Made by a program: the position numbers and the translations under genes. A model generated the notes under the pieces. It was not told the origin of the DNA, ran no database searches, and saw only the letters and a program-made list of their open reading frames with translations. This document shows, in pieces, positions 1 to 64,000 of a stretch of DNA of 64,000 nt (position 1 is its first letter; every line of letters starts with the position of its first letter). Source of the DNA: an uncultured Gammaproteobacteria bacterium (GTDB taxonomy: Bacteria; Patescibacteriota; Patescibacteriia; UBA9934; GWF2-40-263); assembly GCA_964538435.1 (NCBI GenBank), contig CAZIDX010000001.1, positions 139,304-203,303 on the forward strand, in the 5' to 3' direction.

Positions 1-695
1 AGAACCCCAGGTCTCTTACTAAGAAGTTGGAGCGCGTAAAGAATCAAGTCACCAAAATCAAGCGAGTCATTCTCAAGCAAGATTGATTGATACGTATGAT
101 ACGCCCGCGCTAATTCATCGAGTCGCTTTATCTCTGCTGTCATCTCCTCAGAGGCCTGTGCAGCATCCAAATCTGCTCTCTGCTCTTCCACAAAGGCCAG
201 ATAGGCTTCAGGGTCCATGCCCATGTCCTTCAAGCGCGAGAAGTGAGTAAGCATTGAACGAATATACTTCGTAGGGTTACCAAGCGGCCTGTAATGATCA
301 AGCTCAAATCGATCAAAATTCTGTCTTGCCAAAAGCCAGGCATCAAGTTCGTTTGCAAGCTGAAAATCTGTTGGCAGACCAATCTCCACTCCAAACTCTC
401 TAAGCAGCCGCTCACAAAAAGAATGAAAGGTCGAGATCTGCAAATCAACGTACCCATAAGGCAAAAGCATATCCACCCGCTCCTCCATTTCTGCTGCCGC
501 CTTGTCTGTGAACGTTAAAGCAAGAATCTGCTCAGGCTTCACAAGCCCCTGATCAATAAGCCATGCAATCCTGCGTGTAACAACCATTGTCTTCCCTGTT
601 CCTGCACCAGCAACAATCATCAGCGGCCCTTCCTTGTGGACCACTGCATCTTTTTGCTCTTCATTGAGCATTTCAAGCAAATCTTGTGTATTCAT
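1..695 (-). CDS. UvrD/PcrA/Rep-family DNA helicase, N-terminal part. The start codon is at 695 and the 3' end runs off the window.
   Basis: Manual minus-strand translation starts MNTQDLLEMLNEEQKDAVVHKEGPLMIVAGAGTGKTMVVTRRIAWLI..., containing a Walker A motif GAGTGKT and an LALTFTDKAA motif typical of superfamily-1 UvrD helicases. The six-frame track lists only complete ORFs, so this one is absent from it. Confidence 0.75.
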   Translation of the reverse strand, partial: MNTQDLLEMLNEEQKDAVVHKEGPLMIVAGAGTGKTMVVTRRIAWLIDQGLVKPEQILALTFTDKAAAEMEERVDMLLPYGYVDLQISTFHSFCERLLREFGVEIGLPTDFQLANELDAWLLARQNFDRFELDHYRPLGNPTKYIRSMLTHFSRLKDMGMDPEAYLAFVEEQRADLDAAQASEEMTAEIKRLDELARAYHTYQSILLENDSLDFGDLILYALQLLSKRPGV

Positions 696-820
696 ATCGC
701 AACTATCATATCATATTTAAAAAGTGCTGATTGTTGTCAAAAAACAAGACAAAACCCTTGACAAAAGCTTAAAAACAAGGTAATCCTTAATGGCCGATTT
801 TGGCTGAAAGGAAGGTATCG

Positions 821-2161
821 ATGTCACACCAACCCCCCGCACGACAGGACCAATTCCTGGATGTGCAGATCGTCCTGGGTCAACACACGATCGACCAGGA
901 CACACGACGCGTTTCGATCCTGCTCAAGGTCGAGCCTGCGAACACACCTCGCAACACAGACCGCGCACTCGACTACCGAATGGTCATCGACCGATCCGGT
1001 TCCATGTCGAGCTCAATCGGCCATGCTCACATGTCCCGACTCGAGGCTGCCAAGACGGCTGTCTCCGCGCTCGTCCGCAACCTAGGCGCCATCGATCAGG
1101 CCATGCTCTGCAGCTTCGACGACAAGGGTCGAGTGGATGTCTCCCTGGACCGCATGACCTCTGCGCGAATCAACACGATGTTGCGCAGGCTCGCTTCCAT
1201 GGAGACGGGTAACAGTACAGAGATCTCCAGCGGCGTACGCCTGGCTCTTGCACCGCAGACGCACGACAAGGTCCCCACGCGCCTGATCCTCCTCACCGAC
1301 GGTCAGAGCCACCCGAACGTCCGCAGAGATCACCAGCGACTCCTCGAGCTCGCTGATCGTTCCCGTAAGCTCGGCATCCCCTGGCTCATCTACGGAACCG
1401 GTGTGGACTACGACTTCGAGCTGCTCCAGCAGCTCCAGGCTCGCATCGGCCACGGTTCGTTCTGCAAGCACGTTCTGGACATGACTGGCTTCGAAGCTCA
1501 CCTTCAAGGTGAGCTCGCATTCCATCGCGGAATCGCCATCGAGGGCCTCAAGATCAGCGGTCAGGCCAAGTTCGGCCAGATCACCAAGGTGCTTCACTTC
1601 TGCCCCAGTCAGCAGGAGCTGCCCAACCGCGACGAAACCGACCAGAACAAGCCCTTGCCGCGTGACTACTTCACCCGCGGTGAGTTCCACGATGCTATTG
1701 GCTGCCTCGATCACTTCCGTGGTCAGCAGCTTCTCATCGAGATGGAAGTTCCACGCGTTGGCTGTGGCGTCCTCGACCTCATCGAGTTCAAGCTCGAGGG
1801 TCGTCAGCTCTCACGTGGTCTCCTGCACTTCAGCGAGCGCGTCAGTGCACAGGTCACCGTCGCTGATGATTCCAGCCAGGTCTCCAGCTACAACCCTGAA
1901 GTCCTCCGGGTCTACCAGGAAATGTCAGCTGCCCGCGCTGCCAAGCGTGAGGAGTACGAACGTGCTGCCCAGCTCTACCAGGCAACCGGCAACATGAGAG
2001 CTGCCACCGACATGCAGACCTTGCACCAGATGTCAGTGGCTGGTCACGATCGCACTGGCCTCCACCGCGAGGCGCACACCATGACCGGCGGCTACACCTC
2101 CATGTGCTTCACCGAGGAGATCGGTGTTCTGCACAACCGCGACTCGGACAGCCAACCATGA
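821..2161 (+). CDS. von Willebrand factor type A (vWA) domain protein (G+C-rich cassette)
   Basis: MIDAS-like motif DRSGSMSS, then ...T..., then LLTDGQS. A GAAGG RBS sits 6 nt upstream of the ATG at 821; the ORF-track start at 800 is a TTG. Its stop overlaps the next start in the sequence ATGA at 2158-2161. Confidence 0.7.
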   Translation: MSHQPPARQDQFLDVQIVLGQHTIDQDTRRVSILLKVEPANTPRNTDRALDYRMVIDRSGSMSSSIGHAHMSRLEAAKTAVSALVRNLGAIDQAMLCSFDDKGRVDVSLDRMTSARINTMLRRLASMETGNSTEISSGVRLALAPQTHDKVPTRLILLTDGQSHPNVRRDHQRLLELADRSRKLGIPWLIYGTGVDYDFELLQQLQARIGHGSFCKHVLDMTGFEAHLQGELAFHRGIAIEGLKISGQAKFGQITKVLHFCPSQQELPNRDETDQNKPLPRDYFTRGEFHDAIGCLDHFRGQQLLIEMEVPRVGCGVLDLIEFKLEGRQLSRGLLHFSERVSAQVTVADDSSQVSSYNPEVLRVYQEMSAARAAKREEYERAAQLYQATGNMRAATDMQTLHQMSVAGHDRTGLHREAHTMTGGYTSMCFTEEIGVLHNRDSDSQP

Positions 2162-2760
2162 GTGCGCTCACCTGCCCGGAGTGTGGGACCACTTATCCCA
2201 AAGGCACCCCCATGTGTCTGGATGACGGCCACATCTTCGTCAAGACAGATGCAGGTCAACAGAGCGCTGAGCTTGCAGAGGAGCCTATCCAGCTGCCGGC
2301 CCCGCGCAACGGCAAGCTGGCAAGACTCGAGCCTGGACCGGGTCCCCAGTTCTACATCGATGTGACACATGTCGATGGAACGGACTTCCCGCCAGGAACA
2401 CATCTCCAGCACTTTCCCCTCGAGCATCTCACTCGGGGCGAGCTGCGCGTAGGACGACGCACCAGAGGAAAACGGACACCCTACCAGCCTGAGGTCGATT
2501 TCCTAGACCTCATTCGAGATCACGCACTGGGAGGTCATGTGATCATCTCTCGCCTGCAGGCCACCCTGCTCATGGACGAGAGTGTTCCAGCGATTCGGCA
2601 TCAGCCCGATCAGATCACGACCTGGATACGGCGCTCAGGATCACCTGACAACAGAGCCCTGCGACCAAACCAGGTCGCCAAGCTGCGCCAACGCGACGTC
2701 ATCACATTCGGAAAGCCAGCACTGCGCTACGTGCGCGTCCGTGTTTGGTGGGACGAATAG
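2158..2760 (+). CDS. Zinc-ribbon plus FHA (forkhead-associated) domain protein, translationally coupled to the vWA gene
   Basis: N-terminal CPECG...C ribbon. FHA-like region: GELRVGRR...EVDFLDL...VIISRLQATLLMDES...SGSPDNRALRPNQVAKLRQRDVITFGKPALRYV. The ATG overlaps the upstream stop. Confidence 0.6.
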   Translation: MSALTCPECGTTYPKGTPMCLDDGHIFVKTDAGQQSAELAEEPIQLPAPRNGKLARLEPGPGPQFYIDVTHVDGTDFPPGTHLQHFPLEHLTRGELRVGRRTRGKRTPYQPEVDFLDLIRDHALGGHVIISRLQATLLMDESVPAIRHQPDQITTWIRRSGSPDNRALRPNQVAKLRQRDVITFGKPALRYVRVRVWWDE

Positions 2761-2774
2761 ACGCACAACCCCGC

Positions 2775-2842
2775 ACTCGTTAGAGTCCGGGGTTTTCTAT
2801 TACGCAAATTGAAAACCGAGTCCTTTCAGACCCGGTCGTTTC
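2775..2842. terminator. Back-to-back hairpin terminators separating the convergent genes 2158..2760 and 2843..3577
   Basis: Hairpin aaccccg...cggggtt followed by TTTTCTATTACG (+ strand). Hairpin gaccgggtc...gactcggt followed by TTTTCAATTTG (read on the - strand). Confidence 0.55.
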
Positions 2843-3577
2843 TCAGTAGCCCAGACCGAGAGCATTCTCGATCAGAACATTATGTGAAGCCACGAATCGG
2901 CTTCCGATGTTGTCGCGCTCATCCTGAAGCGCGCGCATGAGACCTTCTTCCCGCAAGCAAGCAGGATTGGATTCGGCCAACGCACTCGCATGCATAAGCG
3001 CTCGCGCCCACTCCTCGAACTTCTCGTCCGTGGGGGCTACAGCCACGCTCAAGTAGCACTTGTACTGCCCAGGCCATTGCACACCCGCCAGTGGGAACTC
3101 ACCGCCAGCATCTGCATCCACACACGCCACGATCTCGTCCACGATGATCGGATCACGGATCTCCTCGTAGAGTTCACGGGTACCAGCGAGAGGACCACCT
3201 TCCGCAGCTTGACGCGTTCCACCGAACAGAGAGAATCGACCGCGACATTCCGGGTTGGGGTGCTTGTGATCCTTCTTCTGCAGCAGAACCGAGTCGAGTG
3301 ATGCGTTCGCGATCACGGTCACAGCTCCGAACAGCCCCATGCGCTCGAACCTCACGAGCATCCAGGACCGAATCGCAGCAGCGCGGTGTTCATTGATCGA
3401 GACACGATCCAGACGACCATTCACCTTGACAGACGCCAGCTGTCCGTTCAAGGACAGCAGAACCGCGTCATCAGCCTCAGGGATACCGAGAAGTCGGCGC
3501 ACCCAGGCGTCCTCACCCTCCTTGGCATGATCCGGGTGTCGCCCCGGAGTCAGCTCGATCGGACAACTCACCAGCAT
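2843..3577 (-). CDS. Hypothetical protein (G+C-rich, 244 aa), convergent with the vWA/FHA pair
   Basis: Complete ORF with an AGGAGG RBS 4 nt upstream. No motif I can assign. Confidence 0.5.
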   Translation of the reverse strand: MLVSCPIELTPGRHPDHAKEGEDAWVRRLLGIPEADDAVLLSLNGQLASVKVNGRLDRVSINEHRAAAIRSWMLVRFERMGLFGAVTVIANASLDSVLLQKKDHKHPNPECRGRFSLFGGTRQAAEGGPLAGTRELYEEIRDPIIVDEIVACVDADAGGEFPLAGVQWPGQYKCYLSVAVAPTDEKFEEWARALMHASALAESNPACLREEGLMRALQDERDNIGSRFVASHNVLIENALGLGY

Positions 3578-3660
3578 GGGACCTCCTTTGCTAGCGGAGC
3601 TAAAACTTAATAAACATTAGACATGATGTCAACCTTTAGGCTATACTTGTGTCTCCTCGC

Positions 3661-4263
3661 ATGGAAAAACATATGGAAAACAAAAAACTCGACTCAGTAG
3701 TCGATTTTCTATTCGAAACCGGAATGCTCGCTCACACCCCACGAAGCGGATTCTTTTTCCTGGGAAGCGGAGAGCAAAGCGTAGCAGAACACATCAACCG
3801 CGCATCGTTTGTAGGATACTGCCTCGCCCAACTCGCAGGAGACGTTGATGTAGGAAAGGTAGTACAACTCTGCCTGTTCCATGACGTATCAGAATCACGC
3901 ATCTCTGACCTCAACTACGTTCACCAGATGTACACAGAACGTCTAGAGGACAAGGCACATGAGGACCTTACTTCTTCCCTACCCTTTGGCGATCATATGA
4001 AGGGCCTAATTGACGAGTATGAAGATCGAGAAACAAAGGAATCAATTCTTGCCAAAGATGCAGACAACATTGAACTGATTCTTTCGCTCAAGGAGCAACT
4101 CGACATTGGCAACGAACGCGCCAAGACCTGGATTCCAAGCGCACTTGAACGACTCAAAAGCGAAGAAGCTAAAATGCTTGGAAAGCGAATCGTGGAGACC
4201 GACTCTGACCGCTGGTGGTTTGCAGACAAGACAGACGACTGGTGGGTCAACCGAAAGAAATAA
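3661..4263 (+). CDS. HD-superfamily phosphohydrolase, YfbR-like 5'-deoxynucleotidase family
   Basis: HD-family motifs: ...AEHINRAS..., then LFHDVSESRISD, then KDADNIELIL. The start is uncertain (GTG at 3649, or ATG at 3661 or 3673). It is followed by the bidirectional terminator aaaaaaccggccttgcggctggtttttt at 4265-4295. Confidence 0.65.
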   Translation: MEKHMENKKLDSVVDFLFETGMLAHTPRSGFFFLGSGEQSVAEHINRASFVGYCLAQLAGDVDVGKVVQLCLFHDVSESRISDLNYVHQMYTERLEDKAHEDLTSSLPFGDHMKGLIDEYEDRETKESILAKDADNIELILSLKEQLDIGNERAKTWIPSALERLKSEEAKMLGKRIVETDSDRWWFADKTDDWWVNRKK

Positions 4264-4292
4264 ACAAAAAAACCGGCCTTGCGGCTGGTTTT

Positions 4293-5189
4293 TTAATTAA
4301 GCTCCTTGTCAATTGCCTGCATGCTCTCAATGCGTTTTTCAATTTTTGTCTTGAATCCACTGAGTAAAATTGATGTTGCCTTAACAAGATTATCCTCACT
4401 TCCACCATCGGCTTCAATCTGATCTCTTTTTCCATAAAAAATTTCAGCTTGCCTATCTTTCAACCCAATGAAATCCAGTATCTGCTCACCACTCATCTCC
4501 TCTGAGTCCTCACCTACATCTTCTTTGCCTGCCAAGTGCTTCCAAATTTTCTCTTCAACGCTTGGGTCCAATAAAAATTCTGCTACCTCCTTTGTGTTCC
4601 TAAAAACTCGCGATTCATGCCTGAGGTTGCGATCGTATTGTTTCCTGAGCTCCTGCAATGTCAATACTTTGAATCCAAATGCTGTATCCTTGCGTCTTTG
4701 AAACGCTTGAGGATCCACCATGATTGATTTGTAAAAAAACTCAAATGGGTAATCAACCTTCACCGGCCCATCCGCCCCCTGCACCTCAACCTGCAAAACC
4801 CCACCAAGCCTTCTTACCTCTTCACCCTTGTACCGCTTATAACGCCCCTTGTTCGCAAATTTGACTCCAGGAATATTTCTCAAACGTCTCCTGATTTCAT
4901 TAAGAGAATCAAGGCTCTCAACAGCAACGTCTAGATCACCAGGAAAAACCTCTTTCAATGAATCAATATCCCTTTTCATGCCCTGCAAAAATCTAGCTGT
5001 GCTAGCAAACACAACATAATCAGGAATATCCTGAAGCGCATCACGAATCTGAGTGAGTGCTGTCTCCATTGCTTGTTGCTTAATCTCAATCGGAACATCA
5101 TCACTCTCAATATCAAGAGCCTCAGGCTGCGGCTCCTGCACCTCAGCTAATTTTGCTTGATCTAATTCAAAAGCACACATACTTCCCAA
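4293..5189 (-). CDS. Nucleotidyltransferase-fold (pol-beta superfamily-like) protein, function unknown
   Basis: VVFASTARFLQGMKRDIDS...GDLDVAV resembles the minimal NTase signature (G/S-x9-13-DxD). The rest is unrecognised. Confidence 0.35.
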   Translation of the reverse strand: MGSMCAFELDQAKLAEVQEPQPEALDIESDDVPIEIKQQAMETALTQIRDALQDIPDYVVFASTARFLQGMKRDIDSLKEVFPGDLDVAVESLDSLNEIRRRLRNIPGVKFANKGRYKRYKGEEVRRLGGVLQVEVQGADGPVKVDYPFEFFYKSIMVDPQAFQRRKDTAFGFKVLTLQELRKQYDRNLRHESRVFRNTKEVAEFLLDPSVEEKIWKHLAGKEDVGEDSEEMSGEQILDFIGLKDRQAEIFYGKRDQIEADGGSEDNLVKATSILLSGFKTKIEKRIESMQAIDKELN

Positions 5190-5275
5190 ATTGTATCACA
5201 AAACCGGCCTCTCGACCGGTTTCTTATAATCTCTATCCACCCCACAAGCAAGCTATCATCTCAAACCAGTTAGGA

Positions 5276-5357
5276 GGTAATGTGAGAATTTCACGAGGTG
5301 GTGGTCATCTATACTTCGAGATGGCCCGGCTCCGCCGAGTGAGATACTCGCATTACC
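5276..5357 (+). repeat. Hairpin-embedded conserved element, copy 1 (core 5296..5336)
   Basis: Core aggtggtggtcATctatacttcgagaTggcccggctccgcc sits inside the locus-specific inverted repeat ggtaatg...cattacc. The stem gtcAtct/agaTggc carries a compensatory change relative to copies 2-4. Confidence 0.7.
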
Positions 5358-5380
5358 TGCTAACTGGCGTCAATCTCAGC

Positions 5381-6022
5381 CTAGGCTTTTGCTTGCTCTG
5401 CCTCCTCAATCATATCTTTCACCTTCATAAGCGTGATAATGGTTCCACGCTCCTGCTCTGCAAGTTTGTTCTGAATGAACTTGATGGTTTCCTTCATCCG
5501 AGGGATGTACACATACTCTAGCGCATTCACACGCCGCCGAGTCTTCTCAATCTCCTCTGCAAGAAGCTTTGCGCTGTGCTCAACCTCTGCGAGCCTCACC
5601 ATGCTCTCAAGTGACTCTGAGAAATTCTGCAACGCAACATCAAGCTCTGAACTTGTAAAGCTGAATCCATACGAAAGAAAGTCACCTTCCTGTTTGTACT
5701 CAAACTGAGGCACCTCTACACTCATCACGTTCTTCACCTCTGCACTGAGGTATGTCTTCATGCTCGGCAAGAGGAACGCGCTCTTTAGCACAGATGGAGG
5801 TGTCTTAGCAGATGCAAACAAGAATGCACGAAACCCCACAGCAAGCTGATCTTCAACGGTTTCCCTGAGGGTCTTTGCTTCACGAATAATCTCCATGAAC
5901 TGTTTCATGAGACCATCACGCTTGTCCTTAAGTAGCTTATAACCTCGCTGAGAGGTCTTCAGCTTGCGCTTAAGAAGCAGCAATTCTTGTCGTGTTGGAT
6001 TGACTCCTAAGGCATTTGCCAT
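5381..6022 (-). CDS. atpD: A/V-type ATP synthase subunit D
   Basis: 213-aa coiled-coil protein at the end of the A-ATPase operon, with the typical size, position and heptad pattern. Confidence 0.75.
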   Translation of the reverse strand: MANALGVNPTRQELLLLKRKLKTSQRGYKLLKDKRDGLMKQFMEIIREAKTLRETVEDQLAVGFRAFLFASAKTPPSVLKSAFLLPSMKTYLSAEVKNVMSVEVPQFEYKQEGDFLSYGFSFTSSELDVALQNFSESLESMVRLAEVEHSAKLLAEEIEKTRRRVNALEYVYIPRMKETIKFIQNKLAEQERGTIITLMKVKDMIEEAEQAKA

Positions 6023-6027
6023 AAGGA

Positions 6028-7434
6028 TTATTCGTTATCTGACTTGTCTTCTTTCTTAGGAAGATACTTCTCAATATGATGCTCTTTGAGCCTCTTGAGC
6101 TCACGTTTTGGCAAGATAGTGAAAAGCTTCCAAGCGATTTCAAGAGTCTCTTCAATTGACCGATCATCATCCTTTCCTTGAGTGATAAACTCCTTTTCAA
6201 ACGCTTCAGCAAACTTGATGTATGCACGTTCAGCATCACTAAGAGCTGACTCACCAAGAATCACCGCAAGCTCACGAGCCTCTTTACCTGTCGCATATCC
6301 AGCAAAGAGCTGGTTAGCAACACCTGAGTGGTCATCACGTGTCTTTCCTTCTCCAATACCCTTTGACGCAAGTCGTGAAAGAGATGGAAGTGGATCAATA
6401 CATGGATAAATACCCTTTCGGTAAAGCTCTCGAGAAACAACCACCTGCCCCTCTGTAATGTAACCCGTAAGGTCAGGGATTGGGTGAGTCTTATCGTCTT
6501 CTGGCATGGTCAAGATCGGAATCTGTGTTACTGATCCTTTTCGTCCGCGAATCTTTCCTGCTCGTTCGTAGATAGTTGAAAGGTCCGTGTAGAGATATCC
6601 AGGATAACCACGTCGTCCAGGAATCTCCTTACGAGCCGCACCAACTTCTCGAAGTGCCTCACAGTAGTTGGTAAGGTCTGTCAAAATCACGAGTACATGC
6701 TTGCCTTTTTCAAACGCAAGGTACTCTGCTGTTGTGAGCGCCATTCGTGGAAGTGTGATTCGTTCAACCACTGGATCATCAGCTAGGTTGATAAAAAGCA
6801 CTGATCGCTCAATCGCCCCTGTTTTCTTGAACTCATTGATAAAAAACTCAGACTCCTCAAACGTCACACCCATCGCACCAAAAATCACACAGAAATCCTC
6901 ATCATCACCACCAGCATCAGAAACAACCTTTGCCTGACGCGCAATCTGCGCGGCAATCTCATTATGTGGAAGTCCAGCACCTGAGAAGAGTGGAAGTTTC
7001 TGTCCACGCACAAGTGTGTTAAGCCCATCAATGGTTGAAATACCAGTCTGGTAAAAGTCCTCTGGAAGCTCACGTGAGTACGGGTTGATTGGAGCACCGT
7101 TGATATCCAAATACTTCTCTGGAATCACAGCAGGCATACCATCCTTTGGATCAGCCACTCCTGAGAACACTCGTCCAAGCATGTCTGTTGACACACCGAT
7201 CTGAAGTGTCTTCCCAAGGAATGTTGCTGTTGCATTGTCCACGTCAATCCCTGATGTTCCCTCAAACATCTGCACAACCGCGTGCTTGTCTGTGATCTCA
7301 AGAACACGACCTCGTCGCTTTTCTCCATCACCAAGCTCCACCTCTACAATTTCTTCGTACATGACATCTGTAATGCCATCCACGATCACAAGTGGTCCCT
7401 GGACCTCCTTGATTGTCTTGTATCGTTTTTCCAT
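6028..7434 (-). CDS. atpB: A/V-type ATP synthase subunit B (non-catalytic)
   Basis: 468 aa with characteristic B-subunit sequence (...[38 protein letters not shown]...) and no canonical P-loop. Confidence 0.9.
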
Positions 7435-7435
7435 A

Positions 7436-9187
7436 TTATTGCGCAGAGATTAAATTCTTAATCTGATCTGCTGCTGTCTTTGCAAGTCCTTTAAGCTTGT
7501 CCTCGTCTGTCTCTAGTTTTGCTTTTGCAATCTCATCCTTAAACGGAAGCTCCGAAAGGTCTTTTACTTTTACATCCTTCTCTACAGCCTGAGTAGCATT
7601 CTCATGGAAGGTCATAATAGCCTTTAGCATGAGGTACATCCGTGCAGGAGGTGTGTATCCATCAACATCATCAAACGCAAACTGCTGCAAGTAGTCCTCA
7701 CGAATTGACTTGGCAGTATCAAGCACAACCTGCTCCTTTGCAGAGAGCGCATCAAGACCAACAAGCTTTACAATCTCCTGCAAACTGGACTCTTCCTGAA
7801 GAATTCCCATTGCTTCCATTCGCATTTCAGGCCAATCATTTCCAAAGTTCGCTCTCGCGTACTCTTCAATGTTATCCGTGTAAAGAGAGTAACTGTTGAG
7901 CCAATGAATCGCTGGGAAGTGACGTCGGTTAGCAAGCCCAGAGTCAAGCCCCCAGAACACCTTTGTCACACGAAGCGTGTTCTGTGTAACAGGCTCTGAA
8001 AGGTCTCCACCAGGAGGACTCACCGCACCAATAACAGAAAGTGACCCCTTGCGATCATCTTCTCCAAGACAGTTCACAGCACCAGCACGCTCGTAGAACG
8101 CAGCTGTTCGTGAACCCAAGTACGCTGGGTATCCCTCCTCACCAGGCATCTCCTCTAGTCGTCCAGAGATCTCACGAAGCGCCTCAGCCCATCGTGAAGT
8201 TGAGTCAGCCATAAGAGCCACATTGTAGCCCATGTCTCGGTAATACTCTGCCAAAGTAATTCCTGTGTACACAGACGCCTCACGCGCTGCCACAGGCATG
8301 TTTGATGTGTTTGCGATCATGGATGTTCGTTCCATGAGTGGCTTTCCTGACTTCGGGTCAATAAGCTCCGGGAACTCAACCAACACGTCTGTCATCTCGT
8401 TTCCACGCTCACCACAACCAATGTAGATGATGATGTCAGCATCACAATGCTTAGCAAGCGACTGCTGCGTCACGGTCTTTCCTGCTCCAAACGGTCCAGG
8501 AATACATGCTGCTCCACCTTTAACCAGTGGGAAGAATGTGTCCAAAATGCGCTGCCCAGTCACAAGCGGAGTCTTAGGCAAAACCTTTTCCTTGTACGGT
8601 CGTGGCTTTCGAATCGGCCATTTCTGCATCATTTGAATCTCAACATCTCCAACCTTCCCGATCACTTCTTCCACAGTGTATGAACCACTCTTTACTCCGG
8701 TGATCGTTCCCTCCACTCCAGGCGGCACCATGATTTTGTGCTCAATAAGATCGGTTTCTTGAACGGTTCCGATAACATCACCAGGATGCACTGGCTCACC
8801 ATCGCTCATAAGGGCCTTAAAGTCCCATTTCTTTTCACGGTCAAGTCCAGGCGCCTCAATTCCTTTTGTAATGTAAGGAGACTGAGCGATGCGTTCGATC
8901 GACTCAAGAGGGCGCTGAACACCGTCATAAATTGATTTCAAGATTCCGGGCCCAAGCTCTACAGAGAGAGGCATTCCTGTCATAAGTACTGGGTCACCTG
9001 GTTTGAGACCAGCTGTATCCTCGTACACCTGAATGGATGCCGTGTCACCCTGGAGTTTGATGATTTCACCCACAAGCTTGTGCTCACCGATTTTAACCAC
9101 GTCGAACATTCGCGCGTTGGTCATTTCAGCGGCAACCACAAGTGGTCCAGAAACCTTGATGATAACTCCGTTGTGTTCTTTCGCCAT
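7436..9187 (-). CDS. atpA: A/V-type ATP synthase catalytic subunit A
   Basis: 583 aa with Walker A motif GPFGAGKT and A-subunit-specific non-homologous region. Confidence 0.9.
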
Positions 9188-9190
9188 AAA

Positions 9191-9523
9191 TTAATTGTTG
9201 AATAGAATATCGCTTCCAATCGCCTGCTCAACAATCTTTTTCAAGTTTGCCAAACCGTCCTTTGTTGCCCCTTGCGGAGACGGAACAGTCACAAGCGCTG
9301 GAAGTGCTTCGTTTTTAAATGCTTCATCAAGGCTTGAGCGCACACGCGTGGCCCACTCCTCGGTAATGAATACTGCTGCAAATTGGTCTGATTTGAGTGT
9401 CTTGATGATCTCATCAATTTCACTCTCTTCCTTGATTGGCAAGCAAGCCACACCAAGAGGAATAAACCCCATGATGGCTTCCTCACTTCCAATGACACCA
9501 ATTTTGTAGTTTTGCTCTGCCAT
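9191..9523 (-). CDS. atpF: A/V-type ATP synthase subunit F
   Basis: 110 aa, positioned between subunits C and A as in A-ATPase operons. Confidence 0.7.
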   Translation of the reverse strand: MAEQNYKIGVIGSEEAIMGFIPLGVACLPIKEESEIDEIIKTLKSDQFAAVFITEEWATRVRSSLDEAFKNEALPALVTVPSPQGATKDGLANLKKIVEQAIGSDILFNN

Positions 9524-9524
9524 A

Positions 9525-10523
9525 TTAGTACGTATCTACAAGATGCTTTCGAATCTCTGAAGGCTCAATCTCACCAAACTTCAATGCCATGATTGTGCTC
9601 AGATTCTTGATCGCAAATTTCTTTCCAAAGTAATACGCAACCACCACTTCAGGCCCATACCCAATAAGCTTAGCCTTCTTGAGATGATCAATGATCACAT
9701 TATTGATTCCCCGAGACAGTCTCCAGATCTCCCTATCCTTCATGTAGTCCTCAATGTGCTCATCAAGCATCGGCGGAAAGTAATTTCTAAGCTGACCTAC
9801 AAATTCTGCTTCATCCGCAGAATCAACATGAGCCATAAAAACATGTAATGAGATATTCCCATAACTGTTTAAACGTTCCTTGACCCACGCAGAACTCTTT
9901 CCAAGTCTCTTTCCGCGAAGCAATAGCTTGATATTGTTTTTGTCAGCAAAGTACTTGTACAAATCAATAATAAATTGATTGCCAATCTTCTTTGCGATTG
10001 AGTGCTCAATGTGATTGAGCTTCTGGTCAACAAGATTTTCAATTCGCTCTGCATCAACCTCTTCTCCAATCTCTTGCTTAAGCTCGTCAATGTCTCTCTT
10101 TACTTTTTCATCAATCTCAGCACCAAGATCCTCAACAATATATCGTCGAAGCTGATCAATCGGGATAAGACCAGGCGCTGTCTCAAGGTGGTCCTCATAA
10201 TTCTCACCAGAAACTTTTTCTTTAAACAGTATCTTGATGTTGTAAAAATCTCGTTCAAGGAACAAAAGTCGCATGAGCTTTGGTTCAGGAATCGTCTGCT
10301 CAAACACTTTCTTGAGTCGGCTCATCTTTCGGCTCATGGCAACGCGGTAATCCTTTGCTTCCAAATCAAGAAGCTCACCCGCATAGTCAAGACTATTAAA
10401 AGCCTTAAACGCAATATCAGGCGTTTTTGCATCGATCACACGTGTCATGTCCGCATCGCTCAAAAGATGTTTCTCTAGGGAGCGAATCTTGGAACTGACG
10501 TAGATGTAATTATCGCGTGACAT
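9525..10523 (-). CDS. atpC: A/V-type ATP synthase subunit C (V-type d)
   Basis: 332-aa helical protein in the expected position. Confidence 0.7.
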   Translation of the reverse strand: MSRDNYIYVSSKIRSLEKHLLSDADMTRVIDAKTPDIAFKAFNSLDYAGELLDLEAKDYRVAMSRKMSRLKKVFEQTIPEPKLMRLLFLERDFYNIKILFKEKVSGENYEDHLETAPGLIPIDQLRRYIVEDLGAEIDEKVKRDIDELKQEIGEEVDAERIENLVDQKLNHIEHSIAKKIGNQFIIDLYKYFADKNNIKLLLRGKRLGKSSAWVKERLNSYGNISLHVFMAHVDSADEAEFVGQLRNYFPPMLDEHIEDYMKDREIWRLSRGINNVIIDHLKKAKLIGYGPEVVVAYYFGKKFAIKNLSTIMALKFGEIEPSEIRKHLVDTY

Positions 10524-10526
10524 GGA

Positions 10527-11093
10527 TTATGCGTTAAACATGGATTGATAAACCTCAATGAGCGATTGCTCACGAACCCGTTCCATAATGGTTTCAAAAC
10601 GGAAGTCGCGATCAATCGACTTACTCTGAAAGACAAACCCACCCACTGTCTCAATCGCGTCAGTAGAAATACTTGCTTTACAACCTGCCTTTTTCGCAGC
10701 TGCCGCAAGTTCAGCATGACGCTCTTTTGATGTAAGGAGCTCCCCTTCCTCGTCCTTGATTGACGAGAGCAACGTCTCAAGCAAGGCTTCATACTCACCC
10801 TTAGGAAGCTTTGCAACTTCCTCAAGAGCATCTGCATACACACTGTCAAGCTGAGCCTGTTTTGTACCAAGAAGCTTCGCGTTTACTTTTTCACGAATCT
10901 TAAACTTAGCCTGAGCAAGCTTTGAGTCAGTGTACCGTTCAATATCTTTAAGAAGACGCTCCTTTTCTTCACCTAAACGAACTTTCCACTCTTTTTCAAG
11001 AGCGGCTAGTTCATCTGAAGAACGCTTCTCAATGACTTTGATTTCATCGGCAGCCTTGTCCTTGATGTACTGTTGAATATCGTCAAAAGCCAT
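10527..11093 (-). CDS. atpE: A/V-type ATP synthase subunit E
   Basis: 188 aa, charged coiled-coil N-terminus, operon position. Confidence 0.7.
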   Translation of the reverse strand: MAFDDIQQYIKDKAADEIKVIEKRSSDELAALEKEWKVRLGEEKERLLKDIERYTDSKLAQAKFKIREKVNAKLLGTKQAQLDSVYADALEEVAKLPKGEYEALLETLLSSIKDEEGELLTSKERHAELAAAAKKAGCKASISTDAIETVGGFVFQSKSIDRDFRFETIMERVREQSLIEVYQSMFNA

Positions 11094-11098
11094 AGCTT

Positions 11099-11572
11099 TT
11101 AGACTGCAATACTAGTAACAAGCAAGATGGTGATAAGAAGTCCAAGCACAGCATAGGTCTCAACCATCGCTGAAAGAATGATTGCCTTACCAGACTCACC
11201 TGGCTTCTTAGCTACAACCCCCATACCCGCAGCTGATACACGCCCCTGAAGAAGTCCAGAAACAAGACCAGTAATTGCGATTGGAAGTGCTGCAAAGAAA
11301 ATCTGCCAACCAACTGAAGTTGAGATGGTTGCGATTTCTCCTCCGAGAAGACCGATCTTCTGAAGGATCATGATGGCAGCCAAGAATCCATAAATTCCCT
11401 GCGTACCAGGAAGCGCTTCAAGAAGAAGAGCTTTACCGAACTTGTCTGGATCTTCAGACACAACACCGCTTGCAGCTTGACCAGCAGCCCCCATTCCGAG
11501 TGCTGAACCAGCTCCTGCAAGACCAACGGCGAGAGCGGCACCAAATACCGCGAGTGCAATTCCCATTTCCAT
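11099..11572 (-). CDS. atpK: A/V-type ATP synthase proteolipid subunit K (c-ring)
   Basis: 157 aa, very hydrophobic and Gly/Ala-rich, with paired TM hairpins and a conserved acidic residue in a TM helix. Confidence 0.8.
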   Translation of the reverse strand: MEMGIALAVFGAALAVGLAGAGSALGMGAAGQAASGVVSEDPDKFGKALLLEALPGTQGIYGFLAAIMILQKIGLLGGEIATISTSVGWQIFFAALPIAITGLVSGLLQGRVSAAGMGVVAKKPGESGKAIILSAMVETYAVLGLLITILLVTSIAV

Positions 11573-11607
11573 AGTTTTGAATAACGATTAACGTTTATGA
11601 TTAGTGA

Positions 11608-13575
11608 TTAGATTTGTTCAGGTGACGAAATGTACTTCGTCGTTTTGACTAAAGGTTTAAACTTACGCCCTCCACCCACAAGGAATTTCGGAAAGTACTC
11701 AACATACTGAAGACGTCCTGAGTGGATAAAGGCTCCAAGAACGTTGATGGCCAGGTTGAACAGATGCCCTCCAACAATGATCAGAATCCAGACGAGCCAT
11801 CCAACATACGGCACCATTCCTGCAAAGAGATCTGCAACCAGATTAACAACCATAGCAATAATTCCAGTAGACAGACCTAGCGCCAGAAGACGTGAATACG
11901 AGAGAATATCTGAGAGGTATCCCACAAGCCCATAAAGGCTCGCTACTCCACCAAACAACTTTCCAATCAAGCTCTTCTTTTCATAGCCCTGCGTCAGAAT
12001 CATGGCTCCAATTCCTGCAAACAAGAGATACTTTGCAGGCTCACCCATACTCTCTGGAAGCACACCGGCTGCGGTCGCAATCCAGAGTCCAATGATGAGT
12101 AGGAATAATGTCCACATTCCACCGGTCATAAGCCCCTCCTTTGCAGCGCCATGCTTAATCTTCCAAACCATGTTCACCACATTTCCTGCAAGCATCTGGA
12201 TGTAACCCAGAATAAATGACAGGACCAGCACGTTCATTGGGTTCTCAACCGGATCGATCAGTCGTACAGACATGACGAAATCCTTAATCTGTCCTTCTGG
12301 CAAGTCTGCAATCACGACACCGAACCATCCACCGAACAATGCCCCGATAATGAAGGTTGCAATACCTCCAAGAAGCATTAAGTTGATAAGCTTCTTTGCT
12401 CCACCCCTTGGCTTCATGATCTTCAGCGCAGCATACGAGAGAATCGCTAGAAGCAATCCGTATCCAGCATCTGTCAAACAAAGCCCAAAGTAGAGAATAA
12501 AGAACGGTGCGAGGTAAATCGTTGGGTCTGGCTCATCTGATTGCGGGGCTCCGTAAATTTCTGTTACTGACTCAAATGGAGTCACAATGGCTTTGTTTTT
12601 CAAAACCACAGGAACATTTTCCTCTTCATCAACCTCTACTTGATCAATAACGTATTGACTGGTAATGCCCTTAATCTCTTTCTCAATATCTTCAAGCTGA
12701 TGATCAGGAACCCATCCCAATAGACTCACGGTTTGTTTTGTGGCCAAAGCCTTCTTTGCAGCCTCGTCCTGCTCTTTCTTCCAAGTCAAATAGTCGTACA
12801 AGACTTCGAAATTCTTAATCTCAGATCCAAACTTTTGAATATCCTTCTTTGCCGTCGCAAGTTTCTTTGTATCTACTTCAATTGCTTTCTCAAGCTGCTT
12901 GATTCGTTTTTCAATACTCACCCCCTCTTCTAGCTCAAACTCTACGGTTTTAAAATCAAACTCCTCAAACACCGTACTTACTTTCTCGTCTAGATCCTTT
13001 GCGTAGCTAAGAACCACTTTCACCTCCTTGTTGCTCTCGTCTACGCGTACAAGCTCCGTAAGCTTTAGCTTATCCCACTCCTCAACGAACTCCTGATAAC
13101 GAGTTACAGGCACAGTCCCCACAAGGAACATGACATACTTTCGATCAAGACCTTCGATTTGTGGCAAAGCCTTCCACTCCTGCAAGAACTTCTTTTCCTT
13201 CTTATCCTGACTGATCGTATTCTTTACAGCATTGTAATCCTTATCAAGATCCTCAAGTGTTTTGATGATCTTTTTATACTCAAAAGTCTTGAGCAGCTTC
13301 TCAATCCCCTTCTCATCAATTTCAGTGCGACCACTCTGAAGCTTTTGTATAAACGACTGCTTCTCTGGCACAACCATCTCATTGAGCAGATCAAGAGCAA
13401 ATTTCGTATTTGTCTGCCAATACTCAGCATTTGAGTCTGGCTTGTAGAGCACAACATCTTCACTTCCAATAGTCTCCACCTCAACAGCACCGCTCGTATG
13501 CAAAACATTAATTACGTCATCAAACGTATCTTTTACAACAGTAAGCTGAATCTTCGCCATCTTACTGACTGACAT
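11608..13575 (-). CDS. atpI: A/V-type ATP synthase subunit I (a-subunit)
   Basis: 655 aa with a soluble N-terminal half and a C-terminal multi-TM domain. It overlaps atpH by 14 nt. Confidence 0.8.
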   Translation of the reverse strand: MSVSKMAKIQLTVVKDTFDDVINVLHTSGAVEVETIGSEDVVLYKPDSNAEYWQTNTKFALDLLNEMVVPEKQSFIQKLQSGRTEIDEKGIEKLLKTFEYKKIIKTLEDLDKDYNAVKNTISQDKKEKKFLQEWKALPQIEGLDRKYVMFLVGTVPVTRYQEFVEEWDKLKLTELVRVDESNKEVKVVLSYAKDLDEKVSTVFEEFDFKTVEFELEEGVSIEKRIKQLEKAIEVDTKKLATAKKDIQKFGSEIKNFEVLYDYLTWKKEQDEAAKKALATKQTVSLLGWVPDHQLEDIEKEIKGITSQYVIDQVEVDEEENVPVVLKNKAIVTPFESVTEIYGAPQSDEPDPTIYLAPFFILYFGLCLTDAGYGLLLAILSYAALKIMKPRGGAKKLINLMLLGGIATFIIGALFGGWFGVVIADLPEGQIKDFVMSVRLIDPVENPMNVLVLSFILGYIQMLAGNVVNMVWKIKHGAAKEGLMTGGMWTLFLLIIGLWIATAAGVLPESMGEPAKYLLFAGIGAMILTQGYEKKSLIGKLFGGVASLYGLVGYLSDILSYSRLLALGLSTGIIAMVVNLVADLFAGMVPYVGWLVWILIIVGGHLFNLAINVLGAFIHSGRLQYVEYFPKFLVGGGRKFKPLVKTTKYISSPEQI

Positions 13576-13885
13576 AGGCTTTGAACTGTTTGATTACAAG
13601 ATCCTTAGCTTTCTTCACCTTGTCATCAGCTCCCTTAGCAATCTGATCCACATCTGACTTAAGCTGCTTCACCATGACATCTTTTTGCGCAGCAACTTCT
13701 GTCTGCACCTTCTCAGAAGCTTTTTTCCGATCACCACCAAGAGTTTCGGACAATTTATCAAACTCTTCCTGGTACTTATGATCAAGATCAGCCTTTGCTT
13801 TCTTTGCTTTTTCCAAAGCCTTAGCAATCGCTTTCTCAGCTGCCTCTTCTTCTTTCTGAATGTTCGCAATAGTTTGAGTGCTCAT
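13562..13885 (-). CDS. atpH: A/V-type ATP synthase subunit H (peripheral stalk)
   Basis: 107-aa Lys/Ala/Glu-rich helical protein and the first gene of the operon. Confidence 0.6.
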   Translation of the reverse strand: MSTQTIANIQKEEEAAEKAIAKALEKAKKAKADLDHKYQEEFDKLSETLGGDRKKASEKVQTEVAAQKDVMVKQLKSDVDQIAKGADDKVKKAKDLVIKQFKAYVSQ

Positions 13886-14198
13886 AGATAATTTTTACAA
13901 ACAAAAACAACCCTTATATATGTCTGAGGACAATGTAATGTCTTTGGGCCTTGTGGATAAAAGTGGCCCTAATCGTGTCGTCATCCATGTAGTTTGGGTC
14001 GTCTGGTCATTTCGTTAACCGATTGGTCATTTTCCATCGGTTTCCAGATCACCAGACAACCATAATTAGCTAAAAAAACGAATTTTCGCCCATAGTATAA
14101 CTTCACTTCACAATTCGGTCAACCCTGATTTTTCATTTTTAAAACACCCTCACCAAACCCCTAACCAACAAAAACCTCAACCACGACCACTTCCCAAA

Positions 14199-14239
14199 GA
14201 TACCACTTAAGGTCCGATCGGCACTTAAATGGTATCAAT
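14199..14239. repeat. Palindromic site, left: GATACCACTTAAG-gtCCGATCGGcac-CTTAAATGGTATCAAT
   Basis: Two 13-nt arms (gataccacttaag / cttaaatggtatc; the arms differ at one position, c vs a) around a central CCGATCGG palindrome. The stop codon of gene 14235..14768 lies inside the right arm. Confidence 0.7.
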
Positions 14240-14768
14240 GTCTTTTTGCTGTATACACACGGACCCAATCTTGATTTCCAACACCTTCAAAGAATTGTGA
14301 CAATGCATCTCCTGCATCAAACCTCGATACCCATACACTTCTCTGAATACAGAAAAAACCAGCCTCCTTAAGAAATTCACGTATATTTTTTCGTAAACCT
14401 CTTTTTGATTCTGGAATATCGAAAACCACCACACAATCTTCTTCTTCGGACAATTCTTCAGCAGCACAAATCTCGAGCTTGAGAGCCTCCAGTCTCCCTA
14501 GATCAGTTAAAGTTATTTCATACTTATCGGCAATTTTATTAATCTTAACCATCTTCTTTTTCTCAAGCCTTCTTAGCTCCCGTCTCTGCAGTTGTTTTTC
14601 TCTTGCATTTCGTATTTCAATCGCACCCTCCAAGCCGTACCTAAAAGCCAATCCTGGCTGATGAAGGTTTTCAAACAATAAATCTGTCGAATGATTGAGT
14701 TGCATCAAAATATCTGATGCTCTTGAAAGATATTGAATTCTTCTTTTTGTTTCTTTGTTAGAGGTCAT
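14235..14768 (-). CDS. Small regulator-like protein with a PaaX/Cas2-fold-like C-terminal half
   Basis: CVVVFDIPESKRGLRKNIREFLKEAGFFCIQRSVWVSRFD resembles the Cas2/PaaX-C beta-alpha-beta core. The N-terminal ~90 aa may be a wHTH. The gene is flanked exactly by the palindromic repeats. Confidence 0.35.
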   Translation of the reverse strand: MTSNKETKRRIQYLSRASDILMQLNHSTDLLFENLHQPGLAFRYGLEGAIEIRNAREKQLQRRELRRLEKKKMVKINKIADKYEITLTDLGRLEALKLEICAAEELSEEEDCVVVFDIPESKRGLRKNIREFLKEAGFFCIQRSVWVSRFDAGDALSQFFEGVGNQDWVRVYTAKRH

Positions 14769-14772
14769 ATGA

Positions 14773-14801
14773 GTGCCGATCGGACCTTAAGTGGTATCAA
14801 T
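14773..14801. repeat. Half-site direct repeat, right: gtgCCGATCGGac-CTTAAGTGGTATCAAT
   Basis: The central 13-mer is the reverse complement of the left copy's central 13-mer. The arm cttaagtggtatc is the exact reverse complement of the left site's left arm. It abuts the start codon at 14766-14768. Confidence 0.7.
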
Positions 14802-14975
14802 ATGGTAGCAATTTTAACTGCTTCAAAACTCGCTATCTGTCAAGGGTTCCGTCTAGACTCTTCTTGAAAACCTAAAATACCGCGTCAAAACACCAAAAAC
14901 GAAAGACGCCCTAGTGAGTTCCTGCTGGCTGCGTGCCAGAGAACCCACCGGGCGTCTCGTTGACCTGCTGGAGGT

Positions 14976-16013
14976 CTAGTTGTCTTCGTTTTCCGACTCC
15001 GAGTAGAATCCGGTCACGAAGTTGGCCTGGAACCAATCAGGGTCTGATCGGTCACGACCCAATTCGAGCTCCTCAACGCATCGATAGAGCATCTCGCCGA
15101 AGTCAATGTCCGGCTGGCCGCTACCCGATTTCCCGTCGCGGTAGAGGTTAGCATACACCTTCCACTGTTCGAGTCGGTCTGCACCTTGCTGAGCCAGCGC
15201 AGGACTGCGGTTACGCGACCAGCGAACTGCGACCAGCAGATCCTGATACAAACGCCTCCACCGAGGTGTACGAAGCACGGCTTTTGCGCGGTCCGTGATG
15301 GCGCGTTTGCGAACCGGCGGAGCCGTCCCAGCAACGTGATCATCACCGTCACCGTGCCTGCGCGAACCAGGCTTTCTTTCCGGCTCCGGCTTCGGCTTCG
15401 GCTCAGGTTCGGGCTCCGGCTCCGGTTTCGGTTTCGGTTTCGGCTCCGGCTCCGGTTTCGGCTCGGGCTCCGGCACAGGTTCGGGCTCCGGCTCAGGTTC
15501 GGGCTCGTCAGACACCACCTTTCTGTCTCTCACCGAACTCAGATCCAGACCTTCGAAAAGATCTACCCGCTTGACCGGCTCGGCATCGTGCATCATGTCC
15601 GCGTCAGTGCCACCAAACGGATCATCTACTTCCTCGTCTGAACCATCACCGTCTCCGGCCTCTGGCTCATCCTTACTCTCTTCGTCGGGTGGTTCTGTCG
15701 GCTCAGGTTCGGGCTCCGGCTCCGGTTTCGGCTCCGGTTCCTCCTCTTCTTCACCCTCCTGCTCAGCCGCACGCAACTTCCCCCACAAATCAATACGGGG
15801 GTCATCTGCATGAGCCTTGATGTACTCGGCCGGATTGTCGTGGAAATCCATGGACTCGTTCCATGCCTCCGCAACACCCAATGCCTCAGCCATGTCCTCA
15901 CCGTCGATCCCATCCTCGTCATCGAGATAGGTGTCGACATGCTCCTCAGTAGCAATGTCGGGATCATCCCCAAACAAAGCCTGAAGGGCATCTTCGAAGC
16001 TGTATTCGGCCAT
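14976..16013 (-). CDS. Highly acidic Pro/Glu/Lys-repeat protein (G+C-rich cassette)
   Basis: Long PEPEPEPEP / [19 protein letters not shown] tracts, an Asp/Glu-rich N-terminus and a basic Arg/Trp-containing C-terminus. GGAGGG RBS before the ATG at 16013; a hairpin terminator lies downstream at ~14895-14945. Confidence 0.6.
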
Positions 16014-16178
16014 TGGGCCCTCCGTTGTGTGTGGTTTGACAGCCAAAATCGTCATCAAGGACGACTTGGGCAACCGTGCAAGATAACACAAATTGACCCT
16101 TTTGTCAACAAAATGAGACAAGATTTGCTTGTTATCTTACTAAATGTTGTTAACTCTCAACATATATGCCAATCACGG

Positions 16179-16207
16179 TTGACAAAATCTCCATTTTCTG
16201 GTATTCT
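16179..16207 (+). promoter_or_regulatory. Near-consensus sigma70-type promoter for gene 16359..18098
   Basis: TTGACA (16179-16184), 17-nt spacer, TATTCT (16202-16207). Confidence 0.5.
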
Positions 16208-16358
16208 GCGCCTCTGGCACTAACATGCCCAAGTCGTCCTTTTTACCAAAAACAGTCTTGGCAAAAGTGTCTTTATAGACATTTCTGCCGAGACTGTTTC
16301 CCAACCCTCAATCAGCGTGTCTCTCGGAGCGCTGCACCCGACCCTAAGGAGGTCAAAC

Positions 16359-18098
16359 ATGGCAACTCAGAACCCACTCGTTCGCGACTCCAGCACCGGG
16401 CGTTTCATCGCCATCGTCGACGACATCGTCCTGCTCATGGCTCATCAGGAACCCGACTTCAATCGCAACCGCGGCAAGGCCATCAAGCGTGTTCGTGCGC
16501 GCATGATCATGGACCCCAAGAACGACAAGCTGCCGATCCGCGACGAGGTCGACTTCCGTCCGGTCCCGGGCGCGAACGCCTCCGGCTTCACCATCTCCTT
16601 CAACGAGAAGGGCATCCCCTTCGTAGACCCCTGCAAGACCATGGGTCTGCGCGCCGAGGCCATGCTGCCCGGCAAGGACGGCAACCTCGTGGAGACCTCG
16701 GTCCGCCCCGCCTTCGTGTGCGACGGCCTGTCCGGGTTCATCCCGTACGTGCAGCGCATCAAGGCCAAGGATGCCCAGGGTGAGCCCGGCACCGACGGCT
16801 ACAAGCCGGCCGTGCACACCTGGACCTCCACCGGCAAGATGCCCTGCATCTTCTTCCAGCCCCCGATCAAGAAGGGCAAGAAGGCCCCGCCGCCCGTGGC
16901 CGTTCCCCTGGGCCTGGCGCGTCCGTTCCTACTGGATGCCTGGAAGACCCTGGTCGAGCACCCGGATCGCCAGCACGCCACCCGCAAGCTCTTCGTGATC
17001 GAGCCGATCGCGAACAACCTGCGTGGCAACAAGCGCCACCTGGTCTTCACCCCGCGCGGCAACCCCTACACCCCGGTGTGGTACAACAAGAGCGCGGACA
17101 AGCTCCGCGATGCGCTCAAGCGCAAGCTCAACGGCGAAGCCAACGTGGTCATCCCCAGCCCGGATGGTCAGGTCCTGACCCACCTCTTCGGTAAGGTCGT
17201 GACCCCGATCACGCACAAGACCGAGACCCCGGTCGAGTACGACCTGCCCGGTGGCAAGACCGGCTGCGTCCCCTGCGTGTTCCGCATCCAGGAGCAGAGC
17301 GGTGTGGTCAAGGCCATCTACAAGGGTGAGAAGCGCCACATGGGCAACCTGGTCGCACAGGACCTGAGCTTGGACGACCTCGAGTTCAACGCGCTCACGG
17401 CCCTGGGCCTGACCATGGAGACGGCCATGACCGGCCGTGCTCTGCGCAAGCTCAAGAACAAGCTCCTGCGCGGCCCCCAGGACCAGACCAACCCCCTGTA
17501 CATGCAGGCGGTCGAGTCCTCGGGTCTCGAGCCCGGCCACCACAAGGCACAGGCCAGTGGCCCCATGCGCTTCATCGCTGACTCCGCGGTCGAGCAGGTC
17601 GAGACTCAGCTCAACGAGGAGATCAACCTGATCGCCGGCAAGCTGATCATGCCCGGTCACCGCGACAAGCCCGAACTGGTGACGCTCCTCGGCGAACTGG
17701 ACGGCACCAAGCTTCGCGAGGCCGCGTTCCAGCGCGAGGGTGCCTGCATCCTGGCCACCTGGGTCGCCAAGACCCAGAACTGGGACGAGTTCAGCTGGGG
17801 CTCCGAGCTGCACCGCCGCGTGCGCTACAAGGTCCTCATGAGCCTGGCCAAGGCCGCCGACCTCAAGATGGCCCCCAAGCCCAAGCCCAAGCCCGCCCCG
17901 GAGCCCACCAACGGTTCCGGCTCCGCGGATCAGGGCTCCGAGGGTGGCTCCAACACGCCCAAGGACGGTGGCAATCAGAAGGCCGCCAGCGACTCCGAGG
18001 CCCCGGCCGAGGAGACCCCTCGCGAGCGCAAGAACCGTCTCGCCCGCGAGCGCCGCGCCAAGGCCAAGGCCAAGAAGCTGGCCGAAGAGAGTGCTTAG
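16359..18098 (+). CDS. Hypothetical 580-aa protein with a Lys/Ala/Glu-rich disordered C-terminal tail (G+C-rich cassette)
   Basis: AGGAGG RBS 6 nt before the ATG at 16359. No recognisable catalytic motif. The C-terminus ...KPKPKPAPEP...RERKNRLARERRAKAKAKKLAEESA suggests nucleic-acid or polyanion binding. Confidence 0.55.
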   Translation: MATQNPLVRDSSTGRFIAIVDDIVLLMAHQEPDFNRNRGKAIKRVRARMIMDPKNDKLPIRDEVDFRPVPGANASGFTISFNEKGIPFVDPCKTMGLRAEAMLPGKDGNLVETSVRPAFVCDGLSGFIPYVQRIKAKDAQGEPGTDGYKPAVHTWTSTGKMPCIFFQPPIKKGKKAPPPVAVPLGLARPFLLDAWKTLVEHPDRQHATRKLFVIEPIANNLRGNKRHLVFTPRGNPYTPVWYNKSADKLRDALKRKLNGEANVVIPSPDGQVLTHLFGKVVTPITHKTETPVEYDLPGGKTGCVPCVFRIQEQSGVVKAIYKGEKRHMGNLVAQDLSLDDLEFNALTALGLTMETAMTGRALRKLKNKLLRGPQDQTNPLYMQAVESSGLEPGHHKAQASGPMRFIADSAVEQVETQLNEEINLIAGKLIMPGHRDKPELVTLLGELDGTKLREAAFQREGACILATWVAKTQNWDEFSWGSELHRRVRYKVLMSLAKAADLKMAPKPKPKPAPEPTNGSGSADQGSEGGSNTPKDGGNQKAASDSEAPAEETPRERKNRLARERRAKAKAKKLAEESA

Positions 18099-18356
18099 CC
18101 CAGCGCCTAGCGCGCTACACCACCGACACCAAATCGGTGACGAAAGGCCCGGTGAGGACCTGGAAGACGAACGTGTCTCCCAGGCCCTCCCGGCGCCTTT
18201 TCTATTTCCCAACCAAAACCACACACACAACCGCAACCACAAGCACAAACACAAGCACAACCCCCATGGAGATGGCGACCTAAGGGGCTCAACGCCCCGC
18301 CAGGTCGCAGCCCCCACTACCCCACCTATAGGCCCAGGACGCCAAACGGCCGTTCG

Positions 18357-18447
18357 AGGTGTTGTGAGAAAAATCACGAGGTGGTGGTCGTCTATCCTGC
18401 GAGACGGCCCGGCTCCGCCTCGTTATTTTTCTCACAACACCTCGTGG
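18357..18447 (+). repeat. Hairpin-embedded conserved element, copy 2 (core 18379..18419)
   Basis: The core is flanked by the perfect inverted repeat gtgttgtgagaaaaat / atttttctcacaacac and by cacgagg / cctcgtg. Confidence 0.75.
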
Positions 18448-18555
18448 CCACCCCAAGCCCCCATAGAAAGATCCGAGCAAGGTTCAAGCAAAGGCGCAAC
18501 CAATTAAAAGGAAAGGAAACAAAAAGAAAAAACCGGCACAGAGCCGGTCTTATTG

Positions 18556-19446
18556 TTAAACTGATAGCCGAAACAGATCCATAGTATTCTTTGCCGTCTG
18601 CTCCCAAACCTCCTCAAGTTCCTGCCGTTTCAACTTAGCAATCATCTCAGCAACCTCTCGAACATACACAGGCTCATTCCTTTTCCCCCGATATGGCACA
18701 GGCGTAATGTACGGAGAATCCGTCTCAATCAAGATTCGATCAAGCGGCACAGCTTTGACAATACGCTGAATAGGACTAAACCCCCTCTCATCAACCTCTT
18801 TCTTTTTCCCAGGAAACGTCACAATCCCAGTGAACCCAATCATGAAACCAAGATCCAAAAACCGCTGCACCTGCCCCTCAGTCCCGCCATAACAATGCAT
18901 CACCCCACGCCGACCAAGCTTCCCAGCATTTACATACTCCTCAATAAGCTCAGCCTGCTCATCATACGCATCACGACAATGAATGATTACAGGCAAATCC
19001 ATTTCAGTTGCTAAATCAAAATGCAATCTCACATTCTCCTCCTGCACACGCTTCATCTCATCAAGATCTACACCTTCTGGAACTCGATACCAATCTAGCC
19101 CAACCTCACCGATCGCAACACACTTAGGATGCTTTGCCAGCTCACGATACACATCAATATCAAATCGTTCTGAGCGAGTATGAATCTTTGGTGTCGCCTG
19201 CTCCTCTGGCGCAATCTCTTCCTCATCCCAAAACGACTGCTCAATCAAATGATTGGGATGAAGTCCAACCGTGGCCCACATTCCATAATGCCTTGAAGCC
19301 ACCTCAAGACCGTTTGCGCTTGTATCCTTTTGCGTCCCCACAGTAATCATAAAGACCCCTTTGTCCAGGGCCCTTTTGATCACCTCGTCCATGTCATCAC
19401 GGAACGCATTAAAATGCACGTGACAATGCGAATCGATCATCTTCAT
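18556..19446 (-). CDS. tatD: TatD-family metal-dependent DNase/hydrolase
   Basis: N-terminal IDSHCHV and conserved His/Asp/Glu positions of the TatD family. 296 aa. Confidence 0.8.
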   Translation of the reverse strand: MKMIDSHCHVHFNAFRDDMDEVIKRALDKGVFMITVGTQKDTSANGLEVASRHYGMWATVGLHPNHLIEQSFWDEEEIAPEEQATPKIHTRSERFDIDVYRELAKHPKCVAIGEVGLDWYRVPEGVDLDEMKRVQEENVRLHFDLATEMDLPVIIHCRDAYDEQAELIEEYVNAGKLGRRGVMHCYGGTEGQVQRFLDLGFMIGFTGIVTFPGKKKEVDERGFSPIQRIVKAVPLDRILIETDSPYITPVPYRGKRNEPVYVREVAEMIAKLKRQELEEVWEQTAKNTMDLFRLSV

Positions 19447-19448
19447 AA

Positions 19449-19961
19449 TTACACAAGCCAGATCATAACAATCCTCCAGCTCTCAGGCATCATAAACTGA
19501 AGCACACTCACAGCACCAATCAAATACTCAGCAACAGCAGAAGACTCAAGCCAAGTGAGCAATGTGTCCTCAGGCAAGATTTGCATAGCATAGTACGCCA
19601 CCACACCAACAACAATCACCCCTTCAATAAATCCAAACAAACCACCAAGTAAACGATTTGCAGACTTCGCAAACGGTATATGCTTCACAAACCCGAAGAT
19701 CTTTCCGAGCAGCCAAAACACAAGACCAACAAGCCTTGTGATGAGCAAAAACAAGAGGATAAACAAAATCACTTTCCCAATCCCGCTGTCCATTCCGATA
19801 AAAGCAAACAACTCTGAAACAGGATCAATGAGCCGAGTCGCAAAGATCGTTCCCACGAATGTTCCAACCAAAGATCCGATTGTGTGAATAAACCCAAACC
19901 AGAATCCAAAGAGCACAAACGCTCCAACAAAGACTCCAAGCACCATGTCTATAAAAGCCAT
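19449..19961 (-). CDS. cvpA: CvpA-family membrane protein
   Basis: 170-aa, 4-TM protein with the CvpA-like hydrophobic pattern. Confidence 0.5.
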   Translation of the reverse strand: MAFIDMVLGVFVGAFVLFGFWFGFIHTIGSLVGTFVGTIFATRLIDPVSELFAFIGMDSGIGKVILFILLFLLITRLVGLVFWLLGKIFGFVKHIPFAKSANRLLGGLFGFIEGVIVVGVVAYYAMQILPEDTLLTWLESSAVAEYLIGAVSVLQFMMPESWRIVMIWLV

Positions 19962-19965
19962 ATAA

Positions 19966-21396
19966 TTAGTCTCTACGAGGGAACAAAGCCTCCCCTTTCT
20001 CTACAACTTTACCATAGCGCTGCAAAATCTCTTCTGCTGCCTGTGGAATAATCGGAAGCAATGCATGCCCCACAAACCTAATCTGATCTGCCACCTCTGA
20101 CAGCACCTGCTTAGCGGCTTCCTCATCAGTTTTTACGAGCTTAAACGGCGCCTTCTTATCGATTGTCTCGTTTGCGTCTGAGACAACCTCAAACACCTTG
20201 TCGATGTATCTCTTAAAATCAAACTGCTTCATGAGTACATCAAGCTCCGCTTCTTTCTCACTCCAATCAACCTCAACTGCATTGAGCTCTCCCTCAAAAT
20301 ACTTATTCGACATTGCAGCAACGCGAGACACAAGATTTCCAAGCTGATTCGCAAGCTCAGCATACCGCAGCTCCATACGCTCACGAGAGTAGTCCCCATC
20401 CTCACACGGCGGAATCTCACGAAGCAGATAATATCTGAGCGCATCTGTTCCAAACTCTTCCACCTCCTCAAAAGGATCAACAACATTCCCAAGACTTTTA
20501 CTCATCTTCTGGCCATCTGCATTGATAAAGCCATGAATAAATATCTGCTTTGATGGCTCAATACCAGCCGACATAAGCATGGCCTGCCACATAGCAGATT
20601 GCTGCCTAAGATTATCTTTCCCCGCCACCTGAACACCAGGCCAAGCATCAGCAAACTGGCCGCTCTCATTTGGCCACCCAAGCGTTGAAATATAGTTGAT
20701 GAGCGCATCAAACCACACATACATCACATGGTCTTCGTCCCCAGGCACAGGAATACCCCAGGGCATCTTTTCCTTCAGACGAGAAATACTGAAGTCCTCA
20801 AGCCCTGACTCAACAAAGTTTGAAATCTCTTTTAAACGGTTTGCAGGCACAACAAAATCTGTTCGCTCCTTGTACAAATCAAGAAGCTTGTCCTGATAGT
20901 TTGACCATTTGAAAAAATAATTCTCCTCGTCCCGAAGTTCAAGCTCAAGATTTGGATGCACAGGACAAGCATTGTCCTCCAGCTCAGAATCCGTCTTAGC
21001 AAGCTCACACCCAACGCAGTACTTCACCTGATAGCGATCCTTGTAAATGTCACCGTTGTCGTGACAGCGCTTCCAAAATTCCTGCGCAGCTTTTTTATGC
21101 TCAGAATCACTCGTCCGAGCAAAATTTGTGTAACTCAAATTCAGCAAACTTTTAAGCTCATCAAACTTGGCCGCAAACTCATCCACATACGCTTGCGTAT
21201 CCTTACCCTCAAGCTTGGCCTTTTCAAAAATCTTCTGCCCATGCTCGTCTGTTCCAGTATTGAAGATCACCTCCTGCCCCTTTGATCTATAGTATCGAGC
21301 AACAGCATCCGCCTGAATAATCTCAAGCGCAAACCCAATATGAGGCTTTGCGTTTACGTATGGCAATGTTGTTGTGATGTAGAAGTTTTTGCTCAT
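19966..21396 (-). CDS. metG: Methionyl-tRNA synthetase (short form, no C-terminal dimerisation domain)
   Basis: PYVNAKPHIGFA (HIGH-type motif), KMSKSLGN (KMSKS), and a Cys-knuckle CVGCE...CPVH. Confidence 0.9.
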   Translation of the reverse strand: MSKNFYITTTLPYVNAKPHIGFALEIIQADAVARYYRSKGQEVIFNTGTDEHGQKIFEKAKLEGKDTQAYVDEFAAKFDELKSLLNLSYTNFARTSDSEHKKAAQEFWKRCHDNGDIYKDRYQVKYCVGCELAKTDSELEDNACPVHPNLELELRDEENYFFKWSNYQDKLLDLYKERTDFVVPANRLKEISNFVESGLEDFSISRLKEKMPWGIPVPGDEDHVMYVWFDALINYISTLGWPNESGQFADAWPGVQVAGKDNLRQQSAMWQAMLMSAGIEPSKQIFIHGFINADGQKMSKSLGNVVDPFEEVEEFGTDALRYYLLREIPPCEDGDYSRERMELRYAELANQLGNLVSRVAAMSNKYFEGELNAVEVDWSEKEAELDVLMKQFDFKRYIDKVFEVVSDANETIDKKAPFKLVKTDEEAAKQVLSEVADQIRFVGHALLPIIPQAAEEILQRYGKVVEKGEALFPRRD

Positions 21397-22067
21397 AGAG
21401 CTCTGATTACAATTACGAATTCGCCTTTAATACTAGTCGATTCGAGTTTTTCTGTCACCTCAGCGGCATTTCCTCGATAAATCGTTTCATACATCTTTGT
21501 CAGCTCCCGACCGACCATAACCGGCCTCTCAGGCATCCTCTGCCCAATCTCATCAAGCGCCTTCATGATCCGATGCGTACTCTCATAAAAAACAATCGTC
21601 TTCTTCTCCTCAACCAGCTTATCAAAGAACGTCATGCGACCTTTCTTGTGTGGAGGAAAACCGAGAAACACAAAATTGTCTGCAGGAAACCCTGACGCCG
21701 TCAGAGCAGCGATTGCAGCAGACGCGCCAGGAATCGGAACCACCACAAGCTCTGGGAACATCTTCAAAAGCTCCTCAACCAACTTCCCACCAGGATCTGA
21801 AATGCAAGGTGACCCAGCATCAGTAACCAAAGCCAAGTTTTTTCCAGCCTCAATCAGCCCAGCAATCTTTTTCACTTTTGCACCACCCGAGTGTTGATGA
21901 TAGGACATGGTCTTCGTGCCAATCTCATAGGCCTTAAGCAGCTTCCCCGTGACTCTTGTGTCCTCACAAAGAATGAGATCAGCAGAAGCGAGCGTGGTTT
22001 TTGCCCGCTCGCTCATGTCCTCCAAATTTCCAATGGGTGTTGCAACAACCTGCAACGTTCCTAACAT
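21393..22067 (-). CDS. rsmI: 16S rRNA (cytidine1402-2'-O)-methyltransferase RsmI (tetrapyrrole-methylase fold)
   Basis: LQVVATPIGNLEDMSERAKTTLASADLILCEDTR is the typical RsmI N-terminus. It overlaps the metG start by 4 nt. Confidence 0.8.
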   Translation of the reverse strand: MLGTLQVVATPIGNLEDMSERAKTTLASADLILCEDTRVTGKLLKAYEIGTKTMSYHQHSGGAKVKKIAGLIEAGKNLALVTDAGSPCISDPGGKLVEELLKMFPELVVVPIPGASAAIAALTASGFPADNFVFLGFPPHKKGRMTFFDKLVEEKKTIVFYESTHRIMKALDEIGQRMPERPVMVGRELTKMYETIYRGNAAEVTEKLESTSIKGEFVIVIRAL

Positions 22068-22069
22068 AA

Positions 22070-22816
22070 TTATTTGTTCGTCATCTTTTCAAACGCACGC
22101 AAGATCTCCAGCGGTACGGCAAACACAACCGTGTTTGATTGATCAGATGAAAGATCGTTTAGGGTGCTCAGTGTCCGAAGATGAAGCGCGCCTGGAGCAG
22201 CTGAAAGCATGTTCGCAGCATCAGAGAGATTCTTTGAAGCCTCAACCTCTCCCATGGCCTTAATCACAACCGCACGTCGCTCACGCTCTGCCTCAGCCTG
22301 CTTAGCCATTGTGCGCTTCATCTCCTCTGGAAGCGTAATGTCTTTAAGCTCAACGTTGTCAACTTGAATTCCCCACGGATCTGTGAGTGTGTCCACGATC
22401 TCCTTAATCTTATCCGATGCCTGCTGTCTCTGAGTTAAAAGTTGATCCAGATCCATCTCACCAACAACGTTACGCATGGTTGTCTGTGCCAGCTGACTCA
22501 CAGCATGTCGATAATGCTCAACCTCAATCACTGCCCGCGCAGCATCTTTTACCTTGTAATAAATCACTGCGTTAATCCGTGCAGAAATATTATCTTTCGT
22601 AATCGCCTCCTGATCAGGAACATCAACCGCCTTCACACGAATATCAACTTTTCGCATGCTCTGAAACGGCCAGAACACAAGCTTTAGCCCTGGATTGTAC
22701 GTACTCGTGTACTTACCAAGCAAAAACACAACACCGCGCTGATACTCATACACAACACGAATGGTCGTAATCAAGTAGATAATTATAACCGGGACCAAAA
22801 ATCCAAGTAATTCCAT
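22070..22816 (-). CDS. SPFH/band-7 (stomatin/HflK-like) membrane protein
   Basis: N-terminal TM helix followed by an SPFH domain. The start was moved to the ATG at 22816 because the upstream part of the ORF-track ORF is a translation of repeat copy 3. Confidence 0.7.
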   Translation of the reverse strand: MELLGFLVPVIIIYLITTIRVVYEYQRGVVFLLGKYTSTYNPGLKLVFWPFQSMRKVDIRVKAVDVPDQEAITKDNISARINAVIYYKVKDAARAVIEVEHYRHAVSQLAQTTMRNVVGEMDLDQLLTQRQQASDKIKEIVDTLTDPWGIQVDNVELKDITLPEEMKRTMAKQAEAERERRAVVIKAMGEVEASKNLSDAANMLSAAPGALHLRTLSTLNDLSSDQSNTVVFAVPLEILRAFEKMTNK

Positions 22817-22860
22817 ATTTCTATTTTTAAACGTTTGGACACCAGATCGTCCGAGCTGCT

Positions 22861-22934
22861 GTGCAAGCATTACACAAGGTGGTGGTCGTCTATCCTGCGA
22901 GACGGCCCGGCTCCGCCGTGTGGAATGATTGCAC
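22861..22934 (+). repeat. Hairpin-embedded conserved element, copy 3 (core 22877..22917)
   Basis: Core identical to copy 2. Flanked by the imperfect inverted repeat gtgcaagcatt...aatgattgcac. Confidence 0.7.
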
Positions 22935-22973
22935 AGTAGCTCGGACTCAACAAAGAACCCAAACAAGATACAA

Positions 22974-24107
22974 TTAATAAATTTCAGTTTCCGGATAGCT
23001 GGCTGCCCAACTGAACCAGAACGAACCTTTGAGTGTAACTGGCGCAAGCTTAATTCCTCGATAATCCCCACTCACAGCCTCTCCTTGAAAGTTCCAAAGC
23101 GAGCTCGTTGCAGAGTCTTTGAGAAAATCTTCGGTCTTTTCAAACTCCAACGTCTTTCCATCTACCACACGTGAAAAAGCACGCACGCTCTCAATCTCAT
23201 CATCCCATACAACAAGCAGATCTCCATCATGAATCACACCCGACTCTTGAATCATGCGCTCAGAATAAGCCTTGGCTCCATGTTCTCCATCATACCCGAA
23301 AACGAACTCCTTGGCATGCATACGTCCATCCTCGTTTGAAAGCGTGAACCACACATCGGCCGATTCATAATATCCATCAGAACCATACGGATCCTGCGTA
23401 TAATCCCGATCAAATCCAGTATCACGTGAAAGCACCTGCCCACCAGGATATGAACCCTTAAACGCATCCCAACTCATGATCAAAAACGGATGCACCGCTA
23501 GCTCTGCCCCTGTCTTCTCACCAACAACCGCTTCCCCCAAAGCCTGGCTCCAATACGATTCACTAGCGCGATCATACATAAGCAAGTTGCTATTCCAAAC
23601 CTTTCCTGACACACCAAACTCCAGCGCCTCCCCATCAACCTCTCGCTCATACACAATTCCGGTGTAACAGAGCGGACAAAACGTCACAAGCAAATCTTCT
23701 CCAACGAATGTGTCATTCACAATCTCATGCCACACCAAAATCTGGAACGGATAAAACCGAGCGAGTCCTCCCACCTCAACCACAATCCCCTCCCCATTAT
23801 CATCTAAATACAAATCAGCTGAGTACACACCTTCAAAACTCGGATCATCGATCGATGGAATCCCATCAACACGCGGATTCCCAACCTGAATCTCATCCAA
23901 GTTGATTGAATGTCGGACCCCGTCAGTCTCCCGCTCAGCGCGCGGATCAATCTCCACAACCTGACCATTCTCATCAAGCACAACCTCTTCAGGAACCGGC
24001 GATCGATAATACTGATGCTGGAAATACCAAATCCCACCCATGATCACCAAGGCCAGCAAGAGGACGCTATATGTGGCTGGTCTGCTCATATTCGCAACGA
24101 ATTTCAA
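22974..24107 (-). CDS. DUF3179-like membrane-anchored protein
   Basis: N-terminal TM helix. Conserved pattern ...FYPFQILVWHEIVND...LVTFCPLCYTG...SGKVWNSNLLMYDR... resembles DUF3179. Confidence 0.45.
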   Translation of the reverse strand: MKFVANMSRPATYSVLLLALVIMGGIWYFQHQYYRSPVPEEVVLDENGQVVEIDPRAERETDGVRHSINLDEIQVGNPRVDGIPSIDDPSFEGVYSADLYLDDNGEGIVVEVGGLARFYPFQILVWHEIVNDTFVGEDLLVTFCPLCYTGIVYEREVDGEALEFGVSGKVWNSNLLMYDRASESYWSQALGEAVVGEKTGAELAVHPFLIMSWDAFKGSYPGGQVLSRDTGFDRDYTQDPYGSDGYYESADVWFTLSNEDGRMHAKEFVFGYDGEHGAKAYSERMIQESGVIHDGDLLVVWDDEIESVRAFSRVVDGKTLEFEKTEDFLKDSATSSLWNFQGEAVSGDYRGIKLAPVTLKGSFWFSWAASYPETEIY

Positions 24108-24197
24108 GAAAAATCGATATACTTATACACTTGACTCTAGTTCTAACTGAACTATCATGCAAGCATTGATTTACTTATTATCACTAATAGAAAAACT

Positions 24198-24758
24198 ATG
24201 GAAGCATGCTGCCAAAACATGTGCGAAATGCAACACCCTGCACGCGTAGGAAAACCAGCCCCAAACTTTGATGTAGAAACAGCCGTTGCTGGAGGAGAAT
24301 TCAGCCGAGCAAAGCTCGATGACTACAAAGGAAAGTGGCTCGTTCTCTTCTTTTACCCACTTGACTTCACATTCGTCTGCCCAACTGAGATCACAGGATT
24401 CTCAAAGCGCTACGACGAGTTCCAGGCACTAAACGCAGAAGTACTCGGCGGATCAACAGACTCCGTGCACTCACACAAAGCCTGGCTCAAAGACCTCGGT
24501 GATCTCAAGTTCCCTCTCTTTGCAGACATGAACCATGACATGAGCTGGGACTACAACGTACTCATCGAAAACGAAGGAATCTCAACACGAGGAACATTCA
24601 TCATCGATCCAGAAGGAGTCCTCCGCTACGCCCTCTACCACGACCTAGGCGTAGGCCGAAGCGTAGACGAAACCCTCCGCGTTCTTAAAGCCCTACAAAC
24701 CGGCGAGCTCTGCCCAGTCGGATGGACCGAAGGAGACGACACACTCGGAAAGGCGTAA
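24198..24758 (+). CDS. 2-Cys peroxiredoxin (AhpC/TSA family)
   Basis: FTFVCPTEI peroxidatic-Cys motif and a C-terminal GELCPVGW resolving Cys. The start may be the ATG at 24228. Confidence 0.85.
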   Translation: MEACCQNMCEMQHPARVGKPAPNFDVETAVAGGEFSRAKLDDYKGKWLVLFFYPLDFTFVCPTEITGFSKRYDEFQALNAEVLGGSTDSVHSHKAWLKDLGDLKFPLFADMNHDMSWDYNVLIENEGISTRGTFIIDPEGVLRYALYHDLGVGRSVDETLRVLKALQTGELCPVGWTEGDDTLGKA

Positions 24759-24869
24759 ACAACTCAATGCCCATAAAAACCGCCCAACGGCGGTTTTTTG
24801 CTTGCTTTCAATAATCGTGTAAGCTACATCTTGTATGGACGATGGTGTTCAGAAAAGAAAGACCTCGCA

Positions 24870-25040
24870 ATGACCACCTCAGAAATCACAAGGACTGAGA
24901 CAAGACTTTGCCTCACATCACTAGTACTGGCCGCAACCGCCGGTCTGTCAATCACAAACGAGACAACAGCCTGGATCTGTCCAATCGCACTCTTCTTCAT
25001 GGTGCTGATTGTCTTCTGCATCGCGCTGATGCCCTCATGA
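24870..25040 (+). CDS. Possible small hydrophobic peptide (57 aa)
   Basis: MTTSEITRTETRLCLTSLVLAATAGLSITNETTAWICPIALFFMVLIVFCIALMPS. No SD, and followed by the hairpin gacgaccttcccctgggaggtcgtTTTCGATTTC. Weak call. Confidence 0.25.
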   Translation: MTTSEITRTETRLCLTSLVLAATAGLSITNETTAWICPIALFFMVLIVFCIALMPS

Positions 25041-25147
25041 GCTTACGCACAGCTCAGCACGAGACGACCTTCCCCTGGGAGGTCGTTTTCGATTTCTAGA
25101 CCATTTCATATACACGTCGATCGTCACATATATGAAAAGACTTGCTC

Positions 25148-25176
25148 TTGACACAACTGCTTTTCCAACATATTCT
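25148..25176 (+). promoter_or_regulatory. Near-consensus promoter for the MNRK micro-ORF pair
   Basis: TTGACA (25148-25153), 17-nt spacer, TATTCT (25171-25176). Confidence 0.5.
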
Positions 25177-25214
25177 CCCTTTCCTGACTCATGACGAGTC
25201 AAAGGAGGAAGCGA

Positions 25215-25325
25215 ATGAATCGCAAGGGTATGACCCAGGTCCAAGCACTGGCCCTGGTGGGTGGACTGTTCGGAATCGCCATGATGATCGCCTGCGCAAG
25301 CTGGATGATCTCCACAGCGATCTAG
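25215..25325 (+). CDS. Micro-ORF 1: 36-aa hydrophobic peptide MNRKGMTQVQALALVGGLFGIAMMIACASWMISTAI
   Basis: AGGAGG RBS 6 nt upstream. Single TM-like segment with small-xxx-small motifs. Confidence 0.45.
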   Translation: MNRKGMTQVQALALVGGLFGIAMMIACASWMISTAI

Positions 25326-25339
25326 ACCAAGGAGTAACC

Positions 25340-25375
25340 ATGAATCGCAAAGCCTTCACCCACCTGGACGACTAG
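25340..25375 (+). CDS. Micro-ORF 2: 11-aa peptide MNRKAFTHLDD
   Basis: AAGGAG RBS 5 nt upstream. Shares the MNRK N-terminus with micro-ORF 1. The terminator gacgacctctcggggtcgtTTTCTAATTATTTTT follows at ~25385-25420. Confidence 0.35.
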   Translation: MNRKAFTHLDD

Positions 25376-25442
25376 ACAACACGAAAGACGACCTCTCGGG
25401 GTCGTTTTCTAATTATTTTTCAAGTGTTATCGTCAAGAACCC

Positions 25443-25471
25443 TTGACAATAACACCAAAAAAATGTATATT
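25443..25471 (+). promoter_or_regulatory. Near-consensus promoter for the pilin-like gene
   Basis: TTGACA (25443-25448), 17-nt spacer, TATATT (25466-25471). Confidence 0.5.
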
Positions 25472-25505
25472 CGTTCTCTTAGCTATCCTGCTAAGGGAAA
25501 GGAAA

Positions 25506-25934
25506 ATGAGGATGTTAGGAGAGCTGAGGTCACACCTCAGAAAGGTCAAGAGCGAGAGAAGGGGCTTCACCTTGATCGAACTCATGATCGTACTCGCAAT
25601 CGTCGGGATCATCCTGGCCATCGTCGTCGGACTCATCATCTTCTTCGTCATCGGTAAGAAGGCGCTGCCCGCGGCCAAGAGCCAAATGGTTACCGACATC
25701 AACGCGATCGAGTGGGTCGAGGACGAACTCGACTACACCAACGTGCGGCTCATCGAGAGCTACCGCACCAACCCCCAGGGCGACCTGGGATGCGAGCAGG
25801 TCGACGACGCCGGTTTCAAGCTGATCGGCACAGACACGGACAACATCGAACACACCATCGAAATCTGCTGCCTGGGTTCGCCAGGAAGCAAGCCTCGATG
25901 CAACCTGGTCAACAGATCCGCAGAAGGGACCTAG
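25506..25934 (+). CDS. Type IV pilin / pseudopilin-like protein (class III signal peptide)
   Basis: ...RRGFTLIELMIVLAIVGIILAIVV..., i.e. the prepilin-peptidase GFTLIE cleavage/methylation motif followed by a hydrophobic helix. Confidence 0.7.
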   Translation: MRMLGELRSHLRKVKSERRGFTLIELMIVLAIVGIILAIVVGLIIFFVIGKKALPAAKSQMVTDINAIEWVEDELDYTNVRLIESYRTNPQGDLGCEQVDDAGFKLIGTDTDNIEHTIEICCLGSPGSKPRCNLVNRSAEGT

Positions 25935-25937
25935 ACT

Positions 25938-26399
25938 ATGTTCGGACTCATCCTCGCTGTCATCGGATTCATGTTCCTGGCTATCACCGGACACCCGCCC
26001 GAGGCCATGATCACCACGAGCACCCTGCTCTTCTGGTGGTACGTGGTGTGGCAGTGCGTCGGCGCCGTCTTCCTGGTGATCGGGATCATCACGATCCTCA
26101 CCACGGGATCTGTCGGAGGTTTCGCAACCGGAGCAACACTCGGACGACTCGGCGGAGCCATTCTCGGTGGCTTGATCGGCTCACTGGGAGGATTCGGACT
26201 CGCCGCGCTGTGCGTCTTCAGCTTCGCACTGAAGACCGTCCTACTGTGCGGCGGCTCCTGGCTCGTCATGCACAGCGGCTCCCCATCCATGGAGAGCCTG
26301 AGCGAGTTCAACTCGCTGTACCTGTACGGAGGAATCGCAATGGTCGCCATCGGCGCCATTTTCTTCTCCGGACGCTCGAGCTCCTCGAGCGACGACTAG
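25938..26399 (+). CDS. Glycine-zipper-rich integral membrane protein (153 aa)
   Basis: Repeated GxxxG motifs (GGFATGATLGRLGGAILGGLIGSLGGFGLAAL) and a Ser-rich C-terminus. The ATG lies 4 nt after the pilin stop. Confidence 0.5.
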   Translation: MFGLILAVIGFMFLAITGHPPEAMITTSTLLFWWYVVWQCVGAVFLVIGIITILTTGSVGGFATGATLGRLGGAILGGLIGSLGGFGLAALCVFSFALKTVLLCGGSWLVMHSGSPSMESLSEFNSLYLYGGIAMVAIGAIFFSGRSSSSSDD

Positions 26400-26569
26400 C
26401 GCCCGGAGGCGCGTGGCTGAACGTTGTATTTATTGAAAAACGGATTCCTCTGGAGTGTGTTTCTAAATAGGCAACCGAGTCACAATGACGGAATCGAAAG
26501 ACGACCCCCTTGGGTCGTCTCTTTCAATTTTGGTGAATTTATTTCGTAGGTACGAACAAAATTCACCAA

Positions 26570-26806
26570 CTACAATTCAAGTAATTCCTCAAGCTTTGCC
26601 TTATCAAACCCCACCACAAGCTCTTCACCAACCTCAATCACCGGCACCCCCATCTGACCAGACTTGTGAATCATCTCCTGGGCTTTTTCTTGATCTGTGC
26701 TCACATCAACATCCGCAAACTCAACATTCTTTTCATTTAGAAACTCCTTCACCTGAATGCAAAACGGGCAGGTTGGAGTTGAATAGACAGTAACAGTCAT
26801 AAGCAT
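26570..26806 (-). CDS. Glutaredoxin/NrdH-like small redoxin
   Basis: CPFC active site in a 78-aa thioredoxin-fold protein. Confidence 0.75.
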   Translation of the reverse strand: MLMTVTVYSTPTCPFCIQVKEFLNEKNVEFADVDVSTDQEKAQEMIHKSGQMGVPVIEVGEELVVGFDKAKLEELLEL

Positions 26807-26808
26807 GG

Positions 26809-28314
26809 TTAAACGTTTTTAAGAAGTTCAATGAGCATGCGAACTCCGTGTCCGGTTGCTCCTTTCTTAGTATACGAGTTATAAGCACGATCTGCGAACC
26901 CTGGCCCAGCAATATCAATATGAGCCCACGGCGTCTTCTCAACAAAATTACTCAAGAAGAGCCCTGCCGTTATCGCACCTCCCCAACCATTTCCAAGATT
27001 CTTTACATCTGCGATCTCAGACTTAATCAGCGCTGCATAATTCTTCTCAAGCGGAAGAGGCCACATTTTTTCACCGGATGTCTTTGCGCTTCCCAAGATT
27101 TTCTCTGACAACTTCTCATCATCGCTCATAACCGCAGAAATTTCCTCACCAAGAGCCACAACACAAGCACCCGTAAGCGTAGCAAGGTCAACAATGAAAT
27201 CCGGCTTCAGCTTCTCAGCGTACACAAGCATATCTGCGAGCGTAAGGCGCCCCTCAGCATCAGTATTTAACACCTCAACCGTTTTCTTATTCATCATGCG
27301 CAAGACATCATCTGGACGAATCGCGCTCCCTGAAGGCATATTTTCAACTGGGGCAAAAATACCATGCACTTCACACTTTGGTGCAACCTGATCAATCACA
27401 CGAAACAATCCAAGCACAGCAGCACTCCCAGCCATATCAGCCTTCATGCTTGTCATTGACTTTGATGGCTTGAGTGACAACCCACCAGAGTCAAACGTAA
27501 CAGCCTTCCCAACCAAACAAACCTTTTTCTTTGTTACAACCTTTGGTTTGTAAATCATGTGAACAAGATAAACCGGCTTCTCAGAACCCTGCCCCACACC
27601 AAGAATCCCTCCGGCTCCCATGCGCTCAAGACGTTCCTTATCAAAGACCTTGATCTTAATCTCTCCCTTTCCCTTTGCAATCTTCCGTGCCTCTTCCACA
27701 AGCTTATCAGGACACATATCTCGCCCAGGCGTGTTCACAAGGTCACGAGCAAGCATGGTCCCAACCGCCCCAATACGCCCGTCTTCGATTCCTCGATCGA
27801 TCGCGCGCACCAAGCGTCCATCTTCTGTCACAAGTGTCACGCTCGCAGGTGCCTTGCCTTTCGCTTTCTTGTACTCAACAAATTCATAATTCGCTAGCAT
27901 GAACCCCTCACAAATCGCTTGCGCACAATCATGCGCAGCAATCTCTTGATCAAGGCCGATGAGATCCATTGCAACCGTTTTCACTTTCAAGCTCTTAATC
28001 GCATTCAGCACGCTCCCAGCTGCTGCCCGGACCGTCTCTGCGCTCAATTCCTTTCTCTTTCCAAGCCCAACAACAAGAACGCGCGTTGCAGGAATCTGTG
28101 CAAACGCTCGTGACAAATAAATCGCTCCAAGCTTTGCCTTGAACTGATCCTGTTTCATATGCTTTGCAAGCCAGCCATCTACGCCAAGATTCACTTGCTC
28201 AAAAACACCCTTAGGCTCTTTCTCTCCCTCAAACGCACCAACCACAAGCACATCACATTTTTGTTCAAGAACGGCACCCTTTTGTACATTGATTTCCATA
28301 GTTTCAAAAAACAC
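26809..28314 (-). CDS. pepA: Leucyl aminopeptidase, M17 family
   Basis: NTDAEGRL signature, VGKAVTFDSGG and other M17 catalytic-domain motifs. 501 aa. Confidence 0.9.
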   Translation of the reverse strand: MFFETMEINVQKGAVLEQKCDVLVVGAFEGEKEPKGVFEQVNLGVDGWLAKHMKQDQFKAKLGAIYLSRAFAQIPATRVLVVGLGKRKELSAETVRAAAGSVLNAIKSLKVKTVAMDLIGLDQEIAAHDCAQAICEGFMLANYEFVEYKKAKGKAPASVTLVTEDGRLVRAIDRGIEDGRIGAVGTMLARDLVNTPGRDMCPDKLVEEARKIAKGKGEIKIKVFDKERLERMGAGGILGVGQGSEKPVYLVHMIYKPKVVTKKKVCLVGKAVTFDSGGLSLKPSKSMTSMKADMAGSAAVLGLFRVIDQVAPKCEVHGIFAPVENMPSGSAIRPDDVLRMMNKKTVEVLNTDAEGRLTLADMLVYAEKLKPDFIVDLATLTGACVVALGEEISAVMSDDEKLSEKILGSAKTSGEKMWPLPLEKNYAALIKSEIADVKNLGNGWGGAITAGLFLSNFVEKTPWAHIDIAGPGFADRAYNSYTKKGATGHGVRMLIELLKNV

Positions 28315-28354
28315 GACTTAACGCCGTGTACTGTATCGAGAATCTTCTTCAAGA

Positions 28355-28720
28355 TCAACCAACCCTAAACTCATAAATGATTGGCAGTGTCATAAACAAG
28401 AAAATAATGATTGACATCACAAAAAACCAAAACACACGCAATCGCCAATGAGAGCAATCCCGCCCTCGCCAAAAGAGCCAAGCCACAAGAAAGATCCCAA
28501 AAAATGACAAAAACGTCTTAGTATACATCCCAGAAATCGGCCCAATCTCCTCTGAGAGTAAAAACCACTCCCAAGCCATCTCACTGCGATGCACAACCAA
28601 ATTCACAATCCAAGCAATATGCATGGTTACACTAGCCGCAAACACAGCTGCAATGGCAACTGATTCATGTACCCGAGATTTAAATAATCCAAACATATTA
28701 AACAAGGCTTTCAAAAGCAA
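28355..28720 (-). CDS. Small integral membrane protein
   Basis: 121 aa with three or four hydrophobic helices. Overlaps the next ORF. Confidence 0.4.
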   Translation of the reverse strand: MLLKALFNMFGLFKSRVHESVAIAAVFAASVTMHIAWIVNLVVHRSEMAWEWFLLSEEIGPISGMYTKTFLSFFGIFLVAWLFWRGRDCSHWRLRVFWFFVMSIIIFLFMTLPIIYEFRVG

Positions 28721-29165
28721 TCATGAGCATGCATGCAAAACTCACAGCAATCGACACACTCACAACAGATCGATAACTACGCGCATGCTTCTCAACAATG
28801 TGATCTCGATACACAACAAGAACAATCAAAGACATGATCGTAAGCAGCACTGGCAGCTGGAACAAGAGCCAACGATGTGTAGCAAGAAGCTCTGAAAGTT
28901 CTGCAAATTCACCAAAGGTATAAGCTGGTCCAGCAGCGCCTGTAAACTCAATCGCCAGAATCCCAATCATCACAAACAAGATAAGCAAAAGCACAGCTTC
29001 AAGCCCACGCACAACATGTGTGCGTTTGCTCATGAGTGTACTGAGCGTAAAAGCTGATCCAAATAGAATCAGCGCAGCCCCAAACAGAATTGAGTTTGCA
29101 TCAATGATTTGCAAAAGTTCCATGCTCTCCATACGCACATATTGTAACCGAAATCGAGCCTGCAT
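28698..29165 (-). CDS. Integral membrane protein
   Basis: 155 aa, multi-TM. Confidence 0.4.
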   Translation of the reverse strand: MQARFRLQYVRMESMELLQIIDANSILFGAALILFGSAFTLSTLMSKRTHVVRGLEAVLLLILFVMIGILAIEFTGAAGPAYTFGEFAELSELLATHRWLLFQLPVLLTIMSLIVLVVYRDHIVEKHARSYRSVVSVSIAVSFACMLMIAFESLV

Positions 29166-29182
29166 GCTATACTAAGCATCGT

Positions 29183-30034
29183 ATGACAGCCAAAAAACTT
29201 CTCATCACAAAAGGAAACGGGCAGGTTGTTCCATTTGAAAAAAACAAACTTGCCGCAACCCTTCAACGTGCTGGAACCGACAAAAAAACCATCCAGGAAG
29301 TGCTTCGCGTAATTCAACCGAAAATCAAGCACAAGATGAAAACCTCGCAAATTGCTCAGATGGTTCATTTCGAGCTTGAGCAGCGCAAACCCTGGGCAGC
29401 AGCCAGACTCAATCTTCGTGACGCCATCCGCAACCTTGGTCCAGCTGGATACAACTTTGAAAAATACGTCGCCTCAATCCTCAATGCATACGGTTACAAA
29501 GCCGAGACTCCGCACGAACTCCAGGGCGCCTGCGTAAAACACGAGGTAGACGTTACAGCAGAAAAAGACGGACGCACAGCCTTTATCGAAGCAAAGTTCC
29601 GCCACGATTTCCGCGGAACAGTCGCTGTCAAAGACACACTTGCCACCTGGGCGCGCTTCCTTGATCTCGTAGACGGCTCAAACGTTGGTCTCTGCCAGCA
29701 CTTTGACGAAGCCTGGATCGTCACCAATGCACGCTTTACTGATCAATCTCTCAAATACGGACACTGCAAAAACATGATGCTTATCGGCTGGAACCACCCC
29801 CGAGAGCGCACCTTTGCCAGCATGGTTGATCAGCAAACCCTCTACCCTATTACCGTCATGAAAGACCTCACAAAGAAAGAGATAGAAGCACTAGCAAAAG
29901 CCGACCTCATGCTCTGTCGCGACCTAGAAAGCTTTGATCTTGACCAACTCCGCAGCAAAACCGGTCTTTCTGCCAAACGAATGGATCAAATCGCCCACAC
30001 CTGCTCAGACATTATTCACGGCGACAGAGGTTGA
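29183..30034 (+). CDS. ATP-cone domain fused to a PD-(D/E)xK (Mrr-like restriction-endonuclease fold) domain
   Basis: N-terminus LLITKGNGQVVPFEKNKLAATLQRAG is ATP-cone-like. The core HEVDVTAEKDGRTAFIEAKF matches a D...E-x-K nuclease motif. Confidence 0.5.
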   Translation: MTAKKLLITKGNGQVVPFEKNKLAATLQRAGTDKKTIQEVLRVIQPKIKHKMKTSQIAQMVHFELEQRKPWAAARLNLRDAIRNLGPAGYNFEKYVASILNAYGYKAETPHELQGACVKHEVDVTAEKDGRTAFIEAKFRHDFRGTVAVKDTLATWARFLDLVDGSNVGLCQHFDEAWIVTNARFTDQSLKYGHCKNMMLIGWNHPRERTFASMVDQQTLYPITVMKDLTKKEIEALAKADLMLCRDLESFDLDQLRSKTGLSAKRMDQIAHTCSDIIHGDRG

Positions 30035-30231
30035 CAAAATGCCAGTTTTTCTCTATTCTTCCCTTGCTGAACAATCAACAAACCTCATTATGCCAGGAAA
30101 AAGAAAGCAAATCCGTGACAAATGGAAAGCTGATCGAAAGACACAGCTCGCAAACAACCGCCGAAAAAAGGCGATTCGTATCACTAAAGGAACTGATAAA
30201 ACCGCGAGCTAATCGCGGTTTTCGGATATCT

Positions 30232-31179
30232 ATGAAATCTACAAAACTTGCACTTATCCTAGGAGGACTAGCGCTCGTCGTATCCGGTTGTGGATTCAAC
30301 CAATCACCGACACCTGCTGAAACCGATTCTTCAATATTTTCACCTGTTGAATCACTTGTTGCAGAGCCGTCTGACACACTCCCCGGGCAAACAGCTCATC
30401 AGAAATCTCTTATGACAGCGATTTCATATGACGGACTCAACTTCGTACCAAACGATGGCTGGGTTGCTGATCAAGCACATGCACCTGACGCAATCATCAA
30501 AGACGGAAAGATCTATCTCTACTACTCAGGCTGGCTCGTTGGAAGAGAACTCAACAAAACAGCTCTAGCCATCTCAGAAGACAATGGAAAGACCTGGACA
30601 CATCACCACCTCACATTCATTGACAAGTACGTAACTGACGCACTTAATCCAGACGTTGTTCTCCTCGATGACGGCACCATCCGCATGTTCTTCAATGCTC
30701 TCAACGGATCAGAAACTGCCGTCTTCTACGCCGACAGCACAGACGGAATCACATTCACCTACAAAGCAGCTGTTGGAGGAGATGACGAACAGCTTTTTGC
30801 AGACGCAACAACAACCGTCTTTAACGGAGCGTGGAAACAATACATTCAAGGTGCAGACGCAACAGAAATCATCTTGTTCGAAGGCGAGCAAAGCGACCGC
30901 CTGCAATACACAGGAATGACCGCCTTCCCACCAAACGGCACACCTCACTACCCACTCAATGGCTATTGGGTGGAAGACAAGTACCACATGCTCCTAATCG
31001 ATCCTGACACAATGGAAATGCGCTCCATGCGCACTGAAAACGGATCAGACTGGTACTCAGTTGACGGTCTCCGAATAGAACCTTCCGAAAACGGAACAGC
31101 AGTAACAGATGCAACCGTAGTGCAACTCGATGATGGTACATACCTGATGATATACGCGCTCTACCACTCAGAAGTTTAA
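30232..31179 (+). CDS. Secreted lipoprotein with beta-propeller-like repeats (GH43/BNR-sialidase-like fold)
   Basis: Signal peptide plus lipobox LVVSGC. Recurrent blade-like motifs DGKIYLYYSG, DGTIRMFFN, DGTYLMIYA. Confidence 0.45.
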   Translation: MKSTKLALILGGLALVVSGCGFNQSPTPAETDSSIFSPVESLVAEPSDTLPGQTAHQKSLMTAISYDGLNFVPNDGWVADQAHAPDAIIKDGKIYLYYSGWLVGRELNKTALAISEDNGKTWTHHHLTFIDKYVTDALNPDVVLLDDGTIRMFFNALNGSETAVFYADSTDGITFTYKAAVGGDDEQLFADATTTVFNGAWKQYIQGADATEIILFEGEQSDRLQYTGMTAFPPNGTPHYPLNGYWVEDKYHMLLIDPDTMEMRSMRTENGSDWYSVDGLRIEPSENGTAVTDATVVQLDDGTYLMIYALYHSEV

Positions 31180-31218
31180 TCAAACAAAAAACTCTCCGGA
31201 CTTCCGGAGAGTTTTTGA

Positions 31219-31824
31219 TTATTTAAGAGTTCCTTCAAGGATATGCTCATCAGGCGCCGGATCACCATCATCTGGCTCAAGAGTCAGTACGTAGAAATCA
31301 TGATCTGAATAATCTGTAGGTGACATGAACACATTCACATAGACATCATTTACCAACTCAGCCTTTCCTGTGCTGATTGCACTAAACGCATCTCCGCGCC
31401 TAACCACCCATCCTTCGTAAAAATACCCTTCACCTGGCACAGGTAGATTTCCCATCTCAACAACAAGTGAGTATTTTCCATCTGCAAATATTGCATGCGC
31501 CAATCCATAACTTCCACCACCTGTCACATCAGCAAGTGCTGCAGAGCTCCAGTTGCTAAAATCCTGCTCAAGAGCAGCAGCAAGATCACCCACAGGCTCA
31601 CTCACACTGTCAATAATGGCTTCCTTCATGAATTCTGACTCATCGTCCCCCATGATTAGCCCATTTTCCTTTGCATCAAGCAAAATCGCATCACGATCAA
31701 TCACAACCTCACCTGAAGCATCTGTTGTAACAACATCAGCGCCACGCGAGCATCCAAATCCCACAACCAAGAGCAAGGCTGCAAGACCGACGATTCCACT
31801 AATTGTAAAAGCTTTCTTTGTCAT
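31219..31824 (-). CDS. Secreted/lipoprotein of unknown function
   Basis: Signal peptide with lipobox GFGCS. No recognisable motifs. Confidence 0.4.
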   Translation of the reverse strand: MTKKAFTISGIVGLAALLLVVGFGCSRGADVVTTDASGEVVIDRDAILLDAKENGLIMGDDESEFMKEAIIDSVSEPVGDLAAALEQDFSNWSSAALADVTGGGSYGLAHAIFADGKYSLVVEMGNLPVPGEGYFYEGWVVRRGDAFSAISTGKAELVNDVYVNVFMSPTDYSDHDFYVLTLEPDDGDPAPDEHILEGTLK

Positions 31825-31880
31825 AATGTCTTCATTCAGTGCCCAATTATAAACGCAAATACACAAAAATGACAATACGG

Positions 31881-33143
31881 TTACGAATCTTCGCTAAGAT
31901 ATCGGCGTTTTTTTAGCCTCTTTGGCAAATACTCTTGATGAGCATCTTCGGGAGCAAACCTTGGTGTGTATTTATACCCCTTTCCATAACCCAAATTCTT
32001 CATAAGTTTTGTGGGTGCATTACGTAGATGAAGAGGAACAGGATCATTCTGAGTTTCCTGCACATCCTGCTGCACACGCATATACCCACTGTAGAGCGCA
32101 TTGCTCTTCTTTGCCTGCGCCAAATACGCAACAGCCTGCGCCAAAATCACATTGCACTCAGGCATCCCAATAAAGTGACAAGCCTGATACGCAGCAACAG
32201 CTTGCTCAAGCGCACGCGGATCAGCAAGCCCAATGTCTTCTGAGGCAAAACGCACAAGCCGTCGCGCAACATAAAGTGGATCTTCTCCACCCTCCAGCAT
32301 CCGCCCAAGCCAATAAAGTGATGCATCAGCATTGTTTCCACGCATTGATTTGTGCAGCGCTGAAATAATATTGTAGTGCTCCTCCCCTCCTCTATCGTAC
32401 AAAAGATGTGTCCGTTGCAAAGCTTCCTCCACAGACTCTTTATCCACCACAACCTTCCCGTCACCATCAAACGCCTTAACAGCCATCTCAAGGGCATTTA
32501 GAGCCGTCCTGGCGTCTCCATTAGCCATAATAGACAAGTATCTCACTGTCTCATCATCAACCGTGATCTCCAACCGTCCAAGCCCCATATCCCGATCCTC
32601 AGCGGCTCTGCGAATAAGCCTCTCGATATCCTCAGGCTCAAGCGCATTCAAAACAAACACTCGACATCGAGACAAAAGCGCGGCATTCACTTCAAACGAT
32701 GGGTTCTCAGTTGTTGCTCCAATGAGCGTAATCGTTCCATCCTCCACATGAGGCAAAAACGCATCCTGCTGCAACTTGTTAAACCGATGAATCTCATCAA
32801 TAAACAAAATCGTTGGTTGCTGTCGATACTTATCCCGATCAATCGCCTCAGCCACAATCCGCCGAACATCCTTCACGCTTCCCTCAACTGCACTAAACTT
32901 CACAAAATGAGCCCCGGTCGCATCTGCTATGATCTGCGCCAAAGTCGTCTTCCCAGTCCCGGGCGGACCCCAAAACATCATGGACGGAATCTGATCACTG
33001 TCGATCAGCCTGCGCAAAACCTTCCCAGGAGCAATCAAATGCTGCTGCCCTGCATACTCATCAAAAGTACGAGGTCGCATCCGATCCGCAAGCGGAGCCG
33101 CACGCTCCCGACGTTGTTGCCTTTTGTGTTCAAAGAGATCCAT
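31881..33143 (-). CDS. rarA: Replication-associated recombination protein A (RarA/MgsA, AAA+ ATPase)
   Basis: MMFWGPPGTGKTTLAQ Walker A, a DEIHRFNK Walker B/sensor region, and a C-terminal MgsA helical domain. Confidence 0.85.
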   Translation of the reverse strand: MDLFEHKRQQRRERAAPLADRMRPRTFDEYAGQQHLIAPGKVLRRLIDSDQIPSMMFWGPPGTGKTTLAQIIADATGAHFVKFSAVEGSVKDVRRIVAEAIDRDKYRQQPTILFIDEIHRFNKLQQDAFLPHVEDGTITLIGATTENPSFEVNAALLSRCRVFVLNALEPEDIERLIRRAAEDRDMGLGRLEITVDDETVRYLSIMANGDARTALNALEMAVKAFDGDGKVVVDKESVEEALQRTHLLYDRGGEEHYNIISALHKSMRGNNADASLYWLGRMLEGGEDPLYVARRLVRFASEDIGLADPRALEQAVAAYQACHFIGMPECNVILAQAVAYLAQAKKSNALYSGYMRVQQDVQETQNDPVPLHLRNAPTKLMKNLGYGKGYKYTPRFAPEDAHQEYLPKRLKKRRYLSEDS

Positions 33144-33200
33144 ACACGCCGAGTATAACAAAATCCCGGACTTACCCGGGATCTGCATTTTTGTCAAGTG

Positions 33201-33851
33201 TCACTTAATGACTTTCAATGTTAAATCAGACCAATGAGGTTTTAAGATATGCGCCCAAATCACGACACTGAGCAGCGCACAGAAAAAACACCACACTGAG
33301 GTAAATGTGAGAGTATAAAACGTCCAAGACACCCACGCAGCTATACCAGTAAGCACACCAAATAACTTCAAGAATGGATGAGTAGCTATGAGAAACGATC
33401 CAACCGTTCCAGCAATATAGATCGCAATCCCAATCGTCTCAAATGGGATATCGATTCTGTATTGAATGCTGCCACCAACCTCAACTACTTCAAGAGGATT
33501 GATAAAAAGCGAGATAAGTAAATACAATGAACCAACCAACCCAAAAAACACAAACACCTTGAGAATCTTTTTTCTCTTCTTATTTATCTCATGCATGTAA
33601 CACGCCAGTGGGATATAGAGCGGCCAAAACAAAAATGCAAAGAACAAAAACATATACGCCGCCACCAAACTGTGCCAGGTATACGCCGGTAGCACCCATA
33701 CCAACCCTTCAAAAAACTGTTGGAAGGCGAAAATGAACGGTATTGTCGCAAGGATCACGTCTTGTTTTGTTCTGGACCGACTCATGGTGTGAACACCAGC
33801 CGCCCCAAGCACGGCACTTGCTGTAAAACTCGCTGCTGCAGAAAAACACAT
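33201..33851 (-). CDS. Multi-pass membrane protein
   Basis: 216 aa with about six TM helices. Confidence 0.4.
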   Translation of the reverse strand: MCFSAAASFTASAVLGAAGVHTMSRSRTKQDVILATIPFIFAFQQFFEGLVWVLPAYTWHSLVAAYMFLFFAFLFWPLYIPLACYMHEINKKRKKILKVFVFFGLVGSLYLLISLFINPLEVVEVGGSIQYRIDIPFETIGIAIYIAGTVGSFLIATHPFLKLFGVLTGIAAWVSWTFYTLTFTSVWCFFCALLSVVIWAHILKPHWSDLTLKVIK

Positions 33852-33946
33852 AGTAAATTCATTATATCAACAACCAACCGTTGACAGAAACGAGCCGTAG
33901 TAGCAAGGTCTAAGCGGACAGCAAAAGCAAACCCTCTGGAGATACC

Positions 33947-35041
33947 ATGATGTCTGGAGAATTCAACCAACATGGTGGTCTCACACTCGTTGGACTGCGC
34001 GGGTACGAGGCTCTCATCAACACCGTCAAGGACCTCATCGAAACCAAGAGTGGCAACGATGGAGGGAAGACCCCACACACCCCCGTGGACATCGTCCGCC
34101 CCGAGATCAAGCGCTTCGCAAACGGCGAACCTGATGTCCGCCTGCGCAAGCAACATGTCGGTGGTCATGACATCGTCGTAGTGACCTCGGGTCCTGGCAC
34201 AAACGACATGATCATGGAAACACTCTGGGTACTCAACCACCTGGCAGCACATCGCGCATCGCGCATCATGCTGGTGACTGGGTATTTTCCACTCAGCCGA
34301 TCCGACAAGGACGAAGCTGAGGTGCGTCTGACCACTCCACCCATGGTGATCAACTGGTTCAAGATGGCTTCCATGCACCCCAATGGTAAGGACTGCCTAC
34401 TCTGTCGTGTGGTCTGTGCTGACCCGCACAGCGTCCAGCTCACTATGGCCGGAGACTCTGGGTTCATCACCCCGATCTTCTTGACCCGGCGCCTGCTTCG
34501 CCCCACCATTACGGACGCTCTCGAGCAGAACAAGCGCATTGCCCTGGCATTCCCAGACAACAGCGCTGTCGCTCGATTCGAGCCCGCCATTCTCAAGGTG
34601 CAGAAGTCCCTGGACATCGAAATTCCCATCGTGGTCGCAATCAAGCGGCGAGACATGCTCACAGGCAAGTCCACGCTCGTGGGAATGCAAGGAGACCTGG
34701 AGAATCTCGAGGGATCTCTGGTTATCATGTGCGACGACGAGATCGACACCGGTGGCAGCATCATGAACATGGCCACGCTTCTCAGGGACATGTACAAGGT
34801 CGACTCCGTGTGGGCCGCTGTCATTCATGCCGTGTTCAGCGACCCGGCTCCACAACGCTTCATGTTCGCGGACTCACCCGTGGATCGCGTTCTTGCTATG
34901 AACACGATCCCGCACAACAACCGTTCCGAGATCGCCCCTCTGATCGAGTGTGGACGACTGAACATGTATCCCTGGCTCGAAGATCTGGCCTGGTTGATTC
35001 TCATGCACCACTGGAAGGTGGGCATGCGAGAAGCCCGCTAG
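33947..35041 (+). CDS. Divergent ribose-phosphate pyrophosphokinase (PRPP synthetase, Prs) homologue in a G+C-rich cassette
   Basis: SGPGTNDMIMETLWVLNHLAAHRASRIMLVTGYFPLSRSDK aligns with E. coli Prs [42 protein letters not shown]. The C-terminal PRPP-binding loop LVIMCDDEIDTGGS is present. GGAG RBS. The terminator ends GGTTTTCTCATAATTTG. Confidence 0.6.
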   Translation: MMSGEFNQHGGLTLVGLRGYEALINTVKDLIETKSGNDGGKTPHTPVDIVRPEIKRFANGEPDVRLRKQHVGGHDIVVVTSGPGTNDMIMETLWVLNHLAAHRASRIMLVTGYFPLSRSDKDEAEVRLTTPPMVINWFKMASMHPNGKDCLLCRVVCADPHSVQLTMAGDSGFITPIFLTRRLLRPTITDALEQNKRIALAFPDNSAVARFEPAILKVQKSLDIEIPIVVAIKRRDMLTGKSTLVGMQGDLENLEGSLVIMCDDEIDTGGSIMNMATLLRDMYKVDSVWAAVIHAVFSDPAPQRFMFADSPVDRVLAMNTIPHNNRSEIAPLIECGRLNMYPWLEDLAWLILMHHWKVGMREAR

Positions 35042-35131
35042 AACAAAACGACCCGCTTCTCTCTGAGAACCGGGTTTTCTCATAATTTGACATTAGACAA
35101 ACTCACAAAAAAACGAGAGAATGTGATTATT

Positions 35132-36250
35132 ATGTCTCAAAACATCCAAAAAAACATCGACAAACTTCTCGATGGTACAGGAATCAAAATCAACGGCTCA
35201 AATCCCTGGGACATCCAGGTGACCAATGACCGTTTTTACAAACGCGTTCTCACCAAAGGATCTCTTGGCTTTGGAGAGAGCTACATGGACGGCTGGTGGG
35301 AGTGTGATCAAATCGACGAGCTTATCAATCGCATCATGAGCCACAACGTACGCAAGCGCCTCAAATCCAACTGGCCTACTGTTGCGCTCACACTCGCTTC
35401 CATCCTCATCAACAGGCAAAAAGGATCACGATCTTTTCACATTGGAAAAGCCCACTACGACGCAGGCAATAAACTTTACAATCTAATGCTCGACAAAAAC
35501 CTTGTCTACACCTGCGGATACTTCAAAGACACAGACTCACTAGACGTCGCGCAAGAACAAAAACTCGATCTCGTTTGCCGCAAGATTGGACTCAAGCCTG
35601 GAGATCGAGTGCTCGACATTGGTTGCGGCTGGGGAAGCTTTGCAAAATTTGCTGCAGAAAACTACGGCGCACATGTCACAGGAATCACAGTCTCAAAAGA
35701 ACAACTTGCTCTAGCAAAAGAACGTTGTAAGGGTCTACCAGTCGACCTGCGCCTTCAAGACTACCGTGAGGTTGATGAGACATTCGACCACATTGTCTCA
35801 CTAGGGATGGTAGAACACGTTGGATACAAAAACTATAAGACCTACATGAAAGTTGCAGCACGCTGCCTCAAAGACGACGGCCTCTTCCTTCTCCACACCA
35901 TTGGATCACGACACTCAGGCCGCACAACAGACCCATGGATTGAGAAGTACATCTTCCCAAACTCAATGCTCCCATCGCTTGCCCAGCTCACTCAAGCCGC
36001 AGAAGAACACTTCCTCATCGAGGACGTACACAACTTTGGCCCAGACTACGACAAAACACTCATGGCCTGGTTTACCAACTTTGACACACACTGGGACGAG
36101 CTAAAAGACGACTACGACGAGCGTTTCTACCGCATGTGGAAGTATTACCTCCTAGCCTGCGCTGGCTCATTCAGATCAAGAAGCAATCAACTCTGGCAAA
36201 TCGTCCTCTCAAAAAACGGCGTCCCAGGAGGCTACACATCAATTCGATAA
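35132..36250 (+). CDS. cfa: Cyclopropane-fatty-acyl-phospholipid synthase (SAM-dependent)
   Basis: VLDIGCGWG SAM motif I and the CFA-synthase-specific C-terminal motifs (YKYYLLACAGSFR). Confidence 0.85.
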   Translation: MSQNIQKNIDKLLDGTGIKINGSNPWDIQVTNDRFYKRVLTKGSLGFGESYMDGWWECDQIDELINRIMSHNVRKRLKSNWPTVALTLASILINRQKGSRSFHIGKAHYDAGNKLYNLMLDKNLVYTCGYFKDTDSLDVAQEQKLDLVCRKIGLKPGDRVLDIGCGWGSFAKFAAENYGAHVTGITVSKEQLALAKERCKGLPVDLRLQDYREVDETFDHIVSLGMVEHVGYKNYKTYMKVAARCLKDDGLFLLHTIGSRHSGRTTDPWIEKYIFPNSMLPSLAQLTQAAEEHFLIEDVHNFGPDYDKTLMAWFTNFDTHWDELKDDYDERFYRMWKYYLLACAGSFRSRSNQLWQIVLSKNGVPGGYTSIR

Positions 36251-36296
36251 ACAAAAAACACTCTCGCAACAACGAGGGTGTTTTTATTATGTCGAT

Positions 36297-36743
36297 CTAC
36301 TCAAAATCAATCGCGCTTACCAAACTTCCTTTTTCAACCTCATCAAAAACATGTTGGTAATAATCAATAAAATCATGCGGATAATCATCTACCGAACACC
36401 ACACAAGCTCACTACACTTCTCAGGCTCAGTATTTTGTGGCTCCCCCTCCCAATCTGAGCAATGAAAGAAGCAATCAATCCGCTCATGATCTCCACAATG
36501 CCGATGCAGCACATGCTTGCAATCAAGATGCTCAACTTTAACTTTTACACCAACCTCCTCCATAGCCTCGCGCTGCATCGCGCGAAAGACACTCTCCCCA
36601 CCATCAACATGCCCAGCTGGAAGTCCAAGCTCGTTATCTTTGTACCCTGTGTTCTGCCTCCGTAGAGCCAAAAACCGCCCCTGATCATCAATCATGATCA
36701 AGTAGACTGAAACGATCATTTTGTACTTATCTTTCCAGCTCAT
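36297..36743 (-). CDS. Nudix hydrolase
   Basis: Nudix box GHVDGGESVFRAMQREAMEEVGV. Confidence 0.8.
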   Translation of the reverse strand: MSWKDKYKMIVSVYLIMIDDQGRFLALRRQNTGYKDNELGLPAGHVDGGESVFRAMQREAMEEVGVKVKVEHLDCKHVLHRHCGDHERIDCFFHCSDWEGEPQNTEPEKCSELVWCSVDDYPHDFIDYYQHVFDEVEKGSLVSAIDFE

Positions 36744-37309
36744 AGTTCAATTTCGTCAGAGATGCTTTGCATCGCCCGAATCGTGACCTCGAAAAACTTA
36801 GATCGCTCCATACCGATCTTCTCAATGTCCGCGATAAACTCTCGTGACACATTTGCAGCAAAGTGATTTGTTTTAAACTTTTTGTTAAGTGAGCTCGGCT
36901 TCATACCCTCAAGATTCTGTGGTCGCATGAGTGCGTACGCGTAAATAAGCCCAGTGACACTCTCACCAGCAGCTAGAGCATAATCAAGCCGACTTTCACG
37001 CTTCACACCCGTGAAATTCTCATTATGAGACGAAATCGCATGCGCCATCTCCGCAGAAACCTCGAACCCCTCTTCTTTTAGAATCTCAAGCACCCGAAGT
37101 CCATGCTGCTCATGATTCTCCTGCGTCTGCTCCCAATCAAGGTCATGCAAGAGCCCAGCAATTCCCCACTCTTCCTCGTTCTCTCCAAGCTCCTTAGCAA
37201 GCTCACGCATCACAACTTCACTTTCACGAGAATGCATTCGATTGTTTTGATCCTGCAAATTCTTCTCTACAAGCTCCCAGGCTTTTTCTCTCATTGTTTG
37301 CATACGCAC
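36740..37309 (-). CDS. HD-domain phosphohydrolase
   Basis: H...HD motif (GIAGLLHDLD) plus downstream His/Asp positions. The stop overlaps the Nudix start. Confidence 0.6.
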   Translation of the reverse strand: MRMQTMREKAWELVEKNLQDQNNRMHSRESEVVMRELAKELGENEEEWGIAGLLHDLDWEQTQENHEQHGLRVLEILKEEGFEVSAEMAHAISSHNENFTGVKRESRLDYALAAGESVTGLIYAYALMRPQNLEGMKPSSLNKKFKTNHFAANVSREFIADIEKIGMERSKFFEVTIRAMQSISDEIEL

Positions 37310-37396
37310 TCCAGTATAGCACTTTGTATTTTTGAGTAGACAAATACTGATAAAAACGAAATAATACGTACATATAAACCATCATCTTTTCAATCT

Positions 37397-38329
37397 ATGT
37401 TTAAAGGCGACTCAGGCGTTCCTTTCCATGAAATCATGGACAAACAGGAGCCAAAACACCAATTAAACGAACAACAACTAGAGCGAATCGAACATTTGAG
37501 AGAGATAATAGAAACGCCTGCAAGGGGCGAACAGAATGATTGGAAAAAAAGATCAGCAAAACAAATCCTCGAAACAATGGAGTCTCCAGAATTTGCTGAG
37601 GAAGTAAAAAAATACGAAGAACTCATGCGCAAACTCGCTGCTATACAAAAGATCTACGGGAAGAACGATGTTTATTCTCATGTTTCGCTTGCATCGTATG
37701 ATTTGGCAAAACTCGTACAAGTCCGTACACGTGATGAGTATGACCAAGTGAGACCAGAAATTAAACAAGTAGATATTAAGTTGTTCAAAGAAATCTTCGG
37801 TGCTGACCCGCTTGACCGCCCATTTGGCACACCAAGACCAACGGATAACCCCATGTTTATACAAGGGACTCATGTAACAAGTGAGCGAGGTCCTTCTGTA
37901 CCAAATTTCCAACTTGACATAGATTCTTTTGAAAAAATGATCTCAGAAATGGATGAGGCAGAAGCTCAACAAATCGTAAATCGAGAGCTCGACATCGTAA
38001 GAAAACACCTCAACGGAGATGAGGTTGATGAAGACGTTGATTCACATTTGAGTGCTACAAGTGAAGCGTTTTTCTCTTATATTAAACAGGTTGATGATAT
38101 ACCGGGCGTATACTTCCGCACAGCTTCATTCGGATACAAAAACAGTCCTCCATGGTTTATTGTAGCAACAGAGTTTGGTGGTGAAAGAGGTGTTGAATGG
38201 AAATTAACTTTCAATCCAGACAAAAAAGTTTTTGTTCAAAACAAACCACCTACACAAAAAAACGAAGAACCTGTTGAGCTTGCACTTGAAATGATCCCCG
38301 AATTCTTCATGCATAAAGTAAACGAATAA
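37397..38329 (+). CDS. Hypothetical protein (310 aa)
   Basis: Complete low-GC ORF followed by the terminator aaaatgccccacaaggggcatttttt. No recognisable motif. Confidence 0.45.
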   Translation: MFKGDSGVPFHEIMDKQEPKHQLNEQQLERIEHLREIIETPARGEQNDWKKRSAKQILETMESPEFAEEVKKYEELMRKLAAIQKIYGKNDVYSHVSLASYDLAKLVQVRTRDEYDQVRPEIKQVDIKLFKEIFGADPLDRPFGTPRPTDNPMFIQGTHVTSERGPSVPNFQLDIDSFEKMISEMDEAEAQQIVNRELDIVRKHLNGDEVDEDVDSHLSATSEAFFSYIKQVDDIPGVYFRTASFGYKNSPPWFIVATEFGGERGVEWKLTFNPDKKVFVQNKPPTQKNEEPVELALEMIPEFFMHKVNE

Positions 38330-38369
38330 ATCCGATAGCAAAATGCCCCACAAGGGGCATTTTTTGTTT

Positions 38370-39806
38370 CTATTTTTGAGCGCGATCCATCATTTGATAT
38401 ACACCAGCGAGTTGATATGCAGCTGTCTCGATATCCTCTGGAAATGTATAACTCGCAGCATCTGACCAGTCAGCAGGCGGCTTGTTTGCTGTGTTCCTAG
38501 GCAAATCCTCTCGGTGAGAATAACCAGGGTAAGCCTCAACAACAAACGCCTTACTCGGATTTATAGTCACCCAGCTCACACCATTTGTCAGCCACCCCTC
38601 AAACGCCATTCGCAAGTGAGGTTTCTCCGGATTCGTCTGTACATGATCCACCTCTCCAGCCAAAACCATTGCTTCGAGTCCAGGAATATTTGCAATTGCA
38701 TCATCATACAAATACACAGACTCTCTCAAATCCCAATACGCCTCTGACTGCTCAACCGTAGCAATATCCTCTGGCCAACCATACTCACCAAAAATATCAT
38801 TCTCTTCCATAGCCCTTGTCACTGGCCGTGAGAAAAACCACAACTCACCATTCTCTCCACCTTGATACCCATCAAGCGGAAAATCCTCATCAAGCGAAGT
38901 CACTCCATCCACATTCGCGTCCGGTCCCTGCACACTTGTTCCATAATAGTTCCCTGTCGTGTACACCCCATCCCCATCTCCATCATGAAACACAGGGTGC
39001 CATTCTTGCTCAGGGTCGTAAGTCAGGTCGTCATAACTGACAGATAGCATAGTATCACCATATCCAGCATACCGCTCGTTGTAGTAATCATTCTTTGGAC
39101 CACCTTCCTTCACCCACACACGCCCAAAGTCCCGGTTTGCAATCTGACTCGATACAGGCGTCTCCCACTGAACAATGTAACGAAGATTCTCATCAAACTC
39201 GTCCCCATGCAGCGCTGCAGCAGCCACAGGCAAGTTCCCCCCATTTGAAACACCAATCGCTCCAATGTTGTCATGAAGCACAGGCACAGGAGACAAATCA
39301 TCAATCGTATTCCCATCCTCATCCTCGAGCTCACCCGCAGCGAACTTGATCACGTCTGCAAGCGCGCGAATGCAATCCTCTCCACGCCAGTCATACACCC
39401 CGTCTGAGCTAAACCCAGACCACTCATCTGTCACCCCTGGAAAAATGAACGTAAGCACCATCACATCATCAACAGTCGGTGGGAAGTCATGATTAATCCC
39501 TTTTTCCTCGTATCCCCCTGGCACCCACACAACAACCGGAGCACCCTCCTCGTAGCGAGGATTCTCAGGCACATACATCCGCACAGCAAGCGTTCCGCCA
39601 TCAGCACTCTCAGATGGCAATCGCAGATCAATCGCATTCTCAGCTTCTTCACGATCCTGAGAGTCATCAATCACAATATCTCGCGTTGTGTCATCGCTCA
39701 CCACACCCCCATCATCATCTGGAGCCTGTCTTGCAACAAAAAAAGCTATTCCAGCAACCACGATCACAATGATCAAAAGCGCAGATAGCCAAGATTTCTT
39801 CATCAT
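38370..39806 (-). CDS. Membrane-anchored secreted protein, possible alpha/beta-hydrolase fold
   Basis: N-terminal TM helix. GVSNGG (GxSxG-like nucleophile elbow) within ...IGAIGVSNGGNLPVAAAAL... Confidence 0.35.
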   Translation of the reverse strand: MMKKSWLSALLIIVIVVAGIAFFVARQAPDDDGGVVSDDTTRDIVIDDSQDREEAENAIDLRLPSESADGGTLAVRMYVPENPRYEEGAPVVVWVPGGYEEKGINHDFPPTVDDVMVLTFIFPGVTDEWSGFSSDGVYDWRGEDCIRALADVIKFAAGELEDEDGNTIDDLSPVPVLHDNIGAIGVSNGGNLPVAAAALHGDEFDENLRYIVQWETPVSSQIANRDFGRVWVKEGGPKNDYYNERYAGYGDTMLSVSYDDLTYDPEQEWHPVFHDGDGDGVYTTGNYYGTSVQGPDANVDGVTSLDEDFPLDGYQGGENGELWFFSRPVTRAMEENDIFGEYGWPEDIATVEQSEAYWDLRESVYLYDDAIANIPGLEAMVLAGEVDHVQTNPEKPHLRMAFEGWLTNGVSWVTINPSKAFVVEAYPGYSHREDLPRNTANKPPADWSDAASYTFPEDIETAAYQLAGVYQMMDRAQK

Positions 39807-40004
39807 AAAAGTTCACATTAATCTCAATGTTCCAATGGTATACCATTTGCCAAGCCAATTCTACTAGCCCTCATGTCTATCTGCCAAAAAGCTAAGAAAT
39901 AAACATTTCTTAAAAGAGAAGACACACCCCCGAAGAGGTGTGTCCGTCTGGCGTAGAGCCAGCTTGCCCGCCATAGCTCGTCAGAGCGACGGTGGGTCGC
40001 GTTG

Positions 40005-40919
40005 CTAGGCCGCGGTCGCCTGCTGACCAGCGCGTCGCTTGGCCTCGGCAGCAGTGCGTGCGAGCGCGTCATCGAGAGAACGCTCGGCCTTACGCTTACT
40101 TGCTCGGTCCTCCTCGAACTCCTCGGCCATGCTGTCGAGCTTGGCCTTGAGCTCATCCATCCGGCCTTCATCCACGCTGCTCGCGAAGATGCCGGCCAGG
40201 ATGTAGTCCAGGAACGCTGGCGTGCTACGAATCTGCGCGACCCGCTGCTCGTACTTGGCCTTCACAGCCTCGTACTCGGCACGGATCTTGACCGCGTATT
40301 CCGAATCGTCTCCTTCGTACCGCTTCACGATCTTACTCAGCTCGTGCACGGCCACTGCCAGCTTTGCTTCGTCCTCAATGTAGGACGGGAGGCAGGTGCC
40401 CACGAGCCACTCGATGCGGTCACTGATCGAACCAGCTACCATCCCGGCCTCGGGTGCGGCCTTGCGAATCTGCTCGATACCGCGACGCACAGCACCACGA
40501 ACCGAGAGCATACGCAGCCGGCGAAGCGGGGCGAACTTGAGCGAGAGCCATTTCCAGCCACGCTTGAGCAGTCCACCGGTTCCCTGCAGCGCAGCCTGAG
40601 CCGTGAAGCTCAGCACGATGACCACGAGGCCTTGTAGGAAGCTGATCAGGTCCATCCCCCACACACCGACCCCGAAGAGAATCGCAGTGATCGCGTAGAA
40701 CACGGTGGAGTAGATCCAGCCGTAGCCAGAGAACACACCGTCAGGCAGCTTGGTCTCTCCCTTGTTCTTGAGGAACAACTGAGTCGACTCGTGCACCTGC
40801 TTGATGTTGCGGAACATGAACACGGCGCCCATGAACGTTGTCAGGCCCATGAGCCCGAGGTAGAGCATGGTCTGCGTGAACGTAACCATATGCGAGAGGA
40901 AAGTGATGGTAATGTCCAT
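40005..40919 (-). CDS. 3-TM membrane protein with a long cytoplasmic coiled-coil tail (G+C-rich cassette), divergent from the PNP-like gene
   Basis: GGAGGG RBS before the ATG at 40919. Three N-terminal hydrophobic helices, then a charged Ala/Glu/Lys/Arg-rich helical C-terminus. Confidence 0.55.
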   Translation of the reverse strand: MDITITFLSHMVTFTQTMLYLGLMGLTTFMGAVFMFRNIKQVHESTQLFLKNKGETKLPDGVFSGYGWIYSTVFYAITAILFGVGVWGMDLISFLQGLVVIVLSFTAQAALQGTGGLLKRGWKWLSLKFAPLRRLRMLSVRGAVRRGIEQIRKAAPEAGMVAGSISDRIEWLVGTCLPSYIEDEAKLAVAVHELSKIVKRYEGDDSEYAVKIRAEYEAVKAKYEQRVAQIRSTPAFLDYILAGIFASSVDEGRMDELKAKLDSMAEEFEEDRASKRKAERSLDDALARTAAEAKRRAGQQATAA

Positions 40920-40967
40920 CTGATGCCCTCCACGGCTTGTTGTTTCAGGAAGCTTGGAAACAAGAAA

Positions 40968-40992
40968 AACTACCATAAAACGGTAGTTTTGT
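40968..40992. promoter_or_regulatory. Perfect 9-bp-arm palindrome aaaactacc-ataaaac-ggtagtttt inside the divergent promoter region
   Basis: Lies between the putative -35 (TTGACA) and -10 (TAGTTT) of the minus-strand gene 40005..40919, so it is operator-like. Confidence 0.4.
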
Positions 40993-41056
40993 CAAGCAAT
41001 AAGTATGATATTTTACCAATAATCCGCCAATTCTAAAGAAAACTGACATTTTGAAG

Positions 41057-41084
41057 TTGACACTCCATCAAAAACCGCTAGAAT
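41057..41084 (+). promoter_or_regulatory. Near-consensus promoter for the PNP-like gene
   Basis: TTGACA (41057-41062), 16-nt spacer, TAGAAT (41079-41084). Confidence 0.5.
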
Positions 41085-41121
41085 GCCCATCTGCCCAAAC
41101 CAAGACAGGAGGTCTTCGCGC

Positions 41122-42027
41122 ATGGGACGACTCAGAGAAGAAGGAATCAAAATCCTCAAGGCACACGGAACCGATCCCACTGGATCCAATGCCATGGGGC
41201 TCATCCTGGGCACAGGCTGGTCTGATCCTGACGTGCTCAACGGACTCGGTCTCAAGATCGAAGAAGTCATTCACTTCAGCGAGGTCGGCATCGATCCTGG
41301 CACTGGCGCCGGTCATCCGAACTGCTTCCTGCTCGGCACATGGCATGGGCGAGAGGTTGTGCTCAGCCACGGTCGCGTGCACATGTACCAGGACCGCGCT
41401 GCGCGCTGCGCAAGCGAGTCCATCCTCCGCAAGTGGTTCGCGGTCTTCCTAGCTCTGATGGGAGACGGTCGCAAGATCGTGCCCACCAGCTCAGTCGGTG
41501 GTGTCGGCCACAAGACCAAGGCTGGCATGGTCGTCAAGCCGGTCGGCCTCATCTCAGCTCACCTCCCTCAGACCTACCTGGACGGCAACGCTGGCGAGTT
41601 CGTCATGGGCGAGCACCTGATCTGGGACAACCACGCCGAATTCAACATCGACCGAACGCACCTCGCCCTGCTGTTCAGGCAGGCCGCGCGTGAAGCCGAT
41701 CTCAAGCCCGACCTCTACGGTCAGCACATCGTGGTTCCTGGCCCCGGCTTCGGAGGCGCTGCCGAGCGCAACCTCTGGGACCAGTGGGGCATCAAGTCTG
41801 TGGGCATGTCCCTCGATCCCGAGCTGCGACTCCTCGCCCTCGAGATGATGACCAACGACTCGGACGAGCCCGAGTACGAGGTCCTCCCAGCCTTCATCGT
41901 CACGGACGACCACGATCTCCCCATCCACGAACAGATCCAGGCCGCAGCCAAGGCCCGTGCCCCCCAGCTCGGCCGCTTCCTCTCCCATGTCGTACGCACC
42001 GACTGGGACGCAATCACCCTGCCCTAA
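41122..42027 (+). CDS. Purine nucleoside phosphorylase family-2 (PNP/MTAP-like) homologue in a G+C-rich cassette
   Basis: AMGLILGTGWSD...EVIHFSEVGIDPGTGAGHPNCFLLGTWHGREVVLSHGRVHMYQ aligns with human PNP GSGLGGL...[49 protein letters not shown] matches GMSTVPE. AGGAGG RBS. The terminator ends GGGTTTTCTATTTC. Confidence 0.65.
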   Translation: MGRLREEGIKILKAHGTDPTGSNAMGLILGTGWSDPDVLNGLGLKIEEVIHFSEVGIDPGTGAGHPNCFLLGTWHGREVVLSHGRVHMYQDRAARCASESILRKWFAVFLALMGDGRKIVPTSSVGGVGHKTKAGMVVKPVGLISAHLPQTYLDGNAGEFVMGEHLIWDNHAEFNIDRTHLALLFRQAAREADLKPDLYGQHIVVPGPGFGGAAERNLWDQWGIKSVGMSLDPELRLLALEMMTNDSDEPEYEVLPAFIVTDDHDLPIHEQIQAAAKARAPQLGRFLSHVVRTDWDAITLP

Positions 42028-42093
42028 TCGGTAGGGTTTTCTATTTCAAACAAACAGAAAACCGCCCAGACTTACGTCAAAGGCGGCGCGTAG

Positions 42094-42738
42094 CTACCAG
42101 GCCCTGTTGAACGTTCCCGTTGCAAACAGTGGCAGCTCTTCGATGTGTTCATCTAATGTGTTCAAAGGATCGTACACCCCGTCCAAAATCCACAGATCCA
42201 TGATCTGAGCCCGAACGTTTGTTGACCCAAAGTACTCCCAGTCCTCTCCTGCCTCTGCTCTGCGCACATCCCCGATCATAAGGATATCGCGAAACAGCGG
42301 CGGTGGCGATTGCATGGAACCCACGAAGGTTCCATTCTCGCACCAGAAGTGACCTCCGTTGAACGTGAAAAAGTGATCATCGGTCATGCTCGATTCGTAG
42401 GAGTCGAACACTCCTTCAGCATCGAGAAACAACTCGTCATCATCGACACGTAGGAGCAACATGCTCTCGATCTCGATCTCTGGCTCAACATCGAGCCAAC
42501 CGCTCACAGAACCATCAAAGAGTTCTGGATCGGTTGTGGTGATGAAGATCACGCGGTCAGAGTACTCAATGTCTTCACCCTGAAAGGCATCGAAAAAGCT
42601 CGTATGACACTCGGTCTGAAGCACGTCCTCAGCAAGCTCCTTGTCAACAGGCTGCACAACGCAACCCACCAACAGAAGCAGAAGACTACATCGCACGACT
42701 AAACTTCCCATGGGCATGACGTGACATCGTGGCCACAT
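42094..42738 (-). CDS. Lipoprotein, paralogue A (G+C-rich cassette)
   Basis: Signal peptide with lipobox LLLLVGC. Paralogous to 42686..43297 (shared ...EDWEYFGS.../...EEFWVAYDED... and ...WILDGVYD.../...WLLDGEYS... blocks). The start is uncertain (ATG at 42711-42738). Confidence 0.5.
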   Translation of the reverse strand: MWPRCHVMPMGSLVVRCSLLLLLVGCVVQPVDKELAEDVLQTECHTSFFDAFQGEDIEYSDRVIFITTTDPELFDGSVSGWLDVEPEIEIESMLLLRVDDDELFLDAEGVFDSYESSMTDDHFFTFNGGHFWCENGTFVGSMQSPPPLFRDILMIGDVRRAEAGEDWEYFGSTNVRAQIMDLWILDGVYDPLNTLDEHIEELPLFATGTFNRAW

Positions 42739-43297
42739 GTTCCTGCAGGCTCATACTCGAGCTGTACTCGCCGTCCAGGAGCCAGAAGTCACACATCTCC
42801 CACTCGCGATCCTCATCGTACGCCACCCAGAACTCTTCACGACCAACAGCCCCTCGACAGAACGCGATCAGCAGAAAGTCATGAGTCGCCAGGCTCACCT
42901 CCCCCACGAACGACCCATCCTCGCACCAGGTGTAGTTGTCGAACTCGTAGGCAGCACCAATGCCAGCGTCATAGTCGCCGAAGCTGAACCCCTCGATCGT
43001 GCCCATGGCGCTCAGATAGGTCTGATCACCATGGTAGATCCAGAGCCCGAACATCCCCTCCATGTCGAGCGTGTGATTGATGATCGCCATGTGGAAATCG
43101 TAGAAGAGCGAGGTGTCGTAACCCCGCGTCTTCCCATGAAAAACCGCTTCGTCGTAACGGGTGTAGTCCTCACCTGGAAGGTCGAAGAACTCAGCCGAAC
43201 AGGCCAGATCACTCCCCGTATCGTAGAGGAACTTATCCTCATCACGCGGCGTACAGTTGAAAAGGCAGCTTGCAGAGACAAGCAACAATGCTCGCAT
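42686..43297 (-). CDS. Lipoprotein, paralogue B (G+C-rich cassette)
   Basis: Signal peptide MRALLLVSASC. Tandem paralogue of the previous gene. Upstream promoter TTGACT-16-TATATT. Confidence 0.5.
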   Translation of the reverse strand: MRALLLVSASCLFNCTPRDEDKFLYDTGSDLACSAEFFDLPGEDYTRYDEAVFHGKTRGYDTSLFYDFHMAIINHTLDMEGMFGLWIYHGDQTYLSAMGTIEGFSFGDYDAGIGAAYEFDNYTWCEDGSFVGEVSLATHDFLLIAFCRGAVGREEFWVAYDEDREWEMCDFWLLDGEYSSSMSLQEHVATMSRHAHGKFSRAM

Positions 43298-43530
43298 GTG
43301 AACCTCATGTTCTTTTCACCACTCGTCATGAGCGGAGAAAAAATATACCAGAATCTGACGAAAAGTCAAGAAATAAAGCATGATCGCCTACGCCTGCTAT
43401 TTCATCGATGACATGAACAACGAGTGGTACTTCGACTTTTAAACCAACAAAACAAAGACAAGCACCCACCAACCCTATGCGACGGTGGGTGTTTCTTTTA
43501 TACTGTTCTTATAACAACCAATACCACTCT

Positions 43531-44667
43531 ATGTCACCACAAAGCCCAGAAGGATTGAGATCTCTCTGGAAATCAGGGAAAAAAGATGAGATTCCATTTT
43601 CAGAATCACCAAAAGAAGAAAAGATTGAATTATCTGCAATCTCCAGTCAAACCGAAGCGCAAGAACTCTTTGGTCCAGAAATTGGAGATTTGGAAAGAGC
43701 AAATTTAGTAAAATTTGATCTCATAGTTCACGGATCACAACCAGGATCAGAAACTCGTTATTCTGTTCACACAATCCTGGATGAGCTCAGTGGAAGAAAA
43801 GTTGATGGCGAAATACCTGTTGACAAGGAGATCGAACAAGGTTTCTTGTACCAACGAAATCTTCAACTTGCAGAAGAAGGAAAAGGCGTAGCAATGCAAC
43901 TTCGAGATGAACTGGAAAAACCTCCTAACGACGCTCGACGCTCTGAACTGCTACAGAAACTAAAACCCTACCTAGGTACTGAACTTAAAAAAGCCGCCTG
44001 GCTTCAAAAGGAAGTCTTCCCAAAACTGTTTGAAAGCGCGGTTGCTCAAGCAAGGGGTGATGTCATGCAATTTCTTATTGCACAAGCCAACCTTGACGAA
44101 CCTGCCCTTCAAGAAATCCGAACAGCTGCAGATAGACCTGTCCACCTGAAAGACACCCTTGTTTATGCGCTAGATAATCCAGAACACGGACAAACGGCTG
44201 GTCTTTACAAAGGATCTTCCATTGACATCCCCATCCCTTCCCACTTCTCAAAAGCCGATGAATGGAGTGTATACATAACAGCTGTGCACGAACTCTCTCA
44301 TTCAGTCTCAACCAATTCCCTCAAATTTACCGGAACCTCCCCGTTTTCAGTCACAAGCCCGGGTGGTATTGGACTAAATGAAGCCGTGACAGAACTCATG
44401 ACCTTCGCAATTGTCTCGGACCATGTCACTAAAGGGAAAAAAACTCTGGGCGGCCTTGATAAAGGAAAAACAAATATTCTCAGATCACCATATGCGGATT
44501 ACATCACTGAGGTAAGTGAGACGTTCGGAAAAATACCTCCACAGATGTATATTGACGCAGCGCTGACAACAGACGGTGTCAAGATCCTCTCTGACAAATT
44601 TGATGAAGAGTTTGGCGAAGGAGCGCTTGTTAATTTCGCAAACAAACTATCTGAACTAAGAAATTAG
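43531..44667 (+). CDS. Putative zinc metallopeptidase (HExxH)
   Basis: AVHELSHSV motif. Otherwise unassigned. Confidence 0.4.
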   Translation: MSPQSPEGLRSLWKSGKKDEIPFSESPKEEKIELSAISSQTEAQELFGPEIGDLERANLVKFDLIVHGSQPGSETRYSVHTILDELSGRKVDGEIPVDKEIEQGFLYQRNLQLAEEGKGVAMQLRDELEKPPNDARRSELLQKLKPYLGTELKKAAWLQKEVFPKLFESAVAQARGDVMQFLIAQANLDEPALQEIRTAADRPVHLKDTLVYALDNPEHGQTAGLYKGSSIDIPIPSHFSKADEWSVYITAVHELSHSVSTNSLKFTGTSPFSVTSPGGIGLNEAVTELMTFAIVSDHVTKGKKTLGGLDKGKTNILRSPYADYITEVSETFGKIPPQMYIDAALTTDGVKILSDKFDEEFGEGALVNFANKLSELRN

Positions 44668-44720
44668 TTTCAAGACACCCAAACCAAAAACACCCCAGCT
44701 TAGCCAGGGTGTTTTTATTT

Positions 44721-45113
44721 CTATTCATCAAATGAAATTGTCTCGTCTGCATCTCCCTCAGTCTCAACAGTGAATCCACCTTTGAGCAGAGACAAGATCT
44801 CATCAACCTTCTCCTCAATCCGCTTGAGATCCTTTTTCACATCAGGACCGGCTGCTGGTCGTCGATCGAATGAAGGCTTGTTGAAAGACCGACCGCCTGA
44901 CGATCGGCGATCTCCTCCTCCAAAACAATCTCGACAAAGTACCGGCTTGCTCCCGTTTGGTCGAAACGGAACTGTGCAATCATTTCCACAATCAGCACAA
45001 CGCGTCTTGTAATTAATCTTTTGATCAGAACCCTTGTTCCAATCTGACCCACCACGGCGTGAACCACCACGGCTCTGGCCACCTTGTTTGTGGCCTCGCT
45101 TGAAATATCCCAT
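44721..45113 (-). CDS. Zinc-ribbon, Gly/Arg-rich putative RNA-binding protein
   Basis: CADCGNDC...CRDC four-Cys ribbon flanked by RGG/SRGG-type basic repeats. Confidence 0.4.
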   Translation of the reverse strand: MGYFKRGHKQGGQSRGGSRRGGSDWNKGSDQKINYKTRCADCGNDCTVPFRPNGSKPVLCRDCFGGGDRRSSGGRSFNKPSFDRRPAAGPDVKKDLKRIEEKVDEILSLLKGGFTVETEGDADETISFDE

Positions 45114-45279
45114 AAGTGTTTTAAGCAGGAAGTACTTCGCTGATACAACCCATGGTCTCTTTTGAGATCAAGCGAATGTGCCGACTAGATAAGTCCTGTA
45201 AGAATAACCGCTGAAAACTATCTGATTTCCAACATTCTGTCAAGGAACCAAAAACACCCTCTTTGCGAGGATGCTTCTT

Positions 45280-45660
45280 TTATCGAACGAGTTTCTTCAA
45301 ATGCTTGTTGATCTGCTTTTCAATTTCTGGATACACAACCGTCTCATGATGCTCGAGCCACAAATCTCCAGTAAGCGATCGATCAGGTCCAACTGTAAGC
45401 GTATCATCGATGCTGAGGCAAATGACTTGTTTCTTCGAAAGATTCACCTTTTTCTCAACCTCGACCTGGATATCCGCATGCATACAAATGATCGTATCTG
45501 CATGCTTAATCCTTAGTCTTGTGCTTTGATTCTTCAAATGCATTCCCACAGCATAAGACTTAATACCCTTTGTTAACAGGTATTCTTTCAGATATCGGCC
45601 TAGATTCATTCCATGCGTTCCGACGATGGTAATTGTTGGAGTACTTCTTGGATAAGACAT
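45280..45660 (-). CDS. Hypothetical protein (126 aa)
   Basis: Complete ORF with no confident motif. Confidence 0.35.
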   Translation of the reverse strand: MSYPRSTPTITIVGTHGMNLGRYLKEYLLTKGIKSYAVGMHLKNQSTRLRIKHADTIICMHADIQVEVEKKVNLSKKQVICLSIDDTLTVGPDRSLTGDLWLEHHETVVYPEIEKQINKHLKKLVR

Positions 45661-45724
45661 GGTCTAAGCCTGCCAGATTGTCAAGATTTTGTCAAGAAAA
45701 CACCCCTTTTTTGCGCTCATTTAC

Positions 45725-47398
45725 CTATTCAAATCCGTCATTCACCCACTGTGCCGCATTCTCAAGAAGAAAGTTAGTTTCACTTAGAAACTCGGGATGT
45801 AGCGCAAACAAAACCGTCTTTCCTTCCCCATACTCACTGGTCACGATTGCACCTTCACCACTAGCGGAATATGAACCATCAAAATCCACCGTATACGTTG
45901 CAAGGACCTGCGCATCACCACTCACCTCAAATACTGGGCCACCACGATACGCCATGGTCATAAGATCTCCAGATACATAATCACCCAAGATCTCATGCTC
46001 CACAACAATCATTAGATCTGGGTTATAACTGCCTCCTATATAGCTTGTCCAGCCTGTGTCGTAAATTGCAGTCACACCAAGCCCAACCCCAAGCATGTTA
46101 AAACTTAGACTGTAGTAATCAAGAAGCGTCATGCTCTGAGCCCCAGCAATTGCACCACCGCACACCCCAATGAACCCACCACCATCGCTTACAAACGACT
46201 GCACAGCAGATTGAATAGCACTATTACCCATTACTTCTGTAACTGCATCTTCTCCACCTGGATAAACAAGCAAATCGTAATCATCAACGGAAATTCCTGC
46301 CTCAACTTGTGAACGAGAAAGTCGAGTCACAGAGTATCCTTCATTATTCAAAATACTCTCGATCGGTGCCACACCACTGCTAGATGTTTCTACAAGCGCA
46401 ACTGAATACAAACTTGCATCATACTCTGGCTCAGGTTCTGGCTCAGGTTCTGGGACAACAACAAGCGCCCCAAGCGCAAGCCATGAAACAGTCTCTGCTG
46501 CATGCACATTGTCCCAACCAGCATGCGTGAGCTCTTCAAGCTGTGCTGTGAACCCACTCGTAGTTACATCTTTGATATCTACACGGACAGTATCAGACTC
46601 ATTCTCGCTTTGAAGACTCACCAACACATTTGGCACCTCCTCATACACCTCACCACAATCCTCAGCAAAGCAAACTGTTGCCCAAACATGATCAAGACTC
46701 ACATCATTTGTCAGTATTCCATAAGCAGACAAATCAACGACTGGATCGATTGCAAGATATGCAACATCCTCATACGTATGCCAGGTATCCCAACCACTCA
46801 TATCAGGACCAGGATCTTCTTCAAGTCGAAGCGTTGCCCCACCCTCGCTCAAAGCAAGCAAATCAGCACGGACTGTATGTCCCCCGTTCTCGGTCTGAAC
46901 CTCGAAGAACATTCGCGGATCCGAGCTAAAACTCTCCACAAAACTCAAACTGCTTGAATCAGACCAAGAGGCTTGTCTAAAATTTGTTATTCCAACCTCA
47001 ACACCAACACCCCCAGGAACCTGACTAGGATCTACAGCAAACCAGCTCACATCTTCATAATAATGCCACCCATCAAGCCAATTCTTTTGTTTGCCTTTAT
47101 CCTCCTCAAGACGAATCTCAAAACTTGTTGTGCTCACATTTCGAATATCCACCTGGACATCCTGACCCCCGTTCTCAGTCTGTATTTCTGCAAACACTAC
47201 TGGAATTGCATCAAAAACATCATCAAACTCAACATTTACCCAACCATGCCTCACGTTCACCACTCCCGTCTGAGAAAAAACAGTTTCAGGATCGACATCA
47301 TTAATCTCGGCTGATGCAATGCCAGTTGTTTGTGCAAAAACAAACACAAACAAAAACGCCATATTCACATACCGCGATATTTTACTTTTTGCCCTCAT
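45725..47398 (-). CDS. Secreted multidomain protein: three tandem H-type-lectin-like repeats, a PEPEPEPE linker and a class-I glutamine-amidotransferase-like/BPL_N-like domain
   Basis: Signal peptide. Three ~95-aa repeats sharing the pattern ...VQTENGG.TVR.D...(S/T)..GF...LEED.G...W...H.YEDV.(W/Y)LA.D.... Linker [16 protein letters not shown]-terminal LLVYPGGEDA...GGGFIGVCGGA. Confidence 0.45.
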   Translation of the reverse strand: MRAKSKISRYVNMAFLFVFVFAQTTGIASAEINDVDPETVFSQTGVVNVRHGWVNVEFDDVFDAIPVVFAEIQTENGGQDVQVDIRNVSTTSFEIRLEEDKGKQKNWLDGWHYYEDVSWFAVDPSQVPGGVGVEVGITNFRQASWSDSSSLSFVESFSSDPRMFFEVQTENGGHTVRADLLALSEGGATLRLEEDPGPDMSGWDTWHTYEDVAYLAIDPVVDLSAYGILTNDVSLDHVWATVCFAEDCGEVYEEVPNVLVSLQSENESDTVRVDIKDVTTSGFTAQLEELTHAGWDNVHAAETVSWLALGALVVVPEPEPEPEPEYDASLYSVALVETSSSGVAPIESILNNEGYSVTRLSRSQVEAGISVDDYDLLVYPGGEDAVTEVMGNSAIQSAVQSFVSDGGGFIGVCGGAIAGAQSMTLLDYYSLSFNMLGVGLGVTAIYDTGWTSYIGGSYNPDLMIVVEHEILGDYVSGDLMTMAYRGGPVFEVSGDAQVLATYTVDFDGSYSASGEGAIVTSEYGEGKTVLFALHPEFLSETNFLLENAAQWVNDGFE

Positions 47399-47552
47399 AT
47401 CATTTGTTGAAAATACTTAGTTTCCTTTATCTTACCCAATTCAAGCACCAAAACTTATCCACAAATAGAATATAACCAAAAAACTCACAATCACACTTTT
47501 GCAATCAAACTCAACCTGATAACATGCGCAGAGCTTATCAAAGACAAAAACT

Positions 47553-49682
47553 ATGACAGAAAAAACAAAGAAGCACCCAAAACTGCTGCTGATCCTATCA
47601 ATACTCGCATTGTTTACGCCACTTTCAATGTTCCCCATGCTCTGGATGGGTAACCAGTCAGCAACATTCCTTATCTTTTGTCTCATTGTTGAACTCTCCT
47701 TCCCACTATACGCATACCACCTCCTCAAAAACCCAAAGGACTGCCCTAACCTAAAAAGTCCTGTCCTCCTACTCTTCCTGGGGTTCCTGCTCATGTATGT
47801 TGTTTCAAGTCTCTTTGGGATGGATTTCCATAACAGTTTTTGGAGTAACGGAATGAGGTTCACTGGTCATTTCTTGCACATACACATTATCGCATACGTA
47901 CTTTATCTCGTTCTTCTTCTCAAGTGGTACGGGAAAAAGGGCTACAAAACCATTCTTACAACCATCTCTCTCGTTGGAGGTATGGCAGCGCTCTATGGCA
48001 CACTGGAATACTTTGGAATCATACCAACCTATGCACCCGCGTTCCTACCGCGTGCATCAAGCGTATTTGGAAACCCAACATTGTTTGGCTCATTCTTAAC
48101 CATCCCATTCTTCTTTGCAGTACTCGCCTCTCTTCACGGGAGTACAAAGAAAACCATTTGGCTCAATCAAATCCTGGCAATCATTATCCTGGGGGGCGTG
48201 TTCGCCTCAGGTGCACGCGGAGCCCTTGTTGGTATTGCTGTGGGACTAATCGTTGGACTCATTGCACGCACAATCAAAGAAAAGAAAAAAGGGTTGAGAA
48301 AAAAACTTGTCTCTGCAAGTATCCTTATCGCACTTATTGCCGGATTTGCTTTTGCAATCACCTACCACAACTCAACAGAAGGCTCACTTGCCTACCGACT
48401 CACACACTTTGCTACAGAAACCTCATCAGAACGCCTTGTGCTTTGGGGAGTAGCCTGGGAAGGATTTAAGGAAGAGCCGTGGCTTGGACGTGGTTATGAA
48501 AACTACTATCAAATCGCGGAATCAAACTTCAATCCAGAACAATATCAATACTCAAACATTTGGCCTGACAAGCCTCACAACCAACTCCTAGAAATCCTAT
48601 CTACTGGTGGAATTTTCGTATTCATTCTTTACCTGCTTCTCCTAGGATTCATGGCAAAATCATTTTGCTCATCCTCAAAACAAAACAAATTTTCACACAC
48701 AGATTCGAGCGTGCTCCTTGCGGCTCTTGCGGGATACATAGCACAATCTGTCTTCTTGTTTGATACGGTCGCAAGCTGGATTACTTTTTCAGTTCTTTTG
48801 GCTCTTGCTCTTTACACAGAACGCGCTGCGAAACGCGAACACAAAAACGGCAAACTTCCAGCATGGACAAAAAAGGTGCTACCTGCACTCCTCCTTGTTG
48901 GATCACTCACTCTCATCTTCTGTATTCTCCGACCTATTCTTTTAGATCTCTACAAGATTGATAAAGCAGCCGACCTGCAGATGACAGACATGAATCGCTC
49001 AATTCAACTGACTCAAGAATTTGGCTCGCATGGATTTGAGTTCGATTCAAATATTGCAGCCTCAACCACCAAATCAATCCTCACGACAGCATTCATATTC
49101 TCTGAGTTTAGTGCTGAACAACAAACAGCACTTCTTGAAACAATGATCGAACAATACGATCGAACCATCGAGCTCCACCCTGAACGCGCAGCATTTCTGT
49201 ACGAATATATTGCTTCAGAAATTCCCGCTTATCGATACATGAAATTAGAGCCACAGATCGAAGAGTGGATTGAGAAACTTGATAAGCTAAAAGCCTTAGT
49301 TCCAAACCGAAAAGAAATTCCGGGGGTGTGGGCTCAGATCGGCCTCGCATACTTCAGTATCGATATGCGAGATGAGGGCTTAGCCTATCTCAGAGAAAAA
49401 GCCGAACAAAACCCAGAAACAACATCGTACAAGGACCTAGTTTTTGCAATGACGGGATATTACACGAGCAATAAACTCTATGAGACCACAGCCTTCTTGT
49501 TTGAAATTTTAATCGAGGAATATCCAGAAGACCCTCAATTCTACGCCAGCCTCGCTTCCACATATCATGTTATGGGCGACATAGAAAAAGCAATTGAAAC
49601 CGCAGAGCGACTGCTTGAACTTGGAGATCAGCATCAAGAAAGCGTCGATTGGTTCATGGAACAAATCCTAGCAGAAGAATAA
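47553..49682 (+). CDS. O-antigen ligase/polymerase-like (Wzy_C) membrane protein with C-terminal TPR repeats
   Basis: About 10 TM helices, a conserved periplasmic loop ...RLVLWGVAWEGFKEEPWLGRGYENYYQ..., and TPR-like helical repeats at the C-terminus. The terminator aaaaaaccggctcaggccggtttttt follows. Confidence 0.65.
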   Translation: MTEKTKKHPKLLLILSILALFTPLSMFPMLWMGNQSATFLIFCLIVELSFPLYAYHLLKNPKDCPNLKSPVLLLFLGFLLMYVVSSLFGMDFHNSFWSNGMRFTGHFLHIHIIAYVLYLVLLLKWYGKKGYKTILTTISLVGGMAALYGTLEYFGIIPTYAPAFLPRASSVFGNPTLFGSFLTIPFFFAVLASLHGSTKKTIWLNQILAIIILGGVFASGARGALVGIAVGLIVGLIARTIKEKKKGLRKKLVSASILIALIAGFAFAITYHNSTEGSLAYRLTHFATETSSERLVLWGVAWEGFKEEPWLGRGYENYYQIAESNFNPEQYQYSNIWPDKPHNQLLEILSTGGIFVFILYLLLLGFMAKSFCSSSKQNKFSHTDSSVLLAALAGYIAQSVFLFDTVASWITFSVLLALALYTERAAKREHKNGKLPAWTKKVLPALLLVGSLTLIFCILRPILLDLYKIDKAADLQMTDMNRSIQLTQEFGSHGFEFDSNIAASTTKSILTTAFIFSEFSAEQQTALLETMIEQYDRTIELHPERAAFLYEYIASEIPAYRYMKLEPQIEEWIEKLDKLKALVPNRKEIPGVWAQIGLAYFSIDMRDEGLAYLREKAEQNPETTSYKDLVFAMTGYYTSNKLYETTAFLFEILIEEYPEDPQFYASLASTYHVMGDIEKAIETAERLLELGDQHQESVDWFMEQILAEE

Positions 49683-49708
49683 TCAAAAAACCGGCTCAGG
49701 CCGGTTTT

Positions 49709-50149
49709 TTATTTGCCAAGTTGTTTCATGATCAGATCAACACCCTGCTGGATATGCCGAAACCGATCAGAACCCAGATGGACCCCACCATACCAACGCG
49801 TCACCACTACACAAACATTCACAAGATTTGCTTTTCGCAGCGCACGCAAAATAATCATACTCGCACCTGTTTCACCATCATCCCCCTTCCTTTCAACAAC
49901 TGAACCATCTTGAACATAACGCGCCGCAAACATATTATGCGTTGCTTTTGCGTACTTCTTATTTGTTTTCATAAGAGCGAGAAAATCTTTTAACCCCCTG
50001 TCGCTTTCCACTCTTCCTCCAGATACAGCGTACTTTGATCCACGATCAATCGTATAGTGATGTACCTGAACCCAAGTATGCCTAACATCATTTTCATTTG
50101 AAAACAACATTCCAAGTTGATCAGTATTCATACCATTCAATTTTACCAC
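49709..50149 (-). CDS. IMPACT/YigZ (UPF0029) family protein
   Basis: VVVTRWYGGVHLGSDRF matches the family signature. Confidence 0.6.
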   Translation of the reverse strand: MVKLNGMNTDQLGMLFSNENDVRHTWVQVHHYTIDRGSKYAVSGGRVESDRGLKDFLALMKTNKKYAKATHNMFAARYVQDGSVVERKGDDGETGASMIILRALRKANLVNVCVVVTRWYGGVHLGSDRFRHIQQGVDLIMKQLGK

Positions 50150-50195
50150 TTCAACAATAACAAATAGAAAACCCCCGCCAAAGCAGGGGCTCGTT

Positions 50196-51269
50196 TCAAC
50201 CCCAGTGAATCTGTCTCTGATGTCGTATCAGAGCTCGCTTCACTGCTCGAAGCTGGTCTCGTATCTCACTCTCCTCGGTGGGAAGAGGCTCGAGAAGAAA
50301 TGGACATTCACTGAGCACAGCCCTCACATCTATGTTGCTCGGCCCCTGATCCACTCGGGCTGGATCAAGTCCCAGCATGGTAGGCGCGAAAAGCTCGTTC
50401 ATGGTGAGCAACGTATACTCACGCGTCTCAACGAAACTCTGACCCACGTCTCCGACCACACATCCCTCCTTGCCCTGCCAGACCTCCTCAGCCACCTGAG
50501 CGTAACGCTCAGAAGCGATTGTCTGCTCATGAAGCAAGCAAAGATCTGTGAACGTCTTTCCTGAAGAAGGCCCCTTCTCCTCAGTCACGTGGAAGATGGC
50601 CTGTGATAGAACCACCATCAAGTCCATACCGTGCTTCTTGCAGGACTCCCAGGTCCGAGCAACGCCCTGCCACGACCCAGCAGCCACAAAGAGAATGATT
50701 CGCGCAGGCATGCGCCCACCTTCCTCCTGCGCCTTCTGAGCAATGAATTCGACCATTGCCTCACCAGTCGACCCGGACGCCATTGCCCCTTCGGCAATGA
50801 TGATATTCTCGGCAAAGAAGTAGCCCTTGTGAGAATCCCTCACCACCGCCTTCCACACACCGGGCGACACTTCCCTGCGCCCCGCCTCCATAAAGGACGT
50901 TTGCAAGGGAAGGATGTTGTGCTCATCAAAGAGATCAGCCATCCCCTTCCACGCGCGAAAGTACAGACCCCCGTTGAGCGGAACCCATTGCGCGAAGTTG
51001 CCGCTGAGATCACGGAGTTCATCACCCACCGCCCAAATCATGCTGCGTATCAGGTGCTTTGCAGCACGAATTCGATCACGTCCCATGACCATACGATGGA
51101 AGAACACCTCTCCAGGCGCCGATTCCACAACGTACATACGAGGTGGGAACGCGTCTGGTCTCAAGCGAAAATTCATTCGCAGACGAACCGTGTCCAAATC
51201 CCATTTGGTAATGGAAGGTTGACCAGGAACACGTACCTCCTGAGGCACACCAACATCTTCAAGAAGCAT
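50196..51269 (-). CDS. Hypothetical G+C-rich protein with a possible type-I PRTase (UPRTase-like) region
   Basis: AAAGGAGG RBS before the ATG at 51269. IIIAEGAMASGSTGEAMVEFIAQ...ARIILFVAAGSWQGVA loosely resembles Upp DPMLATGGSVIATIDLL...IKVLVLVAAPEGIAAL. The terminator ends GGGGGTTTTCTATTTG. Confidence 0.4.
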   Translation of the reverse strand: MLLEDVGVPQEVRVPGQPSITKWDLDTVRLRMNFRLRPDAFPPRMYVVESAPGEVFFHRMVMGRDRIRAAKHLIRSMIWAVGDELRDLSGNFAQWVPLNGGLYFRAWKGMADLFDEHNILPLQTSFMEAGRREVSPGVWKAVVRDSHKGYFFAENIIIAEGAMASGSTGEAMVEFIAQKAQEEGGRMPARIILFVAAGSWQGVARTWESCKKHGMDLMVVLSQAIFHVTEEKGPSSGKTFTDLCLLHEQTIASERYAQVAEEVWQGKEGCVVGDVGQSFVETREYTLLTMNELFAPTMLGLDPARVDQGPSNIDVRAVLSECPFLLEPLPTEESEIRDQLRAVKRALIRHQRQIHWG

Positions 51270-51378
51270 GTCGCCTCCTTTCATTGCGCCCAAACCCTAG
51301 CAATACTCTGTTTTTTTGTAAATAGTTCTACAAAAAGCTTGTTGTTCGTGATACCATCACAGTTGAATACTTCACACT

Positions 51379-52227
51379 ATGCCCAAACGAATAGCACCCA
51401 TTAAAAAACTGAAAAAAACACGCTCACTAACAGAGGTGATCAAAAAAATCTATTCAAACATTGCATTTGAAAAAAAGAATTTTGAAAATCTCTATCCTCA
51501 AGAATTCAAACAAAAGTTCTTTTTTTACTATCGTGCATTTGATTCTTTTTCTGCACTCAGGCTCCGCTTCTACAAAAAAAGGCTACAACAAGCCCTGGAT
51601 CTAGCAAAAGGAAAACGCGTATTGATTGTTGGTAGCGGATTAGGAACCGAAGCATTTCTTTTCCGAGCACAAGGCGCAGTTGAGGTCACAGGAATTGATA
51701 TCGATCCAATATTCATATCTCTTGCAAATCAGAGGTCAAAGGAATGGAGAGCAAAGAACGTCGAATTCATTGAAGAGAGCGTCTTTACGTACCAACCAAC
51801 CAAAGCCTTTGACCTTGTGTTTATAATGGAAACGTTTCACCACATCATTGAGGAACAAAGAGGAAGTTTCTTTCCAACTGTTTCAAAATTTCTCACCCCC
51901 AACGGCATTGTCGTCGTTAGTGAACCAAATGGCTCCAACCCTCTCATATTAGCAAAACTAAAAAGCCATGACTGCATGACAGGAGTCAAAAAAACGCTTG
52001 GCAGGTACCAAATGACAGACGAAATGGTTGTACCTCTTTCAACAATTAAAAAACTCATGGACCAATCAAATTTCAAGATCGTCGAATCGTCTCGTTATCG
52101 AGTTATCCCAGGCACACCCTGGCCAACTCTTGATCGAATTCTGGCCTTTTTCGAACCCGTACTTGAAATGCTGTTGCCACTTAGCATCATAGGAATCGGC
52201 TATACGATTGTTGGGAAAAAGAACTAA
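51379..52227 (+). CDS. Class I SAM-dependent methyltransferase
   Basis: Motif I VLIVGSGLGTE, an acidic residue at the end of beta-2 (GIDID), and motif IV-like FIMETFHH. Confidence 0.7.
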   Translation: MPKRIAPIKKLKKTRSLTEVIKKIYSNIAFEKKNFENLYPQEFKQKFFFYYRAFDSFSALRLRFYKKRLQQALDLAKGKRVLIVGSGLGTEAFLFRAQGAVEVTGIDIDPIFISLANQRSKEWRAKNVEFIEESVFTYQPTKAFDLVFIMETFHHIIEEQRGSFFPTVSKFLTPNGIVVVSEPNGSNPLILAKLKSHDCMTGVKKTLGRYQMTDEMVVPLSTIKKLMDQSNFKIVESSRYRVIPGTPWPTLDRILAFFEPVLEMLLPLSIIGIGYTIVGKKN

Positions 52228-52270
52228 AATAGGTTTCCTGCTTTGCAGACGAACGGTATACTTCTACCAT

Positions 52271-52831
52271 ATGAAACATTTTCTACTTTTTCTGATGTTA
52301 ATCTCATCAACCCTGATTCTTTCTGGCTGCTCAAACCCTGAACCAACCATCACAGAAACTACCGAGACCCAACTCGAAGAACTGACCGCGCAAGCAGAAC
52401 AGATGAGTCAGGAGTTAGAAGCTACACAACGAGAGCTCGATGAACTTCTCCAAGAAGTTCAAGATAATACTAAAGTCGACACAAACGAGCAGGACTTACT
52501 CAATGATCTCGCAAACTCTGAGACTGTTTCAACAAACACCGGAGCATCTCAAGGAAGCTGCGACAGTATTACAGAAACATCTATCTGCACAGAATATCTT
52601 GGAGAATGGGATGAAACTGAAATGAAACTTCACTGTGTATCAGAGGAACGTTTCTCAACAGCATCCTGTCCATCTGACGCGCTTGGAGGATGTAGTATAA
52701 TCATGGGAGAAAACAGTAGCCTCACCTCTTGGTACTACAACTACGGCAGTGATCCAGTAAGCAGTGACTCAATAGTACTCTCAGAACTCCTGTGCACCAC
52801 AACCCCAGGCTCAACCTGGATGACAAAGTAA
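52271..52831 (+). CDS. Lipoprotein with a coiled-coil region and a Cys-rich C-terminal domain
   Basis: Signal peptide plus lipobox LILSGC. A Glu/Gln-rich heptad segment, then six Cys residues. Confidence 0.45.
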   Translation: MKHFLLFLMLISSTLILSGCSNPEPTITETTETQLEELTAQAEQMSQELEATQRELDELLQEVQDNTKVDTNEQDLLNDLANSETVSTNTGASQGSCDSITETSICTEYLGEWDETEMKLHCVSEERFSTASCPSDALGGCSIIMGENSSLTSWYYNYGSDPVSSDSIVLSELLCTTTPGSTWMTK

Positions 52832-52909
52832 ACAAAAAAAGCAGGCCTCGCGCCTGTTTTTGTTTGACACATTTTGTCTTACCCCATATTCTCAAAATAT
52901 GGAGGTCTA

Positions 52910-53191
52910 ATGGATGAAAAACTTGTTGAACGCCTAGAACAGGCTGTACGCGACGCCTCACTCCTTGTTTCTCGCATGGAGCGCATTACTGAATCATTCT
53001 CCGGCACAATCAGAGAGTTCTCTGCTTCTGCCACCAAAATGTACGAAGCAGCAAGAGCCAACGACGCCGCATCTGTACGAAACCTTGAAGCTGCACAAAT
53101 CAACGACGCTGCCTCTATGCGTTTCCAAGAAGCTGCGCGCACCATGTCAGCAGCCGCATCACGCATCCAGGCCGCATCCTCTCGCCGCTAG
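52910..53191 (+). CDS. Small Ala-rich protein built from ~14-aa repeats (xxxEAARxNDAAS)
   Basis: GGAGG RBS. KMYEAARANDAAS / VRNLEAAQINDAAS / MRFQEAARTMSAAAS / RIQAASSRR. Confidence 0.45.
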   Translation: MDEKLVERLEQAVRDASLLVSRMERITESFSGTIREFSASATKMYEAARANDAASVRNLEAAQINDAASMRFQEAARTMSAAASRIQAASSRR

Positions 53192-53217
53192 CAACGGATC
53201 TCCGTTGCTTTTCTTTT

Positions 53218-53279
53218 CCCTCACAAAAAACAAGGTGGTGGTCGTCTATTCTGCGAGACGGCCCGGCTCCGCCGAGGGA
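53218..53279 (+). repeat. Hairpin-embedded conserved element, copy 4 (core 53233..53273)
   Basis: The core differs from copies 2 and 3 at one position (tattctg vs tatcctg). Flanked by ccctc...gaggg. Confidence 0.7.
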
Positions 53280-53368
53280 ACTTATTTCAGTACTACAGTG
53301 AGCGTATTGACAAAACCCTCATTTTGTGGCACTATTCCTCACCACTGTTTCCCGAAAGGAGCAGAAAC

Positions 53369-53812
53369 ATGAATCAGTTCTTCGCTCGACTCCTGAGCAT
53401 CCGTATCTTCCGAGGTCAAAGCACGACCACCAAGCAGAAGAACGCACGCGCGTTCACGATCGAGATGACTCCTCTCACCGACGAGTCTGCCCAATGGGCC
53501 TCCAAGTACTGGAACACGGACGAGGGCGGCATCTTCTACATCCGCGCCTGCTACGCCCCCAGCTCCGCAATACCCAACGACGGCATGGCACTGCGGTACA
53601 TGGAGCGACACCTCACCGAGTTCCGCTCAGGCCGTCTGCGCTTCGAGCTCAAGATCGCCCGCCCCGAACAGACCCCCACGCTCGTGGATGACATGGTGCA
53701 GGAGTTCCCACCCAGCATCCTCATCACCCGCCGCAACATCGTCCGCATCTCACAGGACGACGGCACGAACGACGGCATCGACCTGCTCAACGAACTGGGC
53801 ATGAGTGCCTAG
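53369..53812 (+). CDS. Hypothetical 147-aa protein (G+C-rich cassette)
   Basis: AAGGAG RBS. The terminator acccgcagc...gctgcgggt plus T-run follows at ~53835-53875. Upstream TTGACA at ~53307. Confidence 0.5.
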   Translation: MNQFFARLLSIRIFRGQSTTTKQKNARAFTIEMTPLTDESAQWASKYWNTDEGGIFYIRACYAPSSAIPNDGMALRYMERHLTEFRSGRLRFELKIARPEQTPTLVDDMVQEFPPSILITRRNIVRISQDDGTNDGIDLLNELGMSA

Positions 53813-53919
53813 ACATCGGCAATCACGCGCCGAAAACAACGGACCCGCAGCCTTACCAGCTGCGGGTCATGTTTTTATCCACTTGCATATTGCATACAAA
53901 AAAGTAAAATCAATGACAT

Positions 53920-54915
53920 ATGACAAAAGAAACAAGAAACATAACACCTCAGGAAGCCCCACCAATGAACCAACCACAACCTGAAGAGCAGCAGGCTCAG
54001 CCCCCTGAAGCTAAGACAGAACTTGAAATCATGGACGAGTTTTATGCTCTTTATGAATCCCTCGAAACAACAATGCAAAATCACCACGTCGTCCTCAGAC
54101 TGAAAAAAAAAGCTGACGATGATGTTATTACGTTCGCCTCTGCACTTGAGCAATTGAAAAAAATTATTGAAAAAAGAAAAGAAATTCAAGAACAAATCGA
54201 GATTACCTGGAAGCATCCAGAATATAATCTTCGTCAAGAAACAATTAATCAATTAGGTCGTGAGATTAGAGCGGCTGTCAGCATTCCAGCCGGACTGCTT
54301 GGTAATGGAAAAGATGGTCTGGTGTATTCGTTTCGAAGCGAAAACCGCAACCTATGTATTAAGCAGATGAGCACTGATGCAAGACAAAACAACGAAAGAC
54401 TATTCAAAAACAGAACAATTGATTCTGTAATAGCGAACAGAACATCAGCTCTCATAAAGAAAGAATTAAAATTCATGAATACTCTTCGAAACTTGGAAGT
54501 CGATGGTGTTCGCACACCAAAACCTTTGTTTGCATTTAAATCCGATGTCATGCGTGGAATTGTCATGGAAGAACTGCATGCCATGACCATGCAAAGAATT
54601 GTTGAAGGTCAAACAACCCTTGGAATTAGAGATGAACTGCCAGAAAATTTTGACATAGACGACTTCTTCAGCCGACTCAGAAGTTACATCATTGCAATGC
54701 ACAAAAAAGGAATCATTCACGGCGACATTGCACTCAGAAACATCATGATTGATCGAGAAACCGGAGCGCCATATCTTATTGATTTCGGTGATTCAAATTT
54801 TACGCGTGATAAGGATTTGGGTTCAAGAAAAGCCCTGGAAAACGACGATCTAAAAAAACTACGAGACGAAAAACAGCGTCTAAAGGAATGGATGGATCGA
54901 CGTGCATCCAAATAA
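53920..54915 (+). CDS. Atypical protein kinase-like (RIO/Kdo/LPS-kinase-like) protein
   Basis: Catalytic loop IIHGDIALRNIMID and metal-binding YLIDFGDS. Gly-rich loop candidate GNGKDGLVY. Confidence 0.55.
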   Translation: MTKETRNITPQEAPPMNQPQPEEQQAQPPEAKTELEIMDEFYALYESLETTMQNHHVVLRLKKKADDDVITFASALEQLKKIIEKRKEIQEQIEITWKHPEYNLRQETINQLGREIRAAVSIPAGLLGNGKDGLVYSFRSENRNLCIKQMSTDARQNNERLFKNRTIDSVIANRTSALIKKELKFMNTLRNLEVDGVRTPKPLFAFKSDVMRGIVMEELHAMTMQRIVEGQTTLGIRDELPENFDIDDFFSRLRSYIIAMHKKGIIHGDIALRNIMIDRETGAPYLIDFGDSNFTRDKDLGSRKALENDDLKKLRDEKQRLKEWMDRRASK

Positions 54916-54936
54916 TATTGACAAAATTTCAACCCT

Positions 54937-55200
54937 ATGGTAAACAATACAGCTCCATCAACCCAAACAGAAGCGGAGGACGGCATGTTCCAACCTGCTG
55001 AGGGTGTCTTGGATGACGCCCGCACGATCGCTGAAAAGATGATCAAGGCGGGCGAAACGCACGCCGCCTACCCTGAAGACGGAAGGCCGATGTTCCATGT
55101 GACGTCGGATGAATCACTTCTCGCCTCAGTGCTGGGCGACTTCGAGATCGACGACACAACCATCTACTTCGGCTTCCTCAGGAATGCCGATGAAAAGTAG
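54937..55200 (+). CDS. Small acidic protein (G+C-rich cassette)
   Basis: Complete ORF followed by the hairpin ccaccgtttcccggtgagg plus CGTTTTCTAATTC. The start may be the internal ATG at ~54985. Confidence 0.35.
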   Translation: MVNNTAPSTQTEAEDGMFQPAEGVLDDARTIAEKMIKAGETHAAYPEDGRPMFHVTSDESLLASVLGDFEIDDTTIYFGFLRNADEK

Positions 55201-55280
55201 CCGCACTCTCGAACCACAACGCCCCACCGTTTCCCGGTGAGGCGTTTTCTAATTCAAAAATGCTATTCGCTCAAGCTTGA

Positions 55281-55769
55281 TCAATCAACCAACTCCACCC
55301 CTGCTTCCTCTGCCATCCCTTCAAGATTATGTTTCAACCGCTCTTCTCCCTGCTCAGTATACGTTGATCTTTGCACAATTATCCCCCTCTCCTTCGCAAA
55401 CCGCATCGTCTCCTCAACAAGCCTCTTCGAATATCCCTTTTCTTGAAACTTTGGATCAATCGACATAAACGAAATCCAATATGTGTTCTCACGATACGGA
55501 CTCTCTTCAAGCTCAGCCAGCCCCACAACAACTTCCCCCTCTCTAACCAAAGGATAGAACAGCTTTTCCCTACGTCTTAACACCTTTCCAATATCAAAAT
55601 ACCTAAACACACCATTGTCCCGTCCGCTACCAAACCTTTCATCCTGAGGCATTGGCTCACCTTGATAAACCATATCAATAATCTCAGATCCAGATACTGT
55701 CTCAGCACTAACCACTAATTTATCCTTTGATTCCACTGACAGTCGACTCCTTTCACCTTCGCCAGCCAT
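55281..55769 (-). CDS. GNAT-family N-acetyltransferase
   Basis: Motif A FQEKGYSKRLVEETMRFAKERG. Confidence 0.5.
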   Translation of the reverse strand: MAGEGERSRLSVESKDKLVVSAETVSGSEIIDMVYQGEPMPQDERFGSGRDNGVFRYFDIGKVLRRREKLFYPLVREGEVVVGLAELEESPYRENTYWISFMSIDPKFQEKGYSKRLVEETMRFAKERGIIVQRSTYTEQGEERLKHNLEGMAEEAGVELVD

Positions 55770-55773
55770 AGTT

Positions 55774-56178
55774 CTATGCTCTCAATTCTGCCACAGCTTC
55801 ATGTACGAGCGTTTTTAATCTGGCAAGAATCTCAACAATCTCTCCTGGACCATCAATATGTGGATTTGTTTCTGAAACAACATCACTTGACATGCGATCA
55901 AGATGGGGTAGATGTCCTTCTAATTTGTTGACCCAATCCTCTCTCTCACTCTCATCAGCTTCAAACGCAGAGTTGATTTGCTGAAAAATTGCATCTGCCG
56001 TTTCATCTGCCCATCCCTCATCCTTATCTTTGTTTAAAAGCTCAATCACCTCAGCTAGCCGTTCTCGTAAGGTAGTAGGAACATTCTCATTTTTTCCAAA
56101 ATAACTATCAAGTGGCCATGGTTCTCGCACCCACTCATCAGCAGGGGGCTGATATCCCTCCGTTCCTAATTCAGACAT
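55774..56178 (-). CDS. Hypothetical acidic protein
   Basis: Complete ORF, 134 aa. Confidence 0.35.
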   Translation of the reverse strand: MSELGTEGYQPPADEWVREPWPLDSYFGKNENVPTTLRERLAEVIELLNKDKDEGWADETADAIFQQINSAFEADESEREDWVNKLEGHLPHLDRMSSDVVSETNPHIDGPGEIVEILARLKTLVHEAVAELRA

Positions 56179-56235
56179 ATTTGTATGTATTACAAGATTT
56201 AGATGTAAGTATTCTACTCCTCCAAAGTCAATCTC

Positions 56236-57297
56236 TCAACCCTCCTTTTTTACCACCCGGACACCTCCACGGATCCTAAGCTCAAGACTCAGAGGAGGCT
56301 CTATCCCTGTTTTCGCAAGAACATCTTTCATGCGCTCATCAAAAAGACGCGTCAACTCCTTCTCTCGCTCTTCCTGTTCCTGATACGCTTCATTGGAATC
56401 TGCGACAAAATCCCTACTACGATAATGCAGTTGCGGCCAATCATCCCATCGCTGAGCCACATCCGGTCCAACACCGCGCCCAAGCATATCCGTCACCTGA
56501 TCTGGAGACTCAAACACGATTGCAAAGTACAAAGCCAAAATCTCTTGACCGTTCTGATAATCAAAAAGGTTTGTTACGTATTTTTTCATGAACGACTCAC
56601 CCCTTTCAGCTCTTGCTCTTACATTATTTACATCATTCATTACTATCTGAGATCGCCCTTCAATACCATTCTTTATCAACTCTTTCTGACTTTTCCCACC
56701 AGCTATAAAATGAGGAATTTCTCCAAACGAACCATACACAAACTCTTCCGCATGAATAAGCGTGTCCATAACACCATAACTGGAAACCTCGCCAGTTTGA
56801 TCAGGGCTCAAAAATTCATCAAAATCATTTTTGTCTGCGCGTACTGGAGTTAACCCTCGAACAAACTTTTGAAACAACTTAAGCTTCTTTCGTTTTCTCA
56901 AAAACTCCCCTGGCCTCAAAAGAGTGACTCCATCAAAATACAGTTGTCTCATTTCATCTACTTGCAAAGCAGACTTTTCACGTAGCACCTCATGATTTCC
57001 ATTTTCAAAAATCTCTTCCACCAACCTTGCAAGCTCGTTGTCTTCTTTTATCAAATCAAGCTCCCTTTCTAATGCGGGCACATCCCCATCATCAGAAAGT
57101 CGATCCTTGATATCTGCCATCTTCCTCTCAGACTCAGCTTTATCAATTGCAAAAGCCTCAGACACAAGCACGCGCTTATCTGGTCGTTTCGCAGCAGAAC
57201 GCTCTATCTCACGCTCTTGCACCACGTCTCGACCATTCTCGACATGGGGAGTTTTTCGAAAAATATCAAACATATAGCTTACAAGACAGTATACCAA
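56236..57297 (-). CDS. Hypothetical protein (353 aa)
   Basis: Complete ORF with no confident motifs. Confidence 0.4.
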   Translation of the reverse strand: MVYCLVSYMFDIFRKTPHVENGRDVVQEREIERSAAKRPDKRVLVSEAFAIDKAESERKMADIKDRLSDDGDVPALERELDLIKEDNELARLVEEIFENGNHEVLREKSALQVDEMRQLYFDGVTLLRPGEFLRKRKKLKLFQKFVRGLTPVRADKNDFDEFLSPDQTGEVSSYGVMDTLIHAEEFVYGSFGEIPHFIAGGKSQKELIKNGIEGRSQIVMNDVNNVRARAERGESFMKKYVTNLFDYQNGQEILALYFAIVFESPDQVTDMLGRGVGPDVAQRWDDWPQLHYRSRDFVADSNEAYQEQEEREKELTRLFDERMKDVLAKTGIEPPLSLELRIRGGVRVVKKEG

Positions 57298-57334
57298 TTT
57301 TCATGCTATTTTAAGATCAATAACCAAAGCACCT

Positions 57335-57988
57335 ATGAAACACTCGAGTAAAAAGCTTCTCATTGCCCTGCTTGGCATAAACACCCTCTTCATTGCCGCA
57401 CATCTGCTCATTCACTCTCTAGAGCTTTTTACTGAAAAGGACGTCACAACACTCGTCGCGCTCTTAAGCATGGATCTCGAATACACCCTCCCAACGTTCT
57501 TTGCAACCCTGCTCCTTGCAAGCATCTCAGGAGCATTCCTGACAATCGCTCTCAAAAAACAAACTCACAAGCTGGCCTGGTTTTCACTTTCTGCAATCTT
57601 TGCCTACCTAAGCCTAGATGAGCTCCTCGCCATCCACGAACGCCTCATCGAACCCATGCAAGCAATGCTGAGCATCTCAAGCGGGCCATTCTTTTTCGCC
57701 TGGATCATCCCGGTCTCCATTCTGATCATTCTCTTCACAGCTATCTACTGGAGATTCTTTTTCTCCCTACCAAAATCAACACGCAATCTTCTATTCCTCG
57801 CAGCCACCCTATTTGTTCTGGGTGCAATCGGAGTCGAGATGATCTCCGGTGCATACTGGCAAGCCAATAACTTTGATAACAATATTACCTATCGCATTCT
57901 AAATGCTCTTGAGGAAGGCTTGGAAAACACAGGATCAATTATTGCTCTTATCACACTTCTCAAATTTAGAACGAAAAACTCGCAGTAA
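57335..57988 (+). CDS. Integral membrane protein (about 6 TM helices)
   Basis: Hydrophobicity pattern. Confidence 0.45.
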   Translation: MKHSSKKLLIALLGINTLFIAAHLLIHSLELFTEKDVTTLVALLSMDLEYTLPTFFATLLLASISGAFLTIALKKQTHKLAWFSLSAIFAYLSLDELLAIHERLIEPMQAMLSISSGPFFFAWIIPVSILIILFTAIYWRFFFSLPKSTRNLLFLAATLFVLGAIGVEMISGAYWQANNFDNNITYRILNALEEGLENTGSIIALITLLKFRTKNSQ

Positions 57989-58019
57989 GCACTACGAGTT
58001 TTTCAAAAATACCATTCAA

Positions 58020-58328
58020 TTATTTACTCGGCCTACACATCATTTTAAAAACCACAATAAGCAAAAGAACTCCGCCTACTGTAATTCCTGTAATCGCACC
58101 TGCGCTCAAATCATAACTATTCGGTAAATAAAACATCACAAACGGAACAAACAGTAAAATAAGCACCACAAGCACCCAAGAAGCCTTTGTTATCCTCTTT
58201 TTGCAGGGAAAACACAGAATTTTTTCTTCGTACACAGCCTCTGAACCATACATTTGCGCTCTTCTAATAATCGCTTGGTCTGCAGGAACCTCTTCTTTGC
58301 AATTAGAGCATGTAACTTTTGCAGACAT
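58020..58328 (-). CDS. Zinc-ribbon protein with two C-terminal TM helices
   Basis: CSNC...CFPC ribbon followed by hydrophobic segments. Confidence 0.4.
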   Translation of the reverse strand: MSAKVTCSNCKEEVPADQAIIRRAQMYGSEAVYEEKILCFPCKKRITKASWVLVVLILLFVPFVMFYLPNSYDLSAGAITGITVGGVLLLIVVFKMMCRPSK

Positions 58329-58329
58329 A

Positions 58330-59100
58330 TTATTTCATTTTTAATTTCTTAGCACGAAGCACGAAAATCCCTGCTGCTATCACAAGCAAGACGAGAATGA
58401 TTATTAGAATCATTTTCATATTGTTCTCGAAAACAAAACCCGCTGAAGTTACCCCACTATGAAACGAGTACGTAAACATCTCAACGACATCATTGCAACT
58501 AGTCTCTTCGTCCCCAACGCCCATTTGCACATTCATGACATTATCCTCAACCTCACCTGAGTCAATATCCGCAATCTGTTCGCGTGGAACTGAAAGAACA
58601 AAAACGTTTCCTTCCACAGCATAATCATCAGACTCAAAACCATACAAAGCCTCTGGTGGCCAACTTTCATCGCTTGCCAAGTAAAGAATGCTCTCATTCA
58701 CGATTATCTCACAATCGTTTTGAGTGAACACCGCTCTATAATCGACCACCTCGTCCTGATCAACATCAATCCCAGCCCAAAATGAAACATCGTGGCACTC
58801 ACCGACCGATTCCTTATTTTCAAAAATCCAATCAAAATACATGTTCCCTTCATCATGAGTAACCGCTACCCCCTGCAAATCATACAAAAAGCCCTCATTC
58901 TCAATGTCACACCGTACCCCTGCAACATCGCTTGAACTAGATACATCTCCAGATTGATCAAGGACACTTTTCACACCCAAAGGATCAGCTGCATATGCCA
59001 CCGCAGCAAATGCAAACACAACCAAAATGCAAATCAAGACACCTAAACGTTCAAAAGTTTGGCTATTCATATACAAAAAGTATATCACAAGAACAAACAA
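58330..59100 (-). CDS. Secreted/membrane-anchored protein of unknown function
   Basis: N-terminal signal peptide and a C-terminal TM anchor. Confidence 0.4.
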   Translation of the reverse strand: MFVLVIYFLYMNSQTFERLGVLICILVVFAFAAVAYAADPLGVKSVLDQSGDVSSSSDVAGVRCDIENEGFLYDLQGVAVTHDEGNMYFDWIFENKESVGECHDVSFWAGIDVDQDEVVDYRAVFTQNDCEIIVNESILYLASDESWPPEALYGFESDDYAVEGNVFVLSVPREQIADIDSGEVEDNVMNVQMGVGDEETSCNDVVEMFTYSFHSGVTSAGFVFENNMKMILIIILVLLVIAAGIFVLRAKKLKMK

Positions 59101-59154
59101 ATTTCTCTAAAATATTTGCTATAATGTGCCCATAAACCATATTTATAACAGTCT

Positions 59155-59565
59155 ATGAAAAAACACATACAAAAACTCGTTTTTCAAGACAAAGACGGAA
59201 ACAAAACCAAAGACATGGAAGGATCTGAAACGTTAAACATTGGAGATACTTTCTCAGCAACATTAACAGAGCTTGATAATCAAGTTATCCATTACGAGGT
59301 TGTCGATAAACAAGAAAAAGAAAAAAACGAGGTCATTACAACAACATACTACCTCAAGCCAATCAAGGACGACGAATCAACGGATATCAAAAACCACCCG
59401 GTAAAAATGTGGCTCCTAATTGCTGTTGTTCTCTTTGCTGTTGCTGGAAGCATTTTAAGTTTTGAAAGCTGGCAAAAAATCGGCGGTATTTTTGTCTATC
59501 TTGCTCTATTTGCTGTGATTATGGCAATCGTTTCATTTTTCAAAAAGAAAGGTAAGGACAAATAA
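59155..59565 (+). CDS. Small membrane protein
   Basis: C-terminal pair of TM helices. Confidence 0.4.
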   Translation: MKKHIQKLVFQDKDGNKTKDMEGSETLNIGDTFSATLTELDNQVIHYEVVDKQEKEKNEVITTTYYLKPIKDDESTDIKNHPVKMWLLIAVVLFAVAGSILSFESWQKIGGIFVYLALFAVIMAIVSFFKKKGKDK

Positions 59566-59569
59566 CTCT

Positions 59570-59953
59570 ATGCGATATTTCTCACTTCTCCTGCTGCTTT
59601 TCTGTCTTGGAGGTGGATTACTGCTATCAACCAAGACCACTCATGCAGTTCCCCGAATGACAGAATTCGGAATCAACGAGACCAATCTCACTTGTGCGGA
59701 ATTTTTCATGGGCGATGAATACAGCACCTGCCACCTGCCAGATGGATGGACCGTAACTGTTGATCGTGAGTGCCCTGAAGGTTATGTGCTCATCGAAGCT
59801 GATTCGGTTTGTGATGAAACACCTGTGGTAAATCTGGAAGAAGACTTACAATCAAATACAGATGAAATCAATATCAGCTCAATCCTAAAAATCTCAATAA
59901 TCGGAATCCTGTTAATAATCGGTGCGGTGTTTCTAGTTAAAAGAAAGCAATGA
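59570..59953 (+). CDS. Secreted protein with a C-terminal TM anchor
   Basis: Signal peptide, six Cys residues, and a C-terminal hydrophobic helix followed by KRKQ. Confidence 0.4.
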   Translation: MRYFSLLLLLFCLGGGLLLSTKTTHAVPRMTEFGINETNLTCAEFFMGDEYSTCHLPDGWTVTVDRECPEGYVLIEADSVCDETPVVNLEEDLQSNTDEINISSILKISIIGILLIIGAVFLVKRKQ

Positions 59954-61014
59954 AGCGAATAAAGGACTACTTCCAATTCCGCAAAACAAAACGGTTTTAC
60001 CAAAAACATGAGCGAATGTTTGTGCCGCTCATGCTTTTGCTTGGAACAATCGCTGATTTTGTCACCTTTAGATCAATCGAGGTCTCAACAGCCTTCACTA
60101 TACTTGGTTGCTACACTATTGTGGCCAGCCTGCTTCTTCTTTACATGCATCACTATGATGCATCAAAACCTCTCATTGCAACTGCAAACTTCCGATCCCG
60201 CCTGCGCCTTATCGCGCCACTCATCGTGCAATTCATCTTTGGAGCACTGCTCTCTGCAAGCCTAGTCTTCTACTGGTTCTCAGGAAGCTTCACACACTCA
60301 TGGCTGCTCATCATTATTCTGCTCGCACTCATGGTTTCAAACGAAGTGCTGCGAGAACACTACCTCAAACCCATCGTTCAGCTCAGCGTTTTCTATTTCA
60401 CACTTATCGCCACGCTAGCTGTCGCCCTACCTTTTGTTTTTAACTCAATATCCTCACTAATCTTTGTTCTCGCAGGTGCCTCAAGCCTAATCATCATCTT
60501 TGTTTTCCTGAAAGTTTTATATCGACTCCGACCTGATCTCAAACAACTCAAACCAAACATCTTCATTCCAATCATTTCAATCTTCATTCTTTTCAATGGC
60601 GCGTACTTTCTCAACCTAATTCCCCCGACCCCACTCTCTCTGACCGAAATCGGAGTTTACAACTCAGTTGAGCGCGTTGGAAACGATTATATTCTCACTC
60701 GCGAAGATGAAACATTCACCAGCTGGCTTCTTCCAGGCACAACCATCGCAGCAAACCCAGGCGGGCGTGTGTATGTGTTCGCATCTATCTACGCACCAGT
60801 TGATCTCAACACCTCAATCACCCACGAGTGGCAATACCTCTCAAACTCTGGTTGGAAAACCATCAACGAACTGAACTACTCAATCGTGGGAGGCCGCAAA
60901 GACGGCTACCGTGGCTACTCCTACATCACAACCTTCCAGCCTGGCAAATGGCGCGTCTACGTCAAAACCCCTCGAGGCCAAGTCATAGGAAAAACCAGCT
61001 TCAAAATCAAATAG
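59950..61014 (+). CDS. Multi-pass membrane protein with a C-terminal soluble beta-rich domain
   Basis: About 7 TM helices, then an ~110-aa hydrophilic domain. Confidence 0.45.
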   Translation: MKRIKDYFQFRKTKRFYQKHERMFVPLMLLLGTIADFVTFRSIEVSTAFTILGCYTIVASLLLLYMHHYDASKPLIATANFRSRLRLIAPLIVQFIFGALLSASLVFYWFSGSFTHSWLLIIILLALMVSNEVLREHYLKPIVQLSVFYFTLIATLAVALPFVFNSISSLIFVLAGASSLIIIFVFLKVLYRLRPDLKQLKPNIFIPIISIFILFNGAYFLNLIPPTPLSLTEIGVYNSVERVGNDYILTREDETFTSWLLPGTTIAANPGGRVYVFASIYAPVDLNTSITHEWQYLSNSGWKTINELNYSIVGGRKDGYRGYSYITTFQPGKWRVYVKTPRGQVIGKTSFKIK

Positions 61015-61070
61015 CAAAAAACACCGATTCGATTCGGTGTTTTGTAATCCATCTTCTACCCTCAAATAAG

Positions 61071-61170
61071 GCACGCAGGATGTGCAAAATAAAAAACCAA
61101 GGTGGTGGTCGCCTTGTTAGCGCTAGACCCGGTTCCGCCTTGGTTTTTTATTTTGCACATCCTGCGTGCC
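61071..61170 (+). repeat. Hairpin-embedded conserved element, copy 5 (divergent core 61100..61139)
   Basis: The core aggtggtggtcgccttgttagcgctagacccggttccgcc lies in the loop of a perfect 32-bp inverted repeat (gcacgcaggatgtgcaaaataaaaaaccaagg / ccttggttttttattttgcacatcctgcgtgc). That inverted repeat also serves as the bidirectional terminator between two convergent genes. Confidence 0.7.
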
Positions 61171-61176
61171 GAATCA

Positions 61177-62058
61177 TCAAAAATATTTTTCATCCAGCAT
61201 CCTCACCACCACCTCTGAATAATCCTTATTCAGCATCGGTGATTTATTTGCTTCAAAGAACTTGATTCCGTCTTCCGTACGCACAAAGTCGACTCCGGAA
61301 AGATCTACCCCACAAGCCGCGCACGCCTTCCTACAGAGCTCTGCTTCTTCATCCGTAACCTCAGAAAACTCCCAATCAGCACCCTTGCAATAGTTGTTGT
61401 AGAAACCATCTTTTGAAGAACGCTTAATCACCCCAAGCACCTCCCCCTCAAACATAGACACACGGAAGTCATGAGTGTTTGGGATGTATTCCTGTAACAA
61501 GTATGTTTCAATTTCTTTTGATTCAATAACCTCACGCTTCTTCTCTTCGGATAAAAGAAGTCTCTCATCAAGCTCTTCCAGATTATCGATCTTCCAAACT
61601 GCCCTTCCCCTATTTCCATCTGCTTTCAGCACAAGCGGAAAGGAAATGTTTTTCAAAATGTATTCCTTGTTTGATTCGTATGCAAAACTATTAACAAGCA
61701 ACGTCTCAGGAATTGGCAGGTCATTCATATGCATCATAAACATCTGCATCATCTTCCCCACGCTCTTCGTGTGTTCCTTGTTAACAGGATCATTAAAGTA
61801 GATGTTGTTATTCTCGCAATACTTCACCATCATGCTAGGCAATAACGCTTCGTAACCTCGCATCTGAAAAAAATTCAGCGCACCCCGCAGATCAAACAAC
61901 TCATTTTCTGAAACAAACCTCGCGTCCTCACCGTCTTTAAGGTGAAGAATCATGAATCGCGTTCGTGCCCTGCTGAGCTCAATCCCCCTTTTCGGACACT
62001 CTTTTTCAAATCCCCACCGGAATTTCTTTGTCGCATTAAACAAATTGATTCTTTTCAT
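61177..62058 (-). CDS. ATP-grasp enzyme (RimK/GshB-like ligase)
   Basis: ATP-grasp motifs PLVLKADGNRGRAVWKI, LLQEYIP, and a C-terminal Mg-binding FFEANKSPM. Confidence 0.65.
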   Translation of the reverse strand: MKRINLFNATKKFRWGFEKECPKRGIELSRARTRFMILHLKDGEDARFVSENELFDLRGALNFFQMRGYEALLPSMMVKYCENNNIYFNDPVNKEHTKSVGKMMQMFMMHMNDLPIPETLLVNSFAYESNKEYILKNISFPLVLKADGNRGRAVWKIDNLEELDERLLLSEEKKREVIESKEIETYLLQEYIPNTHDFRVSMFEGEVLGVIKRSSKDGFYNNYCKGADWEFSEVTDEEAELCRKACAACGVDLSGVDFVRTEDGIKFFEANKSPMLNKDYSEVVVRMLDEKYF

Positions 62059-62190
62059 ACCCGTTTCTTAATAATCAAACCTCAATACGCGCCCAGTCTT
62101 AACACAAAACAACGAGTTTTTCTACCGATCACGCATGTAATCAATAAAAAATAGCCGAAAAACAGCTTTATCTTGAACATTGACGTGTCA

Positions 62191-62940
62191 CTAAACCAGT
62201 ATAGCAGACTCACTCAGCATGTAATCACCAACACTCACTCGCTTAAGCGAATAAAGCGCACAGCCGCAACCAAATTCTCCTCCCATCTCATGAGCAAGCG
62301 CTCTGATATACGTCCCAGACGTAACAGTTAGAGTACAGCCAATGAGTTGCACAGAGTCGTTATCAAAATCAAAATCCTCCCAGAGCTCGATGATCTCGTC
62401 TTGTCTAAAGCCTCCCCGCACTCGAGACGCTCGATCAAGAACATTCTTTTTGATCTCCTCGACATCCTCATTGTAAATCCTAACCCCCTCCACACCAAGC
62501 ACCCTCATTTCTTTTACAGGAACCTTAACCTCATCAAGTCTACCCTCCTTCACCCAGCAGTGAAGAGGCTTTCCTTTTACTCGATATGAAGAATACGGTG
62601 GGAACGGAAGATTATGAATTCCGAGCAAGAACGAACTAATCCTATCCTTAGTAATCTCGGACGAGGCTGATCCTCTCTTAATCAAACCAAGACAGTCATA
62701 CGTATCGGATTCAACACCAAGCAAAAACGTTGCTTCGTAAACCTTACTCATCTTTTGAAACGATTCCTTTTCATACCGCTCTTCACCTGAAAGCAAAATC
62801 AAAACCCCCTCTGCCATAGGATCTAGCCGGCCAGCATATGTAATGGGGTCATCTGCCAGTTCAGGTTGCATTTCCTTGAATTTATTAATCACATCAAGCG
62901 GAGACCACCCGATTGGTTTGTAAAAATTGTGTATTGGCAT
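62191..62940 (-). CDS. truB: tRNA pseudouridine(55) synthase TruB
   Basis: GRLDPMAEGVLILL catalytic-Asp motif and GTYIRALAHEMG. Confidence 0.8.
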   Translation of the reverse strand: MPIHNFYKPIGWSPLDVINKFKEMQPELADDPITYAGRLDPMAEGVLILLSGEERYEKESFQKMSKVYEATFLLGVESDTYDCLGLIKRGSASSEITKDRISSFLLGIHNLPFPPYSSYRVKGKPLHCWVKEGRLDEVKVPVKEMRVLGVEGVRIYNEDVEEIKKNVLDRASRVRGGFRQDEIIELWEDFDFDNDSVQLIGCTLTVTSGTYIRALAHEMGGEFGCGCALYSLKRVSVGDYMLSESAILV

Positions 62941-63023
62941 GACTGAAGAATAATACAGATAAGAAAAAAATGAAATTAGAAAACCAGCCCCACAAGTGAG
63001 ACTGGCGCGTTGTCGTCTAGGCC

Positions 63024-63710
63024 TTAGCCGTCCACGACTGCGATCTCGAACGGAATCTTGGCCACACCCTTGTCACCATCCGGGACCGGGCAGTAGCCTT
63101 CGTCCGAACTGGGATCTGCGTAGTAGACGGTCATGTGCTGACCATCGTTGTGTACCTCGCAGGTGACACCCGGGAACTCGGTTCCGCTCTTGAGCTTCGC
63201 GGCGTAGGTGCCGTCCTCGAAGTCGTAGCCCGGCAGCAGAGGCAGGACCAGCGACCCGTCATGGCCGGGCGCAGTGTAGATGACCGTGCTCTCGTTCCCA
63301 TGCCACGTGCCAGCACGAGGCCAGCAGGCCATGTCCGAGGCATCGAGCAGATCCAGCCCGACCTCGAGCACGTGCTGCTTACCCTTGTGGTCCGTGGCCG
63401 AGCAGGTCGCCACAGCAGGAACATCCTCGAGCGGGAACATCTCCCGCGGCAGGTCGATCAAGATCGTGAGGTCGCCCATCTCGTTGACCGCACAGGTCAT
63501 CGGGGACCAGGAGCTCTCGAGCACCTTGGTGTTGTCAGGCCGATCCAGCACAGGGATGACCTCTTCCCAGGTCTCGAAGACCAGACTGGTTTCCCCACCA
63601 TCGAAGACGAGGTCCGGGCACAGCTCGAGCGTGACACCGTCATGCGTGACGGTCGCACCCGCCTGCGCGAAGGAAGACAGAAGAACAGCGAAAGACAGAA
63701 GGAACTTCAT
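63024..63710 (-). CDS. Secreted protein (G+C-rich cassette)
   Basis: Signal peptide MKFLLSFAVLLSSFAQA. Six Cys residues. The terminator (read on - strand) ccagtctcacttgtggggctggTTTTCTAATTTC lies downstream at ~62975-63020. Confidence 0.5.
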   Translation of the reverse strand: MKFLLSFAVLLSSFAQAGATVTHDGVTLELCPDLVFDGGETSLVFETWEEVIPVLDRPDNTKVLESSWSPMTCAVNEMGDLTILIDLPREMFPLEDVPAVATCSATDHKGKQHVLEVGLDLLDASDMACWPRAGTWHGNESTVIYTAPGHDGSLVLPLLPGYDFEDGTYAAKLKSGTEFPGVTCEVHNDGQHMTVYYADPSSDEGYCPVPDGDKGVAKIPFEIAVVDG

Positions 63711-63734
63711 GAGGTTCTCAGGGGTTCGGGGTTG

Positions 63735-63980
63735 CTACTCGTAGGAGTAGTCATCGCCTTCGGCGGTTTCTGTGACGTAGGTCCAGGACCTGCACTCGCA
63801 CGAATGCGCGACAACGCACCCGTTCCAAGAGCTGCACTGAGAGAAGTAGTTCGGTAAGCCGATCTCCTCGCAGTGGGTCTTGCATTCCTCATGCTTCTCA
63901 GCACAGGTCTCGCAGTCGTCACACGACCCGGCATACACCGGAATCGTGAGAATCAACATCAGTGTCAGAAGGAGCTTCAC
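63735..63980 (-). CDS. Small Cys-rich secreted protein (81 aa, 10 Cys)
   Basis: Signal peptide MKLLLTLMLILTIPVYAGS, then CDDCETCAEKHEECKTHCEE...CSSWNGCVVAHSCEC. Confidence 0.5.
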   Translation of the reverse strand: MKLLLTLMLILTIPVYAGSCDDCETCAEKHEECKTHCEEIGLPNYFSQCSSWNGCVVAHSCECRSWTYVTETAEGDDYSYE

Positions 63981-64000
63981 TGCTTCTCCGATGTTAAATG

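Follow-up and report, generated by a model that had tools for sequence, protein, structure and literature searches.

The locus examined here raises the question of how three genes distinctly richer in G+C than their surroundings, and encoding enzymes centered upon PRPP and nucleosides, came to lie between positions 33947 and 51269 of a single chromosome, as well as what their products might do there. A first-pass annotation had described them as a salvage route acquired piecemeal on separate G+C-rich cassettes or, equally, as a distributed conflict toolkit. The window, by which we mean the entire 64,000-nucleotide stretch analyzed, is part of a Patescibacteria (CPR, Uhrbacteria-like) chromosome, judging from protein searches in which the closest homologues of the three proteins came from Uhrbacteria, Magasanikbacteria, and other Patescibacteria. 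Given such a host, the reduced-genome, host-dependent context suggested earlier is a good fit, and it agrees with the observation that nucleotide synthesis capacity is often missing in CPR bacteria (PMC7304191). The relevant features are as follows:

31881..33851, - strand: MgsA/RarA and DUF6629 genes (Pfam), baseline GC, anchors of the conserved Prs-like position
33947..35041, + strand: Prs-like ribose-phosphate diphosphokinase paralogue, 364 aa (Pfam, PDB, and profile matches); GC 0.57, GC3 0.72
36297..37309, - strand: low-GC hydrolase pair, Nudix (36297-36743; Pfam NUDIX 4e-20) and HD (36740-37309; Pfam HD 1e-8)
40005..40976, - strand: membrane/coiled-coil protein beside the PNP-like gene, 323 aa; G+C-rich, GC3 0.76
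41122..42027, + strand: PNP-like phosphorylase of the trimeric PNP/MTAP type, 301 aa (PF01048); GC 0.62, GC3 0.77
42094..43297, - strand: two G+C-rich genes downstream of the PNP-like gene, a 214-aa lipoprotein-like protein and a 203-aa protein, with orthologues in locus L001
47553..50149: Wzy_C/TPR protein (+ strand) and Impact_N/YigZ-like protein (- strand) (Pfam), baseline-GC anchors beside the third gene
50196..51269, - strand: UPRTase-like type I phosphoribosyltransferase, 357 aa, from a rare family not described before; GC 0.55, GC3 0.59

Results

All three G+C-rich reading frames exist as originally described and are compositional outliers, and the Prs-like and PNP-like assignments hold in Pfam, PDB, and family-profile comparisons. 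The Prs-like protein matches both the N- and C-terminal Prs domains (Pribosyltran_N at 1.7e-11, plus Pribosyltran and Pribosyl_synth) as well as Prs chains in the PDB (best 2e-15, or 6e-30 with a family profile), while its TIGR01251 score of 108.9 bits falls under the cut-off of 113. The motifs SGEP, RSDKDE, DxH, KRR, and DDEIxTGG are kept, and the family-profile alignment indicates that both the R5P and the catalytic loops known from Prs are preserved. A protein search returned more than 265 homologues, mostly from Patescibacteria. In two related genomes (loci L030 and L050), the G+C-rich Prs-like gene is found next to a low-GC gene for canonical Prs, which scores 307 bits against TIGR01251, and a uridine kinase gene that is likewise G+C-rich; the family is therefore a paralogue, rather than simply the Prs of the organism.

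The PNP-like gene starts at 41122 (MGRL...), matching the start in its homologues, of which a protein search found only 34. Its product exceeds the PF01048 gathering score (1.1e-6) and matches trimeric PNPs in the PDB at 1e-7 (2e-15 with a family profile), with NCBIfam scores far under all PNP and MTAP cut-offs. Residues contacting phosphate and ribose are retained (GTG, R85, H87, and M229-S230), whereas in the family-profile alignment to human PNP the base contacts are altered, E201 to Gly and N243 to Asp. The Gly is placed at the FE pair of the human enzyme, which we take to be Glu201. In MTAP, as in the N243D mutant, an Asp at the Asn243 position favors 6-aminopurines.

As a single sequence, the third protein had no match in Pfam, NCBIfam, or the PDB. 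The tentative UPRTase-like call nonetheless holds, since a profile of 41 family sequences (the window protein plus its relatives) matched the UPRTase structures 2e55 (5e-5) and 1vst (2e-4). Two AlphaFold models of the protein (pLDDT 67 and 95.6) likewise had exclusively UPRTases as their best PDB matches (top 13 and top 14, respectively), with TM values on target of 0.53-0.62 for the 14 matches of the pLDDT 95.6 AF2 model. The protein carries the PRPP-loop-like motif IIIAEGAMASGST and a VGDVG motif. Across 1.84 billion proteins the family is rare, counting just 5 close homologues and 42 representatives. A distant relative is fused to a HAD phosphatase. Of the Nudix and two HD proteins formerly placed nearby, the Nudix and one HD are indeed present as a pair, which has an orthologous counterpart in L001; the sole other HD protein found (HD_3/YfbR-like, 3649-4263) lies outside the 33947-51269 span.

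The positions of these genes are conserved. Upstream of the Prs-like gene, the window has the order BNR / RskA-like / MgsA / DUF6629, parts of which are common to two other Uhrbacteria whose Prs-like proteins are just 44-55% identical. MgsA/RarA and DUF6629 immediately precede the gene in the window's own Logan contig and lie ~2.5 kb upstream of it in another Uhrbacteria locus (L010), while TsaD and DnaE are found near it in 11 Magasanikbacteria-type loci, in about half of which it is directly between both. The neighborhood of the PNP-like and UPRTase-like genes is common to GCA_900089805.1. In L001, the orthologues of the 214-aa and 203-aa genes follow the PNP-like gene and are also G+C-rich, the order of the PNP block and a neighboring two-gene block is swapped relative to the window, a 28%-identical homologue of the 323-aa protein occurs upstream of CMAS, and the Wzy_C/TPR and Impact_N/YigZ-like order by the third gene is unchanged. 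Pfam returned no match for the 323-aa, 214-aa, or 203-aa proteins. In L001 the Prs-like gene does not adjoin CMAS, and the FLOH01 genome had no ortholog-level (>=75% identity) Prs-like match in the protein search, even though its PNP-like protein is 79-82% identical, which suggests that presence may vary among close relatives.

Baseline GC in the window is about 0.40-0.49, with a median GC3 of 0.45-0.46. The Prs-like and UPRTase-like genes each form a single-gene G+C-rich block and the PNP-like gene lies inside a four-gene block (40005-43297), with the raised G+C confined to coding sequence and stopping sharply at its ends (flanking intergenic DNA, 0.39-0.48 GC). No tRNA gene was found in the whole window, no integrase or transposase domain among the part of its ORFs scanned with Pfam, and no repeat that convincingly marks the blocks as mobile cassettes, the sole candidate being a marginal 21/25-nt direct repeat bracketing the PNP block. 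The V-type ATPase genes (GC3 0.35-0.54) and AhpC (0.55) are at or near baseline, though likely well expressed.

The compositional offset is a trait of the families. In 36 of 36 CPR loci, GC3 of the Prs-like gene exceeds the median of its neighbors (median +0.16, up to +0.41; Wilcoxon 3e-11), and it ranks highest in 19 of them. Regressed on neighbor GC3, it gives r 0.75 and a slope of 0.84, and it remains above its neighbors in GC-rich genomes (0.87 vs 0.77). The offset is absent from the adjacent core genes TsaD, DnaE, PheT, and MgsA and from the conserved flank families, and recurs in the PNP-like and third-protein families of other lineages. At fourfold sites, 9 of 10 G+C-rich genes keep the sign of the strand skew of the resident replicon. 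High G+C is thus an old trait that the families have retained in dozens of related lineages, and not the scar of a recent import. In within-strand comparisons, the G+C-rich genes favor NNC, AAG, CAG, CTG, CGC, and GGC, whereas GGG, CGG, AGG, and TTG make up no greater fraction of the codons for their amino acid. G-ending codons also rise relative to their A-ending partners, and the pattern is therefore compatible with a general G+C-raising force. None of the examined loci contained ribosomal-protein or EF-Tu genes for codon comparison.

Discussion

We favor, at a probability of roughly 0.55, the interpretation that the three genes are long-resident, lineage-typical divergent families that make up a route from nucleoside to PRPP to nucleotide and whose synonymous sites are under a gene-specific force. 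Long residence is supported by the conserved flanks and their unaffected composition, the universal offset and its slope, the CDS-bounded excess, and the resident skew. Functional linkage is suggested by the neighbors of the Prs-like gene, which include the PNP-like gene (directly downstream on the same strand in L002), uridine kinase (L030 and L050), an ITPase-like gene (adjoining in L043), and a PRTase gene (Polyangiales), and by the third-protein homologue of L067, which comes after HD and Nudix genes and has a MazG-like gene upstream. The PNP-like enzyme would split scavenged nucleosides into base and ribose-1-phosphate, the latter would be converted to ribose-5-phosphate (no phosphopentomutase turned up in the window), the Prs-like enzyme would make PRPP, or a close analogue, from it, and the UPRTase-like enzyme would join PRPP and base into a nucleotide. 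The nucleotide pool may also receive input from the nearby hydrolases, HD and Nudix. The gene-specific force would presumably hold the families G/C-ending in each resident genome, and the leading candidate for this force is selection for G/C-ending, especially C-ending, codons tied to strong or efficient expression. We found no literature description of such a gene-specific offset for CPR.

Other origins for the composition can be envisaged. GC-biased gene conversion in long-resident genes, fed by frequent recombination among related populations, such as after DNA uptake, would account for the general shift toward G/C-ending codons (C strong, G moderate, A and T down), its occurrence at any genome G+C, and the fluid gene order around the PNP block. 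We nevertheless consider it unlikely, as the excess stops at CDS boundaries with the adjacent core genes, within a few dozen bases, unaffected, and the shares of GGG, CGG, and AGG are flat. Separate, recent import of each gene as a cassette from G+C-rich donors, building the salvage route piecemeal, is very improbable. The three genes are strong outliers, members of the Prs-like family are likewise present in the G+C-rich Gemmatimonadota and Polyangiales, the neighbors of the third gene differ in L067 and L068, and many other GC3 outliers of the examined genomes are orphans and one is a phage integrase fragment; some G+C-rich genes may be true imports. However, piecemeal acquisition is disfavored by synteny between loci with such divergent proteins, by the CDS-bounded excess and resident strand skew, and by an offset that tracks resident GC3 in every lineage, even in genomes richer in G+C than a shared gene pool would predict. 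Furthermore, a distance tree nests the non-CPR copies as one derived clade inside the CPR sequences, and the blocks have no flanking tRNA or, among the ORFs scanned, mobility genes.

The function of the three enzymes could also be different. PRPP might feed a use other than salvage, such as adding phosphoribosyl groups to a lipid or envelope acceptor, or the Prs-like enzyme might pyrophosphorylate a substrate other than ribose-5-phosphate. This is a doubtful proposition, despite a G+C-rich CDP-alcohol phosphatidyltransferase-like membrane protein after the Prs-like gene or near the PNP-like gene in five lineages, the Wzy_C protein near the third gene, the HAD fusion, and a Prs-like protein that has altered FxDGE and RQDR motifs, scores under the curated cut-off, and coexists with canonical Prs; its R5P and catalytic loops are retained and the other recurrent neighbors are classic salvage enzymes. 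Least probable of all is a dispersed nucleotide-depleting or -modifying toolkit for defense or counter-defense formed by the three enzymes with HD and Nudix. Conflict systems do repeatedly contain domains of the Prs-like, PRTase, HD, Nudix, and MazG kinds, a PRPS-like enzyme (Adps) is employed by phage NARP1 (PMC13586617), 4 of the 41 third-protein family members have weak Pfam PRTase-CE matches, and the Nudix gene matches the PADLOC candidate PDC-S07. Conversely, none of the three enzymes has a PADLOC match, phage homologues are limited to generic Prs at ~25% identity (the third protein has none), none of the Pfam-checked loci showed a Namat/NAMPT partner adjoining the Prs-like gene, and that gene occupies fixed positions amid core genes (TsaD, DnaE, and MgsA) rather than variable islands.

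Comparison with known systems

Like class I Prs/PRPS enzymes (human PRPS1 and B. subtilis Prs, 1DKR), the Prs-like protein has a two-domain architecture, with ~280 aligned residues, and RxDK, DxH, KRR-loop, and DDxxxTGG motifs. It differs from them in sequence (~25% identity), in its GGLTL extension at the N terminus and HHW..S.R..R motif at the C terminus, in having SGEP/NGEP for FxDGE and RSDK for RQDR, and in occurring together with canonical Prs in at least 2 genomes, with consistently raised GC3. A parallel may be drawn with Adps, which acts on ADP-ribose in the NAD+ reconstitution pathway of NARP1 (PMC13586617), as both are PRPS-like scaffolds departing from canonical Prs, and the Prs-like enzyme may take another acceptor or donor geometry. 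It has no nearby Namat partner, however, and phage Prs-like proteins (24-27% identity) are no closer to it than cellular Prs. The PNP-like protein has the PF01048 fold of the trimeric PNP/MTAP enzymes (human PNP, XapA, and MTAP) and equivalents of their phosphate-binding Ser/Thr, Arg84, His86, Tyr88, and Met219-Ser220, and differs from human PNP at Glu201 and Asn243. For the third protein, Upp/UPRTase (1I5E, 2E55, and 1O5O) is the closest solved fold according to the predicted models, and its profile aligns the hood arginine, PRPP loop, and C-terminal GD.G motif. It nevertheless departs from UPRTase in its 12-16% identity, lack of a PF14681 match, greater length (357 versus ~210 aa, with an insert and with extensions at both ends, beta-rich at the N terminus and helical at the C terminus), and PRPP loop (AEGAMASGST rather than DPMLATGGS). 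Lastly, the synonymous shift resembles known gene-specific codon and G+C biases, whether from expression-linked selection or biased gene conversion, in being confined to coding sequence and favoring C-ending and selected G-ending codons. It is set apart from them by its size and by the fact that a single enzyme family retains it in 36 lineages, with core neighbors unaffected.

Results

The window averages 48% G+C, with most of its genes at a G+C of 0.40-0.49 and a G+C at third codon positions (GC3) of ~0.45, and genes of 0.55-0.66 are scattered among them. The V/A-type ATPase operon, MetRS, TatD, an M17 peptidase, AhpC, MgsA, a CMAS-type methyltransferase, a Wzy_C protein and the Nudix and HD hydrolases all lie at baseline G+C. 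The first-pass annotation had described three G+C-rich genes, encoding Prs-like, PNP-like and UPRTase-like proteins, as salvage cassettes that were acquired piecemeal, and their unusual composition is real (GC3 of 0.59-0.77 versus a window median of 0.45-0.46).

Selected features of the window (+ and - denote strand where recorded; L001 is the corresponding locus of a relative, GCA_900089805.1)
800-2161: vWA-domain protein, in a G+C-rich trio (800-3577)
2104-2760: Cys-rich ORF of the same trio, overlapping the vWA gene; no Pfam match
2843-3577: weak Nudix-like protein of the same trio, with a strong Shine-Dalgarno motif
4293-13885 (-): apparently complete V/A-type ATPase operon (subunits I, c/K, E, C, F, A, B, D), baseline G+C
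14976-16121 (-): acidic protein with long PEPEPK repeats, in a divergent pair with 16317-18098; no informative Pfam match
16317-18098 (+): 593-aa orphan, GC3 0.90, the most extreme outlier of the window; no informative Pfam match
29183-30034 (+): protein with ATP-cone, Mrr-type restriction-endonuclease and AF1548-like C-terminal domains, which may be a nucleotide-sensing nuclease
33947-35041 (+): Prs-like ribose-phosphate diphosphokinase paralogue (Pfam, PDB, family profile)
41122-42027 (+): PNP-like phosphorylase, trimeric PNP/MTAP type (PF01048, trimeric PNP matches)
45725-47398 (-): 557-aa protein in which H-type lectin domains are combined with a BPL_N/class-I glutamine-amidotransferase-like domain; no counterpart in the syntenic region of L001
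50196-51269 (-): predicted UPRTase-like protein (family profile, AlphaFold/Foldseek)
53324-53812: G+C-rich orphan, GC3 0.82
53920-54915 (+): 331-aa protein-kinase-like protein (Pkinase/RIO/APH-type), low G+C, just downstream of the orphan

At the superfamily level, the Prs-like assignment is correct, as the protein contains both N-terminal and C-terminal Prs domains (Pfam PF13793, PF00156, PF14572) and matches solved Prs enzymes at 2e-15 as a single sequence and at 6e-30 with a family profile. It keeps the RxDK, DxH, KRR-loop and DDEIxTGG motifs, its RSDKDE, DxH, KRR and DDEIDTGGS align to those of PRPS, and both the R5P loop and the flexible catalytic loop of class I Prs are present by domain and motif test. 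More than 265 homologues were found by protein search. Its TIGR01251 score of 108.9 bits lies under the curated cut-off of 113, while the canonical Prs of the relative's locus L030 scores 307 bits. In L030 (5471-14654) and in a second such locus, L050 (6893-14596), a canonical low-GC Prs, a DUF6899 gene, a G+C-rich uridine kinase and the G+C-rich Prs-like gene follow in a row between TsaD and DnaE, placing two Prs-type genes of opposite composition within 1.3 kb. As it coexists with a canonical Prs, the Prs-like protein is a paralogue.

The PNP-like assignment likewise holds for the superfamily, since the protein reaches the PF01048 gathering score (28.7 bits versus 25.1) and matches trimeric PNPs in both the PDB and family-profile searches. 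Its start was set at 41122 by an MGRL N-terminus common to its homologues. It falls far under all curated PNP/MTAP cut-offs (best 56 versus 218 and 46 versus 197; NCBIfam, TIGR01697/TIGR01694). The phosphate and ribose contacts GTG, R85, H87 and M229-S230 do not vary among 19 family members (compared with human S33, R84, H86, M219 and S220), and the position of human Tyr88 is occupied by Y or N. The residues that specify 6-oxopurines are absent, with Gly and Asp aligned to human E201 and N243, respectively. An Asp at the Asn243 position favors 6-aminopurine nucleosides. The specificity of the enzyme is probably a different one.

As a single sequence, the third protein has no match in Pfam, NCBIfam, PADLOC or the PDB, and its family is rare: close homologues number only five, and 1.84 billion proteins include 42 representatives. 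A profile check bore out its proposed UPRTase likeness: the profile of 41 family members matches UPRTase structures at 5e-5 (2e55) and 2e-4, aligning the hood arginine, the PRPP loop and the GD.G motif. AlphaFold models built from 5 and 41 sequences reached pLDDT values of 67 and 95.6, respectively, and UPRTases account for the top 13 and top 14 of their Foldseek PDB matches (E down to 3e-7, target TM 0.53-0.62). The motifs are related, but non-canonical, with AEGAMASGST (A164 and G166 invariant) at the UPRTase PRPP loop DPxxATGGS and VGDVGQSF (D274 nearly invariant) at the uracil-binding GLGDxGDR. The UPRTase family model PF14681 weakly matches just 3 of the 41 relatives (best E 0.031) and does not match the window protein. 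Thus, the call stands for the fold but not for family membership; judging from profiles and models, the protein is a UPRTase-type type I PRTase fold outside the UPRTase family as currently defined. A distant relative, P0183, fuses a HAD phosphatase to a UPRTase-like domain with the canonical PRPP loop GDTIATGGT. Separately, a RimK-type ATP-grasp gene (L001 15541-16482) separates Impact_N from the third gene in L001; it is missing from this site in the window, where a distant RimK-like gene (61177-62058) is found ~10 kb from the third gene.

Among 49 genomic loci encoding Prs-like relatives, 36 independent CPR (Patescibacteria) loci with at least 4 neighboring genes could be compared, and in all 36 the GC3 of the Prs-like gene exceeds the median of its neighbors (median excess +0.16, Wilcoxon 3e-11). 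It ranks first in 19 of these loci and first or second in 29. Prs-like GC3 also follows that of the resident genome (r 0.75, slope 0.84, intercept +0.24), and even in G+C-rich genomes the gene remains above its neighbors (0.87 versus 0.77), which is the opposite of what a shared G+C-rich gene pool would predict. TsaD, DnaE and PheT, the conserved flanking families, exhibit no such offset. GC3 is similarly raised for the PNP-like gene in ~9-10 of 12 comparable loci and for the third gene in 4 of 4. CPR-type Prs-like genes also occur at native G+C, with essentially no offset, in contigs of Gemmatimonadota and Polyangiales/Myxococcota (L009, L011-L015, L019, L045, L054). In a distance tree, which is midpoint-rooted and only indicative, these copies group as a single derived clade within the CPR sequences, and the pattern suggests inter-phylum transfer between CPR and Gemmatimonadota/Polyangiales.

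The raised G+C coincides with the coding sequences, as intergenic DNA on both sides of each gene lies at 0.39-0.48. Scans of the window for tRNAs and for Rfam families, rRNA included, came back empty, which leaves the G+C-rich patches as protein-coding and excludes RNA genes as their source. The borders of the G+C-rich blocks contain no tRNA gene and no convincing repeat, and no integrase or transposase domain was detected among the window ORFs scanned with Pfam. The Prs-like gene follows a BNR-like, RskA-like, MgsA and DUF6629 block, all four members of which occur in the Uhrbacteria locus L010 and the first two in L007, where the Prs-like proteins are 44% and 55% identical to that of the window, respectively. 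TsaD and DnaE are close to the gene in 11 Magasanikbacteria-type loci, about half of which have it directly between the two, and Fpg and PheT are found in the vicinity as well. The PNP-like and third genes share with L001 a neighborhood of CMAS, Nudix, HD, PNP-like, Wzy, Impact, third gene and methyltransferase, with other genes on either side of the PNP-like gene, and the L001 counterparts of the G+C-rich genes are G+C-rich as well. The Prs-like gene does not adjoin CMAS in L001, and the protein search gave no ortholog-level (at least 75% identity) match to it from the FLOH01 genome, although the PNP-like protein of that genome is 79-82% identical.

Discussion

The current analysis indicates that three divergent enzyme families share a raised GC3 that is unlikely to be explained by import on separate cassettes. 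Atypical composition is one hallmark of a recent genomic island; absence from the syntenic site of relatives is another, and these genes are instead present at shared positions. Their GC3 tracks the host, the third-position skew sign of their own strand is kept in 9 of the 10 G+C-rich genes of the window, in agreement with the resident replicon, and convincing marks of mobility were not seen, all of which leaves piecemeal acquisition without support. A phage origin was also rejected, as the tblastn hits in 50,697 phage records were confined to generic Prs (24-27% identity), with none for the third protein. Since the Prs-like proteins are just 40-55% identical, their synonymous sites have long been saturated, and we infer that the offset is actively maintained, rather than left over from import. 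The four-gene PNP block (40005-43297) and a zf_Tbcl/126-aa block are in swapped order between the window and L001, and a marginal, imperfect 25-nt direct repeat (21/25 identical; 39879-39903 and 43353-43377, both intergenic) brackets the former. Local rearrangement or mobility of 40005-43297 as a unit is therefore possible, and the repeat itself could be due to chance. Orphans make up most of the other GC3 outliers of these genomes, and one outlier is an integrase fragment, so some G+C-rich genes may be true imports. A frameshifted G+C-rich HD gene, suspected at 52874-53812 from comparison with L001, was discounted after the HD protein of L001 gave no tblastn hit in the window.

What raises GC3 in these genes is best judged within strands. 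Strand asymmetry is very strong in the window: GC skew is negative throughout, and third positions are C/A-rich in + genes and G/T-rich in - genes, which makes codon use heavily dependent on gene orientation. A pooled comparison confounded by this asymmetry had yielded a signature of C-ending codons only, which was dropped once the within-strand comparison revealed a gain in G as well. This comparison left out the doubtful ORFs 2104-2760 and 52965-53372 as well as 25712-26470, 42737-43411 and 63135-63857, which are probably shadow frames of opposite-strand genes. Within each strand, G+C-rich genes gain C strongly and G moderately at the expense of A and T; NNC, AAG, CAG, CTG, CGC and GGC are all up, and GGG, CGG, AGG and TTG do not rise as a share of their amino acids. 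Both these codon shifts and the abrupt end of the G+C excess at the limits of coding sequence tilt the balance towards codon selection, with strong expression as one possible target. GC-biased gene conversion may also be the source of the raised GC3. The V-type ATPase and AhpC genes lie at or near baseline GC3; motif searches for ribosomal-protein, EF-Tu, GroEL and similar reference genes found none usable in all fetched loci; and the Shine-Dalgarno motif is absent upstream of most window genes, making its strength uninformative as a proxy of expression. A literature search on CPR codon-usage or GC3 heterogeneity and on Prs/PNP in Patescibacteria returned nothing relevant. A bolder scenario, which we consider improbable, is that the nucleoside/PRPP genes (Prs-like, PNP-like, UPRTase-like, uridine kinase, ITPase-like and CDP-alcohol-transferase-like) are written in a G/C-ending codon dialect of their own that serves a function, possibly tying expression to the nucleotide/tRNA supply of a nucleotide scavenger, in which case the Prs-like and UPRTase-like reactions might depart from canonical PRPP synthesis and uracil salvage.

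In other lineages, the genes found around the three families suggest roles in handling nucleosides and nucleotides. The Prs-like gene lies directly upstream of the PNP-like gene on one strand in L002, an ITPase-like gene follows it in L043, and a PRTase is found near it in Polyangiales, while in L067 the third gene comes immediately after HD and Nudix genes, with a MazG-like gene upstream. The most economical reading of these genes is a salvage route with putative substrates, in which the PNP-like enzyme would split a nucleoside into ribose-1-phosphate and base, the predicted Prs-like activity would form PRPP from the salvaged ribose and a nucleotide would then be made from PRPP and base. A phosphopentomutase was not among the genes seen in the window. 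Beside the Prs-like gene or near the PNP-like gene, a G+C-rich CDP-alcohol phosphatidyltransferase-like membrane protein is found repeatedly, which leaves room for a use of PRPP outside nucleotide metabolism. Such a salvage route would suit the reduced-genome lifestyle that had been proposed, a context that fits: the nearest homologues of the focal proteins are found in Candidatus Uhrbacteria, Magasanikbacteria and other Patescibacteria, and CPR bacteria are frequently unable to synthesize nucleotides (PMC7304191). Judging by gene content and composition, several MAGs in our locus table are probably mislabeled Patescibacteria; the suspect labels include "uncultured Gammaproteobacteria" records, one of them a 1.0-Mb chromosome.

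Several implications follow for CPR genomes. A G+C-rich gene is not automatically foreign, and methods that detect gene transfer by composition would assign entire enzyme families wrongly. Three poorly annotated families are also set out, namely a Prs paralogue under curated cut-offs, a PNP-like family whose base contacts are altered and a rare UPRTase-like family without a Pfam or NCBIfam model, all central to nucleotide acquisition by ultra-small symbiotic bacteria. The point of lasting interest is that divergent nucleotide-handling enzymes across Patescibacteria maintain a GC3 elevation specific to their gene families. Found over dozens of lineages next to core genes at baseline, this elevation provides a natural test case for synonymous-site selection versus biased gene conversion in slow-growing, reduced genomes.

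The alternative proposal, a nucleotide-depletion conflict toolkit, found no support in comparisons with known systems. PADLOC-DB 2.0 has no match to the three focal proteins at E <= 0.01, so their membership in a defense system was rejected, and specific phage relatives are lacking; the neighboring Nudix protein does match the PADLOC candidate PDC-S07. NARP1 pairs Adps with Namat, whereas no Namat/NAMPT-like transferase lies beside the Prs-like gene in the window or in the loci checked with Pfam, most of the 49 loci having been compared by sequence clustering only. Phage Adps is a PRPS-like enzyme whose reaction departs from that of canonical Prs (PMC13586617), and by analogy the exact reaction of the Prs-like paralogue may differ from the canonical one as well.
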